A DNA stretch of 64,000 nucleotides, from positions 256,001-320,000 of the forward strand of contig CAVRZA010000011.1 in NCBI GenBank assembly GCA_963725665.1, read 5' to 3'. The stretch is from an uncultured Actinomycetes bacterium. GTDB lineage: Bacteria; Actinomycetota; Thermoleophilia; UBA2241. The notes beneath the pieces are model-generated. The model searched no databases and had not been told where the DNA came from. It worked only from the letters and a program-made list of their open reading frames with translations. Positions 1 to 64,000 of the stretch are shown piece after piece. A program made the translations under genes and the position numbers. How positions within the stretch are numbered: position 1 is the stretch's first letter; each line of letters starts with the position of its first letter.

Positions 1-382
1 TCACGATGGAGACGCCCAGGCCGGCGAGGCGGGTGAGCCGCTGCGCCCTCTCGCGCAGGGGCTCGACCAGGTCGACGCCCTCGAAGGCGCGGAAGCGCGG
101 CGCGAGGCGGCGGGCGATCTCGATGTTGCTGTAGAGGATGGCAAAGAAGATCGCGCCGAACACGACCCCGACGACGAGAGACGTCCAGATGCGCCGCCAG
201 AACACGACCCTCAGGTCGACTTCGCCGAACCACAGCCAGTCGATGTAGTAGCGGGACAAGACGGCCAGCACGACGAGGACCACGACGACCACGGCGGCGA
301 TGATGCCGAGCCGCAGCCTGGGAGGCCGTGCCTGAGCAGGAGGGCCCCGTCGAGCCCTGGGGAAGGGGGTGACGTTGCTCAC
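1..382 (-). CDS. UPF0182 family membrane protein, N-terminal part (runs off window)
   Basis: Translation from GTG 382: MSNVTPFP...LSRYYIDWLWFGEVDLRVVFWRRIW..., the UPF0182 N-terminal 'YxDxLWF' signature; CATAAT 6 nt upstream suggests a leaderless start. Confidence 0.8.
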   Translation of the reverse strand, partial: MSNVTPFPRARRGPPAQARPPRLRLGIIAAVVVVVLVVLAVLSRYYIDWLWFGEVDLRVVFWRRIWTSLVVGVVFGAIFFAILYSNIEIARRLAPRFRAFEGVDLVEPLRERAQRLTRLAGLGVSIV

Positions 383-471
383 CGCGCTATTATGGCAGAA
401 GTGCGGGGCAAGGTGGCGATGGTCGGCGCAAACCTCAGCGCCGGGCGCCGCCGCCCGGTCGGCCTAGTCGG

Positions 472-2520
472 TCAGAAGGCTGCGGACGAGCGCACCCGAG
501 ACGCCCGCTGGCCGGGTATCCAGGCGTCCTCCGTGTCCTTGAGGAACGACAGGAGCCTGTCCACGTAGCGGGGGTCGAACTCTCGGCTCGCTCCCGCTCG
601 CAGCCGCTCTCGCGCCGCCTCCCCGCTCCCCATAAGAACGAACGCGCGCACGACCGCGAACGCTCGCGCCACGCGCGGTATCCGCTCCCCGCTCAGACCC
701 TCAGGATAGCCCGCGCCGTCCCAGCGCTCGTTTGCGGAGAGCAGCGCCGCCAGCGCCGCGCTGTGCCGCGACACCGCCGTGATGCGACCGCGACGGTGCT
801 GTGACCCTGGGGTCTCTGCGGCACCCCCGGGCATCGCCTCGGCGTCGGGACCTAAGGCGCCCCGCGAATCGATCACGCCGAGCGCGGCGGCGAGACCGGT
901 AGCCTCCTCGTCGCTCATGCCGACGTAACGCGCAAACTCGTGCCCCAGCGTGGCCAGACGATGCTCGCCGCCGCGCTCGGCCAGCGCTTCACGCTCACCG
1001 TAGTCGCAGACACGGTCGCGGCCCAACGCCTTGGCGCGCAGCAGGGCGCTGTCAGCCGCGCCGAGCAAGGCGTCCTTGTCGCGGGCCGACTCGGGAAAGG
1101 CGGCGATGCCGATCGACATGCTCACGCGCACGCCCGGCGCCCCGGGTTCGATCTCGCGCACTTGGTCGCAGATGCGCTGCGCCACCGGCCGCGCCTCGGT
1201 CCGCGTCGTGCGCGGCAGGATGACGGTGAACTCCTCGCCGCCGTAGCGCGCCAGGTAGTCCGACTCGCGTGAGCAGCGCTTGAGCACGGAGGCGACCTCG
1301 CGCAGCACCTCGTCGCCGCGCTGATGGCCCACCGTGTCGTTGACGCTCTTGAAGTGGTCGAGGTCCATCATCAGGAGACAGAACTCCTCGTCGTAGCGCT
1401 CGGCCCGGCTCACCTCAGCCGCCAAAGACTCCTGGAAGTGGCGGTAGTTGTGCAGCCCCGTCAGGCCGTCGCTGATGGCTTGCAGCTCCATCTCCATGTA
1501 GGAGCGCGCGTTCTGGAGGGCGATGGCCGCCTGGTTGGCGAACAGCCGCGCCAGCTCGAGCTCGCGCTCGTCGAAGGTGCGCCCCCCGAGGCGGTCCAGG
1601 GTGAGGACCCCGCTCACCTCGCCCATCACCTGCAGGGGGACGATTATCGAGGCCTGCGGTTCGGTCGGCGTCTCGGGAATGACATACGCGCGCGGGTCGA
1701 CGTTCATGTCGTTGATGAGCAGCGCCTGCTTGTGGGCCACGGCCCAGCCGCAGACACTGCCCTCGACCGGCACGCTCGCGGCGAGCATCTCCTCGGCGTT
1801 GGTGTCGCGGGCGAAGATCGCCACCAGCGCGCCGCGCGCCTCGTCGAGCACGCGGATGTCCATGGCGTCGTAATCGACGAGCGTCTTGAGCATCTCGGCG
1901 ACCTGCTCCAGCACCGCCCGCTGATCGAGCGTCGAGAGCAGCACCTCGGAGAGATCGAAGAGGTCGTGGCGCACCTCGAGCTGCTGCTCGAGCTGCCTCG
2001 TCGTCGCCTCGAGCTCCTCGTAGTGCTTGGCGTTGATCACCGCCAGGGCCGCGTGGGCGGCGAAGACCTCGAGCGGCCTGATGTGCTCGAGCGTCGGGAT
2101 CTTGTGGTCCTGCGGGTCCCACAGGTCCAGGACGCCCATGACCCTGTCCTGCTTGTCGTGGAGCGGCACGAAGAGGCTGTCGTCGGGATGCCACTCCCCC
2201 TCGTCCTCCGACGGTTGCAGATCGGGCACGGGGAAGTAGCGCAGGTCCTCGGGGCTCCACGAGTAGTCGCGGTGGTCGATGAAGTACGCCCGGCCCACCT
2301 GGAAACGCTCCGACATGAGGCGCTCGAACACCTCGGCGGGGACGGGCGTCTCGAGCACCTTGCGGTCGACGTCGGGGAACCGCCCCACCGTCGCGTAGGC
2401 GCGAAAGACCCCTTTTTCGGGCTCGAGCAGGTAGATCGACGCCTCGTTGAACCCGAAGGCGTCGACGGTCGTCGCCACGATGGCGCGTACCACGTCACCG
2501 AGACGCGAACCCGCGCGCAA
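472..2520 (-). CDS. GAF-GAF-GGDEF diguanylate cyclase with degenerate C-terminal HD-GYP
   Basis: Two GAF-like repeats, DGLTGLHN, RESD I-site, GGEEF; tail ERWDGAGYPEGL lacks HD/HHE. True start may lie ~80 nt upstream (in-frame CTG near 2603). Confidence 0.9.
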   Translation of the reverse strand: MRAGSRLGDVVRAIVATTVDAFGFNEASIYLLEPEKGVFRAYATVGRFPDVDRKVLETPVPAEVFERLMSERFQVGRAYFIDHRDYSWSPEDLRYFPVPDLQPSEDEGEWHPDDSLFVPLHDKQDRVMGVLDLWDPQDHKIPTLEHIRPLEVFAAHAALAVINAKHYEELEATTRQLEQQLEVRHDLFDLSEVLLSTLDQRAVLEQVAEMLKTLVDYDAMDIRVLDEARGALVAIFARDTNAEEMLAASVPVEGSVCGWAVAHKQALLINDMNVDPRAYVIPETPTEPQASIIVPLQVMGEVSGVLTLDRLGGRTFDERELELARLFANQAAIALQNARSYMEMELQAISDGLTGLHNYRHFQESLAAEVSRAERYDEEFCLLMMDLDHFKSVNDTVGHQRGDEVLREVASVLKRCSRESDYLARYGGEEFTVILPRTTRTEARPVAQRICDQVREIEPGAPGVRVSMSIGIAAFPESARDKDALLGAADSALLRAKALGRDRVCDYGEREALAERGGEHRLATLGHEFARYVGMSDEEATGLAAALGVIDSRGALGPDAEAMPGGAAETPGSQHRRGRITAVSRHSAALAALLSANERWDGAGYPEGLSGERIPRVARAFAVVRAFVLMGSGEAARERLRAGASREFDPRYVDRLLSFLKDTEDAWIPGQRASRVRSSAAF

Positions 2521-2709
2521 CTCCTCGCCCAGGCGTCCCAGCCCGGCGAGCAGCGCGCCGCCGTCGTCCGGCGGCTTCGGCTCCTTGAAGAAGAGATGGA
2601 CCAGGGCTCCGCCTTCCCTGAAACGAGCTCGCTCGCCTCTAGTGTACCCCCGCGTGCAGGGTGAGAAGGAGTGCCGCCGTAACGAGAGTTGTCTGGATTG
2701 CCTACTGGC

Positions 2710-2756
2710 GAGGGGGCGGGGGAGCGGGCCCTCCCGGCGCGCTCCCCCGCCCCCTC
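2710..2756. terminator. 17-bp perfect GC-rich stem-loop (terminator/REP-like)
   Basis: GAGGGGGCGGGGGAGCG ... CGCTCCCCCGCCCCCTC just downstream of the aminotransferase stop. Confidence 0.5.
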
Positions 2757-2822
2757 ACATCCCTTCCGTCGCTCGCTCCGCGACCGGGAGTCCCGGCGCG
2801 GTCCGCCAGGACCAAGGCGCGC

Positions 2823-4214
2823 CTAGGCGGTCAGCTCGTCCGCCATCTCGGCGAAGACTTCCACGTACCTGTCGGCCTCCGCCAGCGTGTGCTGCACCGA
2901 GATCGTGAACTCCTGGTCCCGTCCCGGGGCTGCGAAGATGCCGCGATTGGCGAGGTAGAGCCAGGCCAGGTCCATCACCTCCGCGTCCTGGTGCATCACG
3001 TAGCTCTCGTAGTCGGTCACCTTGGTGTCGGAGAACGTGATGCACCCCTTGGCGCCGATGGCCACCGGATACGCGGGAAGACGGTGCGCGTCGATGACCT
3101 CCTGGCAACCCTGCTTGAGCCGCTCGCGCACGCCGGCAAGCTGCGCGTACCCTTCGGGCGTCAAGACCTCGAACAGCGTCGCGCGGGCCGCCGCCATCGT
3201 CAGCGGGTTGCCGTTGAAGGTTCCGACCTGCCACACCTTGTCGTTCTCGACGACCGCGAACACCTCATCGCTGCCACCGATAGCGCCGGAAGGCACGCCG
3301 CCGCCGAGGCTCTTGGCGAGAGTGACCATGTCGGGCAGCACGCCGAAGTACTCGGTCCCGCCTCCCGGAGCGACAGTGAGACCTGTCTTGACCTCATCGA
3401 ATACCAGCACGACGCCGTGCTTCTTCGTGAGCTCGCGCACCCGCTCGAGGTAGCCCGGCTCGGGCAAGACGACGCCGATGTTCATCATCGCCGGTTCCAT
3501 GATCATGCAGGCCGGTACACGCCCCTCCGCCGCCAGCGTCTCCAGACGCCTCTCCATCGCGTCGGCGTCGTTGAAGGGCACGGCGACGGTCATGTCGACG
3601 ACCGCTTGCGGGATCCCTTCGCCGTAAGGGAGCGAGAAGTACGCATCACGTGGGCCCAGGTCGCCGTAGTTGCCCGGCACCGACACCATCACATAGTCGT
3701 GATGGCCGTGATAGGAACCGAAGATCTTCATCACGGTGTCACGTCCGGTGAGGGCGCGTGCGATCCTGATGGCGTCCATGGTCGCCTCGGATCCTGAGTT
3801 CGTGAACCGCCACTTGGGGAGCCCCCAGCGCCGGGCCAGCTCCTCGGCGACCTCGACCCCCGCCTCGGTGGGTTCGCAGTACTGGGTGCCGTGGGTCACT
3901 TGCTCCTGTATCGCCTTGACGATGGCGGGATGCGCGTGGCCGTGCACCATGCAGCCGAAGCCGTTGAGATAGTCGATGTACTCGTGGCCGTCGACGTCCC
4001 AGATGCGCGATCCCTTCCCGTCTTTCATGTAGATCGGCCAGGGGTCGCGCCAGTGGTACGACGACCCGATGCCCTTGGCGAGGGACTTCCGCGCACGCTC
4101 GTACATCGCCGCCGATCCGGGCGTGCTGTCGTTGAAGCGCGTCAGCTCGCGGGCACTCAACTGTCCCACGCGGTCGCGATCGAGCGGCCGCGATCGGATC
4201 TCCTGGGTCTGCAT
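2823..4214 (-). CDS. Class III PLP aminotransferase (GSA-aminomutase-like)
   Basis: DVDGHEYID, NSGSEA, VFDEVKTG, LAKSLGGG, GTFNGNP; GAGGGAG SD before ATG 4214. Confidence 0.9.
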   Translation of the reverse strand: MQTQEIRSRPLDRDRVGQLSARELTRFNDSTPGSAAMYERARKSLAKGIGSSYHWRDPWPIYMKDGKGSRIWDVDGHEYIDYLNGFGCMVHGHAHPAIVKAIQEQVTHGTQYCEPTEAGVEVAEELARRWGLPKWRFTNSGSEATMDAIRIARALTGRDTVMKIFGSYHGHHDYVMVSVPGNYGDLGPRDAYFSLPYGEGIPQAVVDMTVAVPFNDADAMERRLETLAAEGRVPACMIMEPAMMNIGVVLPEPGYLERVRELTKKHGVVLVFDEVKTGLTVAPGGGTEYFGVLPDMVTLAKSLGGGVPSGAIGGSDEVFAVVENDKVWQVGTFNGNPLTMAAARATLFEVLTPEGYAQLAGVRERLKQGCQEVIDAHRLPAYPVAIGAKGCITFSDTKVTDYESYVMHQDAEVMDLAWLYLANRGIFAAPGRDQEFTISVQHTLAEADRYVEVFAEMADELTA

Positions 4215-4368
4215 CTCGCTCCCTCCCTCTGCTGCCCGGCCCGGCGGACGTGCGCCGAGCGTCACCTTCTCGGCGAAGTCATCCTCCGGCTGCATACTTC
4301 GCGCCTGCTCGCACACCCCTCACCACCAGCGAGTGGTCATAGGTCTCGCCCGTGATCGACGATGCCTC

Positions 4369-5715
4369 TCATCGGCAGCGCCTGTCATCGACCCGGTGGC
4401 AGGCCGTCTTGCCGTCTCCGCTGGTCATCCTGGGCAGCGACATCGGCTCCGCCAGCTCGATACGCGGGGTGACGCCGATGGTCCCCTTCGTCGCCTTGGC
4501 AAGCTTCTGCGAGAGCTTCTCCCGCGCCTCTTCGTCCAGCTCGCTGAGCTCGCAGATCTCCACTTGAAGAGTGAGCTGGTCGCGGTTCATCGAGGTCTCG
4601 AGGACCATGCAGAAGTTGTTGCCGACCTTGTCGAACTGCGCCAGGACCTCCTCGATCTGGCTCGGGAACACGACGTACGCGCCGATCGACAGGGCCTCGT
4701 CACTCCGACCGGTGATCTTGCCTATTCTTGGATGCGAGCGGCCGCAGGCACACGGGCTCCACGTTAGCGACGACAGGTCGTGGCTGCGAAAGCGGATCAT
4801 CGCCATGGAATCGCTCGAGAGAGAGGTCCAGACGAGCTCGCCCGGCGCGCCGTCATCCACCCATTCGCCCGTCGCGCGATCGATGCACTCCACCAGGAAG
4901 GAGTCTGACCACACGTGCATGCCGTCCCTCTCCGGGCACTCACAGGCCATGCCGGGCCCCAGGAACTCGCCCATGCCGAACTCGTTGAAGGCCTCAACGC
5001 CCAGGCACGATTCGAGCCGTCGGCGCCCTGACTCGGGCCAGGGCTCGGCGCCGAACAAGCCCACCCGCAGGCTCGAGTCCCTGGCGAGATCGACGCCGCG
5101 CTCGCGCGCCCTGTCTGCGAGGTAGAGCCCGTAGGAGGGCGTCGTGACGATGGCGGTGACACCCAGGTCGACGATCAGGTCGATCTGCAGCTCGTACCGG
5201 CCGATGCCGGCAGGGACCACGCCGACGCCCATCTTCTGGGCGCCGTAGTGGAATCCGATCCCGGTGGCCAGCCCGTACGAGAAGCAGTTCTGGAGAAGGT
5301 CTCCCGGACGCAAGCCGACCATCCACAGCGAGCGCGCGTTCAGCGAGGCCCACTCGTCCATGTCGTGCCGCGTGGCGAAGATGGGGATGGGCTTGCCGGT
5401 GGTCCCCGACGTGGTGTGCACCTCGAGGACCTCGTTCCGCTCGCACGTCATCAGGCCGTGGGGATACGCCTCGCGGGCGGTCTGCTTCTCGAGGAAGGGC
5501 AACTTGCGCACATCCTCGAGCGCCGTGATGTGCCGGGGCTCGACGCCCGCTGCGCGGCACAGGTCCCGGTAGGCGGCGCTGCGCTCGTACGCCGTGGAGA
5601 CTCTGCTCTTGAGTCGCTCCAACTGCAGCTCCCGGAGCGCGCGAACGTCGAGCGTCTCAGCCCGCAAATCGAAGTAGGTCCGCAGCTCCTCGGTGTTGCC
5701 GATCGCCTGTCTCAT
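4369..5715 (-). CDS. paaK: Phenylacetate-CoA ligase family (aryl-acid CoA ligase)
   Basis: TSGTTGKP AMP-binding loop, TTPSY, GLFGAEPW, PCACGR, GRSD; directly downstream of iorAB. Confidence 0.85.
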   Translation of the reverse strand: MRQAIGNTEELRTYFDLRAETLDVRALRELQLERLKSRVSTAYERSAAYRDLCRAAGVEPRHITALEDVRKLPFLEKQTAREAYPHGLMTCERNEVLEVHTTSGTTGKPIPIFATRHDMDEWASLNARSLWMVGLRPGDLLQNCFSYGLATGIGFHYGAQKMGVGVVPAGIGRYELQIDLIVDLGVTAIVTTPSYGLYLADRARERGVDLARDSSLRVGLFGAEPWPESGRRRLESCLGVEAFNEFGMGEFLGPGMACECPERDGMHVWSDSFLVECIDRATGEWVDDGAPGELVWTSLSSDSMAMIRFRSHDLSSLTWSPCACGRSHPRIGKITGRSDEALSIGAYVVFPSQIEEVLAQFDKVGNNFCMVLETSMNRDQLTLQVEICELSELDEEAREKLSQKLAKATKGTIGVTPRIELAEPMSLPRMTSGDGKTACHRVDDRRCR

Positions 5716-5748
5716 ACGAATCCCCGATCCCCTACGGTACTCATCCGA

Positions 5749-6357
5749 TCAGACACGTGCGGGTGCGGGCGGGAGCCCTGACCGCCGCCCCACCGCGAAC
5801 GCCGCCAGGTTGACCTGCAGCCAGTCCGTGTTCACCGAGTTCTCGATCGCCCGTCGCCATGCCTCGTCTGCGAAGGTCAAGTGGTTGGCGAGCACGCCCA
5901 AGAGCACGACCCCTGCCACCTTGCCGCTCCCGGCCTCCTCGCCGAGCCTGTTGCCGTCCACCGCGATCAGGCGGTAGCTCTGACCGCGCATCCGTTCGAG
6001 CGCGGCGTCGGGGTAGGAGTGTGTGCCCGTCGCGGCTATCGGGGGGACGATCCTCTCGGTGTTGACGATGGCCACGCCATCGTCGGCGACGGAAGGAGCC
6101 CAGCGCAGCCCTTCCGCGATCTCGAACGCGAGGAGATAGTCGACCTCTCCCGGGGTGATGGCCGGAGCGATCACCCTCGTGCCGATCCTGACGTGCGCCT
6201 GCACGCTGCCGCCGCGCTGCGACATCCCGTGCGTCTCGCTCTCCTTGACTTCGAGACCCCCGTGAAGAAGCGCCGCCTCGGCGACGATCGTGGCGGCCAG
6301 TATGACGCCTTGGCCCCCGACACCGACGATCAGGATGTCCGCGTGTCCGTCGCCCAT
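5749..6357 (-). CDS. iorB: Indolepyruvate:ferredoxin oxidoreductase beta subunit
   Basis: GVGGQG and ETHGMSQRGGSV motifs; start overlaps the iorA stop. Confidence 0.9.
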   Translation of the reverse strand: MGDGHADILIVGVGGQGVILAATIVAEAALLHGGLEVKESETHGMSQRGGSVQAHVRIGTRVIAPAITPGEVDYLLAFEIAEGLRWAPSVADDGVAIVNTERIVPPIAATGTHSYPDAALERMRGQSYRLIAVDGNRLGEEAGSGKVAGVVLLGVLANHLTFADEAWRRAIENSVNTDWLQVNLAAFAVGRRSGLPPAPARV

Positions 6358-8138
6358 CACGCCCTCGCCTTCGAGATCGCCTGAGGCCGGCAGACCTGAG
6401 CGCATATCGAGCAACCCGTGCACGCACTGGCGTCGATGGCGATCTTGTGCCGGTTCTTCACCATGGAGTCGGTCCAATGGAGGGCGGGGCAGGCGAGCTT
6501 CATGCACTGCTGGCAGGCGGTGCAGGCCTCCTCGTCCACCTCGTAGACCTCGTCGGCCCTTACCTTGCGCGGGAACAGGACGCACGGCCGGTTGGTGATG
6601 ACGACCGAGGGTCCCTCGAAGTCCAGAGCGGCCCTCAGAGCGGCCGTGCAGGCGTCGAGATCATACGGATCGACGGTCTGGACGCTCTTCACGCCGAGCG
6701 CCCGGCACAGCGCCGGCAAGTCGACGGGGGGTGTCTCGACGCCCGAGAGGTTGCGCTCGGAGCCGGGGTGCGTCTGCCCTCCGGTCATGGCCGTGATGTT
6801 GTTGTCCTGGATCAGGAGGGTCACGTTCGTCTTCTGATGGACGGCGTTGAGCAGACCCGAGACACCTGAGTGGAAGAAGGTCGAGTCCCCGATCACAGCG
6901 ATGGAGCCTTTCTCGTAGCCCCCCGCCCGCCCGACCCCCTGCGCCATGCCGATGCTGGCGCCCATGGCGACGACGGTGTGCATGGCCGACATGGGCGGCA
7001 GACAACACGAGTCGTAGCAGCCGATGTCACCGTTCACGTAGAGGCCGAGACGCTTGATGGCCGTCACCATGCCGCGGTGCGGGCAGCCGGCGCAGAAGAT
7101 CGGCGGCCGCGGGATGACGCTCGTGTCGCGCGCGACGCGAGGCTTCTGCCACCGCGGCAGAGCGACACCGGCCTCGTCGAGGCCACGGCCGACGACCTGT
7201 GGAGTCAGCTTCCCCTGCGCTGGGAAGAACGCCTTTCCTTCGACGGCGATGCCGTCGGCGAGGATCTGCTCCTCGAGGAAAGGCTCAAGCTCCTCCACCA
7301 CGAAGAGGCGTTCGACTTGCTGCGCGAACCGCCGAACGGCGCCGATCGGGAGCGGGTTCACAAGACCGAGCTTGAGGAAAGCGGCGTCCGGCACGGCCTC
7401 CTTGGCGGCGAGGTAGGCCGCCCCGGAGGTGATGATGCCGAGTCTCTCGAGATCGCCTACGCCCGGCTCCACCCGGGCGAGGGGGGGTCCCTCGGCATAC
7501 TCGCACAGGCGGGCCAGCCTCGCGGCCAACCCGCGATGAAGCTCCCGCGAGAACACCGGGACCAGGCAGTACTTGGCGGCGTTCTTCTCGAGGTCCTTGC
7601 GCTCACGCTCGACGCGCTCGCCGAGCTCGACCAGGGATTTCGAGTGCGCGATGTCGGTCGTCACGCGCACCATCACCGGGATGTCGTAGGTCTCGCTGAG
7701 CTCGAGCGCGATGCCGACGAAGTCCTTGCATTCCTGGCTGTCTGAGGGTTCGAGTATCGGGATGCCTGCGAGCCGGCCGAAGTAGCGATCGTCCTGCTCG
7801 GTCGACGAGCTGTCCATGCCCGGGTCGCTGCCGCAGACGACCACTAGGCCGCCGTTCACTCCCGTATACACGGAGCTGATCATGGGATCGGCGGCCACGT
7901 TGACGCCGGGGCTCTTCATCGCGGTCAGGGCCCGCACGCCGCCGACCGCGGCGCCGAAGGCCACTTCGTAGGCCACCGCCTCGTTGGTGGACCACTCCGC
8001 GTACACCGGGTCGTAACGAGCGATGTTCTCAAGGATCTCGCTGCTGGGGGTGCCCGGGTAGGCAGCCGCGACCCGCACCCCGTGTTCGTAGGCTCCGCGC
8101 GCGATGGCCTCGTTGCCGAGCATGAGCCGCCTCGTCAT
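6357..8138 (-). CDS. iorA: Indolepyruvate:ferredoxin oxidoreductase alpha subunit
   Basis: GNEAIARGA, YPGTPSSEI, PRPPIFCAGCPH, GDIGCY, GDSTFFHSG, TAMTGGQ, C-terminal 2x[4Fe-4S] motifs. Confidence 0.93.
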   Translation of the reverse strand: MTRRLMLGNEAIARGAYEHGVRVAAAYPGTPSSEILENIARYDPVYAEWSTNEAVAYEVAFGAAVGGVRALTAMKSPGVNVAADPMISSVYTGVNGGLVVVCGSDPGMDSSSTEQDDRYFGRLAGIPILEPSDSQECKDFVGIALELSETYDIPVMVRVTTDIAHSKSLVELGERVERERKDLEKNAAKYCLVPVFSRELHRGLAARLARLCEYAEGPPLARVEPGVGDLERLGIITSGAAYLAAKEAVPDAAFLKLGLVNPLPIGAVRRFAQQVERLFVVEELEPFLEEQILADGIAVEGKAFFPAQGKLTPQVVGRGLDEAGVALPRWQKPRVARDTSVIPRPPIFCAGCPHRGMVTAIKRLGLYVNGDIGCYDSCCLPPMSAMHTVVAMGASIGMAQGVGRAGGYEKGSIAVIGDSTFFHSGVSGLLNAVHQKTNVTLLIQDNNITAMTGGQTHPGSERNLSGVETPPVDLPALCRALGVKSVQTVDPYDLDACTAALRAALDFEGPSVVITNRPCVLFPRKVRADEVYEVDEEACTACQQCMKLACPALHWTDSMVKNRHKIAIDASACTGCSICAQVCRPQAISKARA

Positions 8139-8383
8139 GGCCTCATCTCACCGTGCCCCTCCACCAGACAGCAAGCCGACTCCATTATCATCCAGGATAC
8201 CGGACGGGCTTCTTCACGGCACGCATTGTGTGAACGGACTCAAAGGCCTGCGTCACGGTCCTCGGCGTCGGTCACGGCGCCCAGTGCGGGTGTCGCCTGC
8301 CAAAGAACGGGGTGTCCCTCCCACGCGCATGGTGCGTTCTCTGTCGCTTGACGTATCACGCCCTCACCAGAAAGATGTGCACC

Positions 8384-9091
8384 ATGGGCGAACAGACACC
8401 ACCTAGAACGGGAGCGAACCACGCGGTCGCTCCGGACGTACCTCTGGGGGCACTGGGCGGTGTCCTACGCCGGGCGCGTGAAGCCGCTGGCATCGGCGTA
8501 CGGGAGATGGCCAGCAGACTGGGCTGCTCCCCCAGCCACGTCTCCCAGGTCGAGCGCGGCGTGACGAGCCCCTCAGTGCACACGCTCTTCAGCATGGTCA
8601 GAGAGCTGGGCGTGTCGCTCGACGACTTGCTGGTCGCGGCGTCGGCGGACATGGTACCTCCGAGCACGGGGGAGATCGGACCGTGGCCGGGGCGCATCGT
8701 CCGTTCTGCCGACCGCCGTTGCATCGCGCTGCCCGGCGGTGTCAAGTGGGAGATGCTCATCCCCGCCGTCGAGGAAGGCTTTGAGTTCGTCGAGTACGTC
8801 TACGAGGTCGGCGGTCGCGACGGCGACGATTTCTTCAGACGAAACGGTTGGGAGTACGGCCTGGTACTCGAGGGACGGCTGAAGGGCGCCATTGGTTTCG
8901 CGGAGTTCGTTCTCGAAGCTGGTGACTCGATCGCCTTCGACTCCAGCGCCCCGCACCGCTTCTCCAACGCGGGCGATATCCCGGCTCGGGCTGTCTGGGT
9001 CTGGCACAGCCCGGCCATCGCGGGCGACAAGCCCGCCCAGGCCCTCGATGCTCGACGGGCCCACAACGAGCCCGACCGCAACGAGCCGTGA
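8384..9091 (+). CDS. XRE-family HTH plus cupin transcriptional regulator
   Basis: HTH (LRRARE...SQVERG...PS), cupin (E...VLEG...L.AGDSIAFDSSAPHRF). Confidence 0.88.
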   Translation: MGEQTPPRTGANHAVAPDVPLGALGGVLRRAREAAGIGVREMASRLGCSPSHVSQVERGVTSPSVHTLFSMVRELGVSLDDLLVAASADMVPPSTGEIGPWPGRIVRSADRRCIALPGGVKWEMLIPAVEEGFEFVEYVYEVGGRDGDDFFRRNGWEYGLVLEGRLKGAIGFAEFVLEAGDSIAFDSSAPHRFSNAGDIPARAVWVWHSPAIAGDKPAQALDARRAHNEPDRNEP

Positions 9092-9299
9092 GCAGACGGG
9101 GCGCTCGCAAAGAGTACCCCGAGCGGAGAGGGGGTGAGGGCCACCCAGGGCATCCACCGCACGTCCACGTGGTCTCGGCTGGCTGAGTGCGACCGGGAGC
9201 GGTCGCCAAAGCGACGTCGGCACGGGCAGATCGCCCACCGGCAGTCTCCAGGCGGCGACCGCGTTTCATCGGCAGGCGTCAGATGGAGGTGTCGTCGCA

Positions 9300-9938
9300 G
9301 TGAGTTTCTTCACCGAAATGAAGGATGCGGTGGTCAGGGGGGACAGCCAGGCGTGCATCGACCTGGCGACAAAAGCCGTCGAGTCCGGCGTCGATCCCCA
9401 GCAGGCCATCCAGGAGGGGTTCGCCCCGGGTATGGAGGTCGTGGGCCGGGGGTTTGAAGAAGGAAGCCTGTTCCTCCCCGACATGATACTCGCAGCCGAG
9501 GCTATGACAGCCGGAGTGAGCGTCCTCGAGGCGGCGATGCCCGCGAACGAACTCGAGGGAAGGCGAAAGGCGAAGGCCGTCGTCGCCACCGTCCAGGGCG
9601 ACGTGCACGACATCGGCAAGAACATCCTGCGCATCGTGCTGTCGACGTCCGGCTTCGACGTGGTGGACCTCGGCCGCGATGTGAAGGTGGCGACCATCAT
9701 CGCGCGGGCGAGGGAGGAGCGGGCAGACATCATCGGCGCATCGGCCTTGATGACGACGACGATGATGTACATGAAGGAGCTGCTCGAGGAGCTCTCCGAG
9801 GCGGGGATCCGCGAGGAGTTCAAGGTCATGGTGGGTGGCGCGCCGGTCACTGACGCCTGGGCGCGGGAGATCGGCGCCGACGGGTACGCCAAGGACGCCT
9901 TCGCCGCGGTCCAGCTGGCCAAGCAGCTGGTGAAGTGA
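9300..9938 (+). CDS. Methyltransferase cognate corrinoid protein (MtmC/MttC-like)
   Basis: Cap domain (GMEVVG..FE...FLPDM), DVHDIGKN B12 motif, SALMTTT, VMVGGAPV. Confidence 0.93.
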   Translation: MSFFTEMKDAVVRGDSQACIDLATKAVESGVDPQQAIQEGFAPGMEVVGRGFEEGSLFLPDMILAAEAMTAGVSVLEAAMPANELEGRRKAKAVVATVQGDVHDIGKNILRIVLSTSGFDVVDLGRDVKVATIIARAREERADIIGASALMTTTMMYMKELLEELSEAGIREEFKVMVGGAPVTDAWAREIGADGYAKDAFAAVQLAKQLVK

Positions 9939-10037
9939 CGCGGCCGTTTCGGCCGTTGATGCGACGACCGGATGTCCACGCCGCGCGCGCTGAGGCGGGC
10001 ACCATCCGGCATCAGCACTGATGGGAGGAGCAACGAA

Positions 10038-11420
10038 GTGATCACCTTCTGGGACGTAGTGGAGCGCTGCGACCGCGGCGAGCGCATGTCGGAGTCCGAC
10101 TTCGACAGGATGCTGTGGGAGAACGTGCGAGCGCTGACCGAGAAGTACGACATCCACTTCGACGGTGAAACGCCCGTGCCGAGCGACGACGGCCTGGCCG
10201 ACAGGGCCTATCAGGCAGCCCTGGAGCTGTTCCTGGCCACCGGCTTCTACTGCACGAGCACACAGCGGGCGGTGCGATTCTCGCGTGAGGAGGTCGAGGA
10301 GGCCGTCCGGCACGCCAAGACGTCCTACACGTTTGGAGAGGGGCGAGACCAGCACACCATGCGACCGCGGGTCGTCGAGGACGAGCGGCCGCCGACCTGC
10401 ATCTTCTCGGGCCTGGGCGTACCAGTCGACGAGGCGGTGTTCCCGAAGGTCTGCCAGGCGATCGCGGCGGAGCCGTTGGCCGACGCCTTCTGCTGCGTGT
10501 CACTGCACGACACCTTCCGCGGCATCCCTATCAAGTCGGGACATCCCATCGAGGTGGCCGCGTGCATGTGGGACGTCACCAAGCGCCGCGAGGCAGCCCG
10601 ACTGGCTGGACGGCCGGGCCTGGGCCTCTACGCGATGGTGTCCGTCGGCGAGAGCACAGCTTCGATCATCGCCGCGTCGCACCCGGCGTTCGGAGCGTTG
10701 CCGAGAGACGTGCCGCAGGTCGGCGCCATCGCCGAGCTGAAGGTCGATTACGAGCGGATGAACAAGGTCGCCTTCGAACGCGAGTGCGGGATCGGGCTCG
10801 CCGGGCTCTACGGGCCGCTCATGGGCGGGTACGCCGGCGGTCCCGAAGGGACGATGCTCGTCCAGATAGCCCACTTCTTCCTCGGCCTGCTCGCCTACAA
10901 CGTCGAGTACCACATCTGCTTCCCGATCGACATCAATCAGACGTGCAGCACGACGGTGCCGCTGCTGTGGCTCGTCAGCGTGTACTGCCAGGCGATCGCC
11001 CGCAACTCGAGGATGCTCAACATCTGCACCACCATGGCGGCCGGCGGCCCGTCGAGCGAGATGCTCTTCTACGAGATGGCCGCCGGCGCCATCGCGCACA
11101 CGGTCTCTGGGGCGAACCACGTCCAGGGCGGGATAGCGCGCGACAAGTACCCCGAACGGGTGTCGACGCTGGAGCTGAGGCTCGGCGCCGAGACGGCGCA
11201 CGCGGTCGCGGCCATGAGGATGACCCGCGCGCAGGCAAACGACGTGGTGAAGGAGCTCGCCAGCCGCTACGTGGCCGACATTCCCAGGGCGCCCCTCGGC
11301 AAGACCTTCACGGAGCTCTACGACCTGGAGCGTGTCAGGCCGCTGGACGAGTACATCGATGTCTATCGGAAGATGAAGAAGAAGGTGTCCGAGGCCGGGG
11401 TCGACTACTCCGTTCTCTAG
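10038..11420 (+). CDS. mtmB: Monomethylamine:corrinoid methyltransferase (MtmB) family, pyrrolysine-free
   Basis: MtmB-like motifs GFYCTSTQR, GEGRD, AGRPGLG, ELKVD, GGYAGG, GKTF.E.YD; no internal TAG; SD GGAGGAG before GTG 10038. Confidence 0.85.
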   Translation: MITFWDVVERCDRGERMSESDFDRMLWENVRALTEKYDIHFDGETPVPSDDGLADRAYQAALELFLATGFYCTSTQRAVRFSREEVEEAVRHAKTSYTFGEGRDQHTMRPRVVEDERPPTCIFSGLGVPVDEAVFPKVCQAIAAEPLADAFCCVSLHDTFRGIPIKSGHPIEVAACMWDVTKRREAARLAGRPGLGLYAMVSVGESTASIIAASHPAFGALPRDVPQVGAIAELKVDYERMNKVAFERECGIGLAGLYGPLMGGYAGGPEGTMLVQIAHFFLGLLAYNVEYHICFPIDINQTCSTTVPLLWLVSVYCQAIARNSRMLNICTTMAAGGPSSEMLFYEMAAGAIAHTVSGANHVQGGIARDKYPERVSTLELRLGAETAHAVAAMRMTRAQANDVVKELASRYVADIPRAPLGKTFTELYDLERVRPLDEYIDVYRKMKKKVSEAGVDYSVL

Positions 11421-11485
11421 ATCACGCTGGAGTGACCGGCCGGCTCTCGTGGGCCGGCGCTGTCCGGGCCGATCGCGAAGGAGCC

Positions 11486-12856
11486 ATGAGCACCATGACG
11501 GACGCACTGACGCTGGATCATCTCATCGACGACGCCCACCTCGAAAGGACGCGCGAGCTGTTCGCCAAGTGCCAGGAGGTCGTCTCGGGCGGCGAGAGCA
11601 GCTACGCGCGACTGATCGGCACGCGTCCGATCGTGATGGAACGCGGCGAAGGAGCCCGCTTCTACGACGTCGACGGCAACGCCTACATCGACTGGTGTCT
11701 CGGCTACGGACCGATGATCTTCGGGCACCGGCCCAAGCCCATCCTCGATGCGATCATCGCGCAGATCACCTCGGGCGGGATGCTCTACACGTTCCCGCAC
11801 GAGCTCGACTACGAGGTGGGCAGCAAGATCGTGCAGACCGTGCCCGGCATCGACCAGGTCCGCTTCGCCAACTCCGGCAGCGAAGCCACACAGGCGGCCA
11901 TCCGTCTGGCTCGCGCCTATACCGGCAAGGACAAGATCCTCAAGTGGGAAGGTAGCTACAACGGCTTCCTCGACTGCCACGCCTTCTCGCACATGCCGGC
12001 GCTCGAGGCCGCGAGCACGGAACGTTTCCCCCGCACGCTGCCGTCGATGGCTGGCATCCCAAGAGCCGTCGAGGAGACCGTGATCGTCGGTTGCTTCAAC
12101 GACCTCGACAGCGCCGAGGAACTCATCAGAAGGAACGCGGGCGAGCTGGCCGCTGTGCTCAGCGAGCCCATCCTCGCAGACGCCGGCATCATTCCACCGG
12201 AGCCGGGCTTTCTCGAGGGGTTGCGTCGCCTTTGCGACGAATACGGGGTCCTGCTCATCTTCGACGAAATCATAACGGGCTTCCGCGTGGCGCTCGGGGG
12301 CGCCCAGGAGCTGTACGGCGTCACCCCCGACATCACGTGTGTAGCCAAGGCGGTCGGCGGGGGCACACCCGGGGCGGCAGCCTTCGGGGGTCGCAAGGAC
12401 ATCATGGAGCTCGAAGCCGAGGGTGTGGTGCTGCACGGCGGCACCTACAGCGGCAACCCCATGACCCTGGCGGGGATGAACGCCGCGCTCGACATCCTCA
12501 TCAACGATCGCGAGCGCGTGTACGGGCACCTCAACGCGATCGCCGATGCTATGGTCAAGGGCATGCGCGGCATCTTCGCCGAGCTCGGTGTGCCCGCCTA
12601 CATCGGTCAGGTCGGGCCGATGTGGCAGGTGTTCTTCGGGCACGAGGCCCCAGTCACCCGCTATCGCCAAGCCCGGGCCAGCGACACCGACTTCTTCAGC
12701 CACCTTCAGACCGAGTGCCAAGCGCGCGGCGTGTACTTCCACAACTTCAACTTCGAGCGCTTCTTCGCCAGCACCGCGCACACGATGGCCGAGGTCGACC
12801 GCAGTCTGGAGGTGATCGAGACGGCGACCAAGGCCGTCAACACGCGCAGCGGTTGA
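11486..12856 (+). CDS. Class III PLP aminotransferase (GSA-aminomutase-like)
   Basis: DVDGNAYID, NSGSEAT, IFDEIITGFR, AKAVGGG, GTYSGNP; SD AAGGAG. Confidence 0.9.
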   Translation: MSTMTDALTLDHLIDDAHLERTRELFAKCQEVVSGGESSYARLIGTRPIVMERGEGARFYDVDGNAYIDWCLGYGPMIFGHRPKPILDAIIAQITSGGMLYTFPHELDYEVGSKIVQTVPGIDQVRFANSGSEATQAAIRLARAYTGKDKILKWEGSYNGFLDCHAFSHMPALEAASTERFPRTLPSMAGIPRAVEETVIVGCFNDLDSAEELIRRNAGELAAVLSEPILADAGIIPPEPGFLEGLRRLCDEYGVLLIFDEIITGFRVALGGAQELYGVTPDITCVAKAVGGGTPGAAAFGGRKDIMELEAEGVVLHGGTYSGNPMTLAGMNAALDILINDRERVYGHLNAIADAMVKGMRGIFAELGVPAYIGQVGPMWQVFFGHEAPVTRYRQARASDTDFFSHLQTECQARGVYFHNFNFERFFASTAHTMAEVDRSLEVIETATKAVNTRSG

Positions 12857-12999
12857 GACGAAAGCGGCATTACGGCGTGGGCCAGCTTCGAGACTGTGTC
12901 TGGCGCACGCCGCGACCCGCCCCAACGACCGCGATACATGTCGTCGCACAGCCTCAGAGCCAGCACCCCGCTACACCTGCGACCCGGATGGTGAGTGCC

Positions 13000-13668
13000 A
13001 TGCCACAGCTGTTCACACTGCACGAGCAAAGCGAGACGCACATCAAACTGCAGAGGCAGATCCAGGAAGTGGACATCACGGTCGACGTGTCGACTGCCTT
13101 CGACCCGCATCTCGGCCCGCACACGACCATCGACTTCCTCGACCACCTCGTCGCCACCCTGGCCTGGGGCCTCTGCATGTCGGTGGGCTGCACGGTCGCC
13201 GAAGGGCGATGGCGCTCGACCCACACGATAGCTGAGGACGCTGGGCAGACCATCGGAGCGGCGCTCAAGAGCTTCTTCTATCGCAGGATGGTCGCGGAGG
13301 GCATCAACGGCTGCGGCTCGGCCGTCTTTGGCCTCGACGAAGCCTTGGCGAGGGCGATGGTGGGCGTAGAGGGCAGACGGAACTCGTTCATCACTGTGGC
13401 CGCTGACTGCCCCGGTGGCCGCCTCGAGTCCGTCGAGGACATGCGATCGGCCGACTGCGTCGCTTTCGTCGAGGGCTTCGCCCAAGGCTTCCCGGCCACC
13501 GTCCACCTGGACCTGCTCACTGGTCGGGACCCGCACCACGTCTGGGAATCGGCGTTCATGGCCTTGGGCGAAGCCCTGCGGATGGCTTTCCAGACCAATC
13601 CCTGGAGGATCGCGAAGAACAACCCCTACTACGCCGACGAGGGCCTCGCCGACGCGTCGCTCGCATAG
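13000..13668 (+). CDS. Divergent imidazoleglycerol-phosphate dehydratase (HisB)-like protein
   Basis: FLDHL, THTIAEDAG, G...LDEAL, DPHHVWESAF match the IGPD fold, but the first metal motif and the FK lysine are altered. Confidence 0.7.
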   Translation: MPQLFTLHEQSETHIKLQRQIQEVDITVDVSTAFDPHLGPHTTIDFLDHLVATLAWGLCMSVGCTVAEGRWRSTHTIAEDAGQTIGAALKSFFYRRMVAEGINGCGSAVFGLDEALARAMVGVEGRRNSFITVAADCPGGRLESVEDMRSADCVAFVEGFAQGFPATVHLDLLTGRDPHHVWESAFMALGEALRMAFQTNPWRIAKNNPYYADEGLADASLA

Positions 13669-13693
13669 CGACGCAGCCGATCGCGGGGGGACT

Positions 13694-14800
13694 TCAGACC
13701 GCCGCCTGCAACACGCCTTCCAGCGTCTCGATCAGACGCGCGTTCTGTGCCGCATCACCGACCGTGATGCGCAGGAACTCGGGCAGGTCGTAGCCGTCGC
13801 ACGGCCGCACGATTATCCCTCTGGCGAGTAGCGCCTGCGCGATCCTCTCCGCCTCGGGTCCGATTCTGACCAGGAGGAAGTTGGTGTGGCTCTCGACATA
13901 GCGCAGGCCCATGCGGTCGAACTCGCGGTACAGGTATCGTCGTCCAGCGGCGTTCAACGCGATCGAGCGCTGGACGTACTCCGCGTCCTGCAACGCTGCC
14001 GCCCCCGCCGCCTGCGCCAGGATGTTGACGGCAAAGGGCTCCTTGATCTTGTTCAGCGGCGCGAGCACGTCGGGGTCGGCGATCGCGTAACCCAAGCGGA
14101 CGCCGGCCAGTCCGTAGACCTTCGAGTAGGTGCGCATGACCATCACGTTCTTGCGCCCGGCGTGCACGTACTCCGTGGTCTTCGGGTAGTCGGGTGAGTC
14201 CACGAACTCGTAGTACGCTTCGTCGAAGATGACGAGCACGTCCTCGGGCACCGCCCCCATGAACGCCTCCACTTCGCTCCCCGTCACCACGGTGCCGGTT
14301 GGGTTGTTCGGGTTGCAGACGAAGATCAGCTTCGTCCTCGGCGTGATCGCCGCCCGCATCGCATCGAGGTCAAGCCGGTAGTCCCTGAGCGGCGTCTTGA
14401 TCAGCCGAGCACGCATCGCCGTCGCGAAGACGTCGTACACGGGGAAGGACGAGCGGCTGACGATGACCTCGTCGTCCTGGTCGAGATACGCCATGCAGGT
14501 CTGCATGATCAACCCGTCCGCGCCGTTGCCCACCGCGATCTGCTCCGGCTTGAATCCGAGGTGTGCCGCCAAGGCATGGCGAAGGTAATAGCACTCGCCG
14601 TCAGGGTAGGAGTTCAACTGCGGCAAGGCTGCTTGCATCGCCGCCACGGCCTTGGGCGCCGGTGGCATCGGATTCTCGTTGGAGGCCAGCTTGATGACGT
14701 CGCCGAGACCGAGCTCCCGCTGCACCTCTTCGACCGGTCGACCGGGCACGTAGGCCGCGATGTCGGCCAACGCCGACTGCGGCCTGACCAGCCTCACCAT
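13694..14800 (-). CDS. hisC: Histidinol-phosphate / aromatic aminotransferase
   Basis: IKLASNENP, YPD, CNPNNPTG, DEAYYEF, RTYSKVYGLAGVRLGY. Confidence 0.9.
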   Translation of the reverse strand: MVRLVRPQSALADIAAYVPGRPVEEVQRELGLGDVIKLASNENPMPPAPKAVAAMQAALPQLNSYPDGECYYLRHALAAHLGFKPEQIAVGNGADGLIMQTCMAYLDQDDEVIVSRSSFPVYDVFATAMRARLIKTPLRDYRLDLDAMRAAITPRTKLIFVCNPNNPTGTVVTGSEVEAFMGAVPEDVLVIFDEAYYEFVDSPDYPKTTEYVHAGRKNVMVMRTYSKVYGLAGVRLGYAIADPDVLAPLNKIKEPFAVNILAQAAGAAALQDAEYVQRSIALNAAGRRYLYREFDRMGLRYVESHTNFLLVRIGPEAERIAQALLARGIIVRPCDGYDLPEFLRITVGDAAQNARLIETLEGVLQAAV

Positions 14801-15071
14801 TGTCCCCTCTGCTCCTTATATCCACCACGCGGGCCACCGACGGGCCTCCGACCTGCGCCGAGAGCACCCACGATGGCCAACTGCGCGCTCAACCTCTGCG
14901 TATCCTTCCCCGACCTCACGTCGCTGCCGAGCGACCCGTCGGCGGCGCGCCTGCTGCTGGCGTCCATCGGCGCCTCGATCGAAAAGGCGCCCATCGTGTC
15001 CAGCCCTGTGCTAGCTGCAGCCACTCGACGGGGCCGGGAGCCCTGGCTCCCGGCCCCTCGCGATCACGAGA

Positions 15072-16703
15072 TCACTCAGGCGGCAACTCGCCGTACGTCA
15101 TGGAGAGGTCCACGCCGACGGAGCGGCTGCGCGCTTTCCAGATGTAGTACCAGATGACGCCCAGCACCCAGACGCCGACGAACAGGTAGATCGATTCCGT
15201 GGTGAACTGGCGGGCGGCCTCGTTGAAGATGAACACGTAGAGCAGGATGAGCAGGTAGGCGATGTCGACCAGCGCCCCCCACACGATCACGGGCAGACCG
15301 AGGAAGCTCCACTTCTGGTAGGGCGAGGAGTCCCAGATGCCGCGCGCCCGCTTCATGTAGGGGAAGAGCAGGGCGGCGAACGCCGTGGGCAGGAAGACCG
15401 AGGTGACCTGCAGCCCCGTGACCACGACGTTCTGCATCACGGCGAAGCTGGAGAACGAGTAGATCACCAGGAGGATCTGGCTCAGCCCGAGGCAGAGGAT
15501 GTGGTTCTTCACCGGGCTGGCGAAGCGTGGGTTGATGTCGGTGAACCACTTGGGCCCCATGCGGTCCATGCCCCAGGCGAAGAGGATGCGCGGGAAGGCC
15601 AGATAGGAGAGCGCTAGCCACCACAGCGTGAAGCCGATGTAGGAGAGCGCCATCCACGCGGCCAGCACCTTGCCGAAAGCGCCGAGCGCCGCCGAGCTCG
15701 CCCCGAGGCAGTAGACGCCGAGCGAGATGAAGTCGCTCGCGAACGGCATGTTGTAGGTGTCGATGGCGCCGTTGTTGTCCATCCACGAGGCCGCCTGAAT
15801 GAACTGGTAGCCGGTCGTCTTGTTGACCACGATTGCGGTCCAGAACATGAAGATGAAGGGCACCACGATGGCGAACACGTTGGCCCAGATGATGGTCTTG
15901 TCGGGGCGCTTGACCTCGCCGGCGATGAACGAGATCGAGTAGGCGTAGGCGAACAGCCAGCTCATGACGACCATGGTGCCGAATGTCGCCCCCCAGCTCC
16001 AGCTGGTGGGCATGGCCTGCCCGGCCGCGTCACCGATCTGCTTGATGAACTCCGCGTAGCGCGGCGACTGCGTGGCGTCGGCGGCAGCGTTCCAGTTGGC
16101 GATGAAGGTGGCCTTGCTGGTGAAGGTGAACACCAGGGCGATGACGACGGCGCCGCCGATCGAGAAGAACATCACGAACTTCTGCGTGATGGCGAAGATC
16201 CGGATGCCGAAGACGACGAACAGGAAGCCCACGAAGTTGAAGAGGCTGGCGACCACGAAGATCAGCCAATTGCTGTTGGCGAGCTTGTCGGCCGCGCTCG
16301 TCCAGCCGATGTAGCTGAACATCACGGAGAGGCCCGTGTTGGCGATGAGCGGCGCCAGCACGTAGAGCCACATCAGCCAGATGACGGCGTCGCCGAAGCT
16401 CTGCGCGATGCCGAAGATGGGATGGATGATGCGCGAGTTGTAGATGTACTCGCCGCCCGAGCGCGGCATGCTGCCGCCCAGGACGCCCCAGACGATGGGG
16501 AAGCCGATACCGGCCATGATGAGCGAGATGACGGCGGCGATGACCAGGTTGCCGCCCAGAAAGACACCCAGGCCAAGCGTGAAGATCAGCCAGATGCTCG
16601 GCGTGATCCCCTGGTTCATGAAGCCGACGGCGAACGCGTCCATCATCGAGAGGCCGCGTACGAGTCCGCTGGCCTTGCGCGCGTAGGCAAACTCTTGAGG
16701 CAC
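15072..16703 (-). CDS. APC-family amino acid/amine permease
   Basis: ~12 hydrophobic segments, ARKASGLVR, MPRSGGEY, AGEVK, C-terminal ELPPE. Confidence 0.9.
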   Translation of the reverse strand: MPQEFAYARKASGLVRGLSMMDAFAVGFMNQGITPSIWLIFTLGLGVFLGGNLVIAAVISLIMAGIGFPIVWGVLGGSMPRSGGEYIYNSRIIHPIFGIAQSFGDAVIWLMWLYVLAPLIANTGLSVMFSYIGWTSAADKLANSNWLIFVVASLFNFVGFLFVVFGIRIFAITQKFVMFFSIGGAVVIALVFTFTSKATFIANWNAAADATQSPRYAEFIKQIGDAAGQAMPTSWSWGATFGTMVVMSWLFAYAYSISFIAGEVKRPDKTIIWANVFAIVVPFIFMFWTAIVVNKTTGYQFIQAASWMDNNGAIDTYNMPFASDFISLGVYCLGASSAALGAFGKVLAAWMALSYIGFTLWWLALSYLAFPRILFAWGMDRMGPKWFTDINPRFASPVKNHILCLGLSQILLVIYSFSSFAVMQNVVVTGLQVTSVFLPTAFAALLFPYMKRARGIWDSSPYQKWSFLGLPVIVWGALVDIAYLLILLYVFIFNEAARQFTTESIYLFVGVWVLGVIWYYIWKARSRSVGVDLSMTYGELPPE

Positions 16704-17017
16704 GTTTCCCCCTTCCTACGTTCTCCCCTTGCCGGCCCGCCGCAGCCAGCGGTCCGACGGCTGTGCGACGTGCGCGAAGGAACGACAGGTCAGCCGATCA
16801 GCCTCCCTTCCTCGGTCACCCCGACCTGCACCGGCGACCGGTCAGACAGTACCGGAGCCTCCGCGGCACCGTCGTGGTCCCCGGTGCAGGCATGACGCAG
16901 CACGCCCCGGGCCCCCTGGCGGCCGCCCCCATCGATACCCTTGGTATCCATACCTGTAGTAAGCCACTCAATGCAAGCCTTCGCACCAAGTCGCTTCGCA
17001 GTCAAGCACGTGAGCGT

Positions 17018-17037
17018 CCGTCTCGCATACGAGACGG
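17018..17037. terminator. Stem-loop after kce (putative terminator)
   Basis: CCGTCTCG-CATA-CGAGACGG perfect 8-bp stem ~30 nt after the kce stop. Confidence 0.45.
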
Positions 17038-17068
17038 AACGGCCGCCGCCTCACAGGCGCGGCCTGCG

Positions 17069-17902
17069 CTAGGCGCTCGTGTACCGCCCCAGCCGCAGGA
17101 TCTGCCGCGCCTCGTCGGGGGTGGCCGGCTCGCGGTTCCACTCGCGGGCCAGACGCACTACGCGCTCGACCAGCCGCGCGTTGCTCTCGGCGAGCACCTT
17201 CCTATGCAGGAAGATGTTGTCCTCGAACCCGAGACGCACGTTGCCGCCCAGGGCGAGGGCCGTCATCGTCACCGGCATATGCCAGCGCCCGATGCCCGTG
17301 CAGGTCCAGGTCGAGCCCTCCTTGGGTATCGAGTCGACGAGGAACATCAGGTTGCGCGGCTCTCCGCTCATCGAGCCCGGCACGCCGAGCACGAAGTCCC
17401 AGTGCAGCAGGGGGCCGGCCGGGCCCAGCCTCTCGACCAGCCGCAGCGCGTTGTCGATCTGTCCGGCCTCGAAGATCTCGAACTCGGGACGTACGCCGGC
17501 CGCCCGCTCGCGCTCATAGAACTCGCTCATGAGCGCCTGGTCGTTGAAGAAGACCTCGTCGCCGAAGTTGGCCGTGCCCGTCGTCAGCGAGGCCATCTCG
17601 GGCCTTAGTTCAAGCGGCTGCAAGCGCTCATCGGCCGTCATGCCCATGGCCCCGCCCGTCGAGGCCTGGATGATGATGTCGGTGCGCTTGCGGATCTCCG
17701 CGATGGCGGTGGCGAACACCTCGCGGTCCTGTGTGGGCGTGCCGTCGGGGCGCCGCACGTGCAGGTGGTACATCGCGGCGCCGGCCTCGCGGCAACGCGC
17801 CGCGTCGACGCCGATCTCCTCCGCAGTCACGGGGAGGTTGGGCTGCGCCTGCTTGGTCGTCTCGGCCCCCACGCCGGCGACCGTGATGATCAGGTCCCCC
17901 AT
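17069..17902 (-). CDS. kce: 3-keto-5-aminohexanoate cleavage enzyme (BKACE/DUF849)
   Basis: LIITVA..GAE.TK..PNLP, HLHVR, STGG, PEMASL, GGNVRLGFEDN. Confidence 0.88.
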   Translation of the reverse strand: MGDLIITVAGVGAETTKQAQPNLPVTAEEIGVDAARCREAGAAMYHLHVRRPDGTPTQDREVFATAIAEIRKRTDIIIQASTGGAMGMTADERLQPLELRPEMASLTTGTANFGDEVFFNDQALMSEFYERERAAGVRPEFEIFEAGQIDNALRLVERLGPAGPLLHWDFVLGVPGSMSGEPRNLMFLVDSIPKEGSTWTCTGIGRWHMPVTMTALALGGNVRLGFEDNIFLHRKVLAESNARLVERVVRLAREWNREPATPDEARQILRLGRYTSA

Positions 17903-17937
17903 GGCTTCTCCTTTGCGCGAAATGGCCGACGCGATTG

Positions 17938-19208
17938 CTAGCTCCCGGCCGGATACCGCTGCGCGACCACGCCTAGCGCCTCCTCGACCACCTCGAGGGC
18001 CCGCGTGAGGTCCTCCTCGGTGTGGCGGTAGGCGATGTACCAGTGATGATACGGCTGCACGAACAGACCGCGACGGATGCATTGCGTGTAGAACTCCGTG
18101 CGCCGCTCCCGGTAGTGCGTGTCGACCTTGTCGAAGGTGAGGAAGGGCATGGGCGGGATGCCGCTCTTGGTCACCGGCACCCCCGACTCGTCGACGATCG
18201 CGCCCAGCCGGTCGAGAAAGCGCGTGCCGCGCTCCCAGATAGCGTCCTGCACCTTCTCGCGCTCGAGGATGTCCATGCACGTCATCGCGGCGACCATCTC
18301 GAGGCTGTTGGGGAAGAAGGTCGAGCTCAGGAAGGCGTCCTTCAGATAGACGGAGAGGATCTCGCGCTTGCCCACCAGGGCGGCGATCGGGTAGCCGTTG
18401 GCCATCGCCTTGCCGACGCACGTCGCGTCGGGCACGATACCGTAGCGCTCCTGGGCGCCGCCCATGGCGACGCGGAAGCCGGTGCGGATCTCGTCGAAGA
18501 TCAGCACGGCGCCGTTCCTGTGGGTGATCTCCTTGACCTTCTCGAGATAGCCGTCCGGCGGCGCGACGACGGGAGCCGCCAGCGGGTGACCGACGGGGTG
18601 ATGATGACGCAGGCGACCTTGTCGGGGTTCTCGGCGAAGACGCGCTCGAGGTCGGCGACGTCGCCGTACTTGAACTCCTTGGTCAACTCGACCAGGGCGT
18701 GCGGCACGCCGCCGTGGTTCTCGACGCACCAGTCGCCCCAGCCGTGGTAGCCGCAGCGGGCGATGACGTCGCGGCCGGTGTAGGCGCGCGCCGCGCGCAC
18801 AGCGGCGTTGGTGGCATCGGAGCCCGTCTTGACGATGATCGTCTGCTCGCCGCAGGGCATCGTGTTCGCCAGCCGCTCCTCAAGCTCGTTCTGGACCGGC
18901 TGCACGAGGCTGAAGCAGAAGCCCTTGTCCATCTGCGCCTTGACGGCGTCGTTGATCTCGGGCTCGACGTAGCCGAGGATGATCGGCCCGTAGGCGCAGA
19001 GCATGTCGATGTACTCGTTGCCGTCGACGTCGAAGATGTGGCCGCCCTTGCCGTGGGTGATAAAGACGGGGTACTCGCCGATGACGAAGTTGTAAGGCCG
19101 GCGGATGCCGCCCACGCCGCCGGGGGTGAGGCGCTGCGCGTCCTCGAGCATGGCCATCGACCTATCGAGCTTGAGATGCGGCGCGCTGGGCACGGTTCTC
19201 TCGGCCAT
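17938..19208 (-). CDS. kat: Class III aminotransferase, probable 3-aminobutyryl-CoA aminotransferase (Kat-like); one frameshift near 18595
   Basis: PGG..GIRRPYNFV.GEYP.F N-terminus and IFDEIRTGFR/GKAMANG C-terminus lie in two frames joined by adding one C in ACCCC(C)GTC; adjacent to kce. Confidence 0.7.
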
Positions 19209-19540
19209 AAGACTCCTTTCCGCGAGGCGATCGGATTGCTCGTGGCGCCCCGCCTCATCCACCTTGCGCTGGCTAGTGGCGCCCACTCCCGCGGCCGCGC
19301 GGAGCGGGTGGCGCCAGGCCTGTCTCTGGGAGGCCGCAGGGCCGTCGCCGGTCGCCGGGATCGCGGCCGTGCGGCAGGTTGGACTCTACCTCATTTCACC
19401 GAGCGGTGTCTGCCGTCGTGGCCACAGCACCGGCACCCAGCCTGCAGCCGGTGCGCCAATCTGGCCATGCGTGCGCGCTCTTACCTCCATCGCTCTATGG
19501 ACCATCGCCGCCGCGGGCGCCCCCCAAGATGCACTTGGGC

Positions 19541-20494
19541 TCACGTCGGCGGGATCTCCTCTGCTGGTCCGCCGCGCACGACGATGAGGACGCCGGCGGC
19601 GATGATGAGCGCGCCGCCGGCGACGGTCCATGCCGACGGGACCTCGCCGAGAAGCAAGTAGGCGTAGAAGGGCCCCACCACGGGAGCCAGGTAGCCGAGG
19701 ATCGAGGCCTGCTGGACGGGGATGTGACGTACGCCCTCGAACCAGAGCGTGTAGGGGAACGCCGTGCAGCACAGGCCGAGGATCAGGCCGATGACGAGAT
19801 CGCGCCCGGTGAGCCTATAGTCCTGCGCACCGACCTGCCACAAGGCGAGCGGCAGCACGATCAGGGCGTCGAGCCCCATCTCGCTCAGCACGAGCATCGC
19901 GTTGCCGACCCGCGGCGTGAGCGCCTTCACGAGGATCGTATACAGGCCGAAGAGCGCGCCGGCGGCGACCCCGGCGAGGATGCCCGCCGTCGTGGCGTCC
20001 GCGCCGTGGCCGAGCAGTTCGGGCAGCACGATGGTAACCATGCCCACCAGGGCGATGGCCAGGGCCAGGTAGACCGTGCGGTCGCTCGGCTCGCCCAGGA
20101 GGCGCGGCGCGAGCAGCGCCACATACACCGGCGAGGTGTAAAGGAGAAACAGGCCCAACGCGACGTTCGTGCCGCGCACCGCGATGAAGAACAGCAGCAC
20201 CGCCGCCGCACTGCAGGCGCCCATGAGGAGCAGCCGCGCCGGCGTGCCCGGCCGGAACGCCTGCGCCAGTGTGCGGCGGCGCGCGAAGAGCGCCGCGACG
20301 ACGAGCACGCCGCTCCCCATGCGGAGCACCACGAGGACGCTCGCGGGAGCGTCGGCCATGCGCACCAGCACGCCCGAGAGGCCGACCACCAGCCAGGATC
20401 CGGCGACCAGGAGGTAGCCGCGGCGCGAAGAGGGGCGCGTCGGCGCTCCGCGCGCCGTCACCGTGCCGTCCTGGACCGCCGCTTGGCTTCTCAC
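19541..20494 (-). CDS. DMT/EamA family transporter
   Basis: ~10 TM segments, ASILGYLAPV, GGALIIAAG; GTGA overlap with the upstream paralogue. Confidence 0.85.
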   Translation of the reverse strand: MRSQAAVQDGTVTARGAPTRPSSRRGYLLVAGSWLVVGLSGVLVRMADAPASVLVVLRMGSGVLVVAALFARRRTLAQAFRPGTPARLLLMGACSAAAVLLFFIAVRGTNVALGLFLLYTSPVYVALLAPRLLGEPSDRTVYLALAIALVGMVTIVLPELLGHGADATTAGILAGVAAGALFGLYTILVKALTPRVGNAMLVLSEMGLDALIVLPLALWQVGAQDYRLTGRDLVIGLILGLCCTAFPYTLWFEGVRHIPVQQASILGYLAPVVGPFYAYLLLGEVPSAWTVAGGALIIAAGVLIVVRGGPAEEIPPT

Positions 20495-21492
20495 GGCGGC
20501 ATCCCCTGGCCGGCGACGCCCGAAAGGAGGGGGCGCGCAGAGGCGCCTTCCTCGACCGCCGGCGTGGGCTCGGGTGCCCCGAAAACGATGATGAGCACTC
20601 CCGCGGCGATGATGAGGGCGCCGCCGGCGACGGTCCACGCCGAGGGACGTTGTCCGAGGAACACCAGTGCGAAGAGGGGCGCGCTCACAGGCTCGATGTA
20701 GCCCATGATCGAGGCGTGCTGCACCTTGACGTAGTGCATGCCGTCGAGGAACAAGCTAAACGACAGGGCCGTCATGACGAGACCCAGCAGGGCGGCCAGG
20801 AGCAGGTTGCGGGCCGTGAAATCGGCTGCCGGCGTCCGCCACAGCCCGAACGGCACCAGCACGACCGCCGTCACCACGCAGAGGGAGAAGACGATGCTGG
20901 TGCTGTGCAGGCCGCGGCGTCGCAGCTGCTTGGTCTGGAGCAGGTAGAGCGCGTAGAAGACGCCGGCGGCGAGGCCGGCGGCGAGGCCCCCGGCCGAGAG
21001 GCGGGCGCCGTCGCCGGCGAGCCCGGGCACGAGGATCAGCGCCATCCCGCCGACGGCCGCCGCCAGGGCGCCGTACACGACGCCCTCGGTGCGGCCGCCC
21101 TCGAAGCGGGGTCCCAGGAAGGCGACGTACACCGGCGCTAGATACGAGGTGAAGATGGCCACCGCCACCCCAGTCTCGCGTATGGCGACGAAGTAGAGCG
21201 AGAGGTTGGCGGCCAGCGTCAGCCCAGCGAGCAGCAGCCGCAGCGCGACACGCCGATCGCCGATCGAGGGCCAGTCGTGGCGCAGCGCGACGACGAGGCC
21301 GAGGGCGGCGGCGGCGAACACCATGCGCAAGCCGACGAGCATGACGACCGGCATCGTCGCCCACGTCACGACGACGCCGATGGCGCCGTTGATCAGCGCT
21401 CCCGTTCCCACCTCTGAGAAGCCGCGCAGACGGTGACCCCCCGGCCGTCCTCGCGATCTCAAGCGGGACCCCGTCGCGCCGCCATCCGTCAC
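20491..21492 (-). CDS. DMT/EamA family transporter
   Basis: ~10 TM segments, ASIMGYIEPV, GGALIIAAG. Confidence 0.85.
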   Translation of the reverse strand: MTDGGATGSRLRSRGRPGGHRLRGFSEVGTGALINGAIGVVVTWATMPVVMLVGLRMVFAAAALGLVVALRHDWPSIGDRRVALRLLLAGLTLAANLSLYFVAIRETGVAVAIFTSYLAPVYVAFLGPRFEGGRTEGVVYGALAAAVGGMALILVPGLAGDGARLSAGGLAAGLAAGVFYALYLLQTKQLRRRGLHSTSIVFSLCVVTAVVLVPFGLWRTPAADFTARNLLLAALLGLVMTALSFSLFLDGMHYVKVQHASIMGYIEPVSAPLFALVFLGQRPSAWTVAGGALIIAAGVLIIVFGAPEPTPAVEEGASARPLLSGVAGQGMPP

Positions 21493-23270
21493 GCGAAGGT
21501 CAGCGCCTGCGTGAACACCTCGTGGAACTTGGCGTGCGTCGCCAGCTCGAGGAAGGCGATGCGCCGGCGAAGCTCGGCGATGCGCTCGCGCTGACGCGTA
21601 TCGACGAGGGCCATCTGCGCCCCGACACCGGCCGCGTTGCCGACGAACGCGACACGCGACTTGGGCACCGGAGGCAGCAGGTCGATGGCGAGGGCGTTCT
21701 CGAGGTCGAGGTAGTTGCCGAAGGCCCCCGCGACGTAGACGTGGCGCAGGTCGTCGGGCGTCAGACCCTCGTGCTCGAGCAGCAGCGTCCAGCCGGCGCC
21801 GATGGCACCCTTGGCGAGCTGCAGGTTGCGCACGTCGTGCTGCGTGAACACGATCTCCCCGTGGGCTCCGTCGGTGAGCACGTACTCGAGCCCGTCGTCA
21901 GCCTCGCGCACGCGCTCGTGATCCGAGAGCATGCGCCCGCTCTTGTCGACGATGCCGCGCGCCACAAGGCCGGCGAGGATGTCGACCACACCCGAGCCGC
22001 AGATGCCGACCGGAGTCACGCCGCCGATCGTGCCGATGGCCGTGGGCATTCCTTCGGCGTCGAAGCTCACACGCTCGATGGCGCCCTCGGCCGCCTTCAT
22101 GCCACACTTCATCTGGTAGCCCTCGAAGGCGGGGCCCGAAGCGCAGCTCGTCGCGACAAGACGTCCCTCGTGCACGAGCACGATCTCGGTGTTCGTGCCG
22201 ATGTCGATCGCCGCGGCCGGCTCGCGTTTCGCTTCGAGGTGCGTCGCGGCGATCACCGCCAGACAGTCGGAGCCAACGAAGCCGGCGATGGGCGGCAAGA
22301 AGTAGACGCCGCCCTCGGGGTTCATGTCTATGCCGAGCTCGGCGGCGCGCAGGAGGAGCGGCCGATCGACGGCGGGCGCGAAAGGCGCGCCACCGAGGCC
22401 GACCGGAGAGATGCCCAGAGCCAGATGGTGCATCGCCGTGTTGCCCACGACGGTCATGTCGTAGACGTGGCGCGCCTCGATCCCCTGGCGCGCGTACAGG
22501 CTCGCGAGAGTCTCGTCGATCCCCTCGCGCGCCGCCCGCGCCAGGTCGCCGAGGCGCCCCTCGCGCATGGCCATGGTGATGCGCGTGATGACGTCTTCGC
22601 CGAAGCGCATCTGCGGATTCTCGACCGCCTCCTGGTCGACCTGGGCCCCGGCCGTCAGGTCGAACAGGTAGGTGATGATCTTCGAGGTGCCGATGTCGAC
22701 GGCGGCGCCGTAGACGTGCGGCGCGGCGCCGTCGGGCTCGACGTCGATCAGTGTGTCGCCGTAGCGTGTGACGACCGCCTCCCAGTCGCTCTCGCGCAAC
22801 GTGTCCGGGAGCGTGCGCAGCACCGTCAGCGGCACCTGACTTACACCGAGCTGCGTGCACAGGCGTTCGTCGTCGGAGGCCGCCGAGCCGAGCTCGGGCG
22901 GCGTCAGGCGCACGGCCTCCCTGACGACCGCCGAGCGCACCTCGCCGTGGTGCAGCCGGGAGGTCGTAAGGATCTGACGCCGCCCCTTCGCTTCACGCAC
23001 CTCGACGCTGACACGCTCACCACGCGCATACGCCTGGCAGGCGAGACGCCAACCTTCAGCGAGCAGCTTGGGCGAGAGGCGCTTGGCCTCCTCCTCGGTG
23101 GGAGAGCTGAGGTCGCCGGCGCCCAGCCGGACGAGGCACTTGCCGCAGGTGCCGCGGCCGCCGCAGGTCGCCGGCACCTCGATGCCGACCTTCGTGACGG
23201 CCGCCAGCAGGGGCTCGTCGGCGTCGAGCTCGACGGTGACGCCGATGGGCTCGATGAAGACCTTCGTCAC
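21489..23270 (-). CDS. Reductive activator of corrinoid enzymes (RACE/RamA-like, ASKHA/DUF4445 with N-terminal [2Fe-2S])
   Basis: CGGRGTCGKC...RLACQ, DIGTS, NPQ..FG.DVITR, DIGTNTE, GPAFEG, GICGSG, AGAFG, GNAA. Confidence 0.92.
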   Translation of the reverse strand: MTKVFIEPIGVTVELDADEPLLAAVTKVGIEVPATCGGRGTCGKCLVRLGAGDLSSPTEEEAKRLSPKLLAEGWRLACQAYARGERVSVEVREAKGRRQILTTSRLHHGEVRSAVVREAVRLTPPELGSAASDDERLCTQLGVSQVPLTVLRTLPDTLRESDWEAVVTRYGDTLIDVEPDGAAPHVYGAAVDIGTSKIITYLFDLTAGAQVDQEAVENPQMRFGEDVITRITMAMREGRLGDLARAAREGIDETLASLYARQGIEARHVYDMTVVGNTAMHHLALGISPVGLGGAPFAPAVDRPLLLRAAELGIDMNPEGGVYFLPPIAGFVGSDCLAVIAATHLEAKREPAAAIDIGTNTEIVLVHEGRLVATSCASGPAFEGYQMKCGMKAAEGAIERVSFDAEGMPTAIGTIGGVTPVGICGSGVVDILAGLVARGIVDKSGRMLSDHERVREADDGLEYVLTDGAHGEIVFTQHDVRNLQLAKGAIGAGWTLLLEHEGLTPDDLRHVYVAGAFGNYLDLENALAIDLLPPVPKSRVAFVGNAAGVGAQMALVDTRQRERIAELRRRIAFLELATHAKFHEVFTQALTFA

Positions 23271-23309
23271 GGCGTCGCCGCTGTCGCCGCGACCCTCGTC
23301 ACCGCAGTC

Positions 23310-24608
23310 TCAATGCGCGACATGGAACGGCTCCGTGTGGATGTCGGCCATCAACGCCTTGCGGTCCGTGACCTTCTGCCAGCGAGCCGCCCAGACGTCC
23401 TCGAGCGTCGGCCCGGGCGTATCGAAGAGCTTGGCCACGCCGAGCCGCTGGCGTTCGGCTTCGCAGTCCTGGCAGTGGCACTCGAACTGGTAGTCTTCGG
23501 GCTCGGTGTACTTCGAGATGATGCCCTCGTAGTTGCGCAGGATGACCTGATGGTCGGCCTGCGAGATCATGTAGGTCGGGATGACCGGCGTCTTCCCGCC
23601 GCCGCCGATGGCGTCGATGATGTAGGTCGGGACGGCGAAGCCGGTGGTGTGCCCGCGCAGGCTCTCGTAGATCTCGACGCCCTTGGCGACCGAGGTGCGG
23701 AAGTGGGCGGTGCCCTCGGCGAGATCGCACTGGTAGTAGTAGTAGGGCTTGACGCGGATCCTCACGAGCCCGTGCACGAGCCGCTTCATCACCTTGGCGC
23801 AGTCGTTGACGCCGCGCATCAGCACCGACTGGTTGCCGAGGGGGATGCCGGCGTCGGCCAGCATGGCGCAGGCGCGCTCCGAGTCGGGCGTGATCTCCTT
23901 CGGGTGGTTGAAGTGGGTGTTGAGGTAGAGCGGGTGGTACTTCCTGAGCATGGCGCAGAGCTCGGGGGTGATGCGCTGCGGGCAGACCACCGGCATACGC
24001 GAGCCGATGCGCACGATCTCGACGTGGTCGATGGCCGTTACGCGCTGCAGGAGCCACTCGAGCTTCTCGTCGGAGAGCGTCAGAGGGTCGCCGCCCGAGA
24101 GGAGCACGTCGCGCACCTCGGGGTTGCGCTGGATGTAGGTGAAGGCGTTCTCGTAGTCCTGGTCGGACACCGCGCCCTCGTGCTCCCCCACGATGCGCCG
24201 CCGCGTGCAGTGCCGGCAGTACATCGAGCACATCTCGGTGGTGATGAAGAGCACGCGGTCGGGGTAGCGATGCGTGATCAGCGTGGTCGGCGAGTCGATC
24301 GTCTCGGCGATGGCGTCCTTCATGTCGGCCGCCCCGACGATCAGCTCCTTCGTCGTCGGGACGCCCTGCTGGCGCACGGGGCACGACGCGTCGTCGGGGT
24401 CCATGAGCGACGCGTAGTAAGGGGTCACGGCGACCCTGAACTTGCCCATGCAGGCCTCGAGGTCGGTGCGCTGCTCGTCGGTCAGGTCGAGCACCTGGTC
24501 GAAGTCCTCGCCGATGGTCAGGCGGTTGCGCACCTGCCAGCGCCAGTCGTTCCACTGGGCCTCGGTGACGTCCTTGAAGAGGGGGATCTCGTTCCACTGT
24601 CGTGCCAT
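23310..24608 (-). CDS. kamA: Lysine 2,3-aminomutase (radical SAM)
   Basis: WNDWRWQ, THRYPDRVL, CSMYCRHCTRRR, SGGDP, NTHFNH, GGGGK (PLP Lys), LRNYEG, C-terminal CxCxxC. Confidence 0.93.
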   Translation of the reverse strand: MARQWNEIPLFKDVTEAQWNDWRWQVRNRLTIGEDFDQVLDLTDEQRTDLEACMGKFRVAVTPYYASLMDPDDASCPVRQQGVPTTKELIVGAADMKDAIAETIDSPTTLITHRYPDRVLFITTEMCSMYCRHCTRRRIVGEHEGAVSDQDYENAFTYIQRNPEVRDVLLSGGDPLTLSDEKLEWLLQRVTAIDHVEIVRIGSRMPVVCPQRITPELCAMLRKYHPLYLNTHFNHPKEITPDSERACAMLADAGIPLGNQSVLMRGVNDCAKVMKRLVHGLVRIRVKPYYYYQCDLAEGTAHFRTSVAKGVEIYESLRGHTTGFAVPTYIIDAIGGGGKTPVIPTYMISQADHQVILRNYEGIISKYTEPEDYQFECHCQDCEAERQRLGVAKLFDTPGPTLEDVWAARWQKVTDRKALMADIHTEPFHVAH

Positions 24609-24745
24609 GTCGTCGTCTCCTATCTCGCGGGAGCCTCGCCCTCGGCTCCGCTGCCCTGGCCCGAATCTCTCTCATACGAGGCGTGCCGGCGTAAGAAGTG
24701 GGTCAGCACGCAGAGGTCGTCAGGGGCCGCGAAGGCCCTTTGGGG

Positions 24746-26276
24746 TCACAGACCGGAAGTGGCGATGATGCGCGCCAGGGTCTCCGCCTTCTCGGCTTCG
24801 AGGGGCGGGACGCGGTGCTCCGCAAGGATGCGCGCCGCGAGCTCCTCCGCCTTGCGCTCGGAGCCGACCCTGCCCTCGCGCTGCCACGCTTCGAGCGAGC
24901 TGCGGTCGAAGACGCGCGGACGCCACACATCGCGCATGTGGCGGCGCGTGTGCCTCTGCGCGAGGGCGTTGCCCCCGATCCCGACGGCGGCAATCGTCTC
25001 CTGCGCCATAGTCTCCTCGTCGACCTCTATGCCTTCGGCGATGCGCGCGCACACGGCGCGCGACTCGCAATCCAGAACGAGCTGCCCCGGCGAAAAGGCG
25101 CGGCCACCGGCGAGCAGGCCCGCGCCCATCAGCAAGGCTGGGATCCCCAGGGCCGTGATCAGTGTGGCGAACGTAGTCTCCACCGACGAGCGCCACCCCG
25201 GCTGTGCCGCCCCTGCGGTCGCCGGCGCGATCAGCGACGGCAGCCCGAACGAGCTCATCAGCTCATTGTACGCCAGCGCGAGGAGCCAGGCGCGGGGGGC
25301 GTCGGTGAGGTCGGCCGGGGGCGACCACGGGGCGTCCTCCGTAGGGCTCGCGATGAAGGTCGTGCCTGGCGCGACGAGCTGCACGACGGCGCAGGCGGCG
25401 AGGGCGCTCGCGGCCCGCCGGGCGAGGCGCTCGCCGAGGCCGCCGGCCGCGGCGAGCGCCTCGCCCCCGGTCGTCGCTGGAGCTGATCCTGCGGCGCCGG
25501 ACGTATCGCCCAGCGCGAGCGCGAAGCCCACCGGCAGGCCGCGCCGGGCGGCCACGAGAAGCGCGTCGACCGCCGACGCGGCGGCAAGCTGGCCCGGCGC
25601 TACCAGCGACACGGGTGGTCGGCGGCGCAGCACCTCGTCGCCAGCGACCGCCGCCGCCATGGCGGCCACCGCCTCGGCCTGCGCCGGCGAATCGACCGTC
25701 GTCAGCATGACGTGCTTCGTCGTGTTGGCGAGGCACACCTCCAGCTCTTCGGCGACGGCTCTGCCAGGCCTTCGGGCGGCGAGAGGCGCGCCCGCCGCCG
25801 CGCCACCGCGCGCAAGGGCGAGCGGCGGCCCGGCGACGAGGGCGACCTCGGGCAGCCCGTCGGCAAGTCGACAGGCCTCGGCGAGGTCGCTGCGCTCGGC
25901 GGGCCGCCGCTCGCCGCCGGCGGCAAGCAGCTCGGCCGCCGGTCCGCCGGTCGCCAGCAGGGCAGCTCCGCCCGAGCACGACGTCGCACTCCGGCACCCG
26001 TCCGCCGAGCACCGGGGTGGTCGACGCGAGCGCGAGCGCCTCTTCGATCAGGCGCGCCGGAGGCCGGGCGAGACCCGTCAACTGATCGAGCGGCACGCCG
26101 GCGTCGGCGAGGGCCGCGCGCGCGCGCTCGCCGGGCACGACGACGCCGCGTGTCTCGAGCAGGCGCAGCGCCTCGGCGCGCAGCCACGCGAGCTCCGCCG
26201 AGCCGAGGGCGCGCAGGGCCAGACGGCCCTGCGCGCCCACGGCCGCCGTCTCCGCTCGCGACCCGTTCCCGGTCAC
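24746..26276 (-). CDS. Degenerate MttB/MtgB-family methyltransferase paralogue; frameshift near 25972
   Basis: N-terminus (ALRLLETRGV) and C-terminus (NTTKH, GIEVDEETMA, HTRRHMR, EHRVPPL) are joined by removing one G in CTCGGGCGG; GTGA overlap with the upstream mttB. Confidence 0.7.
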
Positions 26277-27745
26277 GTCGCCGCCAGAGCCTCCGCGTCG
26301 GCGCGCGCCACGATGCGCGCAAGCTCGGCTTGCGCGTCGTCGGGCAGCGGCTCCGGCCGGTGGTTCTCGAGGATGTCGGCCGCGACGGCCGTCGCCCTCT
26401 CGAGGGCGCCGGCCTTGCCGGCCGCGAGCCACTGGTCGTAGGTCGAGCGGTCCCACACCGCCGGGCGCCAGATGTCCTTCATGTGCCGTCGGGTGTGCTT
26501 CTCGGCCAAGTAGGTGCCGTTGGGGCCGATCTCCTTGATGACGTCGAGGGCCAGCGTCTCGTCGTCGACGACGATGCCCTCGGCCATCCTCTGCACGATG
26601 CCGTATATCTCGCACTCCATCACCATGTGCGGATACGAGAGGATCTTGGAGCCGTTCAGAAGACCCGTCCCGTTCATCATGTCGGCCACCGTCATGACGC
26701 TGGCGAAGGTCGAGAGCGAGTCGTCGACGGCGGCCTGCCAGTCGGGCTCCTTGGCGCCCGTCGCCATGGTGCCAATGGCCATGGGTAGACCGTAGAAGTG
26801 CGCCAGCTGGGTCGCCGCGGCGGCAAGGAGGTAGTCCTCGGGACTGCCGCCGGTGTAGCCGCCGGTCTTGAGGTCGATGACGCTGGGGGCGCCGGAGAAG
26901 AACGCCGGACAGCCCGGGTAGGCCAGCTCGAGGAGCACCACGCCTGAGAGGGCCTCGGCGTTCTGCACGACGAGGTTGCCGGCGAGCGTCGCCGGCGCCG
27001 TTCCGCACGACAGGGGCATGGGCATGAAGCCGCTGGCGAGGCCGTATTCGGCCGCGACCAGGTTGGCGTCGAGGTTGGGTCCGTCGTGGGCCAGGGGATC
27101 GACCGCGCACTGCATGAAGCTCACGATGGGCCGCCGCCGCAGCTCGTCGGTGCCGCCGACGATGGCGGCGGCCATCTCGACCACGGCGCGAGCCGCCTTC
27201 TCGCCGACCGTGGTCACCGCCTGATAGTGCTTCGTCGTGTTGTTGAGCACCGCCTCGGAGTCGTGCAACGCCTTGGTGGCGGGTGGCACGTCCTGCGAGG
27301 TGACGATCGGTCCCCAGTAGTAGGAGACGTTGGGCAGCGCGTCCACGAACCGAGCTGACTCGGCGGCGTCGGCCTTCGTCGAGGGGCGCTTCTCACCGCT
27401 GCGCGGATCGAGCACGAAGACACCCGAGGCGTCGTTGGAGAGGTAGCAGTGCCGGCCGTCGATGAGCAGGTCGCAGGCGCGATCGCGGGCCGCGAGCACG
27501 TACTCCCTGGGCGCCCATGACGCGGCCTCCATGACGATCGCGCGCGGCAGGCGCACGACACTCGTCGCGCGGTCGACGCGGCAGCCGCCCTTCTCGAGTG
27601 CGTCGAGCGCGCGCGCCGAGGGGAAGTGGACACCGGTCTCCTCGAGGACCTCGAGAGTGGCGTCGTGGATGCGTTCGATGTCGGACGGCGAGAGCACCTC
27701 CCAGCGGAGGCGGGGGACGATGGGGTTGATCCTCGGGGCAGTCAT
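26273..27745 (-). CDS. MttB/MtgB-family corrinoid methyltransferase, pyrrolysine-free
   Basis: IERIHDATLEVLEETGV, TAPATLAG, DLKTG..GSPE, AKEPDWQA, GIVVDDETLA, GPNGTYL..HT; no in-frame TAG. Confidence 0.92.
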   Translation of the reverse strand: MTAPRINPIVPRLRWEVLSPSDIERIHDATLEVLEETGVHFPSARALDALEKGGCRVDRATSVVRLPRAIVMEAASWAPREYVLAARDRACDLLIDGRHCYLSNDASGVFVLDPRSGEKRPSTKADAAESARFVDALPNVSYYWGPIVTSQDVPPATKALHDSEAVLNNTTKHYQAVTTVGEKAARAVVEMAAAIVGGTDELRRRPIVSFMQCAVDPLAHDGPNLDANLVAAEYGLASGFMPMPLSCGTAPATLAGNLVVQNAEALSGVVLLELAYPGCPAFFSGAPSVIDLKTGGYTGGSPEDYLLAAAATQLAHFYGLPMAIGTMATGAKEPDWQAAVDDSLSTFASVMTVADMMNGTGLLNGSKILSYPHMVMECEIYGIVQRMAEGIVVDDETLALDVIKEIGPNGTYLAEKHTRRHMKDIWRPAVWDRSTYDQWLAAGKAGALERATAVAADILENHRPEPLPDDAQAELARIVARADAEALAAT

Positions 27746-27961
27746 CGGACGGCGACCTCATATCTCGGACAGGCGGACGCGTCGGAACGGGGCACGGGCT
27801 GCGGCCGCCGCGCACGGCCGGGCGCGGCGGCCCTCGCCGCTACGCGGCGAAGGTGCGGTAGATGTGGCTGATCGAACCGGCGACCACGGCCGTCACTCTA
27901 CCATGTCAGCGGGCCGCACGCGTGTGCGGTACAGTACCCAGAGGACCCCCGGGAGGATGGC

Positions 27962-29050
27962 ATGAAGCTGGTCGCCGACTGCGAGAAGATCCGTCAAAAC
28001 GCCCGCGCCGTCGTCGAGCTGTGCGCCACGCACGGCATCGAGGTCGCCGGGGTGACGAAGTGCTGTTGCGGCGAGCCCGAGGTGGCCCGCGCCATGCTGG
28101 CGGGGGGCTGCACCATGCTCGCCGACTCCCGCCTCGCCAACGTGGCGCGCATGCGCGACGCCGGCATCGACGCTCCCATCATGCTCCTGCGGCTCCCGTC
28201 GCTGAGCGAAGCCGACGAGGTGGTCAGGCTCACCGACTACAGCCTCAACAGCGAGGTCGAGACGGTCAGGGCGCTGTCGCACGCGGCGCTGCGGGCCGGC
28301 GCGACGCACGCCGTCGTCCTCATGGTCGACACGGGCGACCGGCGCGAGGGCGTGCAGCCCGAGCGTGTCGTCGGGGTCTGTCGCGAGCTCCTCGAGCTGC
28401 CGGGAATCGACCTCGCCGGTCTGGGCACGAGCCTCAACTGCCTCTGCGGCGTCTGCCCGACGCCGGAGAACCAGCAGCGCTTCGCCGACATCGTCGAGGA
28501 GACCGAGGCGGAGCTGAGCGTCCGCTTCCGCCTTGTGTCGGGTGGCCACACCGGCAACCTGCACCTGGTGCAGAAGGGTCTCGTGCCGGCGCGCTTCAAC
28601 CACTTCCGCGTCGGCGAGGCCATCCTCACCGGCACCGATTTCTCCACCTGGGCCGAGCTGCCCGTGCCCTACATGGACACCTTCAAGGTCTACGCCGATG
28701 TCGTCGAGCTGCAGGACAAACCCTCCGCACCCGAGGGCACGATCGGGCCCGATGCCTTCATGGAGGTGCACGAGTGGCCCGACCGCGGCGTGCGCCGCAG
28801 GGCCATCGTGGCTCTGGGCGAGATCGACCTGCGCACGCGGAGCCTCATCCCGACGCGCCCCGGGATCGAGCTCGTAGGGGCGAGCTCCGACCACCTCGTG
28901 CTCGACGTGACCGAGGCGGAGCCCCCGATACGCCTGGCCGAGGAGCTCGAGTTCGACACCATCTACCCGGCCGTCTCCACGGGCTGGGCGAGCTCCTGCA
29001 CGACGAAGATCGTGCTGCCCATCAAGGAGTCGGCGACGCTACAGCGCTGA
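27962..29050 (+). CDS. Ornithine/alanine racemase family PLP enzyme (Orr-like)
   Basis: GVTK, ADSRL.N, LLRLP, SLNSE, MVDTGDRREG, SGG, RVGE, GASSDH. Confidence 0.85.
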   Translation: MKLVADCEKIRQNARAVVELCATHGIEVAGVTKCCCGEPEVARAMLAGGCTMLADSRLANVARMRDAGIDAPIMLLRLPSLSEADEVVRLTDYSLNSEVETVRALSHAALRAGATHAVVLMVDTGDRREGVQPERVVGVCRELLELPGIDLAGLGTSLNCLCGVCPTPENQQRFADIVEETEAELSVRFRLVSGGHTGNLHLVQKGLVPARFNHFRVGEAILTGTDFSTWAELPVPYMDTFKVYADVVELQDKPSAPEGTIGPDAFMEVHEWPDRGVRRRAIVALGEIDLRTRSLIPTRPGIELVGASSDHLVLDVTEAEPPIRLAEELEFDTIYPAVSTGWASSCTTKIVLPIKESATLQR

Positions 29051-29085
29051 CGGCCGGGCGGGGGCGGGCGCGCCGCCGCCGTGAG

Positions 29086-29994
29086 TCACTGCCCCGTGAG
29101 CTGCGCGATGGCCTCCTCGAACTCGGGCACGCCGCTGGCGGGCGGCTGCGACGCGTCGAGGCCGTACCACTCCTTCGTCATCGCGGTCAGCGACCCGTCC
29201 GCGCGCATCTTCTTCACAGCGTAGTTGAGAAGCGCGAGGAGATCGGCCTCGCCCTTGCGGGTCGCGAAGCACATCGCCTCGTAGTAGAAGGCCTGACCGG
29301 AGAGCTGCACAGGCTTGCCGCTCGCGATCGCCCGCTGCGCTGTGAGATCAGCGGTCATGACGCCATCGACGCGACCCGAGACGAGGGCGTGCAGGGCGCC
29401 GGCAGAGGTGTCGTAGGTCGCGATCTGCACCCCGCCCACCGCCTGCAGGAAGGTCTGGTAGGTCGTGGCCGCGCCCACGCCGATGCGCGCGCCTTTCAGC
29501 GCAGCGACGGTAGTGATAGCGGCAGAGCCCTGGCTCACGACGACCTGGCCCTGCGCGTAGTAGTAGGGGTCGGCCATGGCCACCTGCTTCAGATTGTCGG
29601 CCGTGCGTGTCATCGAGCCGATCGAGACGTCGAAGCTGCCACCCTTGAGACCCGCGGGCACGCCGGCCCAAGCCGGGTGGACGAACTTGAGCTGCACGCC
29701 CAGCAGCTCGGCGACCTTCTCGGCCACATCGACGTCGAAGCCGATGAGCTTACCGTCCTCTTCGTAGCTCTGCGGCGGATAATCGGCATCGTTGGCGACG
29801 ACGATCTGCCCGGTCCGCGCGATCTTCGCCGCCGCCCCCCTCGGCGCGTGGCCGAGGATCTGCTCGACGGTGCTGCCCTCTGCCTTGGGCGAGCTGCTCG
29901 TGCCCGGGATCAAGCTGCACGCCGCCAGCGCCACGGCGGACCCTACGACGCCGGCCAGCACGGCCACCGCCATGAACGCCCTACTCTTCTTCAT
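29086..29994 (-). CDS. Polar amino-acid ABC transporter substrate-binding lipoprotein
   Basis: Signal peptide with LAAC lipobox, DYPPQSY, GFDVDVA, SBP family 3 pattern. Confidence 0.88.
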   Translation of the reverse strand: MKKSRAFMAVAVLAGVVGSAVALAACSLIPGTSSSPKAEGSTVEQILGHAPRGAAAKIARTGQIVVANDADYPPQSYEEDGKLIGFDVDVAEKVAELLGVQLKFVHPAWAGVPAGLKGGSFDVSIGSMTRTADNLKQVAMADPYYYAQGQVVVSQGSAAITTVAALKGARIGVGAATTYQTFLQAVGGVQIATYDTSAGALHALVSGRVDGVMTADLTAQRAIASGKPVQLSGQAFYYEAMCFATRKGEADLLALLNYAVKKMRADGSLTAMTKEWYGLDASQPPASGVPEFEEAIAQLTGQ

Positions 29995-30203
29995 GATCCT
30001 TTGCTTTCGTTGCGATGCCTCCACCCGGTCCGCGCGGCGAGGACTGCCGGTGATGAACCCCCCCAGACTCCACTGAGTCGATGTCGCGTCCGCTCGTTAG
30101 ACGCAGCCAACGCGTGTCATCATGCGGGACTCTTACACCCACAGATCGATGTGACAAGCAGGGCGGCACCCCTTCGCCAGCGCACGAAGATGCGAAAGTC
30201 CCG

Positions 30204-31559
30204 CTATGCCACACCTTCGACCAAGCGTCTCAGCTCCTCGTCGAGCGCTTCGTCGAGCCGCGGCGGCAGGTGCGTGGCAAGGAGGTCGCGGACCCATTCC
30301 TCCGGTCCCTTCGACCCTTCGGCGCGCCCGGCCGCGCCCTCCCCGAAGTCTCGCGCGTAGACCACGAGGCGCGGCGCGACTGACGGACGATCGGTCGCGC
30401 CGGAGACCAAGGCGCGCGCCAGGCCGGCGATCTCGGCGCCGAGCAGCATCTCGGAGTATGAGAAGACACGGCCGCCGGCCACCATGCCGACCCCGGTGAG
30501 CATGTCGACGCCGGCCATCATCGAGACGAAGGTCGTGGTCACATCCTCCATGGCGGTCTGCCACCCCGGCTCCTTGGCTCCTGAGGCGTTGACGCCGCAC
30601 TGCGTGGGCAGCCCGTAGAACTCACCGATGTCGGCGGCGGCGGCGCCCATCAGGGTGTCCTCAGGGGCGCCGCCGGTAAAGTCGCCGGTCTTCAGGTCCA
30701 TGATGCTCGGGATCAGACAGATGAAGACGGGACACCCCGGGTGCGCCGCCTGCACCACGGCCACGCCGGCGAGGGCCTCGGCGATGCCGACGACGAGCGA
30801 ACCCGCCATCGTGATCGGCGTCGTCGAACCCCCCATCGGCATGGTGACGAAGCCGACGGGGATACCGGCGGCGGCGAAGACAAGCGCCGCCTCGAGAGTG
30901 CCTTCGTCGTTGCCCAGTGGCGTGACCGTGCCCAACAAGGCCGAGATTGGCGGGTGCTCGCGCGCCTCGCGCTCGCCGCCCACCACGACGCGGGCGATCT
31001 CGACCGCCGCGCGCGCCTGGACCAGGTCCACGACGGTCACCGTCTGCACGTGCTTGCCGGTGTTCGCCAGGGCCAGGTAGAGCTCGTCTAAGCCGCGGCG
31101 CTCGACCGGCCGATCCTGGGCGCTCACCGCCGGCCAGCAGAAGTCGACCTCATCGAGCGCGTCGGCGAGGCGGGCGATGGCCGCCACGTCGGCCGCGGCC
31201 GTCGCCCGCCTCACGCCGCTCTCGAGGTCGTAGATCTCGCTAGGGCAGCCGTCGGTCGTGACGAGCGCACCCCCGGCGGTCGACAGGTGGCGGCCGGAAC
31301 GCGCGCCGAGGGTAAGGTGACGGGGCGCCCGCCCCACGAGCTCGCGCGTCAGTTCCGGCGGGAAGAGGACCCGCTCGCCGTCGACGCGCGCCCCGGCCGC
31401 CGCCACCGCCTCACGGGCGCGTGCCGAAGGGACGGCGATGCCGGTCGTCGAGAGGACCTCGAGGGCGGCCGCATCGAGCTGCTCGAGGTCTGGCCGCGCC
31501 AGGATGTGCAGACGTCGGAGCCGCACGTCACCGAAAGGGCGCGGTGGTCTCGCGGTCAC
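30204..31559 (-). CDS. MttB/MtgB-family methyltransferase paralogue, pyrrolysine-free, shortened C-terminus
   Basis: ALEVL..TGI, NTGKH, TTPITMAG, MDLKTGDF.GGAPE, AKEPGWQ. Confidence 0.85.
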   Translation of the reverse strand: MTARPPRPFGDVRLRRLHILARPDLEQLDAAALEVLSTTGIAVPSARAREAVAAAGARVDGERVLFPPELTRELVGRAPRHLTLGARSGRHLSTAGGALVTTDGCPSEIYDLESGVRRATAAADVAAIARLADALDEVDFCWPAVSAQDRPVERRGLDELYLALANTGKHVQTVTVVDLVQARAAVEIARVVVGGEREAREHPPISALLGTVTPLGNDEGTLEAALVFAAAGIPVGFVTMPMGGSTTPITMAGSLVVGIAEALAGVAVVQAAHPGCPVFICLIPSIMDLKTGDFTGGAPEDTLMGAAAADIGEFYGLPTQCGVNASGAKEPGWQTAMEDVTTTFVSMMAGVDMLTGVGMVAGGRVFSYSEMLLGAEIAGLARALVSGATDRPSVAPRLVVYARDFGEGAAGRAEGSKGPEEWVRDLLATHLPPRLDEALDEELRRLVEGVA

Positions 31560-31606
31560 TGTCCCGACGACGCAGCCGCACGCGGGCCGCGTGCGCGCCT
31601 CGACGC

Positions 31607-32167
31607 CTACGTGCCGGCGCGCCCGCGTGCGGGCGCGCCACGGCCTGTCCGACCCTCCGCTGGCTCGCCTTCGCCAGCCCCCCCGACCGCGGCCGGCTCC
31701 ACAGCCTGCGTGAGCGACGCGACCAGCGGCTGCGCGAGACGGAGCAGGTCCTCGCTGCGCATCTTGAGCATAGTGGTCGTCGTACCGCCGCCGCAGTAGA
31801 CGATGGGGCGCGTGAACACCTCGGGGTCGGCGAACGTCACGATCTCCACGGCGAGGCCGCACGGCGGCAGGGCGCCGGCCCTGAAGCCGGTGATCTGCAA
31901 CACCTCGAAGGGCCGGGCCAGGACCACATCGGAGCAGCCGCTCACGCTGCGGATGAGCTCCGGGCTCGCCTGGCGGTCGCCGGGGACGAGCACGAGCGCG
32001 GGCCTCGTGTCGAGGAAGAAGAGGAGGGTCTTGACGACCTCAACGAGTGGGACCCCGAGGAGATCTGCGGCGCGCTTGGCGGTGTCGGCCAGCGCCGGCA
32101 GATGGATGATCTCGTGCGCCACGCCCTCTTCGTGCAGGAAGTTGTGGACGTCGGTGCACGACCTCAT
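31607..32167 (-). CDS. YbaK/EbsC (aminoacyl-tRNA deacylase) family protein
   Basis: TA..AA.LLGV...VVKTL, LV.VPGD, TGFRAGALPP. Confidence 0.8.
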   Translation of the reverse strand: MRSCTDVHNFLHEEGVAHEIIHLPALADTAKRAADLLGVPLVEVVKTLLFFLDTRPALVLVPGDRQASPELIRSVSGCSDVVLARPFEVLQITGFRAGALPPCGLAVEIVTFADPEVFTRPIVYCGGGTTTTMLKMRSEDLLRLAQPLVASLTQAVEPAAVGGAGEGEPAEGRTGRGAPARGRAGT

Positions 32168-32303
32168 GGGCGTCGTTCCTACTCCTTGCGTGGGGGATTT
32201 GAGTCTACCACTCGGCGGCCGTTCGACCCACACGCACCCGTTGCCGCGGACCGCCGCGGCGGATGCGCTTGTACGGCCCCACCGGGCCGCCTACGATCAC
32301 TCT

Positions 32304-32996
32304 ATGAGCGCCCGCCCGCGCATCGGACACCGCACGCGGCTCGCCGCCGATCTCCTGCTCGTCGTCGGCGGCCTCGTTCTGGCCTTCCCCTTCTGGTCGG
32401 CCGCCTACGCGCGCTACCAGCAGGGACGCCTGGAGCGCACCTACGCGGCGCGCGCCGCCGCCTTCGACACGGCGGCGCGCGCCGCGTCGGCCGCGACCCA
32501 GGCGCAACGGGACCCGGAGGCGCGCATGCAGCGTCTGGCGAACCTCTACCGCCACCAGACGAAGCCGGGCGAGCCGATAGGGCGCCTGCTCATCCCCCGC
32601 CTCGGGATCAACGTGATCGTCACGCAAGGATCGACGGGGCGGGGCAGCCTCAACCCGCGCAGCGACGTGAATTATCTTCGCGGCGGGCCCGTGCACTACG
32701 GCGTGACGCCGCTGCCCGGGCAGGGGCAGCCCTTCGCCGTCGCCGGCCACCGCACGACCTACGGGGCGCCTTTCTACCGCCTCGATCGGCTGCGCCACGG
32801 CGACCAGATCGTCGTCATCATGCCGTACGGTCGCTTCACCTACCGCGTGACCAAGCTCACCCGGGTGCGCTCCTCTGACGTGACCGTGCTCGCCGACCGC
32901 GGCTACGGCCTCGTGCTGACGACCTGCGACCCGCCCTACAGCGCCGCCCGCCGCCTGATCGTCTGGGGAAGGTCGACCGGGTTCACGTTCAGGTAG
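32304..32996 (+). CDS. Sortase (class E/D-like)
   Basis: N-terminal TM, L.IPRLG, AGHRTTYGAPF, LTTC catalytic motif followed by R; TACGAT-N6-ATG leaderless start. Confidence 0.88.
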   Translation: MSARPRIGHRTRLAADLLLVVGGLVLAFPFWSAAYARYQQGRLERTYAARAAAFDTAARAASAATQAQRDPEARMQRLANLYRHQTKPGEPIGRLLIPRLGINVIVTQGSTGRGSLNPRSDVNYLRGGPVHYGVTPLPGQGQPFAVAGHRTTYGAPFYRLDRLRHGDQIVVIMPYGRFTYRVTKLTRVRSSDVTVLADRGYGLVLTTCDPPYSAARRLIVWGRSTGFTFR

Positions 32997-33011
32997 GGGC
33001 GCCCTCCCCCG

Positions 33012-34238
33012 TCAGTCGGGGTACGGCGGGCGCTGCGCGCTCGAACCAGCCAGCAGCATCACCGTGAACGGCGTGCCCGCCGGGCCGCCGCTGAAGCCGG
33101 ACGGCACGAAGCAGAGCCCGTTGGCGAGGGCCATCGAGCGCAGGATCCCCGACCCCTGGGGCCCGGTGGTGGAGAAGGTCCAGGCGCCGTCGCGCACCTC
33201 GACGCGGCAGCGGCGCGCCTCCACGCGGCCCTTCGCTGGGGCCACAGGCTCCTCCGAGAGGGCGGTGCAATGGAGGCGGTAGATCTCCGCTCTCCCCTGC
33301 ATCGCGAGCAGCGCCGGGCGGACGTAGAGCTCGAAGCAAACCATCGCGGCCACGGGGTTGCCCGGCACGCCGAAGACGAGGGTCGCACCTTTCGTCCCGA
33401 ACGAGATCGGCTTGCCCGGCTTGACGCGCACGCCCCAGAAGCCGCGCTCCACGCCGAGCTCGTCCTGCACCTCCTTGACGAAGTCGAACTCGCCCACCGA
33501 GACGCCGCCCGACGTGATGGCTACGTCCTCCTCGAGCGCGCGGGCGACGAGGCGGCGCGTCTCCTCACGGTGGTCGCGCGCGATCCCCAGCAGCACCGGC
33601 TCGCCGCCGGCCCGCAGCACCTGGCCGTAGGCGGTGTAGGAGTTGGAGTTGCGGATCTGCCCCGGACCAACGGGCTCCCCGGGAGGGACCAGCTCGCTGC
33701 CGGTGGCGAGGATGGCCACGCGCGGGCGCCGCGCCACGCGCACGCGGTCGCAGCCCAGCGAGGCCAGCAGGCCTATCTCGGCCGGCCCCAGGCCCTGACC
33801 GTGCGCGAACACCGTCTCGCCGCGGCGCAGGTCCTCGCCGGCCGCGCGCACGTTGGCGGCGGGCGCGACCGTGTCGCGCAGCGACACGGTCGCGCCCGCC
33901 GCCTCCGTCAACTCCACCTGCACCACCGTGTCGGAGCCCTCGGGCAGCGGCGCCCCGGTCATGATCTTGGCCGCCTGCCCCGGCGCCAGACGCACCTGCG
34001 AGACGTAGCCCGCCGGCACCTCGTCGACGAGGATGAACTCGCGCACGCCGGCGCGCAGGTCCTCGCCGCGCACGGCGAACCCGTCCATCGCGGAGTTCGC
34101 AAACGGCGGCACGTCCTCGCGCGCGACGATCTTTTCGGCCAGCGTCCGGCCCAGGGCAGCGAGCAGGTCGACCTCCTCGTCGCCCACCGGCCGCACCGCC
34201 GCCAGCACTCGTCCTACCGCCTCATCGATGCCGATCAC
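33012..34238 (-). CDS. moeA: Molybdopterin molybdenumtransferase
   Basis: PPFANSAMDGFA, IMTGAP, TGSEL, SGGVSVG, KPGKP, PGNPV. Confidence 0.93.
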   Translation of the reverse strand: MIGIDEAVGRVLAAVRPVGDEEVDLLAALGRTLAEKIVAREDVPPFANSAMDGFAVRGEDLRAGVREFILVDEVPAGYVSQVRLAPGQAAKIMTGAPLPEGSDTVVQVELTEAAGATVSLRDTVAPAANVRAAGEDLRRGETVFAHGQGLGPAEIGLLASLGCDRVRVARRPRVAILATGSELVPPGEPVGPGQIRNSNSYTAYGQVLRAGGEPVLLGIARDHREETRRLVARALEEDVAITSGGVSVGEFDFVKEVQDELGVERGFWGVRVKPGKPISFGTKGATLVFGVPGNPVAAMVCFELYVRPALLAMQGRAEIYRLHCTALSEEPVAPAKGRVEARRCRVEVRDGAWTFSTTGPQGSGILRSMALANGLCFVPSGFSGGPAGTPFTVMLLAGSSAQRPPYPD

Positions 34239-34301
34239 GCTGTCCTCTCTTTCTCCATCCGGGGCGCGCAACGCGCAGTCTCGCCTGCTTACGCGCATTC
34301 G

Positions 34302-34329
34302 TAAAGCCCGCCTCAGCGCGCCCCGATAG
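34302..34329 (+). promoter_or_regulatory. Sigma28 (FliA/SigD/WhiG)-type promoter
   Basis: TAAA-N16-CCCGATAG versus consensus TAAA-N15/16-GCCGATA, ~20 nt upstream of an FlgM-like ORF. Confidence 0.6.
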
Positions 34330-34347
34330 TCATTCCCGGAGACCTTC

Positions 34348-34596
34348 GTGTTGAGCGAGCGAGACAACGATCAGGAGCCCGACCGCCGCGGCAGGGACGA
34401 AGAAGGCCCGCCGGAGCGGGCCCAGTCACCTCCGGTTGACCCGGCGACGGCGTACGCCTTGCGGCGCCAGAAGCGTATCCGGCGCCTCAAGGAGCTGGTC
34501 CAGGAGGCCGACTACGACGTGCCCGCCGACGAGGTGGCGGCGCGCATCATCCGCGACGCCCTCTTCGGCGCTCCTGACGCCGATGAGCCCAGCTGA
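34348..34596 (+). CDS. FlgM-like anti-sigma28 protein
   Basis: C-terminal RQKRIRRLKELVQEADYDVPADEVAARII matches the FlgM R.e+V..lK..I..G.Y.vd...iA..+l pattern; GGAGA SD. Confidence 0.6.
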   Translation: MLSERDNDQEPDRRGRDEEGPPERAQSPPVDPATAYALRRQKRIRRLKELVQEADYDVPADEVAARIIRDALFGAPDADEPS

Positions 34597-35002
34597 GGAG
34601 CAGCGCCACAGTCGCCACGCCGCAGACGTCGAGCGCGAAGTCGCGCAGGTCGGCAGACCGGTACGGCAAGGGGAACTGCACCGCCTCGATGAGCAGGCCG
34701 TAGCCCACGCCCGCCGCGACACCGACGAGGAGTCCCTCCGTCCAGCCGCGCCGCCGGCTCTGGCTCCAGGCCACGGCGACGAGCGCCGTGAAGATGCCGA
34801 ACTCGGCGAAGTGCCCCAGCCCCGCCATCCACGACCAGTCGTCGCTCTCGGCGAAGCCGAAGACCCACCCGACCGGCACGACCGAGACGATGAGCACGAT
34901 CGCCGCCCACAGGGCCCAGCCGTTGCGCACGATCCAGCGCGCGGGACGATCGACTGCGGGCTCGAGCTCGCGCCGGCTGGCGTGCGACGAGAGGCCGACC
35001 AC
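34547..35002 (-). CDS. VanZ-like membrane protein
   Basis: GHFAEFG, YGLLIEAVQ...PYRSADLRD. Confidence 0.75.
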   Translation of the reverse strand: MVGLSSHASRRELEPAVDRPARWIVRNGWALWAAIVLIVSVVPVGWVFGFAESDDWSWMAGLGHFAEFGIFTALVAVAWSQSRRRGWTEGLLVGVAAGVGYGLLIEAVQFPLPYRSADLRDFALDVCGVATVALLLSWAHRRQERRRGRRG

Positions 35003-35761
35003 CTAGGCGTCCCCGGCTGGACCGGCGAAAGCTTCGTCGGAGGCGAAGACGACAACGAGGACCTCTCCCTCGAGCGCGTCGACCCGGGCGCCGGCCTGCC
35101 GCACCGCGTTGCTCACGCCGAGGCAGACGTCTGCCCGCAACACGCCCTCCGTGAGCGGATACTCCAGACCCGTCAGGGTCACCACAGCGGTGTCACTCAG
35201 ACACAGGAGCGAGACGCGCGTGCCCACCGGCGACGACAGCGCGATCCGCGCCGGGGCGCACAGCGCGGCGACCGAGAGGGAGGGGGCGAGGAGCCGTGCT
35301 GCGGCGCCTCGCCGGGCGAGGAGCCGCAGCACGGCCACGTTGCCCAGCTCGTGGTCGAGGGCGCCGCCCGACGCGCCCATGAGGTCGATCGCGGCGCAGC
35401 CGCGCGCCAGCGCCAGGGCGACCGCGGCCTCGGCGTCGGTCTCGTCCTTGCGCACCGGCAGCCTCACGATCTCGACGCCCTCCGCTGCGGCGGCTGCCAG
35501 GGCCTCGCCGGGGAGCGAGTCGAAGTCGCCGACGAGCACCTCCGGCCGCAGGTCCAGAGCGCGCAGGGCCGCGTAGCCGCCGTCGGCGGCGATGCGCAGG
35601 TCGGCCACGGCGAAGCGCCTCGTGTAGAACTCATCGTGACCCGCCGGGTAGTCCCCGTTGAGGAAGACCGCGGCGCGGCACTTCTTCAGGGGGGCACCCC
35701 GTCCGCGTTCGTCGGCGCCGGCGGGCTCACCCGCCGGCGCCGCCCCCGCATCGCCCCTCAC
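35003..35761 (-). CDS. thiN: Thiamine diphosphokinase
   Basis: IAADGG, VGDFDS, KDETD, GG.LDH.LGN, GLEYPL, GVSN; GTGA overlap with the thiT stop. Confidence 0.88.
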   Translation of the reverse strand: MRGDAGAAPAGEPAGADERGRGAPLKKCRAAVFLNGDYPAGHDEFYTRRFAVADLRIAADGGYAALRALDLRPEVLVGDFDSLPGEALAAAAAEGVEIVRLPVRKDETDAEAAVALALARGCAAIDLMGASGGALDHELGNVAVLRLLARRGAAARLLAPSLSVAALCAPARIALSSPVGTRVSLLCLSDTAVVTLTGLEYPLTEGVLRADVCLGVSNAVRQAGARVDALEGEVLVVVFASDEAFAGPAGDA

Positions 35762-36439
35762 CACGCCCCGCCGGCGATGTGGGGCGTCCCGAAGGCGGCG
35801 TCGTATGCCTTGAGCAAGGGCCAGAGCACGATCGCCGTGACGATCGCCTCGGGCACGAGATACAGGAGGTTGTAGGTGATCGAGTACAGCCACGGAGCCT
35901 CCCACGACGGCGCGTACGAGGCGAAGTAGATGAGGCCCGAGAGGAAGTGGAAGAAGAACCGCGCACCGGTCCCGAGCAGCACCGCCGGCACGAGGGACAC
36001 GATGGCTCGAGCCGCACCGTCGAACCAGCTCCTGCGGTTTCCCGGCCTCCTCCGTCGCGACGTCGGTCCTCACCGGTACGAGACCCGCGAGGCCGACCGC
36101 GGCGAACGCCAGCGGGTAGTCCAAGAGCGCCTGCAGCGGGTGGTAGACGAAGGCGCCAGGGAGCACGAGCTGCACGACGCCGTAGACGGCCCCCGTCGCC
36201 ACCCCGGGGCCAAGGCCGCGCCGAATGGCCACAAAGAGGATGGGGAGCATCTCGAGGCTCACCGACCCGCCCTGCGGCATCGTCCACACACGCACGAGGC
36301 CGAGCACCGCAGCGAGGGCCACGGCGACGCCCATCTCAGCGATGGCGGGGACGCCCCAGGAGCGCGGGTCGATGTTGAGCCGCGCGCGCATGCGCACGCC
36401 GATAGGCGCTCGGGGGGCTGGCACGGACGACGATGTCAC
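35758..36439 (-). CDS. thiT: ECF thiamine transporter S-component ThiT; frameshift near 36040
   Basis: MPQGGSV, HPLQALLDYPLAF, then RFFFHFLSG..YF, YSITYN in the next frame; joined by removing one base in GCCGGGAAAC. Confidence 0.85.
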
Positions 36440-36445
36440 GGCGAT

Positions 36446-36570
36446 CTCCCTTCGCTGGCATTACCCAGCGGCGTCGCGGGCGGCGCCGCCACCCTCAAGG
36501 TGGTCAGGTACTGCGCGTCGGCGCTAGGAAGCGCCCTCTCAGCCCCTCTCCACAGGAGCTCCGCAGGTAC
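36446..36570 (-). ncRNA. TPP riboswitch (with J4/5 insertion)
   Basis: Minus strand: GCGGAG...GCTGAGAGG...CGAC..GTACCTGA-[35 nt]-CTGGGTAATGCCAGCGAAGGGA immediately 5' of thiT. Confidence 0.85.
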
Positions 36571-36589
36571 TCGGATTCTACCCTCCCCG

Positions 36590-36980
36590 CGGCGCTCCAC
36601 AACGTGTCGCGTTTCAGCTCCCGCCGATGACCCCCCGAGACGCCTGTGGAAACTGTGGACAATCGCCGTTTGCGGTGCTGACCAGGCTCGCGGCCACAGT
36701 GGATAACGCATTGACGGCGACCGATGTTGCGCGCCGTCTCGTGCGGCGCGGCACAATCCCTCAGAATTCGCGCTGTGCAGGCATCTTCGTCTGCAAGAAG
36801 GTCCTTGACAAACCCCGCCGCCGGACCTTCGAGCTCCGTCGCCGAGCGCCGCGGGCTGGTCGTCGCCACACAAGACGCGGCGAAAGCCCTCTATCCACAA
36901 GGGCTGCATCTGACGCTCCTCGGGCGTCGCACGGCGCGAGGCTTCTCCACAGATGTTGAAGACCCTGTGGATAACCCCGC
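36590..36980. promoter_or_regulatory. oriC DnaA-box cluster (upstream subregion)
   Basis: TGTGGAAAC 36645, TGTGGACAA 36654, AGTGGATAA 36698, CTATCCACA 36891, TTCTCCACA 36943, perfect TGTGGATAA 36966. Confidence 0.85.
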
Positions 36981-37064
36981 CCTTTCACCTGCTCAGCCGC
37001 TTTTCGCAGGGGACCTCGGAACGCGCCGGCGAGGAGCGGGGCGTCTGCTATACTGCTTGCCCCC

Positions 37065-37950
37065 ATGGAGTCCTTCCTCGACAGGCTGCTGGCCCAGCCG
37101 GCGGGTGATGTCGCCGCCCCCGCGACGGCGCCCGAGGTGACCGGAGAGCAGGCGGGGCCGGGCGACGACGACGAGAACGGGCGAGGTGGGCCGGCCGCCA
37201 CCGTGATGGCGGCGGGGCGGCCCGACCGGAGTCTTCCCCGGGGACCGGCGGCTCCGCGCATCGCCGTCTACGACACTCTCACCAGCCCGCCGCGCGTGAT
37301 CAGCGTCGAGGAGGGCGATCTGCCGGCGCTCATCGCCTCCCTGGCCGAGAAGACGTACCACTACTGCCGCGAACAGGGCGGCCATGTCCCCTACACGGTC
37401 ATCGGCGAGCTGATCGAGAACCTCATCCACGCCTACTTCCGCGACGTCGTCATCACCATCCTCGACGGCGGCCAGGTCATCCGCATCTCCGATCACGGCC
37501 CGGGCGTGAGCGACGCCGAGCGCGCCTTCCTGCCCGGCTTCACCACGGCCACGGCCGAGCAGCGCGCCTTCATCAAGGGCGTCGGCTCGGGGCTGCCCAT
37601 CGCGCGTGAGTCGCTGAGCTTCCTGCGCGGCGTCATCAGCGTCGAGGAGAACCTGGGCGGCGGCGCCGTGTTCACGATCAACCTGCCGCACGGCGCCGGC
37701 GCCCCGGCGCCGGCGCCGCCCGGCGCAGCCCGAGGTCAAGCTGACGAACCGGCAGACGAAGGTGCTGGTGCTGCTCATGGAGCTCGGCTCGGCTGGCCCC
37801 TCGGCCATCGCCCGGGAGCTCGGTGTCGCGCCCGCGACCGCGTTCCGCGACCTCGGTTTACTGGAGGAGAAGCGGTTGATATATTCCCTCGGCGACGGGA
37901 AGCGAGCCCTGACCGAGGACGGGATAGACCTCCTCGACAGCATCATCTAG
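37065..37950 (+). CDS. GHKL/HATPase_c ATP-binding protein with C-terminal winged HTH; frameshift near 37720
   Basis: ELIENLIHA (N box), DHGPG (G1), PGFTT (F), GVGSGLP (G2), GGGAVF (G3); removing one C in CCGCCCGG joins the wHTH LTNRQTKVL...IARELGV..ATAFRDL. Confidence 0.75.
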
Positions 37951-38005
37951 ACGTCCCCCCGGCAGCGATCGCCGCGTCGTCCCACGAGCGAGCCGGAAGA
38001 CCGCA

Positions 38006-39490
38006 GTGACGTCGATCGACGATCAGTTGACACTAGTCTGGGAGGAGGCGAAAGCGCACCTCCGAGGCCAGGTCAACGACGCCACCTTCCGCCTCTGGTT
38101 CGAACGCACCGTGCCCGTTTCGATGAGCGAGGGGACATTCGTCATCGGCGCGGCCAACGGGTTCGCGAGGGAGTGGCTCGAGAGCCGCTTCGGCGAGAAG
38201 GTCCGCCGCGCCGTGGCCGAGGTCCTGGGGGCCGATGTCACCATACGCGTGGTCGTCGACGAGCGGGCCGCCGCGATCGACCCCCACCGCCCCGCCGAGG
38301 CCGGCGAGGCGGACGCCGCGCCGCGACCCGCAGGGTCGCACCGGGGTGCGCATGAGCATGAAGACCCCGCGACCGCCGAGGCCGGGTCGTCGGCCGCGCT
38401 GGCCGCGGCCTCCAGCGACGGCGACCTCCGCGCGTCGCGGCCGACCGACGCCCGTGGCCTCAACCCTCGCTACGTCTTCGAGCGCTTCGTCGTCGGTCCG
38501 CACAACGAGTACGCGACGGCCGTCGCTCGCAGCGTCGCCGAGTCGCCGGCCACCGCCTACAACCCCGTGTTCATCTACGCGGGCACAGGTCTCGGCAAGA
38601 CTCACCTCATCCAGGCCATCGCCCACGAGACGATCGCCCGTCACGCCACCCTGCGCGTCAAGTACGTCACCGTCGAGCAGTTCACCGATGAGTTCATCAA
38701 CGCCGTGACGGAGAAGGGGCGCATCGAGGGCTTCAAGCAGAAGTACCGCACCAACGACGTCCTGTTGATAGACGACGTCCAGTTCTTGGCCGAGAAGCAG
38801 CAGACCCAGGTCGAGTTCTTTCACACGTTCAATTTTCTCTATGAAGCGCACAAGCAGATCGTCATCACCTCCGACCGTCCGCCGCGTGAGCTCGAGGAGC
38901 TTGAGGAGCGGCTGCGCTCCCGCTTCGGTCAGGGGATCGTCGTCGACATCGGCCGCCCCGACCTCGAGACGCGCATCGCCATCCTGCGCAAGCAGGTCAA
39001 ATGGGAGGGCTTGAAGGTACAGGAGCAGGAGGTCCTCGAGTTCATCGCCGGACGTGTCTCCACCAACATCCGAGAGCTAGAGGGGGCGCTGACGCGCGTC
39101 GTCGGCTTCGCTTCGGTCGCTGGTGTGCCCGTGACGGTCGAGGTCGCGCGTGAAGCGCTCAAAGGACTCCTGCCGCAGGCTTACGAGCACCCCGTGACGG
39201 TCGACGCCATCCAGGGCGAGGTCGCGCGCCAGTTCGGCTGCTACGTCAGCGACCTGCGCGGCGACCGGCGCAGCCAGGATATCGCCTACGCGCGCCAGAT
39301 CGCCATGTACCTGGCGCGCGAGCTCACGGACATGTCGCTGCCCCAGATCGGCGACCGCTTCGGCGGCCGCGACCACACCACCGTCCTGTACGCCGTCAAC
39401 AAGATCAAGCGCCTGCTCAACGACGACCATGACCGCCAGCTCCACGAACTCATCCAGCTCCTCACCTCACGGCTGAAGGCGGCGCGCTGA
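38006..39490 (+). CDS. dnaA: Chromosomal replication initiator DnaA
   Basis: [45 protein letters not shown]. Confidence 0.98.
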
Positions 39491-39529
39491 CGGCCTCGTG
39501 TCGGCCGACTGACGACCCTGTGCGTCGGC

Positions 39530-39780
39530 GTGGGGGACAAGCTGTTGACAACAGCCGCTGTGGTGGTGGAGACATTCACAAACCGCACGCCGACCGACTA
39601 TGCTTTGCGTCGGTGAGGGGTAAGCAGCTGCTGAGACGCCTGCACTCGGTGAACGTTCCGTCCACACCACTCTCCAGAGGCGACTCACCCTCAGGTGCAG
39701 CCGGAACGACCGGGGTCCACAGAGTACACAGGGGCTATGACGACGACGAGGAGAGATACTTCTCTCTTAAGAATGATAAG
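39530..39780. promoter_or_regulatory. oriC unwinding subregion (degenerate DnaA boxes, DnaA-trios, AT-richer tract)
   Basis: Abutting boxes GGGTCCACA-GAGTACACA (39713-39730), GGGGC, then TAT-GAC-GAC-GAC-GAG-GAG and ATACTTCTCTCTTAAGAATGATAAG in the dnaA-dnaN gap. Confidence 0.7.
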
Positions 39781-39788
39781 GAGCTGGG

Positions 39789-40889
39789 ATGAGATTCACC
39801 TGTGACCGCGCGACGCTGGTCGAGAAGCTCAACGTCCTTGCCCGCGGAGTCTCGGCGCGCAGCGCGCTGCCCGTGCTCTCAGGAATCCTCCTCCAGGCAC
39901 ACGACGGTCTCCTTGAGCTGTACTCGACCGACATGGAGCTCTCGATTAAAGCGACCCTTGAGACGGGTGTCGAGGGCGAAGGTGACCTGGTCGTGCCGGC
40001 ACGTCTGTTCACCGACGTCGTGAAGAGCCTGCCGGGCGACGAAGTCGTCATCGAATCGAGCGAGGGCTCGGTCAAGGTGTCGGCCGGCAAGGGCGTGTTC
40101 TCTCTCAACTCGTGGGTCGCGAGCGACTTTCCGCAGACCTCAAGCTTCGACACGGAGGGGGGCTTCGCCGTGGGGCGGGAGCCCTTCATTGAGACACTTG
40201 AGAAAGTGGGGCGCGCGGCCTCGCGCGACGAGACGAGGCCGATCCTCACTGGTGTGCTTGTGACGATCGGCGGCGGTACGCTGAAGATGGTGGCGACCGA
40301 CAGTTACCGGCTGAGCGTAAAGGAGACGCACCTCGAGGGTGGGCCGTCCGACGAGGTCGAGGCGATCGTGCCGGTGAAGGCGTTGAACGAAGTGGCGCGC
40401 CTCGCGGCGACGACTGGTGAGGGCGACATCCAGGTGGCCGTCACCGAGAACCAGGCGCTCTTCAGCCTGGGCGACGTGTGGGTGGCGACGAGGCTGATCG
40501 ACGGTCAGTTCCCCAACTACCGCCAGCTCCTCCCCGAGAGCTTCGACCACAGCATCGCCGTAGACCGAGAAGAGATTCTGGCGGTGGCCCGCCGGGTAAG
40601 CCTACTGGCGCAGAAGAACGCACCGCTACGACTCAGCTTCGCGCCGGGTACGCTGACCATGCGAGCGGTCACACAGGATGTGGGCCAGGCAGAGGAAGAG
40701 CTCGCGATCGAGTTCGGCGGCGAGGATTTCGAGATCGGCTTCAACCCCCTCTTCTTCATCGACGGTCTCGAAGGCGTCGGCGGCGAACAGGTCGTCCTGA
40801 AGTTCATCAACCCGTTGCGCCCTGGGCTCGTGACTGGGGCGGATGGTGGCTTCCTCTATCTGATCATGCCAATCAGGCTCAGCAGCTAG
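39789..40889 (+). CDS. dnaN: DNA polymerase III beta clamp
   Basis: LPVLSGI, STDME, DETRPILTG, VATDSYRL, RLIDGQFPNY, IGFNP, YLIMPIR. Confidence 0.97.
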   Translation: MRFTCDRATLVEKLNVLARGVSARSALPVLSGILLQAHDGLLELYSTDMELSIKATLETGVEGEGDLVVPARLFTDVVKSLPGDEVVIESSEGSVKVSAGKGVFSLNSWVASDFPQTSSFDTEGGFAVGREPFIETLEKVGRAASRDETRPILTGVLVTIGGGTLKMVATDSYRLSVKETHLEGGPSDEVEAIVPVKALNEVARLAATTGEGDIQVAVTENQALFSLGDVWVATRLIDGQFPNYRQLLPESFDHSIAVDREEILAVARRVSLLAQKNAPLRLSFAPGTLTMRAVTQDVGQAEEELAIEFGGEDFEIGFNPLFFIDGLEGVGGEQVVLKFINPLRPGLVTGADGGFLYLIMPIRLSS

Positions 40890-40953
40890 AGGCGGCGACG
40901 CGGCAGACGTTGCGTGCGGGGGCGTTCTCTCGGGAGTGCGCCGGGAGGTCAGC

Positions 40954-41175
40954 GTGGCGCGCGAGATAGCGATCCAAGGCCCCATCCCGTTGGGTTCCTT
41001 CGTCAAGCTCAGTGGCGCCGCGGCCACAGGAGGCGAGGCCAAGCGTCTCATCCAGGGCGGGGCCGTGCGCGTGAACGGCGAGGTCGAGCTGCGGCGCGGT
41101 CACGACGTCATCCCCGGTGACCTCGTGGAGTTCCGCGGCGAACAGTACATCGCGATCCGGGGCGACGCGCCCTGA
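40954..41175 (+). CDS. S4-domain RNA-binding protein (YaaA-like)
   Basis: I.LGSFVKL...TGGEAK..I..G.V.VNGEVE.RRG; position between dnaN and recF. Confidence 0.88.
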   Translation: MAREIAIQGPIPLGSFVKLSGAAATGGEAKRLIQGGAVRVNGEVELRRGHDVIPGDLVEFRGEQYIAIRGDAP

Positions 41176-41200
41176 GGCCCAAGGTACTGAGCGGACGGTC

Positions 41201-42566
41201 GTGTACGTCGCCTCCCTGAGACTCGTCAACTTCCGCAGCTACCGCGACAACCGGGTGCGCTTCTCGCCCGGCATCAACGTCATCGTCGGCGAGAACGCCA
41301 GCGGCAAGACGAACCTTCTCGAGGCGGCGTTCTTCGCCTTGCGCGCCGCCTCGCCGCGCACTAGCCGCGAGGAGAAGGTCGTCTCCTGGGGAGAGGAGTT
41401 CGCACGGGTGGCGGCCGAGGTGGGACAGCTCGTCGGCGACGAGCCGCCAACCGGGGGCGTTCGCTCAGCCGGCGACGAGCAGCCGCCGGTCGACGGCGGA
41501 CGGCTGCACACGGTCGAGGTCGCCTACGCCCCTGGACAGGGCAAGCGCATACGCTTCGACAGGGTCGAGGTGGAGAACCTGGGCGAGTTGCGACGACGAG
41601 CGCACGCGTTCATCTTCGTTCCCGAGAGCCTCTTGCTCGTGAAGGGTAGCCCCGCGCGACGCCGGGCCCACCTCGACGCCTTCGCCGCGACGATCGATCC
41701 TGCGTACGAGGCGACCGCCCAGGCGCTGCCGCTGGCGCTGAGGCAGCGCAACGCGCAACTCCAGCGCGTGCGCGAGGGCAGCGACAGCGCCGGCCTCGAC
41801 GTGTGGGACGGCCAGCTCGCCCGTGTCGGCGTCGAGCTCGGGCGGCGGCGAAGGGAGCTCGTCGCGCGCCTGGCGGCGCGCTTCGCTCCCTTCGCCGCCG
41901 CCCTCGCCCCGGCGGGCGGCGACTTCAGTCTGGTCTTGGCCTCGCACTTCGATGAGACCGGCCTCGACGAAGGGGCGTACCTGGCGGCCCTGCGCTCGCG
42001 CCGCGCGCGCGAGGTCGCGCGCGGCGCGAGCGCGTTTGGACCCCACCGCGACGACCTCCAGGTCGTCGAGCGCCAGGCGGACGGGCGTGTGCGCGACCTG
42101 CGCCTGTTCGGCTCTCAGGGCGAGCAACGAGCGGCCGTGCTGGCCCTCCTCCTGGCGGAGCGCGCGGTGGCCGAGGAGGCGACCGGCGACCTGGGCACGC
42201 TCTTCCTGGACGACGTCATGAGCGAGCTCGACGACGCCCGGCGCCGCTTGCTGGCGCGTGTGCTCAACGACGGCGGGCAGAGCATCATCACGACGACCAA
42301 CCTCCTGTACTTCACCGGTGAGGAGCTGGCCGGCGCGCGCGTGATCGAGTTGCCGCTCCCACAGAGCGCTCTCCTGCAGAGCGGTGGGGAGCCGCAGGGC
42401 GACGCCGTCGCGGCGGGAGGCGGGACCGCTTACGGGAGAGCCGGGGCTGATGCGGCCCGCGGTGGCGATGCCGCGGCGTCCGGCCACGACGGGTACGACG
42501 AGGGCGCCGCCGTGCGCGGCCACGGGTTGCCCGACGATGGCAGTGACGTCGCCGAGGCGGCCGGCG

Positions 42567-42574
<8 letters not shown>
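41201..42574 (+). CDS. recF: DNA replication/repair protein RecF
   Basis: NFRSY, GENASGKTN, GPHRDD, SQGEQR, LDDVMSELD; low-complexity C-terminal tail. Confidence 0.93.
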
Positions 42575-45586
<3,012 letters not shown>

Positions 45587-45683
45587 GCGCACGGCGACCG
45601 CGCGCCGGTCACGTCACACCGGTCGTCACCAGGCGGGCGCCCTGCGCCGCCGGCGTGGGGCGATCCTCTCTTCGAGGTAGGCC

Positions 45684-48158
<2,475 letters not shown>

Positions 48159-48262
48159 GCCTCGCCGGCGCGACCCGGCGCGGGGACCCGCACCGTAGCG
48201 CCGCACTCCACAGTGGCCGCCGGGCGACCGGTCAGGGCCCCTCGGGGGAGTACAATCCCCCT

Positions 48263-48514
48263 GTGATCAGCGCCACTCCGGGGCTCAGCGAATCCGACAC
48301 ACGTGCCAAGCTCATCGACCCGGCCATCCATGCTCGCGGCTGGACCGAGGAGCTGATCCGGCGCGAGGAGGCCGCCGGCGCCGTCGAGATCATCGACGGG
48401 CGGCCCTTCAAGCAAGCCAAGGGACGCATCGACTACACGCTGCGCATCAAGGTCTCGGCCGACGCGCGCAGCAGAAGATCATCGCCGATGCGATCAGAGA
48501 GCTGCGGGGGCTGA
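48263..48514 (+). pseudogene. hsdR: Type I restriction endonuclease HsdR N-terminal remnant
   Basis: LSESDTRAKLIDPAI..RGW.E..I.RE...GRIDY is the EcoEI/EcoAI-type HsdR N-terminus; truncated after ~65 codons. Confidence 0.65.
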
Positions 48515-48515
48515 C

Positions 48516-49124
48516 ATGACGGCGGGAGCGACGATCCCGAAGCCGCGGGATCTCGAGCGCGCACGCGCCGCCTTCCGGGAGCACGAGCCACGGGACATCT
48601 TCTATCGCGCAGCCAGAGAGCTGGTGGAAGCTGCGCTGCGCGGCGACGGCGAGCTGAAGGTCAGCGAGGCATTGGCGGTGCTGCTGCAGACCTGGAACAG
48701 GGCCTTTTACCAGTACCGGCCCTTCGACGAGCAGCACCTGGCCGACATAGACCGCCTATGCGAGAGCCACCAGGCCGACGTGGAACTCTGCCGGACCATG
48801 ACGATCGACGACATCGCCGCCGACGACGAGGCGTTCGTACGCGAGATCTTCGGCGATTTCGAGTCCGTTCTCGGGCCGGTAGGGGCGGCAAAGGCCCTGC
48901 ATCTCCTGGCGCCGGCGTTCTTCCCCCTGTGGGATCGCGCCATTGCGCAGGCGTGCGGTCTTGCGCTGCAGAAGACGGGCTCCAATTCGGAGCTGTATTT
49001 CCGCTTCATGCGGGTCACCCAGCTGCAGTGCCGGGAGCTGAGGTCCGCCGGCGTTTCCGGCGCCGACCTTCTGAAGCGCATTGACGAGTACAACTACTGC
49101 CGCTACACAATGGGGTGGCTGTAG
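48516..49124 (+). CDS. Hypothetical protein, possible HhH-like DNA glycosylase fold
   Basis: GPVGAAKALHLLAP.FFPLWD.AI motif, LL.TWN, K.IDEY. Confidence 0.6.
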   Translation: MTAGATIPKPRDLERARAAFREHEPRDIFYRAARELVEAALRGDGELKVSEALAVLLQTWNRAFYQYRPFDEQHLADIDRLCESHQADVELCRTMTIDDIAADDEAFVREIFGDFESVLGPVGAAKALHLLAPAFFPLWDRAIAQACGLALQKTGSNSELYFRFMRVTQLQCRELRSAGVSGADLLKRIDEYNYCRYTMGWL

Positions 49125-49236
49125 GTCCTCGGGACGCGCCGGCTGCCTGACCAAGGAGCCGTGCGGCCTCGAGGGCCAAACGCCGCTGATCACTCTCCTT
49201 GGCTGCGACTGAGCCGACGGCTTCGAGCGCGGCTGG

Positions 49237-50607
49237 TCAGGTCACCAGGATCGCCCGGAAGTCGTTGACGTTGGTGCGCGTGGGGCCGGTGACGACGAGG
49301 TCGTCGAGGGCGGCGAAGAAACCGTAGGCGTCGTTCGCCGCCAGAGCGGCCTCGGCGTCGACGCCGGCCCGAGCGGCGCGCTCGAGTGTGTCCGGGCCGG
49401 CCACGGCGCCGGCGTTGTCCTCGCTGCCGTCGATGCCGTCGGTGTCGCAGGCGAGCGCGGTGACGCCGGGGGCGCCGGCGAGGCCGACCGCCAGCGCGAG
49501 CAGGTACTCGCCGTTGCGACCGCCGCGCCCGCCGCCGCGCACCGTCACCGTCGTCTCGCCACCCGAGAGGAGCACGAACGGCGGCGCGGGCGGCGGGGTC
49601 GTGAGCACTGCGGGGCGGGCTGCCCCCGCGGCGACGGCCGTTTCGAGGGCGGCTTGTGCTTGCCGACCGTCGGTGGCGTGCGCGAGGGCGAGGGCGAGGC
49701 GCGCGTGCTCGGCGGCGAGCACGCGCGCCTCGCCCTCGAGATCGCCGCCGAGCACGAGCGCCGTGACACCTGCTGCCTGCGCCGCGCCCGCGGCCGCAGC
49801 GAGCGCTCGCCCGGCCGTGGCGACGACCTGCACGAGATCGTCGGCGAACCCCGGATCACCGGGCTTGGGCGTCTCGGGCGGGCGCCGGCCGGGACCCTGC
49901 GCCCCGTCGTAGAGGTGGGCCACGACGGCTGCTGGCCCCTCGATGTCGTAGCGGGCCAGCACGTCGAGAGCCTCCGCGAAGGTGGTGGGGTCGGGCAGGG
50001 TCGGCCCCGAGGCGACGACGGCCGCGTCGTCGCCGGGCACGTCGCTCACGACAAGGGTCGCCACACGAGCCGGGTGCGCCGCCTCGGCGAGGCGGCCGCC
50101 CTTCACCGCCGAGAGGTGCGTGCGTACGCAGTTCATCTCGCGGATCGAGGCGCCGCAGCGCAGCAGAATCGCCGTGACCGCCTGCGTGTCGTGCATCGAG
50201 AGCCCCGGGGCCGGCAACGCCAGCAGCGCCGAGCCACCGCCCGAGAAGAGGGCGACGAGCAGGTCGTCGGGCCCCAGGGCGCGCGCCAGCTCGAGGATGC
50301 GCGCGGCCGCCTCGCGGCCGCGCGCATCGGGCAGCGGGTGCGCCGCCTCGACGACCTCGATCCGCTCGCAGGGCACGCCGTGCCCGTCGCGGGTGACGAC
50401 GAGCCCCTCCAGAGGGCCGCCCCACGCTTGCTCCACGGCGCGTGCCATGACCGCTGCGGCCTTGCCGGCGCCGACGACGACGGTGCGTCCGGCCGGCGGC
50501 GTGGGCAAGACCGCGGCCAGCTCGTCCCAGGGCGAGGCCGCGGCGACGGCCGTCTCGAAGAGACTGCGCAAGAAGACGCGCGGGTCGTCCACTAGGCCGG
50601 CTCCCAT
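49237..50607 (-). CDS. Glycerate 2-kinase (MOFRL/TtuD type)
   Basis: GAGKAA, AAHPLPD, SGGGSAL, SDVPGDD, GGETTV, GGRNGE, TDGIDG, TGPTRTNVND. Confidence 0.93.
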   Translation of the reverse strand: MGAGLVDDPRVFLRSLFETAVAAASPWDELAAVLPTPPAGRTVVVGAGKAAAVMARAVEQAWGGPLEGLVVTRDGHGVPCERIEVVEAAHPLPDARGREAAARILELARALGPDDLLVALFSGGGSALLALPAPGLSMHDTQAVTAILLRCGASIREMNCVRTHLSAVKGGRLAEAAHPARVATLVVSDVPGDDAAVVASGPTLPDPTTFAEALDVLARYDIEGPAAVVAHLYDGAQGPGRRPPETPKPGDPGFADDLVQVVATAGRALAAAAGAAQAAGVTALVLGGDLEGEARVLAAEHARLALALAHATDGRQAQAALETAVAAGAARPAVLTTPPPAPPFVLLSGGETTVTVRGGGRGGRNGEYLLALAVGLAGAPGVTALACDTDGIDGSEDNAGAVAGPDTLERAARAGVDAEAALAANDAYGFFAALDDLVVTGPTRTNVNDFRAILVT

Positions 50608-50623
50608 TGGCGGTGCACGTTCA

Positions 50624-53268
50624 TCAGACCAGCCCCCGCAGCCTTGCCGCCGCGCGCTCGAACTCGGGCCCTGTGAAACAGTAGCCGAGCTCGGTGAACC
50701 CGGCGCGCAGCTCGCGCACGCGCTCCCGCACGTCGGCGTCCTCGAGGATCACCGCGGCCATGAGGTCGGCCACCTCGGCGAAGTCGGCCTCCTTCATGCC
50801 GAAGCGCGTCATCTCGGAGACACCCAGGCGCAGACCGCCGGCGGCTGTGAACGCCTCCTCGTCGGGCAGGCCCTGGTAGTTGCAGATGATGTTGCTCGCC
50901 TCGAGACGCTCGGCGACCTCGTGTCCACGTCCGTAGCCGACCTTGACGACGACCTGGTGGGTCTCCGTGAAGTCGACGGCAGGGTCGCCGGCGACCGACA
51001 CGCCGCGCCCGTGCAGCGCCCGGGCGAAGGCCTTGGCGTTGGCGATCACCTGCGGCTGGTAGGAGTCCTTGAAGGCCATCATCTCGTAGGTGGCCAGAAG
51101 CAGCCCGAGCAGCGTGCCCAGGTGGTGGTTGGAGACAGACCCCGGGAACGTGCGGCGCTGGATCGCCTCCCAGAGGTCGTAGCGCTCCTCGCCCTCGACG
51201 AAGCGGCTGCCGACGACTCCGCGCTGCGTGCCGAAGAAGGTCTTGTGCGTCGAGCCCGTGACCAGGTCGGCGCCCTCCGCGAACGGCTGCTGGAAGTGCG
51301 GCCCGACGAGGCCCAGCACGTGGGCCATGTCGTACATGACGACGGCGTCGAGGCCGGTCTCGTCGAGGTACGCGCGCACCTCGCGCACCGGCTCGGGGTG
51401 CAGCACCATGCTGCGCCCGAAGATGATGAGCTCGGGCCGGAAGCGCTCGATGAGCTCGTACGTCTCGGCGAGGTCGATGCGGTAGGGGTTGTCCTCACGC
51501 ATGGGGAAGTTGACCACGGCCGGCGCGTCGGTGCGCGGATAGCGGGCGACGTAGTCGCGCAGCGCCCCCATGGGCTGGGCGCTCAGGTGTCCGCCCTTGG
51601 CGATGTGGTTGTTCATCACCATGCCGATGCGCCGCGGCTCGGCCTTGGGGTCGCCGCGGTTGAGGTACTCGACCATGGCGCTGAAGACGGCGGCGTTGGC
51701 CATCTGGCCGCTGATCACGCGCGTCTCGGCCTCGGCACAGCCCAGGTAGGCGGCCATCTCGGCCCGCAGACGCTCCTCGACCGCCTCGATGAACCGGTGC
51801 CCTGGTAGTAGAAGACATCGACGTCGTAGAAGGCCTCCGCCTGCCGATGCTCGGCGTAGCGGAAGGCGGGGTCCATGATCGAGGCCAGGCGCACGAGCGG
51901 CGAGGCCGTCATCTCGGACGGTATGAGGTTGATGCACTCCCGCTGCCGCCACTCGGTGTTGCTGACCGTCTCGTCGAGCAGCAGGCGCGCCTTCGCCGGC
52001 GCGTCTCCGCCCGACAGCTCGGGCCCCGGCGGCTCGTAGTCGTAGACGATCGGCCGCGCGTACGGCGGGGCGTCGCTGCGCGCGTGATAGGGCACGACGA
52101 CGGCGCGCGCGCGACTGCCGCGGATGTCGACCGCGACGATGTCGTCCTCGACGATGTCGCTGTCGATGTAGGCCAGGGCGATGGCGCGCTGCGCCTTCTC
52201 GTCGGTCAGGCGCGAGTCGAGACCCTCGCCGACGATCTGCCAGTAGGGGATCGAGGTGCCGCTACTGACCCAGCCGACCCGCTTCTCGTCCTTGAAGACG
52301 GGAGCGCCGGAACGCGCGATGCCGCGCTCCGCGAGCGCGATGGGCTGGACCAGGCGTGGCAGATCGTCGATCAGCGAGTAGTCGCGGCCGACGATGCGCA
52401 CGTAGGCGTCGTGCTGGCGGCGCAGCGACTCGCGTCCGATGTATTGGCCTTTGAGCGGCGAGAAGCTCACGGCGAGCTTCGCCAGGGGGATGGCGTAGAT
52501 GGGGATCTCCACGCCGTCGGGATCGACGCCCAGCTCGAAGCCGTAGAGCGGCAGGCCGGCCTCGAGCCGCAGGGTGTCGCGGGCGCCGAGCCCGGCGGGC
52601 TCGGCGCCCGCGCCGACGAGAACGTCCCAGAGCTCGCCGGCGTGCTCGGCGACCACGAAGAGCTCGAAGCAGAGCGGCTCGCCGGTGTAGCCCGTGCGTC
52701 CGATCTTGACCTCGAAGCCGCCCAGCGTGGCGATGCTGAGCTCGTTGCGCATGACGTCGGGCAGGCCGCCCTTGGTGAGCAACGGCGCCAGCACGTCGCG
52801 CGAGCGCGGCCCCTGCAGGGCCACCATGGCGATGCGGCGCGTCGCGTCCTCGAGCTCAAGCCCGGCAAAGCGGCCGCGCTCGCGGGTGAAGTGCTCCCAG
52901 TCCTTCTCCCGGTTGGCGGCGTTCACGACCAGCAGGTACTCGTCCTCATGGAAGCGGTAGAGGTAGGCGTCGTCGATCGCCCCGCCCGTGGGCGTGGGGA
53001 CGACCGTGTACTGCGCCTGACAGACCTCGAGCCCGGCGGCGTTGTTGGTCAGGACGTGCTGCAGGAACGGCAAGGCTTCGGGGCCGCGCAGCACGAAGCG
53101 GCCCATGTGCGAGACGTCGAAGAGCCCTGCCCGCTTGCGTGTCGCCAAGTGCTCGCCGATGATGCCCGTCGGGTACTGGACGGGCATCTCCCAGCCGGCG
53201 AACTCGACGAGCTTGGCCCCGGCTGCCACATGGCGTGCGAAGAGCGCGGTGCGCGCAAGCCCGGCCAT
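50624..53268 (-). CDS. GcvT aminomethyltransferase - serine hydroxymethyltransferase fusion; frameshift near 51793
   Basis: GWEMPVQY, FDVSHMG, TGYTGE, LGARDTLRLEAG, then in the same frame INLIPSE...YYQG; SHMT continues (GGHLS, DMAHVLG, STHKTFFG) after a one-base shift. Confidence 0.82.
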
Positions 53269-53270
53269 CG

Positions 53271-54521
53271 TCACAACGACCGCCCCTCGACGAAGGCCTT
53301 CAGCCTGCCCAAGCCCATCGCGATGCGGTCGGCGTCGATGCCCGAGTAGGCGATGCGGATGTAGCGCCGGTGCTCGCCCGGAAGCTCCCGCCCGAAGTGC
53401 AGCCGGGTGCAGAAGGAACAGCCGGTGGCGTCGAGCGCGCCTAAGCGAAAGTCGGCGTAGTCGGTCAGGCCGGTGCGCTCCATGGCCCCCGTTACGTCGG
53501 GGAAGAGGTAGAAGGTGGCGTCGGGCGAGTAGCATGAGACGCCCTCTATGTCGTTGAGGGCACGCACGGCGATGTCGCGCCGCTCCTGCAGCACGCGCAG
53601 GATCTCCTGCGGCCCCGACTGGTCGCCGGTGAGGGCCTCGACGCCGGCGTACTGCACGAAGTGGTTGGTGCAGGACTCTTCGTTCACGTTGAGCGTGGCG
53701 ATGACGGAGATGACCTCCTTGGGGCCCACGGCGCCGCCGAGCCGCCAGCCCGTCATGGCGAACTTCTTGCTGAACGTGTACAGGATCACGGTGCGCTCGG
53801 CCAAGCCCGGCAGCGAGGCGATCGACCGGCTCTTACCGCTGTAGCGGATGTCCCAGTAGGCCTCGTCGGAGAGGACGTAGAGGTCGTGCTTGAGCGCCAG
53901 CTCGGCCAGCGCCTCGAGCTCCTCGGGCGGGCTCTCGGCGCCGGTGGGGTTGTGCTGGTTGTTGTAGATGAGCAGGCGCGTGCGGGGCGTGATGGCGGCC
54001 TCGATCGCATCGAAATCGAGCAGGAAGTTCCGCTCTCCGGGGATGAAGCCGTACGGCTTGGCGACACCGCCGTGGAACTCGATCTGCGACTCGTAGATGG
54101 GGAAGCCGGGGTTCGGATAGAGGACCTCGTCGCCCGGGTTCATGAGCGTGAGGAGGAACTTCTCGATGACCGGCTTGCCGCCGGGCTGCACGGCGACGTT
54201 CTCGGCCGAGTAGGCGATGCCGTGTGTGCTCGAGACCTCGACCGCCAGCGCCTCCCGAAGCTGGGGGATGCCGCCGTTGGGGCAGTAGCCGGTCTTGCCG
54301 TCGCGCATGGCGCGCTCCGCTGCCGCCATGACGTTCTCCGGCGTGCGCAGGTTCATGTCGCCGAGGTGGAAGGGAAAGATCTCGTTGCCTTCTTGCGCGA
54401 AGGCCGTCGCCTCGGCCGATACGGCGAACGCCGTCTCCGTGCCCAGGTGCGCCACCCGATCGGCGAGCTTCATGGTCATCTGCGTCATGTCGTCCTCCGC
54501 TCCGGTCTTGATCTCTGACAT
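53271..54521 (-). CDS. Class I/II PLP aminotransferase (AspAT-like)
   Basis: PNPGFPIY, HNPTG, SDEAY, FSKKFAMTGWRLG. Confidence 0.9.
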   Translation of the reverse strand: MSEIKTGAEDDMTQMTMKLADRVAHLGTETAFAVSAEATAFAQEGNEIFPFHLGDMNLRTPENVMAAAERAMRDGKTGYCPNGGIPQLREALAVEVSSTHGIAYSAENVAVQPGGKPVIEKFLLTLMNPGDEVLYPNPGFPIYESQIEFHGGVAKPYGFIPGERNFLLDFDAIEAAITPRTRLLIYNNQHNPTGAESPPEELEALAELALKHDLYVLSDEAYWDIRYSGKSRSIASLPGLAERTVILYTFSKKFAMTGWRLGGAVGPKEVISVIATLNVNEESCTNHFVQYAGVEALTGDQSGPQEILRVLQERRDIAVRALNDIEGVSCYSPDATFYLFPDVTGAMERTGLTDYADFRLGALDATGCSFCTRLHFGRELPGEHRRYIRIAYSGIDADRIAMGLGRLKAFVEGRSL

Positions 54522-54532
54522 GTCGTCTCCCC

Positions 54533-55684
54533 TCAGGATGGCTGGTCGCACATCGGCAGGCCGAGTTCGGCGGCATTGACTATGCTCGGCGCCGCCTGCG
54601 GCGGCGCCGAGCCCAAGAAGGGCGTCACGTCGTCCCGGCCCCACACCGGCCAGCCCTGCAGGCAGGCGGCGATGTTGCTCGCCGCAAGAGTGGCCATGCC
54701 CTCGCGCGTCCAGCTCGTCGCCGAGCCGATGTGCGGCACGGCGACGACGTTGGGCAGCTCGGCAAGCCCCGGCGCGAGCTCGGGCTCGTGCTCGAATACG
54801 TCCAGGCCGGCGTAGAACCCCGGGTTCGCCCGGCAGTGGTCGACCAGCGCCGCCTCGTCGACGATCGGTCCGCGGCTCGCGTTGATGAGGATCGCTGTGG
54901 GCTTCATCAACGCGAGCCGCCGCGCGTCGATGAGGTGCACGGTCTCATCGCTGAGCACGGTGTGCAGGCTCACCACGTCGGCCGTGCGCAGCACCTCATC
55001 GGCACTCTCGGCCCGCCGGCAACGGACCGGCGCCTGCCCGTGACGGGCGAGGAAGGCGCCGTAGTCGGCGAGGTATCCTTCGAGGGTCTCGTTGCCGTGC
55101 GGGTCGAAGTAGACCAGGTCCATCTTGTGGCCCTCGACCATCATCCTCGCGTAAGCGGCGCCGATGCGCCCTGCGCCGATGACGCCCACGGTCTTGCGCC
55201 AGAGCAGCTCGCCCAGGAAGAGCGTCGGCAGCCAGCCCCTGAAGCGGCCGGCGGCGAGGTAGTCGTGGGCCTCGACGACGCGCCGCGCCGCGGCGAAGGT
55301 CAGGGCGACGGCGAGCTGCGCCGTCGTCGCCGTCAACACCCCGGGGGTATTGCCCACGGCTATGCCCCGACTCGTGGCCGCCGCCAGATCGACGTTGTTG
55401 TAGCCGACGGCGTAGTTGCTGTAGGCGTGACCGCCCGCCGACGCGAGCGCGTCGAAGGCGGCCGCGCCCCAGGGCTCCGTGAGCTGGCCGATGACCCCGT
55501 CGCAGCGCTCGCCGATCATCTCCACCAGCTCGTCGATGGTCATGGGCTCGGTCGAGAGGCACATGTCGACACGGCAGTCGGCGGCCACGAGGCGTTCGAA
55601 CCAGAGTCGCCCCGGGAGCTCCTGGGTGACGAAGACGCGCCGCGTCCCGGTGGGGTTCTCGATCCAGCACTCCTTGCCGCTCAA
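54533..55684 (-). CDS. Hydroxypyruvate reductase / D-glycerate dehydrogenase (plant HPR1-like)
   Basis: CDGVIGQLTE, AVGYNNVD, GNTPGVLT, GAGRIG.AYARMMVEG, SRGP, PHIGSA..WTREGMATLAA; TTG start after AGGAGGA. Confidence 0.9.
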   Translation of the reverse strand: MSGKECWIENPTGTRRVFVTQELPGRLWFERLVAADCRVDMCLSTEPMTIDELVEMIGERCDGVIGQLTEPWGAAAFDALASAGGHAYSNYAVGYNNVDLAAATSRGIAVGNTPGVLTATTAQLAVALTFAAARRVVEAHDYLAAGRFRGWLPTLFLGELLWRKTVGVIGAGRIGAAYARMMVEGHKMDLVYFDPHGNETLEGYLADYGAFLARHGQAPVRCRRAESADEVLRTADVVSLHTVLSDETVHLIDARRLALMKPTAILINASRGPIVDEAALVDHCRANPGFYAGLDVFEHEPELAPGLAELPNVVAVPHIGSATSWTREGMATLAASNIAACLQGWPVWGRDDVTPFLGSAPPQAAPSIVNAAELGLPMCDQPS

Positions 55685-55685
55685 A

Positions 55686-55897
55686 CGCCGCTCCTCCTGC
55701 CTGAAAGGCGAAAGGACAGGGTGAGCTCCCTCACCCTGTCCCAGTGTGCGGTCGCTTTCCGACGCTGGTCCGGGGGCCCGTCCCGTCGCGATCCTTGGGC
55801 CTGAGAGTTTCGGCGGCAGCACCGCCTTGCCCCTTCGGCGCCCGCCGCGCACAGACTCACCGCGGTGGGCTCTCGCGCGACGTTCAGTCGGGCGTCC
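55686..55897 (-). ncRNA. Glycine riboswitch (intact first aptamer, degenerate second aptamer)
   Basis: Minus strand: CTGAA..GCGAGAG..CGCCGAAGGGGCAA..AAACTCTCAGGC; second GGAAAG...CTTTCAGG; upstream of the GcvT/SHMT operon. Confidence 0.85.
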
Positions 55898-56003
55898 TTC
55901 GCTGCTTGCGGCGCCAATCTAGCAGCGCCCGCGTGAAGAGGTCAACCGCCGCCCTCAACCGCCGCCCTCAACCGCCGCCGGCTTCTGGTAGAATCTCGTC
56001 TCC

Positions 56004-57035
56004 GTGAGCCCCTCCCCCGACAACCCGGTGACCACCGAGCGCCGCCCGCGTGTCTTCTCGGGTATCCAGCCCAGCGGAGCGCTCCACCTGGGCAACCTGC
56101 TCGGGGCGATCCGCAACTTCGTCGCTATGCAGCAGACGCACGACTGCGTCTTCTGCGTTGTCGATCTGCACGCCATCACCGTGCGCCAGGAGCGCAAGGA
56201 GCTACGCCGGAGCACGCTCGAGGTGGCCAACACCTTCCTCGCCGCCGGCATCGACCCGCGGCGGTCGATCGTCATCGTGCAGTCACAGGTGCCGCAGCAC
56301 ACCGAGCTCGCCTGGATCCTCAACACAGTCGCCTACATGGGCGAGCTGCGGCGCATGACGCAGTTCAAGGACAAGACCGGCGGCGGGGAGAGCGAGAGCG
56401 TCGGCGTCGGGCTCTTCGACTACCCCGTCCTGATGGCGGCCGACATCCTCCTCTACCGGGCCGACGCCGTACCGGTGGGCGAGGACCAGAAGCAGCACGT
56501 CGAGCTCACGCGTGACCTGGCGGAGCGTTTCAACAACGCCTTCGGCAAGACGTTTGTCGTGCCGACTCCGATCATCCGCGAGGAGGGGGCCCGCGTGATG
56601 GCCCTCGACGACCCGACCAAGAAGATGAGCAAGAGCGCCGGCTCGGCCTACAACTACATCGCCCTCGACGACTCGCCCGACGACATCAGGCGCAAGATCA
56701 GGCGCGCCGTGACCGACTCAGGCACCGAGGTGCGCACGGGGCCCGACAAGCCGGCCCTCACCAACCTGTTGACCATCTACGCGCTGCTGGCCGGCGAGCC
56801 GGTGCCGGTCATCGCGGAGCGCTACGAAGGCAAGGGCTACGCCGACTTGAAGCAGGATCTGGCCGAGGTGGTGGTCGAGGTGCTGGCGCCGATCCAGGAA
56901 CGCATGCGCGCGCTCGAGGCCGATCCGAGCCAGACCCTCTCCGTGCTCAAGGACGGCGCCGAGCGCGCCGAAGCCATCGCCGAGCGGACGATGGCGAGGG
57001 TGCGCGAACGCGTCGGACTCTTGCCCAGGTTGTAG
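56004..57035 (+). CDS. trpS: Tryptophan-tRNA ligase
   Basis: SGIQPSG.LHLGN, YPVLMAADIL, VPVGEDQKQH, KMSKS. Confidence 0.97.
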   Translation: MSPSPDNPVTTERRPRVFSGIQPSGALHLGNLLGAIRNFVAMQQTHDCVFCVVDLHAITVRQERKELRRSTLEVANTFLAAGIDPRRSIVIVQSQVPQHTELAWILNTVAYMGELRRMTQFKDKTGGGESESVGVGLFDYPVLMAADILLYRADAVPVGEDQKQHVELTRDLAERFNNAFGKTFVVPTPIIREEGARVMALDDPTKKMSKSAGSAYNYIALDDSPDDIRRKIRRAVTDSGTEVRTGPDKPALTNLLTIYALLAGEPVPVIAERYEGKGYADLKQDLAEVVVEVLAPIQERMRALEADPSQTLSVLKDGAERAEAIAERTMARVRERVGLLPRL

Positions 57036-57185
57036 GACCGCGTCCCTCGCCTGGCTCCCGTCTCTGCCGCAGGTCCCCTTCTGCCATGGGGATCGTTCGT
57101 CCGCTTCACAGAGGAACGTCGCTAGGGCAGGCCGATGCGCCTGCCCGCAGCTAACCGCTCTCGGCCCCGAGTCGACGCGAGCGCC

Positions 57186-57557
57186 TCACTCCTCCGGGTG
57201 CTCGACCCACTCGTTGTCGACCGCCGGCGCGCCGACGGCGAGCCAGACGAGCTCGTCGTGACCGGCGTTGACGATCTGGCGCTTCTCCGCGGGGTCGAGG
57301 CGCACCAGGGTTCCCGCTGAGACGGGGTGACGCTCGCCGTTGACGACGAGCTCGCCGGTGCCCTCGAGGATGTAGAAGAGCTCCTCCTGGCGGCGGTGGG
57401 AGTGGTACTCCATCCTGTCGCCGGGGCGGAAGCGGAAGACGTTGGCGCGCATCTGATCGAGCCCGAGGGCGGCTGAGAGATCGTAGTAGGCGTAGCTGCC
57501 CTCGTCCGCCGCCGGTTCCATGTCGCTGAGGTTCACCATCACCCAGGGCTTACCCAT
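57186..57557 (-). CDS. Cupin domain protein
   Basis: H.H..QEE.FYILEG.G.L, AG..V..P...Q..N. Confidence 0.8.
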   Translation of the reverse strand: MGKPWVMVNLSDMEPAADEGSYAYYDLSAALGLDQMRANVFRFRPGDRMEYHSHRRQEELFYILEGTGELVVNGERHPVSAGTLVRLDPAEKRQIVNAGHDELVWLAVGAPAVDNEWVEHPEE

Positions 57558-57662
57558 GGTCACTCCTCCGGTCACTGTCGGCCGATGCCTCATATAGTAT
57601 TCCATCGCTCAACGCCCCAGACTGCCGGTAGAATCGTGCCGTACCAAGTGCCGGAGGAGAGC

Positions 57663-58301
57663 GTGATCTTTCGAGAGACCGTGGAGGAGTATCTGCGCGC
57701 CCTGCGGCCGCGAGTCGATCCCGTGCTCGAAGACATGGAGGCGTACGCGCGCGAGCATGGGGTGCCCATCGCCGGCCGCGAGACTGCGGCGCTCCTGGCG
57801 ATGCTGGCGCGAGCCAGCGGCGCGAGGCTGGTCCTCGAGGTCGGGGTGGCGATCGGCTACACGACGCTGCACCTCGCCCGGGCGCTGCCGGAGTTCGGCA
57901 AGGTCATCGCCCTCGAGGTCGACATGCACCTGGCGTCCGTGGCCAAGACCTACCTGGCCCGCGACCCCGCCGGGGCGCGCGTCGAGATCCTGCTCGGCGA
58001 TGCCCACGAGAGCATGCAGGCATTGAAGGAGACGTTCGATCTCGTCTTCATCGACGCCGACAAACACTCGTACGCGGCCTACGTCGACCTGGCGCTGCCC
58101 CGCCTCAAGCGCAGCGGTCTCGTCGTTCTCGACGACGTGCTCATGGACGGCCGTGTCGCCGATGGGGTGGGCGACGACCGCTGGAAGCAGGAGTCGGTCG
58201 ACGACATCCGCGCCCTCAACGAGCTCCTCGGCGCCGACGAGCGCTTCTCCTACTTGCTCCTGCCGGTCGGCGACGGCGTGGGCATCCTGCAGCGGCGCTA
58301 G
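57663..58301 (+). CDS. O-methyltransferase (family 3, YrrM/COMT-like)
   Basis: VLEVG.AIGY, FDLVFIDADK, LPVGDG; GGAGGAG SD. Confidence 0.88.
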   Translation: MIFRETVEEYLRALRPRVDPVLEDMEAYAREHGVPIAGRETAALLAMLARASGARLVLEVGVAIGYTTLHLARALPEFGKVIALEVDMHLASVAKTYLARDPAGARVEILLGDAHESMQALKETFDLVFIDADKHSYAAYVDLALPRLKRSGLVVLDDVLMDGRVADGVGDDRWKQESVDDIRALNELLGADERFSYLLLPVGDGVGILQRR

Positions 58302-58357
58302 CGGGCGCGGGCGGCGGCGGCCCCCCGGCCGCCGCCGCCCGCGCCCGCTAGCGCCGC
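58292..58357. repeat. Perfect 31-bp inverted repeat with 4-nt loop
   Basis: GCGGCGCTAGCGGGCGCGGGCGGCGGCGGCC-CCCC-GGCCGCCGCCGCCCGCGCCCGCTAGCGCCGC. Confidence 0.95.
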
Positions 58358-58619
58358 CCTGCCCTCAGGCGATCTGCGTCTCGAAGCGCCGAAGACCTTC
58401 AGGTCGCGCCTTCCGAGCTCGGCGATGAACGCGTCGCGCACCGCGCGCGGCAGGATATCCGGTGCGACGATGCCGAGCTCTGTGATGCGGCCTTGCACGG
58501 TGCTTCCGCAGCGGGCTTGGACGCCGCGGCGAAGGCATTTGCAGCCCGTCGACTCCCCGGGGATCCCGGTGCGTAGCGGGTAGACTACGAGAGCCCCGAC
58601 GCCGGTGAAGGAGGAGGCC

Positions 58620-58997
58620 GTGCACGAGCTGGGGATCACGCAGGGCGTCATCGACCGCGCGCGCGAGGCGGCGCACAAGGAGTCCGCCGCCCGGGTTCGT
58701 ACCCTCCACCTGGTCCTCACCCCTGCGGCCGACTTCAGCGCCGAGTCGATCGAGATGTACTTCGCCATGCTCACGGAGGGCGACCCGTTGTTCGAGGGGG
58801 CGGCTCTCGAGTTCGGTGTGGCCCCCGCCGGTGCCCTCTGCTTGGCCTGCGGTGACGAGTTCATGACGGAGGCGCCGCGGCCTCTGTGCTCGCAGTGCGG
58901 CTCGCCGCAGGTGCGCTTCGACCCGAAGGCGCCCATGGTCCAGCTCACGGCGATCGACGTCGACGACGCAGACGAGGCGGGCAGCGCCCAAGGGTAG
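58620..58997 (+). CDS. hypA: Hydrogenase maturation nickel metallochaperone HypA
   Basis: MHE N-terminus, CLAC and CSQC zinc motifs; GGAGGAGG SD. Confidence 0.8.
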   Translation: MHELGITQGVIDRAREAAHKESAARVRTLHLVLTPAADFSAESIEMYFAMLTEGDPLFEGAALEFGVAPAGALCLACGDEFMTEAPRPLCSQCGSPQVRFDPKAPMVQLTAIDVDDADEAGSAQG

Positions 58998-59111
58998 CCG
59001 GCGACGAGCCCGGCGGCGGCGCGCCTGCTGGCGCGGCCTGCCGGCGTCCGGTGCGGCCGAGACGGCCGGCACGCGGCGACGGCCGAACGCCGTTCTGGCC
59101 GAACGCCGTGC

Positions 59112-59657
59112 CTACTGTTGCAGGCGCCGGGAGCGCACCCGGCGGCGCCCGCGCCGCACAGAGCCTGCGTCCTTGGGCACCACGCTGATCGTCCCGTCGA
59201 CTTCGAGCACAGCCAGCTCGATCTCATCGATCTTGTCGAACCCGTGTTCGCGCAGCGCCATTTGCGCTTCGTCCTGGTCGATGCCCTCTCGTTCCATGAC
59301 ACGGGGGAACCACTGACCGTCCTTGGCGATCACGGTCGGGTGTCCCTCGAGAAACTCACGCGCGCGCCGGTTGTGCAGTCGCAGCCACGACAGGGCTATG
59401 TTCACGAGGAACAACGCGGCGACGATGACCAGTCCGCCGACCAGGGAGGTGTCCGGGCCGGTCATGGCCGGCTGCACGGCGTTGGCCGCGAGCAGGATGA
59501 GCACTAAGTCCGAGAGCGTGAACTGCCCGATCTCGCGCTTGCCGAACAGGCGCAGCGCGAGGATGAAGACGAGGTAGATGACGATCGTGCGCAGCACGAT
59601 CTGCCACCACGGCACGCCGAAGCTGAACGGGCTGAGCGCTATCGGGGGTGGCGTCAT
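59112..59657 (-). CDS. DUF421 (YetF/YcaP) membrane protein
   Basis: LRLFGKREIGQ.T..D, EG.PT.I..DG, LRE.G, AVLE.DG.ISV. Confidence 0.88.
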   Translation of the reverse strand: MTPPPIALSPFSFGVPWWQIVLRTIVIYLVFILALRLFGKREIGQFTLSDLVLILLAANAVQPAMTGPDTSLVGGLVIVAALFLVNIALSWLRLHNRRAREFLEGHPTVIAKDGQWFPRVMEREGIDQDEAQMALREHGFDKIDEIELAVLEVDGTISVVPKDAGSVRRGRRRVRSRRLQQ

Positions 59658-59773
59658 GGCCGAATGCTACCACCGGCGCACTCCGCAACTCTGGCAGGCG
59701 AGTGAGGATCGCGACCGGTCAGAGGGGCGAATGCGCCGGCCGGGCTCGCGGAGCTGTGTCACCGAGGGCGAGG

Positions 59774-59849
59774 TGGTGGAGCATAGCGGATTCGAACCGC
59801 TGACCTCCTGGGTGCGATCCAGGCGCTCTCCCAGCTGAGCTAATGCCCC
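59774..59849 (-). tRNA. tRNA-Ala (anticodon CGC)
   Basis: GGGGCATTAGCTCAGCTGGGAGAGCGCCTGGATCGCACCCAGGAGGTCAGCGGTTCGAATCCGCTATGCTCCACCA; G3-U70 pair, encoded CCA. Confidence 0.97.
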
Positions 59850-59953
59850 GATGACCGAGAAGTCCCCGCGGGGGGCTTCTCTTTATACCCGCTCAGGCAG
59901 CCCCCGGCAAGGTCAGGCGGCCGTCCTCGCGCTCTCGTTGGCGCGAGATCAGG

Positions 59954-61039
59954 TCACTGGGGGACCGGCGGTGGAGGCGGCGCCTGAGGCGGCGCGGGCG
60001 GTGAGGTCGGCCCAGCGGGAGGTGGCTCGGGCGCCGCCTCGCCGGGCTGTTCGCCGGGTGGCTTGGGCAGGGCCTCACCGGGCTCGCCGCCGGGCGCTGC
60101 CGGGGGCACCTGGCCCTCCGCGGGCGGCGCCTCCGGCAGCTCGGTCGTGCGTTCCTCGGCGGTGGCCTGGGAGTTGAAGCGGTCGTCGACCCACTGGTCG
60201 CCAGAGGCCGGCGCGGGCGGGAGCGGCGCGACCGGCGTTGCGGGCGGGAGCGGCGGTGGAGGCGGCGCGAGCGGAGCGCCCGCCGCCGGCCCCGCCGCTC
60301 CCGACTCGATCGTGTCGAGACTGAAGGGCGGATAGCGGTCGGTCAGGCCGTTGGAGTAGGCGCCGATCCGCGCCGCCCAGCCCATCCACTGCGCCACGAA
60401 CTTGTGCATGCCCTCGGGGAACCGGGCGACGAAGAGGATGACCCATTGGACGATGAACCAGATGATGCCCACCGCTATGCCGAGGATGGCCACGATGATC
60501 AGATGCGGGATGAGGAGGATCAGCCGGAAGATGGCCAGGGGGTTCTCGGCACCGGTACCGGACCAGCCGCCCGGATTCCGCCACGAAGTGCCGCTCGATG
60601 TCCCGTGATGGATGACGTAGCGGATGGAGAAGACGAAGACGACGATGCCGAGCACCACGAACACCAGGCTGAGAGCGGCGAGGACCTTGCTGCTGCTCTT
60701 CGGGTACTCGACCTCGACGTCGACAGGATAGTCGGGGTCGCTCTCCAGGCTGAACGGCGGGTAGCGGTCGGTCACGCTGAGGAAGAAGGCCTCGACTCGC
60801 GCGTACCAACGGATGTAGCCGGTCAGGAAGGCGAAGAGCCCCGGTGGAAACACGCCGCGCGACACCACGGCTATCTGCGCGATGACGAAAACGACGGCGG
60901 CGGCGATGCCCAGCGCGATGAGCACGATGCCGTGCGGGATGAGCGCGAGGAGCTTGATCAGAAGGATCGTGAGCACCGCCCAGCCGCGCGAGCTCCTCTC
61001 CGGGTACTCGATGCGCACCTTCACGGGGTAGTCGTCCAC
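59954..61039 (-). CDS. DUF4389 membrane protein (two repeats) with Pro/Ala-rich tail
   Basis: Twice IPH.I....G.FP.G...F..G..RW..RV.A....TDRYPPFSL. Confidence 0.85.
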   Translation of the reverse strand: MDDYPVKVRIEYPERSSRGWAVLTILLIKLLALIPHGIVLIALGIAAAVVFVIAQIAVVSRGVFPPGLFAFLTGYIRWYARVEAFFLSVTDRYPPFSLESDPDYPVDVEVEYPKSSSKVLAALSLVFVVLGIVVFVFSIRYVIHHGTSSGTSWRNPGGWSGTGAENPLAIFRLILLIPHLIIVAILGIAVGIIWFIVQWVILFVARFPEGMHKFVAQWMGWAARIGAYSNGLTDRYPPFSLDTIESGAAGPAAGAPLAPPPPPLPPATPVAPLPPAPASGDQWVDDRFNSQATAEERTTELPEAPPAEGQVPPAAPGGEPGEALPKPPGEQPGEAAPEPPPAGPTSPPAPPQAPPPPPVPQ

Positions 61040-61201
61040 GACCCTATCCTCCTCACGCGTTTCTCTGTCCCCTCGGCCTTGCCCGTACGGCGTCTGTTTC
61101 GACGCCGGGGCTCGCGGCCCTCGCAGCGGCGAGCCCGATTCCTCTCCAAGGCCTCGCGCGAGAGCCAGCGCCTCGCGGCCTATTCCCCGCCGTACACGGG
61201 C

Positions 61202-61912
61202 CTAACCGCGCAGATCAGTGTCCTCGGTGGTGAAGGGTGGGTAGGCGTCGGCGAGGCCGTAGAGCCACGCCCAGGTGCGCGCCATCCAGCGCAACCAGCC
61301 GGCCAAGAAGGCATGCAGGCCGAGGGGAAGGTACCCGCCGATCAGGATCAGCACCTGGCCGACCGCGAGCACGACGAGCGCAGCCAGGAGAAAGAAAGTG
61401 AGTACGACGTAGTGGGGCAGAAGCACGAAGAGGCGGACGTTCGAGAGCCAGTCGAGGGGCTGGAAGAGCGGTGTGCCGTAGCCGCCCCAGCCCAGGGGAA
61501 GCACCACGGCGAGCCAGAAGATGAGCGCGGCGACGGTGAAGCTCGCCAGCCACGGGTTGCTTCTCTGCGGGTAGACGACCTCCAGGTCGACCGGGTAGTT
61601 GGCAGCGGGCGCGAGGCTGAAGGGCGGGTAGAGGTCCGTGAGGCTGAACGCGAAGGCGTAGACGCGCGTCTGCCAGCGCAAGACGCCGGCCACGAAGTCG
61701 AAGAGCGGCCGCGGGTAGGTGCCCCGCGCGACGACGACTACCTGGGCGATGACGAAGGCGACGAGCACGGCCAGTCCCAGGAAGAACAAAGCCAGCGCGT
61801 GTGGGAGCAAGACGACGAACTTCACCAGGGTGATGGTGAGGACGGCCCAGATGCGCGAGCTGCGCGGGCTGTAGTCGATACGGACCCTTACGGGGTAATG
61901 CAGGCGAGCCAC
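61202..61912 (-). CDS. DUF4389 membrane protein (two repeats)
   Basis: LPH..L, G.YPRPLFDF..G..RW, TDLYPPFSL, DAYPPF. Confidence 0.85.
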   Translation of the reverse strand: MARLHYPVRVRIDYSPRSSRIWAVLTITLVKFVVLLPHALALFFLGLAVLVAFVIAQVVVVARGTYPRPLFDFVAGVLRWQTRVYAFAFSLTDLYPPFSLAPAANYPVDLEVVYPQRSNPWLASFTVAALIFWLAVVLPLGWGGYGTPLFQPLDWLSNVRLFVLLPHYVVLTFFLLAALVVLAVGQVLILIGGYLPLGLHAFLAGWLRWMARTWAWLYGLADAYPPFTTEDTDLRG

Positions 61913-62005
61913 TCAGCGCTCCTCTGACGACGATGCCCGCCTCACTTCGTCGCCGTCGCGCCCGAACCCTTGTGGGCGACCGCTCGCGCGGCGCCGGGAA
62001 GGTAT

Positions 62006-62179
62006 TCAGGCGATGAGGAACGAGCAGAGGTAGTCGCCGAGCTCGCGGTCGCTCACACCGATCTCGAGCGTCCCGAGAAGGCGGCACAGGGCTTCGTCGT
62101 CGCCGACGATCAACGCGCCAGCATCATGGTACTGCTCCGCGAACCGCTCGACGATCTGGTTCCGCTGCTTGCGGGTCAT
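62006..62179 (-). CDS. Small hypothetical protein (57 aa)
   Basis: MTRKQRNQIVERFAEQY...; strong SD AGGAGGAGG, GC3-biased codons. Confidence 0.55.
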   Translation of the reverse strand: MTRKQRNQIVERFAEQYHDAGALIVGDDEALCRLLGTLEIGVSDRELGDYLCSFLIA

Positions 62180-62349
62180 GGCCCTCCTCCTGATACCCCG
62201 TCTCCACTTCGAGTCATCGAAGGATGGGGCTGGGAAGGCGATAGAACGGCTGTCTAGAGACGGCTCTGTGGCCGCACAACGAGCGCTTCGAGCCGCGGCA
62301 AGACGATCGCTGCGCGCGCCGTCGCGCCGGGGACTTCGAGAGGTAGCGT

Positions 62350-63450
62350 CTAGGACCGGCCGCCCGTCGCCGGCCGCTGCAGGGCGATCCCGGCGATCAC
62401 CTCGAGCACGGCGCGGGCTGCGAGCTGGCTCAGGTGACCCTGCAGGTCGTAGCGCGGCGCAAGACAGCAGAGGTCGAAGCCGGCGACGTGGGCGCGCGAG
62501 AGCACGCGCAAGGCGCGCAGCAGCTCGCGCGCCGACAGCCCCGCGGGCTCGGGGTACTTCTGTCCGCCGTGGGCCGTGTCGACGACGTCGATGTCGAGCG
62601 AGATGTACAGGGCCTCGGTGCCTCGCGTAGCCGTCTCCAGCGCTTCCTGCGCCACGGTAGCCACGCCGAGCTCGTCTACGTCGCTCATCGTGTAGTAGTG
62701 GTAGCCGAGCTCGTCGGCCACGGCCCTGTCGGCAAGCGACTCGCGCAGCCCACGGATGCCGATCTGCACGAAGTTCTCCGGCTCGACTATGCCGAGCTCG
62801 AAGGCTCGCGCCCACTGCGAGCCGGCCCAGTACTTGGGCTCGAAGCTCATGTCGAAGTGCGAGTCGAGGGCGACGATGCCGAGCCTGCCGTTGAGCTTGC
62901 CCGCCAGCACCTGCAGCACGGGGACGGGGATGGAATGGTCGCCGCCGAGGACGAGGGGCACGGCGCCGGCGGCGACGACGTCGGCCAGCTTTGCGTGCGC
63001 GCGCAGGAACGTCTCCTCGACGTCGCCGGGCACGACGTCGACGTCGCCGTAGTCGACCACGCGCACGCGGTCGAGGATCACCAGGTCGCGGTCGGCCTCG
63101 GGCATGAGGCCTCGTCCGTGACGCAGCGACGCGAGCACGGAGTAGCGGCGGATCGCCTCCGGGCCCTGGTCGGCGCCGCTGCGGTAGTAGACGGAATCGT
63201 CGGGCGCCGGGGCGGCAAGCGGCGGCGCGTACGTGAGTGGGTCGAGCAGCTTGACGCCCTCGTAGGGGATGCCGAGCACGGCGACATCGGCGCGTTCGAG
63301 ATCGGCGGGGCCGGTGGCCCTCGGCGCTTCGGCGAACGTGGGGACGTCGCCGTGCAAGATGGGAGCCATGCTCCGCTCGACGCGTGCCTTCTGACGCCGC
63401 GCGCGCTGCGCGGCCCGTTCCCAGGCCGCCCTGACGTCGTTCACATCCAC
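62350..63450 (-). CDS. Agmatinase/ureohydrolase family protein
   Basis: GP.AIR, D.GD, GGDHS, LDSHFD, QIGIRG, SLDIDVVD; start at GTG 63450 (SD GAAGGAG) or ATG 63522. Confidence 0.88.
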   Translation of the reverse strand: MDVNDVRAAWERAAQRARRQKARVERSMAPILHGDVPTFAEAPRATGPADLERADVAVLGIPYEGVKLLDPLTYAPPLAAPAPDDSVYYRSGADQGPEAIRRYSVLASLRHGRGLMPEADRDLVILDRVRVVDYGDVDVVPGDVEETFLRAHAKLADVVAAGAVPLVLGGDHSIPVPVLQVLAGKLNGRLGIVALDSHFDMSFEPKYWAGSQWARAFELGIVEPENFVQIGIRGLRESLADRAVADELGYHYYTMSDVDELGVATVAQEALETATRGTEALYISLDIDVVDTAHGGQKYPEPAGLSARELLRALRVLSRAHVAGFDLCCLAPRYDLQGHLSQLAARAVLEVIAGIALQRPATGGRS

Positions 63451-63714
63451 GAACGCTCCTTCCTCAGTCTGGGCAGCCAGGACCGTCGCCCCACGGCCGC
63501 CGCCTTCCCACTCGTGAGCCATGGTCTGCGTCGCGCCGGGCCCGCGGTGTGCGCTCGAGGATGTGGGCAGCGACGACGGTCACGCGCAGGCGAGCCTTTG
63601 GGAGAGTGCGTGGTCGTGGCGATTATCCTTCTTTTTCGCGAGGCCAGCCACGCGGCGCATGACGCACCTTACCACCGTGGAGAGCTGCTGCAGCCTGGAG
63701 CGTCGGGCGCGAAC

Positions 63715-64000
63715 CTACTCCGCATTGCCGAGGAGCGCCTCGAGCGCCGCGACGACCTCCGGATCGAACTGCGTGCCGGCGCAGCGGCGCAGCTCCTCGA
63801 GCGCCTGGTGTTCTGAGAGCGGCGGCCGGAAGGGGCGTTCGACAAGCATGGCGTTGTACGCGCAGGCGACGGCCACGACGCGGGCGGCGAGCGGTATCTG
63901 CTCGGCGGCAAGACCCGCCGGGTACCCCGTGCCATCGAAGTGCTCGTGATGCGAGGCGATGGCGTTCGCCACCTCGTTCGAACCACCGAGCTGTCGCAGC
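63715..64000 (-). CDS. HD-GYP domain protein, C-terminal part (starts beyond window)
   Basis: SHHEHFDGTGYP.GL...IPL.AR, RPFR, GTQFDP. Confidence 0.85.
   Translation of the reverse strand, partial: LRQLGGSNEVANAIASHHEHFDGTGYPAGLAAEQIPLAARVVAVACAYNAMLVERPFRPPLSEHQALEELRRCAGTQFDPEVVAALEALLGNAE

Follow-up and report, generated by a model that had tools for sequence, protein, structure and literature searches.

Lysine fermentation is known in a Kat variant (PMC3149608), in which the aminotransferase Kat is described as a HemL-like protein whose gene stands at the kal locus in lysine gene clusters (PMC3149608). The MttB family of methyltransferases includes MtyB, which acts on γ-butyrobetaine (PMC13080624), and MtgB, in which four residues bind glycine betaine. 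The DNA analysed here, referred to as the window, is a stretch of 64,000 nucleotides from the genome of an uncultured soil/wetland actinobacterium, and it carries two neighbouring modules that each place N-demethylase genes among genes of amino-acid breakdown. Pfam and NCBIfam profile matches recovered every gene named by the first-pass annotation at or near the place where it had put them: for demethylation, one pyrrolysine-free MtmB-family and three MttB-family methyltransferases, one corrinoid protein and one RACo activase; for catabolism, three HemL-like class III aminotransferases, KamA, Kce, an Orr-like racemase, IorAB and a PaaK-like ligase; and in addition HisC, a divergent IGPD paralogue and four transport genes. 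The clustering exceeds chance, in that the 31 MTTB matches in the 3.73-Mb genome would by arithmetic place about 0.24 in any 29 kb, against the three observed.

The same annotation had read these genes as one 29-kb island serving one pathway. That unity did not survive comparison with relatives, in which the kamA/kce half is not conserved together with the iorAB/paaK/hisC half. Because Kce directly abuts a GGDEF gene in all ten relatives, window positions 2823-16703 (module B) are a 14-kb insertion in this genome, while positions 17069-31565 (module A) form a core conserved throughout the organism's family within the Thermoleophilia. What does stand is the physical and conserved linkage of demethylase with catabolic genes, seen as MttB beside KamA in nine of ten relatives and as a collinear row of module B genes in another genome. 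With a probability of roughly one half, the region represents two separate catabolic modules, each combining a corrinoid-dependent N-demethylase with enzymes that would consume the demethylated amino compound. The identities, order and conservation of the genes are shown by the sequences, and the substrates, the flux direction and the transfer from demethylase to fermentation are inferred.

The conserved core

The family-wide content of the core is MttB genes, KamA, RACo, EamA genes, an aminotransferase and Kce, which in the window lie on the minus strand. At the upstream end stands MttBc (30204 to about 31565, minus strand; PF06253 228 bits over profile positions 27-403), an intact member of the MttB family of methyltransferases in which the C-terminus is short and divergent; its orthologues align in a single frame up to their own C-termini. 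It is followed by SBP3 (29086-30024, minus strand; PF00497), the family-3 solute-binding component of an ABC importer for polar amino acids. SBP3 matches models of the cystine and Lys/Arg/Orn types with 133-146 bits, which falls short of their cut-offs; in three relatives (G003, G027 and G028) a polar-amino-acid ABC permease and ATPase come after it, whereas both are absent at this position here. An Orr-like PLP racemase of the ornithine/lysine type (27962-29050, plus strand; NF040742 328 bits against a cut-off of 480) occupies the same place in G023, G012, G007 and some metagenome loci.

Two further methyltransferases precede the aminomutase. MttBb (26273-27745, minus strand; PF06253 329 bits) is intact and pyrrolysine-free, with Ala aligned to the Pyl position of 7XCL, and has orthologues of 73-82% in nine of ten relatives. 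The fast-evolving MttBa (24746 to about 26270, minus strand) matches PF06253 with 109 bits over its C-terminal three quarters and shifts frame once in the interval 25888-25971, so that its N-terminus lies in another frame. The radical SAM lysine 2,3-aminomutase KamA (23310-24608, minus strand; TIGR03820 573.6 bits, above the cut-off of 525.4) is the only copy that tblastn finds in the genome. After KamA, here and in all ten relatives, is a RACo-type reductive activator of corrinoid proteins (21489-23270, minus strand) with Fer2, RACo_linker, Raco_middle and RACo_C_ter domains; the genome has a second RACo gene outside the core. Next come two EamA (DMT) transporter genes (19541-21492, minus strand; PF00892), present at the same place in one to four copies in all ten relatives, and then the HemL-like class III aminotransferase AT3 (17938-19286, minus strand), which is found between EamA and Kce in nine of them. 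AT3 is read in two halves in two frames, with a frame change near 18597 where a one-base deletion beside a C-run is apparent against two intact orthologues. The core closes with Kce (17069-17893, minus strand; NF052387 372.6 bits against a cut-off of 382), which scores 278 bits to the solved Kce 2Y7D and has orthologues of 67-83% in all ten relatives.

The order MttBb, MttBa-like, KamA, RACo, EamA, AT3, Kce recurs in nine of ten relatives spanning several genera, KamA following the MttB orthologues in each of the nine, and KamA-RACo-EamA-Kce is kept in all ten. The exception is G007, which retains the latter order with neither adjacent MttB genes nor AT3. Among metagenome contigs chosen for carrying an MttBb orthologue with 68% identity or more, KamA is present in 15 of the 15 that extend at least 4.5 kb downstream of MttBb, and KamA with RACo in 12 of the 12 that extend at least 6.5 kb.

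Ancestry and the limits of the linkage

Such conservation owes something to ancestry, since synteny in the family extends over the entire oriC region and, in 11 relatives, a single contig carries KamA and KamD at a distance of 35-73 kb. A possible if somewhat doubtful explanation is that the genes are neighbours by descent: MttB and RACo would demethylate common quaternary amines or other methylated compounds, KamA, Kat and Kce would ferment free lysine, and one ancestral rearrangement would have been inherited within a stable oriC-proximal region. The conserved KamA-KamD distance fits this, as do the MttB-free arrangement of G007, a core that includes neither a corrinoid protein nor a tetrahydrofolate (THF) methyltransferase, and a genome with about 28 MttB paralogues, in which an MttB gene beside any other gene is less telling. 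The MttB-KamA link, moreover, is seen in one family only and thus may be a single inherited rearrangement: in 13 KamA-bearing genomes from elsewhere in the Actinomycetota, KamA never has MttB, RACo or AT3 near it, six of these genomes carrying ordinary Kdd/KamDE/Kce clusters, and in a sister family a KamA of 52% identity stands alone. The proposed neighbourhood co-occurrence holds for MttB with KamA within the family, but not for MtmB-like genes, which accompany KamA or Kce in none of 68 loci. Against simple descent, the genes are interleaved rather than merely adjacent, KamA being set between MttBa and RACo with gaps of 138 bp and 40 bp, and the end of RACo overlapping the first start codon of the EamA2 ORF. 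The order has also outlasted local turnover (EamA and MttB copy number, presence or absence of Orr, the 14-kb insertion) and is kept in all 15 assessable metagenome contigs.

Lysine fermentation and possible methylated substrates

KamA with a class III aminotransferase and Kce does not amount to a novel fermentation but supplies the missing half of a described one. The same contig carries, at a distance of 52 kb (C11:328-335 kb), a KamB-(unnamed ORF)-KamDE-thiolase-Kdd operon, and its KamD, KamE, KamB, Kdd and thiolase all score above their cut-offs; across 36 genomes of the family, KamA and KamD are both present in 30, KamD alone in three and neither in three. AT3 is HemL-like, as Kat is described to be (PMC3149608), and by this likeness of description is a candidate Kat. 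Judged by their sequences, KamA, AT3 and Kce together with the distant operon are predicted to make up a complete Kat-variant lysine fermentation, and the unusual part is the placement of the KamA/aminotransferase/Kce half among MttB and RACo genes.

In the proposed working of the core, an N-methylated lysine-type compound would be imported, Nε-mono-, di- or trimethyl-lysine being a specific guess, and the three pyrrolysine-free MttB paralogues would transfer the methyl groups of this compound to a corrinoid protein whose gene lies elsewhere, from which a pterin-binding methyltransferase, also encoded elsewhere, would move them to tetrahydrofolate; oxidised cobalt would be re-reduced by RACo, and the demethylated product would presumably pass to the fermentation genes. 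No corrinoid protein belonging to the core occurs in the 40-kb stretches of any of the ten relatives, nor any methylcorrinoid:THF methyltransferase gene within the window. The rest of the genome supplies 13 corrinoid-protein homologues and, for pterin binding, three weak matches (66-75 bits), one of which adjoins the second RACo, and one strong match (263 bits) that we guess to be folP. The window's MttB proteins differ from MtgB in that its four glycine-betaine-binding residues are not conserved, and consequently there is nothing to tie them to any substrate, acidic quaternary amines included; the genome's 28 MttB paralogues all lack Arg in the alignment column of MtgB R312.

The steps could also run in the reverse order, with KamA, the aminotransferase and a BKACE enzyme acting on the still-methylated compound and MttB enzymes demethylating the product. 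Nε-trimethyl-lysine, for example, would pass through its β-isomer and a β-keto acid and, by cleavage with acetyl-CoA, to a γ-butyrobetaine-type CoA ester. MtyB provides a known MttB-family enzyme for γ-butyrobetaine (PMC13080624). The BKACE family takes various β-keto acids, the NCBIfam 3-oxoadipate and 3,5-dioxohexanoate models also match Kce, and one of the four BKACE paralogues in the genome lies near another MttB. This order is nevertheless improbable, given that Kce is very near the true lysine-pathway enzyme in both its NF052387 and 2Y7D scores, that KamA exceeds the lysine 2,3-aminomutase equivalog cut-off, and that a complete KamDE/Kdd set co-occurs with KamA, which fits unmodified lysine as the aminomutase substrate.

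The 14-kb insertion

The insertion (2823-16703) is edged by an APC-family amino-acid permease (15072-16703, minus strand; PF13520). Beside it, a HisC-family aminotransferase (13694-14800, minus strand; TIGR01141 343 bits, above the cut-off of 277) has a single close orthologue (76%, partial) in 36 relatives and may be the cell's only histidinol-phosphate aminotransferase, the next best match in the genome being 30% identical. A plus-strand corrinoid operon is headed by a PuuR-like HTH_3 and cupin regulator (8312-9091; Pfam) that diverges from iorA and whose orthologues (71-87%) precede the corrinoid protein and MtmB-like genes in L040, L049 and L076. It continues with a B12-binding corrinoid protein (9300-9938; TIGR02370 224 bits, above the cut-off of 215), the cognate of the MtmB-family methyltransferase that follows (10038-11420; PF05369 298 bits). 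The latter has no in-frame stop and is pyrrolysine-free, with Tyr aligned to Pyl202 of Methanosarcina barkeri MtmB (1L2Q); its ORF is 482 aa long, and a 460-aa protein in the collection is 100% identical over 95% of it, homologues of 460 aa being present there too. Also on the plus strand are AT2, a HemL-like class III aminotransferase (11522-12856; NF000818 396.6 bits against a cut-off of 398), and a divergent IGPD (HisB-like) paralogue (12958-13668; PF00475 81 bits, 76-81 bits in all), homologues of which (41-55%) lie near MtmB-like genes in L075 and L081. A canonical hisB (209 bits) stands elsewhere, beside hisD (C4:292.7-294.5 kb).

On the minus strand, an IorA-IorB-PaaK-AT1 row comprises IorA (6357-8138; IOR_alpha 635 bits against a cut-off of 651), which with IorB (5749 to about 6348; NF005322 209 bits against 237) would form an indolepyruvate/arylpyruvate:ferredoxin oxidoreductase, a PaaK-like aryl-acetate/acyl-CoA ligase (4369-5715; TIGR02155 373 bits against an equivalog cut-off of 646), and AT1 as its last gene (2823-4316; Pfam Aminotran_3 199 bits). 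AT1 is a HemL-like class III aminotransferase, 35% identical to AT2, whose best NCBIfam match, GSA aminomutase, scores 348 bits against a cut-off of 398. In L039, from another Thermoleophilia MAG, permease, corrinoid protein, MtmB-like, IorA, IorB, PaaK and AT1 are collinear on one strand at 67-82% identity, a 79% orthologue of the permease heading the row, the ligase having an 81% orthologue and an 82% orthologue of AT1 closing it.

None of 60 relatives carries an MtmB-like orthologue above 39% identity, and the comparison set comprised 68 MtmB-like loci from elsewhere. In 62 of these the MtmB-like gene has a corrinoid protein next to it, in 15 it is immediately followed by a HisC-like gene, and ten include an AT1-like gene. 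The MtmB-family enzyme and its corrinoid protein would probably demethylate an N-methylated amino acid or amine whose side chain is aromatic or an imidazole; the HisC and HemL-like aminotransferases would then form a 2-oxo acid, IorAB would convert it to an acyl-CoA, and the PaaK-like ligase would act on the matching pair of acid and CoA thioester.

IorAB with an AMP-forming ligase is also an arrangement for aromatic amino acid synthesis from aryl acids, in which such a ligase beside IorAB fits acid activation rather than ATP conservation. Flux through the insertion could accordingly be anabolic or salvage, ligase, IorAB and aminotransferase running reductively from an aryl acid to an aromatic amino acid or histidine-like compound, with the MtmB-like pair an unrelated neighbour. 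Apart from the ligase, such a direction would suit a HisC that scores as a genuine histidinol-phosphate aminotransferase in a genome with no second close HisC, and the rarity of IorAB and PaaK beside MtmB-like genes (3 and 1 of the 68 loci). It is unlikely all the same, since the L039 row joins the same genes on one strand, the genome already has a second, paralogous IorAB-PaaK set (C2:191-195 kb), and HisC-like genes follow MtmB-like genes in loci of several phyla.

Implications

For the organism's family, the setting of the lysine genes among MttB and RACo genes suggests demethylation of a methylated lysine-type compound, and the core thereby points to candidate substrates such as methylated lysine.

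A conserved core and a separate insertion

Because the window has a G+C content of about 69%, its genes were picked by third-position G+C; they were then named with Pfam and NCBIfam profiles, and every gene listed in the first-pass annotation was recovered. That annotation had placed these genes in one 29-kb island for corrinoid demethylation and amino acid fermentation, spanning 2823..31559, and it is on this point that comparison with related genomes leads to a different picture. In a search of 60 relatives, 30 of the 36 that belong to the same family encode KamA, with full-length matches at 70-87% identity. When the window proteins were aligned onto the 40 kb surrounding KamA in ten of these relatives, nine possessed a row consisting of an orthologue of MttBb (73-82%), one or two more MttB genes, KamA, the activase gene RACo, one to four EamA transporter genes, the class III aminotransferase AT3, and Kce. 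The tenth relative, G007, has KamA-RACo-EamA-Kce, with neither an adjoining MttB nor AT3. These genes make up the core of the window, at 17069-31565.

In all ten relatives a GGDEF gene directly follows Kce, and since the window's own GGDEF gene lies at 472-2520, the intervening stretch at 2823-16703 represents a 14-kb insertion with respect to the related genomes. Its genes encode AT1, the PaaK-like ligase, IorB and IorA, a regulator, the corrinoid protein, the MtmB-like protein, AT2, the IGPD-like protein, HisC and a permease. An orthologue of the inserted MtmB-like gene at more than 39% identity was absent from the 60 relatives, a single close orthologue of the inserted HisC (76%, partial) was found among 36 relatives, and neither KamA nor Kce occurs in any of 68 MtmB-like loci taken from species-representative genomes. 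The single island is therefore not borne out. What survives of the original proposal is the coupling itself, as gene order supports an association of corrinoid demethylation with amino acid catabolism in two independent modules. No direct repeats were found flanking the edges of the insertion, where the sole feature is a 21-nt hairpin (2710-2756, arms 95% complementary) that sits between the GGDEF gene and the aminotransferase gene AT1 and is probably a terminator. A promoter and terminator scan of 13000-32500, uninformative for a genome of such high G+C, returned no promoter-like sequences and seven terminator-like sequences, as compared to 4.0±1.9 in shuffles.

The lysine fermentation genes

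KamA of the core (23313-24608) scores 573.6 bits against TIGR03820, over the cut-off of 525.4, and Kce scores 372.6 bits against NF052387, just under the cut-off of 382, and 278 bits to the solved Cloacimonas Kce (2Y7D). Outside the window, 52 kb further along its contig at C11:328-335 kb, lies a row of KamB, an unnamed ORF, KamD, KamE, thiolase and Kdd, with scores above the family cut-offs for KamD (774 bits, cut-off 600), KamE (346.5, 280), KamB (258.8, 210), Kdd (259.5, 200) and the thiolase; G007 has the same row. Of the 36 family genomes 33 encode KamD, as against none of 24 genomes that lie outside the family but within the class. The gene accompanies KamA in 30 of the 36 and occurs alone in three, and the remaining three possess neither gene.

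A lysine fermentation variant described by Perret et al. includes Kat, a HemL-like protein encoded at the kal locus (PMC3149608). AT3 and its intact orthologue match glutamate-1-semialdehyde (GSA)-aminomutase models best, at 284 bits and under the cut-off, and among the best 120 relatives of AT3 the database names are all generic. Because AT3 is HemL-like and adjoins Kce, the core genes KamA, AT3 (as a candidate Kat) and Kce would, on the best reading of their sequences, complete an ordinary Kat-type pathway of lysine fermentation. The likeness to the variant of 'Candidatus Cloacamonas acidaminovorans' (PMC3149608) includes KamA, KamB, KamD, KamE, Kdd and thiolase over their cut-offs, and a HemL-like class III aminotransferase next to a Kce that falls just short of its own. 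The window organism differs from that description in that the pathway is split over two loci 52 kb apart, and in that the half consisting of kamA, kat and kce is interleaved with MttB genes, the RACo activase and transporters. A 668-aa protein, P0348, was considered as a Kce-aminotransferase fusion and discarded as evidence, its N-terminus matching Kce at 84% and its middle resembling read-through.

Methyltransferase and activase genes within the core

The unusual element of the core is that MttB genes, a dedicated RACo and transporters stand interleaved among the lysine genes. The genes are closely spaced, with 138 bp separating MttBa from KamA and 40 bp separating KamA from RACo, while the EamA2 ORF has a first start codon that overlaps the end of RACo. 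RACo possesses all four RACo domains and follows KamA in ten of ten relatives. Similarly, in metagenome contigs with an MttBb orthologue at 68% identity or more, KamA is found in all 15 with at least 4.5 kb of downstream sequence, and KamA together with RACo in all 12 with at least 6.5 kb.

Transport genes vary around this row. A polar-amino-acid ABC permease and ATPase lie next to the binding-protein gene in three relatives (G003, G027 and G028). In the window, where the binding-protein gene is at 29086-30024, the permease and ATPase have been lost and an Orr-like racemase gene occupies their place, as also found at the locus in some relatives and metagenome contigs. The transporters, the racemase and the conserved row would fit import of a basic amino-acid derivative.

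A corrinoid protein gene is absent from the core in all ten relatives, and only three of 57 contigs with the orthologue bear one anywhere. The core likewise holds no methylcorrinoid:THF methyltransferase, pterin-binding genes being found on other contigs. Both functions must thus come from elsewhere in the genome, which encodes 13 corrinoid-protein homologues and gives three weak pterin-binding matches (66-75 bits), one of them beside a second RACo. The expansion of corrinoid methyltransferases in this 3.7-Mb genome is extreme, with about 28 MttB-family genes (31 matches), 27 B12-binding-domain matches and four BKACE paralogues. Elsewhere on the window's contig, at C11:43659-47625 (retrieved as locus L038, 7593-11631), a second MttB gene and a second BKACE paralogue are about 1.7 kb apart, the latter scoring 329 bits against the Kce model.

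How widely the MttB-KamA link extends bears directly on its interpretation. The loci that possess it share a MoeA-sortase-MttBc context and hence all seem to come from a single lineage. Of 400 other Actinomycetota genomes sampled, 13 encode a KamA (43-57%); MttB, RACo and AT3 are nearby in none of the 13, and six of these KamA genes reside in ordinary Kdd/KamDE/Kce clusters. A KamA from a sister family stands by itself. The distance between KamA and KamD is conserved at 35-73 kb, which implies that the whole oriC-proximal region is syntenic. In the window dnaA (37928), dnaN, recF, gyrB and gyrA occupy 37928-48158, and the two modules lie 6-35 kb from the replication origin region. Given the single lineage, the absence of the link from the 13 sampled loci and the synteny of the region, the link may rest on one ancestral event and have been inherited ever since; the evidence for a working association is the close spacing of the genes and the constancy of the row in relatives and metagenome contigs. 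No described link between MttB and lysine was found in the literature covered, subscription journals and supplements lying outside that coverage.

The inserted MtmB-like module

The MtmB-like protein is one of a sizeable 460-aa family, with identities from 84% down to 47% among its best 120 matches listed. A corrinoid protein gene adjoins the MtmB-like gene in 62 of the 68 loci and is directly upstream of it in the window. Other neighbours are less constant: an MttB gene is near in 17 of 68; a HisC-like gene lies directly downstream in 15 (Syntrophaceae, other Deltaproteobacteria and Spirochaetota); and an AT1-like aminotransferase is found in ten, IorA in three, an IGPD-like gene in two and PaaK in one. 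The strongest support for the inserted module as a putative functional unit is a locus from another Thermoleophilia metagenome-assembled genome, L039, in which permease, corrinoid protein, MtmB-like protein, IorA, IorB, PaaK and AT1 form a single same-strand row, at 67-82% identity. Other orthologue loci possess polyamine-type ABC transporters, an aldehyde:ferredoxin oxidoreductase, a pterin-binding methyltransferase, or an ornithine-carbamoyltransferase/amidohydrolase, and such varied neighbours indicate that the wider MtmB-like clade is not bound to one context.

The individual enzymes of the insertion are less sharply defined. IorA (635.3 vs 650.9), IorB (208.6 vs 237) and PaaK (373.1 vs 646.3) all score under their NCBIfam equivalog cut-offs, so that IorAB may be called near-equivalog and the ligase only PaaK-like. 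The IGPD-like gene is a divergent paralogue, as canonical hisD-hisB genes are present elsewhere in the genome. The module resembles systems of aromatic amino-acid metabolism that pair IorAB with a phenylacetate-CoA ligase-like enzyme, in having IorA and IorB near their cut-offs and an adjoining PaaK-like gene; it differs from them in being joined, in two Thermoleophilia genomes, to a corrinoid methyltransferase pair.

Two further observations concern orthologue loci. In another Thermoleophilia genome (L040), a dimethylamine methyltransferase gene at 10713-12125 on the minus strand, a few kb from the MtmB-like module, has its Dimeth_Pyl match split at profile position 353/355, as for a pyrrolysine codon. 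In L049, L076, L050 and L081, loci that span Thermoleophilia, Desulfobacterales and Spirochaetes, the neighbours of the MtmB-like gene include ornithine/aspartate carbamoyltransferase and amidohydrolase genes, joined in L076 by a carbamate-kinase-like gene. This recurrence may be a sign that some members of the clade act on an N-methylated ureido or guanidino compound.

Pyrrolysine and gene models

The MtmB-family gene of the window (PF05369, 298 bits) has no internal stop, and the column of Pyl202 in Methanosarcina MtmB aligns with a Tyr. Internal stops are similarly absent from the three MttB genes, whose MTTB domains (PF06253) score 329, 228 and 109 bits and whose pyrrolysine column is Ala, Ala and Thr, the Ala of MttBb having been placed by alignment to the solved Pyl-MttB 7XCL. 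The absence is meaningful because pyrrolysine appears to be in use in the same genome, judging by its genes: PylS (C6:296347) and PylD (C6:343844) are above their family cut-offs, and a TAG lies exactly at the pyrrolysine column in five of the 28 MttB paralogues. Genes tied to pyrrolysine use include those at C2:287866-289347, C1:21736-23118, C4:576234-577655, C1:397676-399097 and C2:361235-362659, and an MtmB at C3:245990-247345 (631 bits) has one TAG. Peat Actinobacteriota are reported to express Pyl-type mttB and mtbB (PMC10805028).

Several gene models call for comment. AT3 lacks one base beside a C-run near 18597 with respect to two intact orthologues, a loss that would fit an indel error in long-read data, and MttBa changes frame between 25888 and 25971. 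The runs listed as sharing sequence with the window include none of RNA. Four runs of DNA reads yielded only short contigs of relatives, the best-matching run sharing only 0.17 of sampled words with the window, and among the indels listed none falls at 18570-18600 or 25888-25971. MttBc is short with respect to its Pfam profile, and a truncation or frameshift was ruled out, as the alignments with its orthologues stay in a single frame as far as the orthologues' own ends; the gene is intact. An apparent pyrrolysine codon in KamA ("1 TAG" in five matches from genus g2) proved to be a natural stop some ten codons before the end of the window gene, and the alternative ORF frame at 23302-24675 has no family match.

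Two features downstream of the core are of a similar kind. A single ORF at 35003-36439 on the minus strand carries a Thia_YuaJ thiamine transporter domain and thiamin pyrophosphokinase domains, and is either a fusion or a frame problem. At 51715-54944, also on the minus strand, a 705-aa ORF of the GCV_T (aminomethyltransferase) type overlaps an Aminotran_1_2 ORF in another frame, which may reflect a further frame error or two gene calls that overlap.

Relation to characterized corrinoid methyltransferases

Members of the MttB superfamily with assigned substrates include MtgB (glycine betaine), MtcB (carnitine), MtpB (proline betaine), MtyB (γ-butyrobetaine) and MthB (phosphocholine) (PMC13080624). 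The window genes resemble these pyrrolysine-free systems in belonging to the MTTB fold family, in lacking a pyrrolysine codon, in having an ATP-dependent RACo-type activase within the cluster, and in being accompanied by corrinoid proteins and pterin-binding methyltransferases somewhere in the genome. They differ in that the core is without a cognate corrinoid protein or THF methyltransferase and in that their neighbours are lysine fermentation genes. The glycine-betaine-binding residues given there for MtgB, Y97, R312, H348 and F356 (PMC13080624), correspond to Ala, Ala, Asn and Ser in MttBb (alignment to 9YCE, counted by hand with an offset of +2), and an Arg at the R312 column occurs in none of the 28 MttB paralogues of the genome. 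With these residues not conserved, the substrate is not readable from the MttB sequence.

For the inserted module the closest parallel is MtqB/MtqC of Methanococcoides methylutens Q3c, a pyrrolysine-free MtmB homologue and its partner that act on tetramethylammonium and choline, MtqB being termed the first non-Pyl MtmB with a demonstrated function (PMC13044021) and the only one for which a function has been shown. Both belong to the MtmB family, both are pyrrolysine-free, and both have an adjoining corrinoid protein gene. The window module differs from that system in being bacterial and in having aminotransferases, IorAB, a ligase and an amino-acid permease as neighbours in place of methanogenesis genes. 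The 68 retrieved MtmB-like loci include none from Methanococcoides, and the likeness rests on the description of MtqB.

Possible substrates and their significance

For most members of the very large MttB and non-Pyl MtmB families no substrate is known, and the enzymes that have been characterized use a small set of betaines, choline-type compounds and tetramethylammonium. One tentative proposal, to which we assign a probability of roughly one in five, is that the MttB trio demethylates Nε-trimethyl-lysine ahead of Kat-type fermentation, with the non-Pyl MtmB clade acting ahead of IorAB. Nε-trimethyl-lysine, or a related methylated diamino acid, would lose its three methyl groups one by one to the three conserved pyrrolysine-free MttB paralogues, much as tri-, di- and monomethylamine are handled by the MttB/MtbB/MtmB trio. 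Lysine so freed would enter directly the operon-linked Kat-type fermentation, family-wide in these Thermoleophilia. The second, MtmB-like clade would demethylate N-methyl aromatic amino acids or histidine derivatives, the products then following the IorAB route.

If the MttB-KamA link reflects inherited gene order only, what remains is an ordinary split lysine fermentation pathway in a methyltransferase-rich genome. The conserved operon-level link to lysine fermentation suggests a concrete and cheap substrate panel, the methylated lysines, for three orphan MttB clades, and for a non-Pyl MtmB clade of bacteria the IorAB/HisC context points to N-methyl aromatic amino acids and histidine derivatives as candidates. 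Peat, wetland and sediment are the habitats named for the sequencing runs that share small parts of the window, and the organisms are abundant in metagenomes from them. In such habitats methylated amines are a resource for which methylotrophic bacteria and methanogens compete (PMC10805028). Should demethylation of trimethyl-lysine by the MttB trio prove correct, these Thermoleophilia would carry out an anaerobic, cobalamin-dependent catabolism of methyl-lysine without described precedent.

Follow-up and report, generated by a model that had tools for sequence, protein, structure and literature searches.

The window, i.e. the whole stretch of 64,000 nucleotides that was analysed (from a contig of an uncultured member of the Thermoleophilia), contains on its plus strand an open reading frame at 13000-13668 with a stop-free translation of 222 amino acids, the product of which is referred to as P0001. 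The ATG at 13000 is its likely start, since homologues share the same MAxLFTLHE N-terminus. This gene and those around it that bear on its function are the following:

4369..8138, minus strand: arylpyruvate module of IorA (6357-8138; TIGR03336 635 bits, just below the cut-off of 650.9), IorB (within 5749-6585; about 209 bits with IorB models) and a PaaK-like CoA ligase (4369-5715; 373 bits, under the PaaK cut-off)
8312..9091, plus strand: XRE-HTH and cupin regulator ahead of the operon (HTH_31/HTH_3, Cupin_2); its true start is probably later than 8312
9300..9938, plus strand: cognate corrinoid protein (PF02310 105 bits, PF02607 79 bits; TIGR02370 224.1 against a cut-off of 215.3)
9972..11420, plus strand: non-pyrrolysine MtmB-family methyltransferase (PF05369 298 bits; no in-frame stop)
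11486..12856, plus strand: class-III (GSA-aminomutase-like) aminotransferase, directly upstream of the IGPD-like gene (PF00202 211.8 bits; NF000818 399 against a cut-off of 398)
13000..13668, plus strand: IGPD-like protein of clade A (delimited below), 222 amino acids (PF00475 81.1 bits)
13694..14800, minus strand: hisC-family (class I/II) aminotransferase in convergent orientation to the IGPD-like gene (TIGR01141 342.6 against a cut-off of 276.55)
15072..16703, minus strand: APC-family amino-acid/organocation permease (PF13520 49 bits)
21489..23270, minus strand: RACo/RamA-type corrinoid reductive activase (PF14574, PF17651, Fer2, RACo_linker)

The order corrinoid protein, MtmB family, class-III aminotransferase and IGPD-like gene, all on the plus strand between 9300 and 13668, is as given in the original prediction. 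The IGPD-like gene follows the methyltransferase genes on the same strand after a 143-bp gap (12857-12999), and a promoter/terminator scan together with Rfam found nothing in this gap or its surroundings, a terminator-like site included. That no hisG/D/H/A/F lies nearby was also part of the original prediction, and none was seen among the window ORFs scanned, but the hisC-family gene 26 bp downstream had been overlooked. This gene is the best hisC match genome-wide. With no hisC between hisD and hisB in the his operon of contig 4, it may simply serve as the housekeeping copy.

The IGPD fold itself is confirmed. P0001 matches PF00475 (IGPD) over profile positions 1-144 of 144 with 81.1 bits (E 1.1e-22), which is far past chance and well above the gathering score of 27, and its AlphaFold model (pLDDT 90.5, pTM 0.89) retrieves only IGPD from the PDB, as all 29 significant Foldseek matches (E <= 0.001) belong to this enzyme, with a TM to target of up to 0.91. 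The two divergent metal motifs quoted in the original prediction are present as well, STHTIAED at residues 73-80 and DPHHVWESAFM at residues 177-187. A search of the ESM Atlas returned nothing beyond IGPD-family clusters. As for assembly, P0001 is predicted to be a homotrimer (ipSAE 0.93, compared to 0.00 for the best of three controls), with at least 94% contact agreement between runs, a partner pLDDT of at least 89 and an interface like that of HisB. Among solved structures, 20 of the 30 one-chain pairs reach the calibration mark that this prediction passes, compared to 1 of the 23 single chains, although the pass may mirror likeness only, because IGPD oligomers have already been solved.

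Despite its fold, P0001 does not appear to be the HisB (EC 4.2.1.19) of this organism. It stays under the cut-off of all 13 NCBIfam HisB models (the best being NF002114, with 79.7 bits against 189), and the genome contains only two PF00475 matches, one of which is a canonical hisB (208.9 bits) directly adjoining hisD on contig 4. P0001 is therefore a paralogue, neither the sole copy nor placed in a his operon, but in a context that looks catabolic. A canonical-level IGPD match co-occurs in 6 of 10 other genomes with close homologues of P0001 and was not found in 3 (G003, G008 and G009), which are MAGs and may be incomplete.

The homologues of P0001 form a clearly delimited group. Representative clusters number 27 at E <= 1e-30; at E <= 1e-10 they rise to 754, with canonical enzymes among them. 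In the phylogeny, canonical and non-canonical sequences are split by a branch of length 1.23 (SH-aLRT 100), which places P0001 away from true HisB, and within the larger non-canonical IGPD-like group a monophyletic clade A (SH-aLRT 98) contains P0001. Clade A comprises 110 other clusters at 90% identity that are 48-81% identical to P0001, after which the next matches fall to 31-32%; identity to canonical HisB is only 24-32%. P0001 shows every feature of the clade signature, which consists of a length of about 222 amino acids, H-T at the HH motif, Trp56-Gly57, DxHHxWE and a conserved 20-residue C-terminal extension (NPWRxAxxNPYYxxEGxADASL) that sets it apart from HisB. The hosts belong to several bacterial phyla and include Hadarchaeum MAGs. 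Across 18 members 42 columns are invariant, and the clade appears to be under purifying selection.

The active site was compared in 52 aligned rows (9 of clade A, 23 other non-canonical or 'mid', and 20 canonical), with residues numbered after A. thaliana IGPD2 and roles taken from a figure legend and Table 2 of PMC4509728, which give His47, His73, His74, Glu77, His145, His169, His170 and Glu173 as Mn ligands and Gln51, His55, Arg99 and Lys177 as phosphate binders. Invariant in all 52 rows are Glu21, His47, His73, Glu77, Arg121, His169, His170 and Glu173, so that both catalytic glutamates are retained (Glu23 and Glu183 in P0001). His74 and Arg99, in contrast, are each conserved in 20/20 canonical rows and in 0/32 non-canonical ones. 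The position of Lys177 is Lys in 20/20 canonical rows, Arg in 21/23 'mid' rows and M, T, H or R in clade A, while that of His55 is Gly in 8 of the 9 clade-A rows. No His occurs in the His145 column of the non-canonical group, but this column is poorly aligned and has His in only 9/20 canonical rows. In P0001, six of the eight Mn ligands are present, His74 being replaced by Thr76 and His145 by a gap or Ala (the less reliable column), and of the phosphate site His55, Arg99 and Lys177 have become Gly57, Gly104 and Met187; the Gln51 position is Thr, which is variable in canonical rows too. Judged from these residues, the phosphate pocket of P0001 is gone and each metal is short of one protein ligand. 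With one ligand fewer on each metal, the imidazole-bridging geometry could be altered or abolished.

The 'mid' proteins (P0115-P0151, the second copies in L017 and L020, and the HisD-IGPD-like fusions P0118 and P0127) are uncharacterised. They share with clade A the loss of His74 and Arg99, the absence of His from the His145 column, the six kept metal ligands and an association with HisD-like proteins, but carry Arg where HisB has His55 and Lys177, and lack the C-terminal extension, Trp56 and Gly57.

In view of the canonical hisB elsewhere, the failed NCBIfam cut-offs and the lost residues, the reading of P0001 as repurposed rather than as HisB is well supported; it is most likely no longer an imidazoleglycerol-phosphate dehydratase and probably catalyses a new reaction on an imidazole-type compound.

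For the imidazole part of that statement the support is only indirect and comes from gene neighbourhoods, clade members being found beside urocanase, HutI, HutD, HisD-like and hisC-family genes. Genes of the hut family (urocanase, HutI, HutD) occur in 7 of the 37 loci that have 3 kb of flank or more, the locus sets being only partly de-duplicated. A bona fide urocanase gene (TIGR01228, 957-966 bits; cut-off 375) adjoins the clade-A gene or lies close to it in the Thermoleophilia loci L005, L006, L098 and L100, with direct adjacency in L006 and in L100, where the order is CMD, IGPD-like, HutU, HisD-like. HutI (441 and 452 bits; cut-off 298) shares an operon with the clade-A gene in L010 and L016, together with a HutF-like protein and an M20 amidohydrolase, and HutD is present in L007 and L016. 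Gut Clostridia members (Coprococcus, Lachnospiraceae, Huintestinicola) have operons with HutI, with neither histidase nor urocanase in view. A HisD-like gene adjoins the clade-A gene in L007, L009, L010, L017 and L020, and in the 'mid' proteins P0118 and P0127 a HisD and an IGPD-like part are fused. These HisD-like partners retain Glu414*, which in HisD makes a hydrogen bond to the imidazole of histidinol, as described in a passage of PMC5585171. No hut gene stands beside the IGPD-like gene of the window, the hutU, hutH and hutI of this genome being on other contigs; at further sites in the same genome, HAL-family lyase genes adjoin MttB, MtmB-like and corrinoid genes, and HutU adjoins a corrinoid gene. 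Other elements of the window do recur: regulators like that at 8312..9091 adjoin clade-A genes in L015 and L103, in L004 a homologue of the permease immediately precedes the clade-A gene, and Ior genes are near clade-A genes in L013 and L016.

The methyltransferase context noted in the original prediction is present in the window but atypical of the clade, in which dehydrogenase neighbours are far commoner. The set of corrinoid protein, non-Pyl MtmB, class-III aminotransferase and clade-A IGPD-like gene recurs in unrelated genomes (L022, L032 and L038), with near-copies in the metagenomic loci L115 and L108 and a corrinoid gene in L104. Since L022, L032 and L038 are near-identical to one another, the four MtmB-linked loci, window included, come down to no more than two independent MtmB lineages. 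The window MtmB-like protein groups with those of these three loci (46-49% identity, SH-aLRT 99), all of which are near clade-A genes, while the MtmB homologues of relatives in the same family are at most 39% identical to it and group apart. In a search of 40 relatives, neither a clade-A gene nor an orthologue of the window MtmB-like gene was found, which leaves no synteny in close kin to draw on.

Following these results, the clade-A protein could be a metal-dependent lyase or dehydratase that acts on a non-phosphorylated imidazole compound and that, in the window, is coupled to the methyltransferase, to which we assign a probability of about 0.5 on the basis of gene context. The enzyme would be a catalytically competent, oligomeric and metal-dependent member of the IGPD fold, with the dimetal core (His47, His73, Glu77, His169, His170 and Glu173) and both catalytic glutamates in place. 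Its dimetal site would bind the ring of the substrate, after which elimination or hydration in the side chain, with loss of water or an amine, may follow. A product of the urocanate or imidazole-pyruvate type would then be passed on to urocanase or HutI, to the arylpyruvate oxidoreductase or to an adjacent NAD(P)-dependent dehydrogenase. In the window, the reaction may be coupled to the corrinoid-dependent, non-Pyl MtmB methyltransferase and the aminotransferases, a setting which points to an N-methylated imidazole amine or amino acid as the compound being degraded.

Directly established here are the fold, the pattern of residues, the structure of the clade, its gene neighbourhoods and the canonical hisB at another site of the genome; metal binding, the imidazole substrate, the type of reaction and the coupling to the methyltransferase are inferred. 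A wider reading is rather speculative. Clade A might represent a new class of dimetal lyases that use the metal-bound imidazole as an electron sink and eliminate water or (methyl)amine from non-phosphorylated, histidine-derived compounds (e.g. imidazole lactate, imidazole glycerate, or N-alpha-methylated histidines like hercynine), giving urocanate or imidazole pyruvate without histidase. Here it would then take part in an undescribed anaerobic, corrinoid-dependent pathway for N-methylated histidine derivatives and, with the HisD-like and hisC-like paralogues, could mirror the late histidine pathway as its catabolic, phosphate-free counterpart, present in soil Thermoleophilia as well as in gut Clostridia.

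The strongest competitor, though a less likely one, is that the dehydratase or lyase works on something other than an imidazole, such as a polyol, amino alcohol, aminocyclitol or sugar acid. It would pair with the neighbouring NAD(P)-dependent alcohol dehydrogenase and chelate a hydroxyl or carboxylate group at metal sites that have each been freed of a His ligand. A dehydrogenase gene (Zn-ADH of the Tdh/IolM-like type, GldA-like, HisD-like or SDR) lies within 400 bp at 23 of the 48 informative loci, often together with sugar-type ABC transporters and with no hut gene in view, which fits a polyol or amino alcohol as well as it fits an imidazole. Tdh, GldA and HisD enzymes are known to act on amino alcohols, which favours this alternative. 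The sugar-type (Peripla_BP_4) transporters and the LarA-like, GlcD/F-like, Ldh_2 and D-2-hydroxyacid dehydrogenase genes found near clade-A genes point the same way. The enrichment of hut-family genes and the urocanase directly adjacent at two loci nevertheless argue for an imidazole, as do the six kept metal ligands and the invariance of both catalytic glutamates, given that the only known chemistry of the IGPD fold, as described in PMC4509728, depends on an imidazole ring bridging the metals.

Another route within imidazole metabolism, which seems improbable, is that the ring and not the side chain is hydrated, so that together with a dehydrogenase (a frequent partner, as noted) an O2-independent hydroxylation of compounds of the imidazole acetate or propionate type would give an imidazolone, to be opened by HutI-like enzymes. 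The L010 and L016 operons, in which HutI, the HutF-like protein and the M20 amidohydrolase occur with no hutH or hutU in view, are consistent with such a route. The same can be said of L008, where genes for an XDH-like molybdenum hydroxylase and an NCS1 permease adjoin the clade-A gene, and of the XDH-like gene in L004. Against it, ring hydration has no precedent in the IGPD fold, context is its whole basis, and the neighbour in Thermoleophilia is urocanase, which is already an imidazolone maker.

That P0001 would be a non-catalytic paralogue (i.e. a pseudoenzyme, scaffold or ligand-sensing subunit) is more doubtful still. Two metal ligands are lost, and the pairing of the clade-A gene with a second, different IGPD-like gene in L017 and L020 could mean hetero-oligomers, but the catalytic glutamates and the other six ligands are invariant across phyla at clade identities of 48-81%, the gene sits in operons among enzymes, and this genome offers no second IGPD-like partner apart from the canonical hisB. 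A second, divergent yet functional IGP dehydratase is barely credible, since the PF00475 match above the gathering score, the adjacent hisC-family gene and the 3 clade-A genomes with no canonical-level IGPD are set against the canonical hisB in the same genome, the loss of His74, His55, Arg99 and Lys177 (with no His in the His145 column), scores far under 13 of 13 NCBIfam HisB cut-offs, and catabolic neighbourhoods.

For the preferred reading, i.e. a lyase or dehydratase of a non-phosphorylated imidazole compound, a precedent for the reuse of a histidine-biosynthesis fold in catabolism is offered by HpsN (sulfopropanediol 3-dehydrogenase), which the HpsN passages of PMC11382572 describe as a HisD paralogue recruited to sulfonate catabolism with a re-specified imidazole-binding position, even if its fold and reaction are other than those of clade A. 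Against HisD structures, the HisD-like partners of clade A reach 255-325 bits, which is about the same as the 264-276 bits they reach against HpsN structures. For the methyltransferase the nearest parallel is MtqB, a tetramethylammonium/choline methyltransferase. According to PMC13044021 (2026), it was the first of the non-Pyl MtmB homologues to have its function demonstrated, and it is the only member of the non-pyrrolysine MtmB family of which this can be said. The window protein resembles it in family and in having a cognate corrinoid protein, but it occurs in a bacterium with aminotransferases and an IGPD-like gene, whereas MtqB belongs to the CoM pathway of a methanogen.

To our knowledge, IGPD (PF00475) is treated as a single-function family. 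What emerges from the present analysis is a large and conserved non-canonical branch in which the active site has been remodelled and the genes are embedded in catabolic operons. Source annotations of clade members read imidazoleglycerol-phosphate dehydratase or hypothetical protein, and the former misleads predictions of histidine prototrophy for these genomes, because the branch sits in catabolic operons. If the imidazole reading is true, anaerobes would have as yet undescribed routes for imidazole metabolites, with the branch as their marker, and the substrate of a non-pyrrolysine MtmB methyltransferase would become easier to approach. A search of the available literature found no paper using the terms IGPD-like or HisB-like or their two long forms and, among the papers listed, nothing relevant on catabolic HisB paralogues, on an imidazole lactate or urocanate dehydratase, or on methylhistidine or hercynine with corrinoid proteins; the available main text of a Formimonas proteomics paper does not mention imidazoleglycerol, histidinol or DCMF_09385, and no relevant passage was found in the available part of an E. 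limosum choline paper.

Some other pathways were considered for the clade. Sulfonate (DHPS) catabolism, raised by SsuA-type binding proteins and the equal HisD/HpsN similarity, was not adopted; the HisD-like partners have GRYPL or GKGSF where HpsN has GRY[A/S]H and lack the sulfonate-binding His126. With regard to ergothioneine utilisation, ErtD, ErtE and thiourocanate hydratase models match neighbouring genes only below their cut-offs. Catabolism of ureido compounds or creatinine, for which OTCase and amidohydrolase neighbours in Thermoleophilia and Spirochaetota loci seemed to speak, was dropped as NCBIfam identifies these genes as housekeeping pyrB (361 bits against 237) and pyrC (303 against 279). 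Conserved proximity, as these pyrB/pyrC neighbours show, does not always reflect a link in function. The pyrC-like gene of L100 is hydantoinase-like, under the cut-off (346 against 393).

The protein encoded at window 13000-13668 (+), P0001, is not the HisB (imidazoleglycerol-phosphate dehydratase, IGPD) of its own genome. That genome (3.73 Mb, 12 contigs, 97.5% complete) contains two matches to the Pfam IGPD profile (PF00475), i.e. the gene for P0001 and a canonical hisB on contig 4 (208.9 bits) that immediately follows hisD and has hisA downstream of it, which answers the question, raised with the original prediction, whether a canonical copy exists elsewhere. P0001 itself spans the entire profile (81.1 bits, E 1.1e-22) and lies far under the cut-off of all 13 NCBIfam HisB models (best 79.7 vs 189). 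A canonical-level IGPD match also co-occurs in 6 of the 10 other genomes searched that carry a member of clade A (P0001's own branch of IGPD-like proteins); genome G004 has a partial match only, the clade-A copy is the sole IGPD match in two small MAGs, and one Hadarchaeum MAG has two low-scoring copies.

P0001 is a stop-free translation of 222 aa, in which both motifs reported earlier (STHTIAED and DPHHVWESAFM) are found. The window has a G+C content of ~66-72%, long spurious ORFs are abundant and this reading frame is open already from 12091; ATG 13000, as the probable start, matches the conserved N-terminus of the homologues (MAxLFTLHE). The surrounding genes are:

9300-9938 (+), corrinoid protein (Pfam)
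9972-11420 (+), MtmB-family protein, without in-frame stop (PF05369, 298 bits)
11486-12856 (+), class-III aminotransferase (Pfam)
13694-14800 (-), hisC-family aminotransferase (NCBIfam hisC equivalog, 342.6 bits vs cut-off 276.55)

The upstream order described originally therefore holds, by Pfam and on the same strand, and no hisG, hisD, hisH, hisA or hisF was seen among the scanned window ORFs, as had been stated; what had been overlooked is the convergent hisC-family gene 26 bp downstream, which is the top hisC match genome-wide. In the 143 bp between the class-III aminotransferase gene and 13000, the terminator scan gave no terminator-like site and Rfam no match.

The AlphaFold model of P0001 (mean pLDDT 90.5, pTM 0.89, pLDDT below 50 at residues 215-222 only) has the IGPD fold, all 29 PDB structure matches at E <= 0.001 being IGPDs. 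Prediction of three copies gave an ipSAE of 0.93, compared to 0.00 for the best of three controls, with a contact agreement between runs of at least 94% and a partner pLDDT of at least 89. The calibration mark that was passed is reached by 20/30 solved one-chain pairs and 1/23 solved single chains, and the pass may reflect likeness alone, because IGPD oligomers have already been solved. The confident interface of the predicted trimer includes clade-specific residues 56 and 59, as well as residues 200-209 of the C-terminal extension.

As described in PMC4509728 (A. thaliana IGPD2 numbering), Mn1 is bound by His47, His74, His169 and Glu173, Mn2 by His73, Glu77, His145 and His170, and phosphate by Gln51, His55, Arg99 and Lys177, with Glu21 and Glu173 as putative catalytic residues. 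In an alignment of 52 proteins (9 clade A, 20 canonical, and 23 remaining non-canonical, called 'mid'), Glu21, His47, His73, Glu77, Arg121, His169, His170 and Glu173 are kept in every row. His74 and Arg99 are each present in 20/20 canonical and 0/32 non-canonical rows, position 74 being Thr in 8/9 clade-A rows; Lys177 (20/20 canonical) is replaced by Arg in 21/23 'mid' rows and by M, T, H or R in clade A, and position 55, His in 15/20 canonical rows, is Gly in 8/9 of clade A. At position 145 none of the 32 non-canonical rows has His, and a separate alignment shows a gap there, but this column aligns poorly, since only 9/20 canonical rows show His there. Invariant in clade A are Trp56, Asn103, Glu124, Asn128, Glu143, Glu146, Gln162 and Trp182, and its C-terminal tail reads NPWRxAxxNPYYxxEGxADASL. 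The catalytic core and three ligands for each metal are thus preserved and the phosphate pocket is lost, which suggests that the enzyme is active but on another substrate, one without a phosphate group.

Clade-A neighbourhoods were surveyed by tblastn with a panel of 46 query proteins at 56 loci on genome and metagenome contigs, from which near-duplicates L108 and L115 had been removed (redundancy remains, e.g. L106 resembles L012). An alcohol-dehydrogenase-type gene (Tdh/IolM-like Zn-ADH, GldA-like glycerol dehydrogenase at 370 bits vs cut-off 336, HisD-like or SDR) lies within 400 bp of the clade-A gene at 23 of the 48 loci that extend 1 kb or more to one side or the other. Hut-family genes occur at 7 of the 37 loci whose flanks reach 3 kb or more, among them true urocanase (TIGR01228, 957-966 bits) at Thermoleophilia loci L005, L006, L098 and L100. 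Gene orders with hut-type genes are:

L100, one strand: CMD, IGPD-like, HutU, HisD-like
L007: HisD-like, IGPD-like, HutD
L010 (Coprococcus): M20 amidohydrolase, HutF-like, HutI, HisD-like, IGPD-like, SsuA-type binding protein, SDR, Zn-ADH
L016 (Huintestinicola): IorAB, ADP-forming acyl-CoA synthetase, two D-2-hydroxyacid dehydrogenases, TPP enzyme, IGPD-like, M20, HutF-like, HutI, HutD

Near several clade-A loci pyrB and pyrC are housekeeping genes by NCBIfam, so that conserved proximity is not always meaningful. In Thermoleophilia L003 (at about 7485-7946), L006, L094, L100 and L101 the clade-A gene is directly preceded, on its own strand, by a small CMD/AhpD-family (PF02627) gene, which the window lacks. 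In two Bacillota genomes (L017:1442-4105 and L020:8001-10610) the operon order is clade-A IGPD-like, HisD-like, 'mid' IGPD-like, SDR, Zn-ADH, and the two IGPD-like proteins may form hetero-oligomers, because two different ones flank one HisD-like gene.

The HisD-like partners have lost neither the Zn ligands nor the catalytic Glu-His pair, nor Glu414*, which in HisD hydrogen-bonds the imidazole of histidinol (PMC5585171). Instead of the GSAPL motif of HisD they have GRYPL or GKGSF, where HpsN has GRY[A/S]H (PMC11382572). A second HisD-like gene in P0001's own genome (contig 6, 42427-43714, -) appears split over two frames; its product is nearer to the clade-A-associated HisD-like proteins (44% identity to that of L009) than canonical HisD is (35%).

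With a probability of about 0.5, P0001 would be a metal-dependent IGPD-fold lyase or dehydratase whose substrate is an imidazole compound without phosphate; in the window, an imidazole amine or amino acid with N-methyl groups would be demethylated and transaminated in conjunction with this step. The product of the IGPD-like step would pass to urocanase/HutI, an arylpyruvate oxidoreductase or a partner dehydrogenase. The main rival, in which the fold works on polyols or amino alcohols as the partner of the neighbouring dehydrogenase, is in line with the GldA-like and Zn-ADH neighbours, and less so with the hut-type genes; it is possible, though rather unlikely. A ring hydratase is improbable, a pseudoenzyme very improbable, and a second true HisB the least credible of all. 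What is rated as new about P0001 is the remodelled site and its contexts, the fold being known already; the literature searched, with most subscription journals outside its reach, gave nothing on such an IGPD-like paralogue.

The METHYLTRANSFERASE link, i.e. the pairing of MtmB-like and corrinoid genes with a clade-A gene, occurs within 8 kb only in the window, L022, L032, L038 and their metagenome near-copies. L022, L032 and L038 also hold a methyl-THF:corrinoid methyltransferase, an RDH-like Fe-S protein and a sugar-type ABC transporter, and a Zn-ADH adjoins the IGPD-like gene in L022 and L038, with L032, where the IGPD-like gene is frameshifted, as the exception. Outside the window, detection of a class-III aminotransferase was confined to L038 and to L104, L108 and L118, which are related metagenome loci. 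The window MtmB-like protein groups with those of L022, L032 and L038 (SH-aLRT 99, 46-49% identity), and neither with homologues of same-family relatives (at most 39% identity) nor with its own paralogues. Because these three loci are nearly identical to one another, the co-occurrence represents two independent lineages. P0001 falls in a Thermoleophilia subgroup (69-78% identity to L003-L006) and is only 56-59% identical to the L022 and L038 proteins, so the pairing arose in two IGPD-like subgroups.

According to PMC13044021 (2026), a function has been demonstrated for a single non-Pyl MtmB homologue, MtqB, which acts on tetramethylammonium and choline. The window MtmB-like gene has no in-frame TAG, unlike the MtmB homologues of two related genomes (G021:C25:6300-7676 and G042:C12:54598-55965), which have a single one each, as would be expected of pyrrolysine-containing MtmB. 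Elsewhere in P0001's genome, HAL-family (histidase-like) genes lie beside MttB, corrinoid and MtmB-like genes on contig 4 (~213.9-222.8 kb) and contig 11 (~230.2-233.3 kb, the HAL-family copy in two pieces), and HutU adjoins a corrinoid-protein gene on contig 1 (~189.0-191.4 kb). That hut-type genes are found repeatedly next to those for methylamine methyltransferases may, as circumstantial evidence, fit metabolism of N-methylated histidine derivatives, e.g. of the hercynine type.

A word-indexed search retrieved 110 other 90%-identity clusters, 48-81% identical to P0001 and nearly all of 214-223 aa, whereas the matches that come next show just 31-32% identity (63-64 bits). When 1.84 billion representatives were searched with a profile, 2483 matched at E <= 1e-3, of which 754 reached <= 1e-10 and 27 reached <= 1e-30, the top ones beyond clade A being further non-canonical IGPD-like proteins. 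In the phylogeny of IGPD homologues proposed earlier (maximum likelihood by quick search, with SH-aLRT as the sole support measure), a branch of length 1.23 (SH-aLRT 100) parts the 32 non-canonical rows, clade A included, from the 20 canonical ones, and clade A is monophyletic (SH-aLRT 98). Its members come from Thermoleophilia, Lachnospiraceae, Coprococcus, Huintestinicola, Peptococcaceae (two copies in Ca. Formimonas warabiya), Coprothermobacterota, Spirochaetota, Thermodesulfobacteriota and Hadarchaeum MAGs. At E <= 1e-30 none of 40 relatives of P0001's genome (24 of the same family, 16 of the same class) carries a clade-A gene, which is therefore accessory and patchy in distribution. Natural fusions with non-canonical IGPD-like domains (P0118, P0127, P0143, P0146, P0149, P0136, P0139) were also found: HisD with IGPD-like (P0118 and P0127; 651-661 aa), and HAD hydrolase with two IGPD-like domains (633-644 aa). 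Tandem IGPD-like proteins measure ~390-450 aa.

A second methylamine-type cluster occupies window 17069-31862, mostly on the minus strand, with a BKACE (3-keto-5-aminohexanoate cleavage family) gene, two EamA transporters, a RamA/RACo activase and lysine 2,3-aminomutase; an alanine-racemase-N-domain protein is on the plus strand. Such a gene set may serve to break down a methylated lysine-like compound. A class-III aminotransferase at 17938-19286 (-) appears split over two overlapping ORFs, the cause being either a frameshift (pseudogene) or a misassembly. Features within this stretch include:

17938-18729 (-), ORF matching PF00202 positions 205-335
18501-19286 (-), ORF matching PF00202 positions 9-131
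24746-25738 (-), truncated MttB (profile positions 180-493 only)
26273-27745 (-), full non-Pyl MttB
30204-31862 (-), third MttB

The genes dnaA, dnaN, recF, gyrB and gyrA at 38006-48158 place the chromosomal replication-origin region inside the window. Just upstream of a minus-strand gene set at 51715-55852 (D-2-hydroxyacid dehydrogenase, class I/II aminotransferase and a GCV_T-domain gene) lies a riboswitch, and there is also a tRNA gene:

55779-55887 (-), glycine riboswitch aptamer (Rfam RF00504, 54.9 bits)
59777-59849 (-), tRNA
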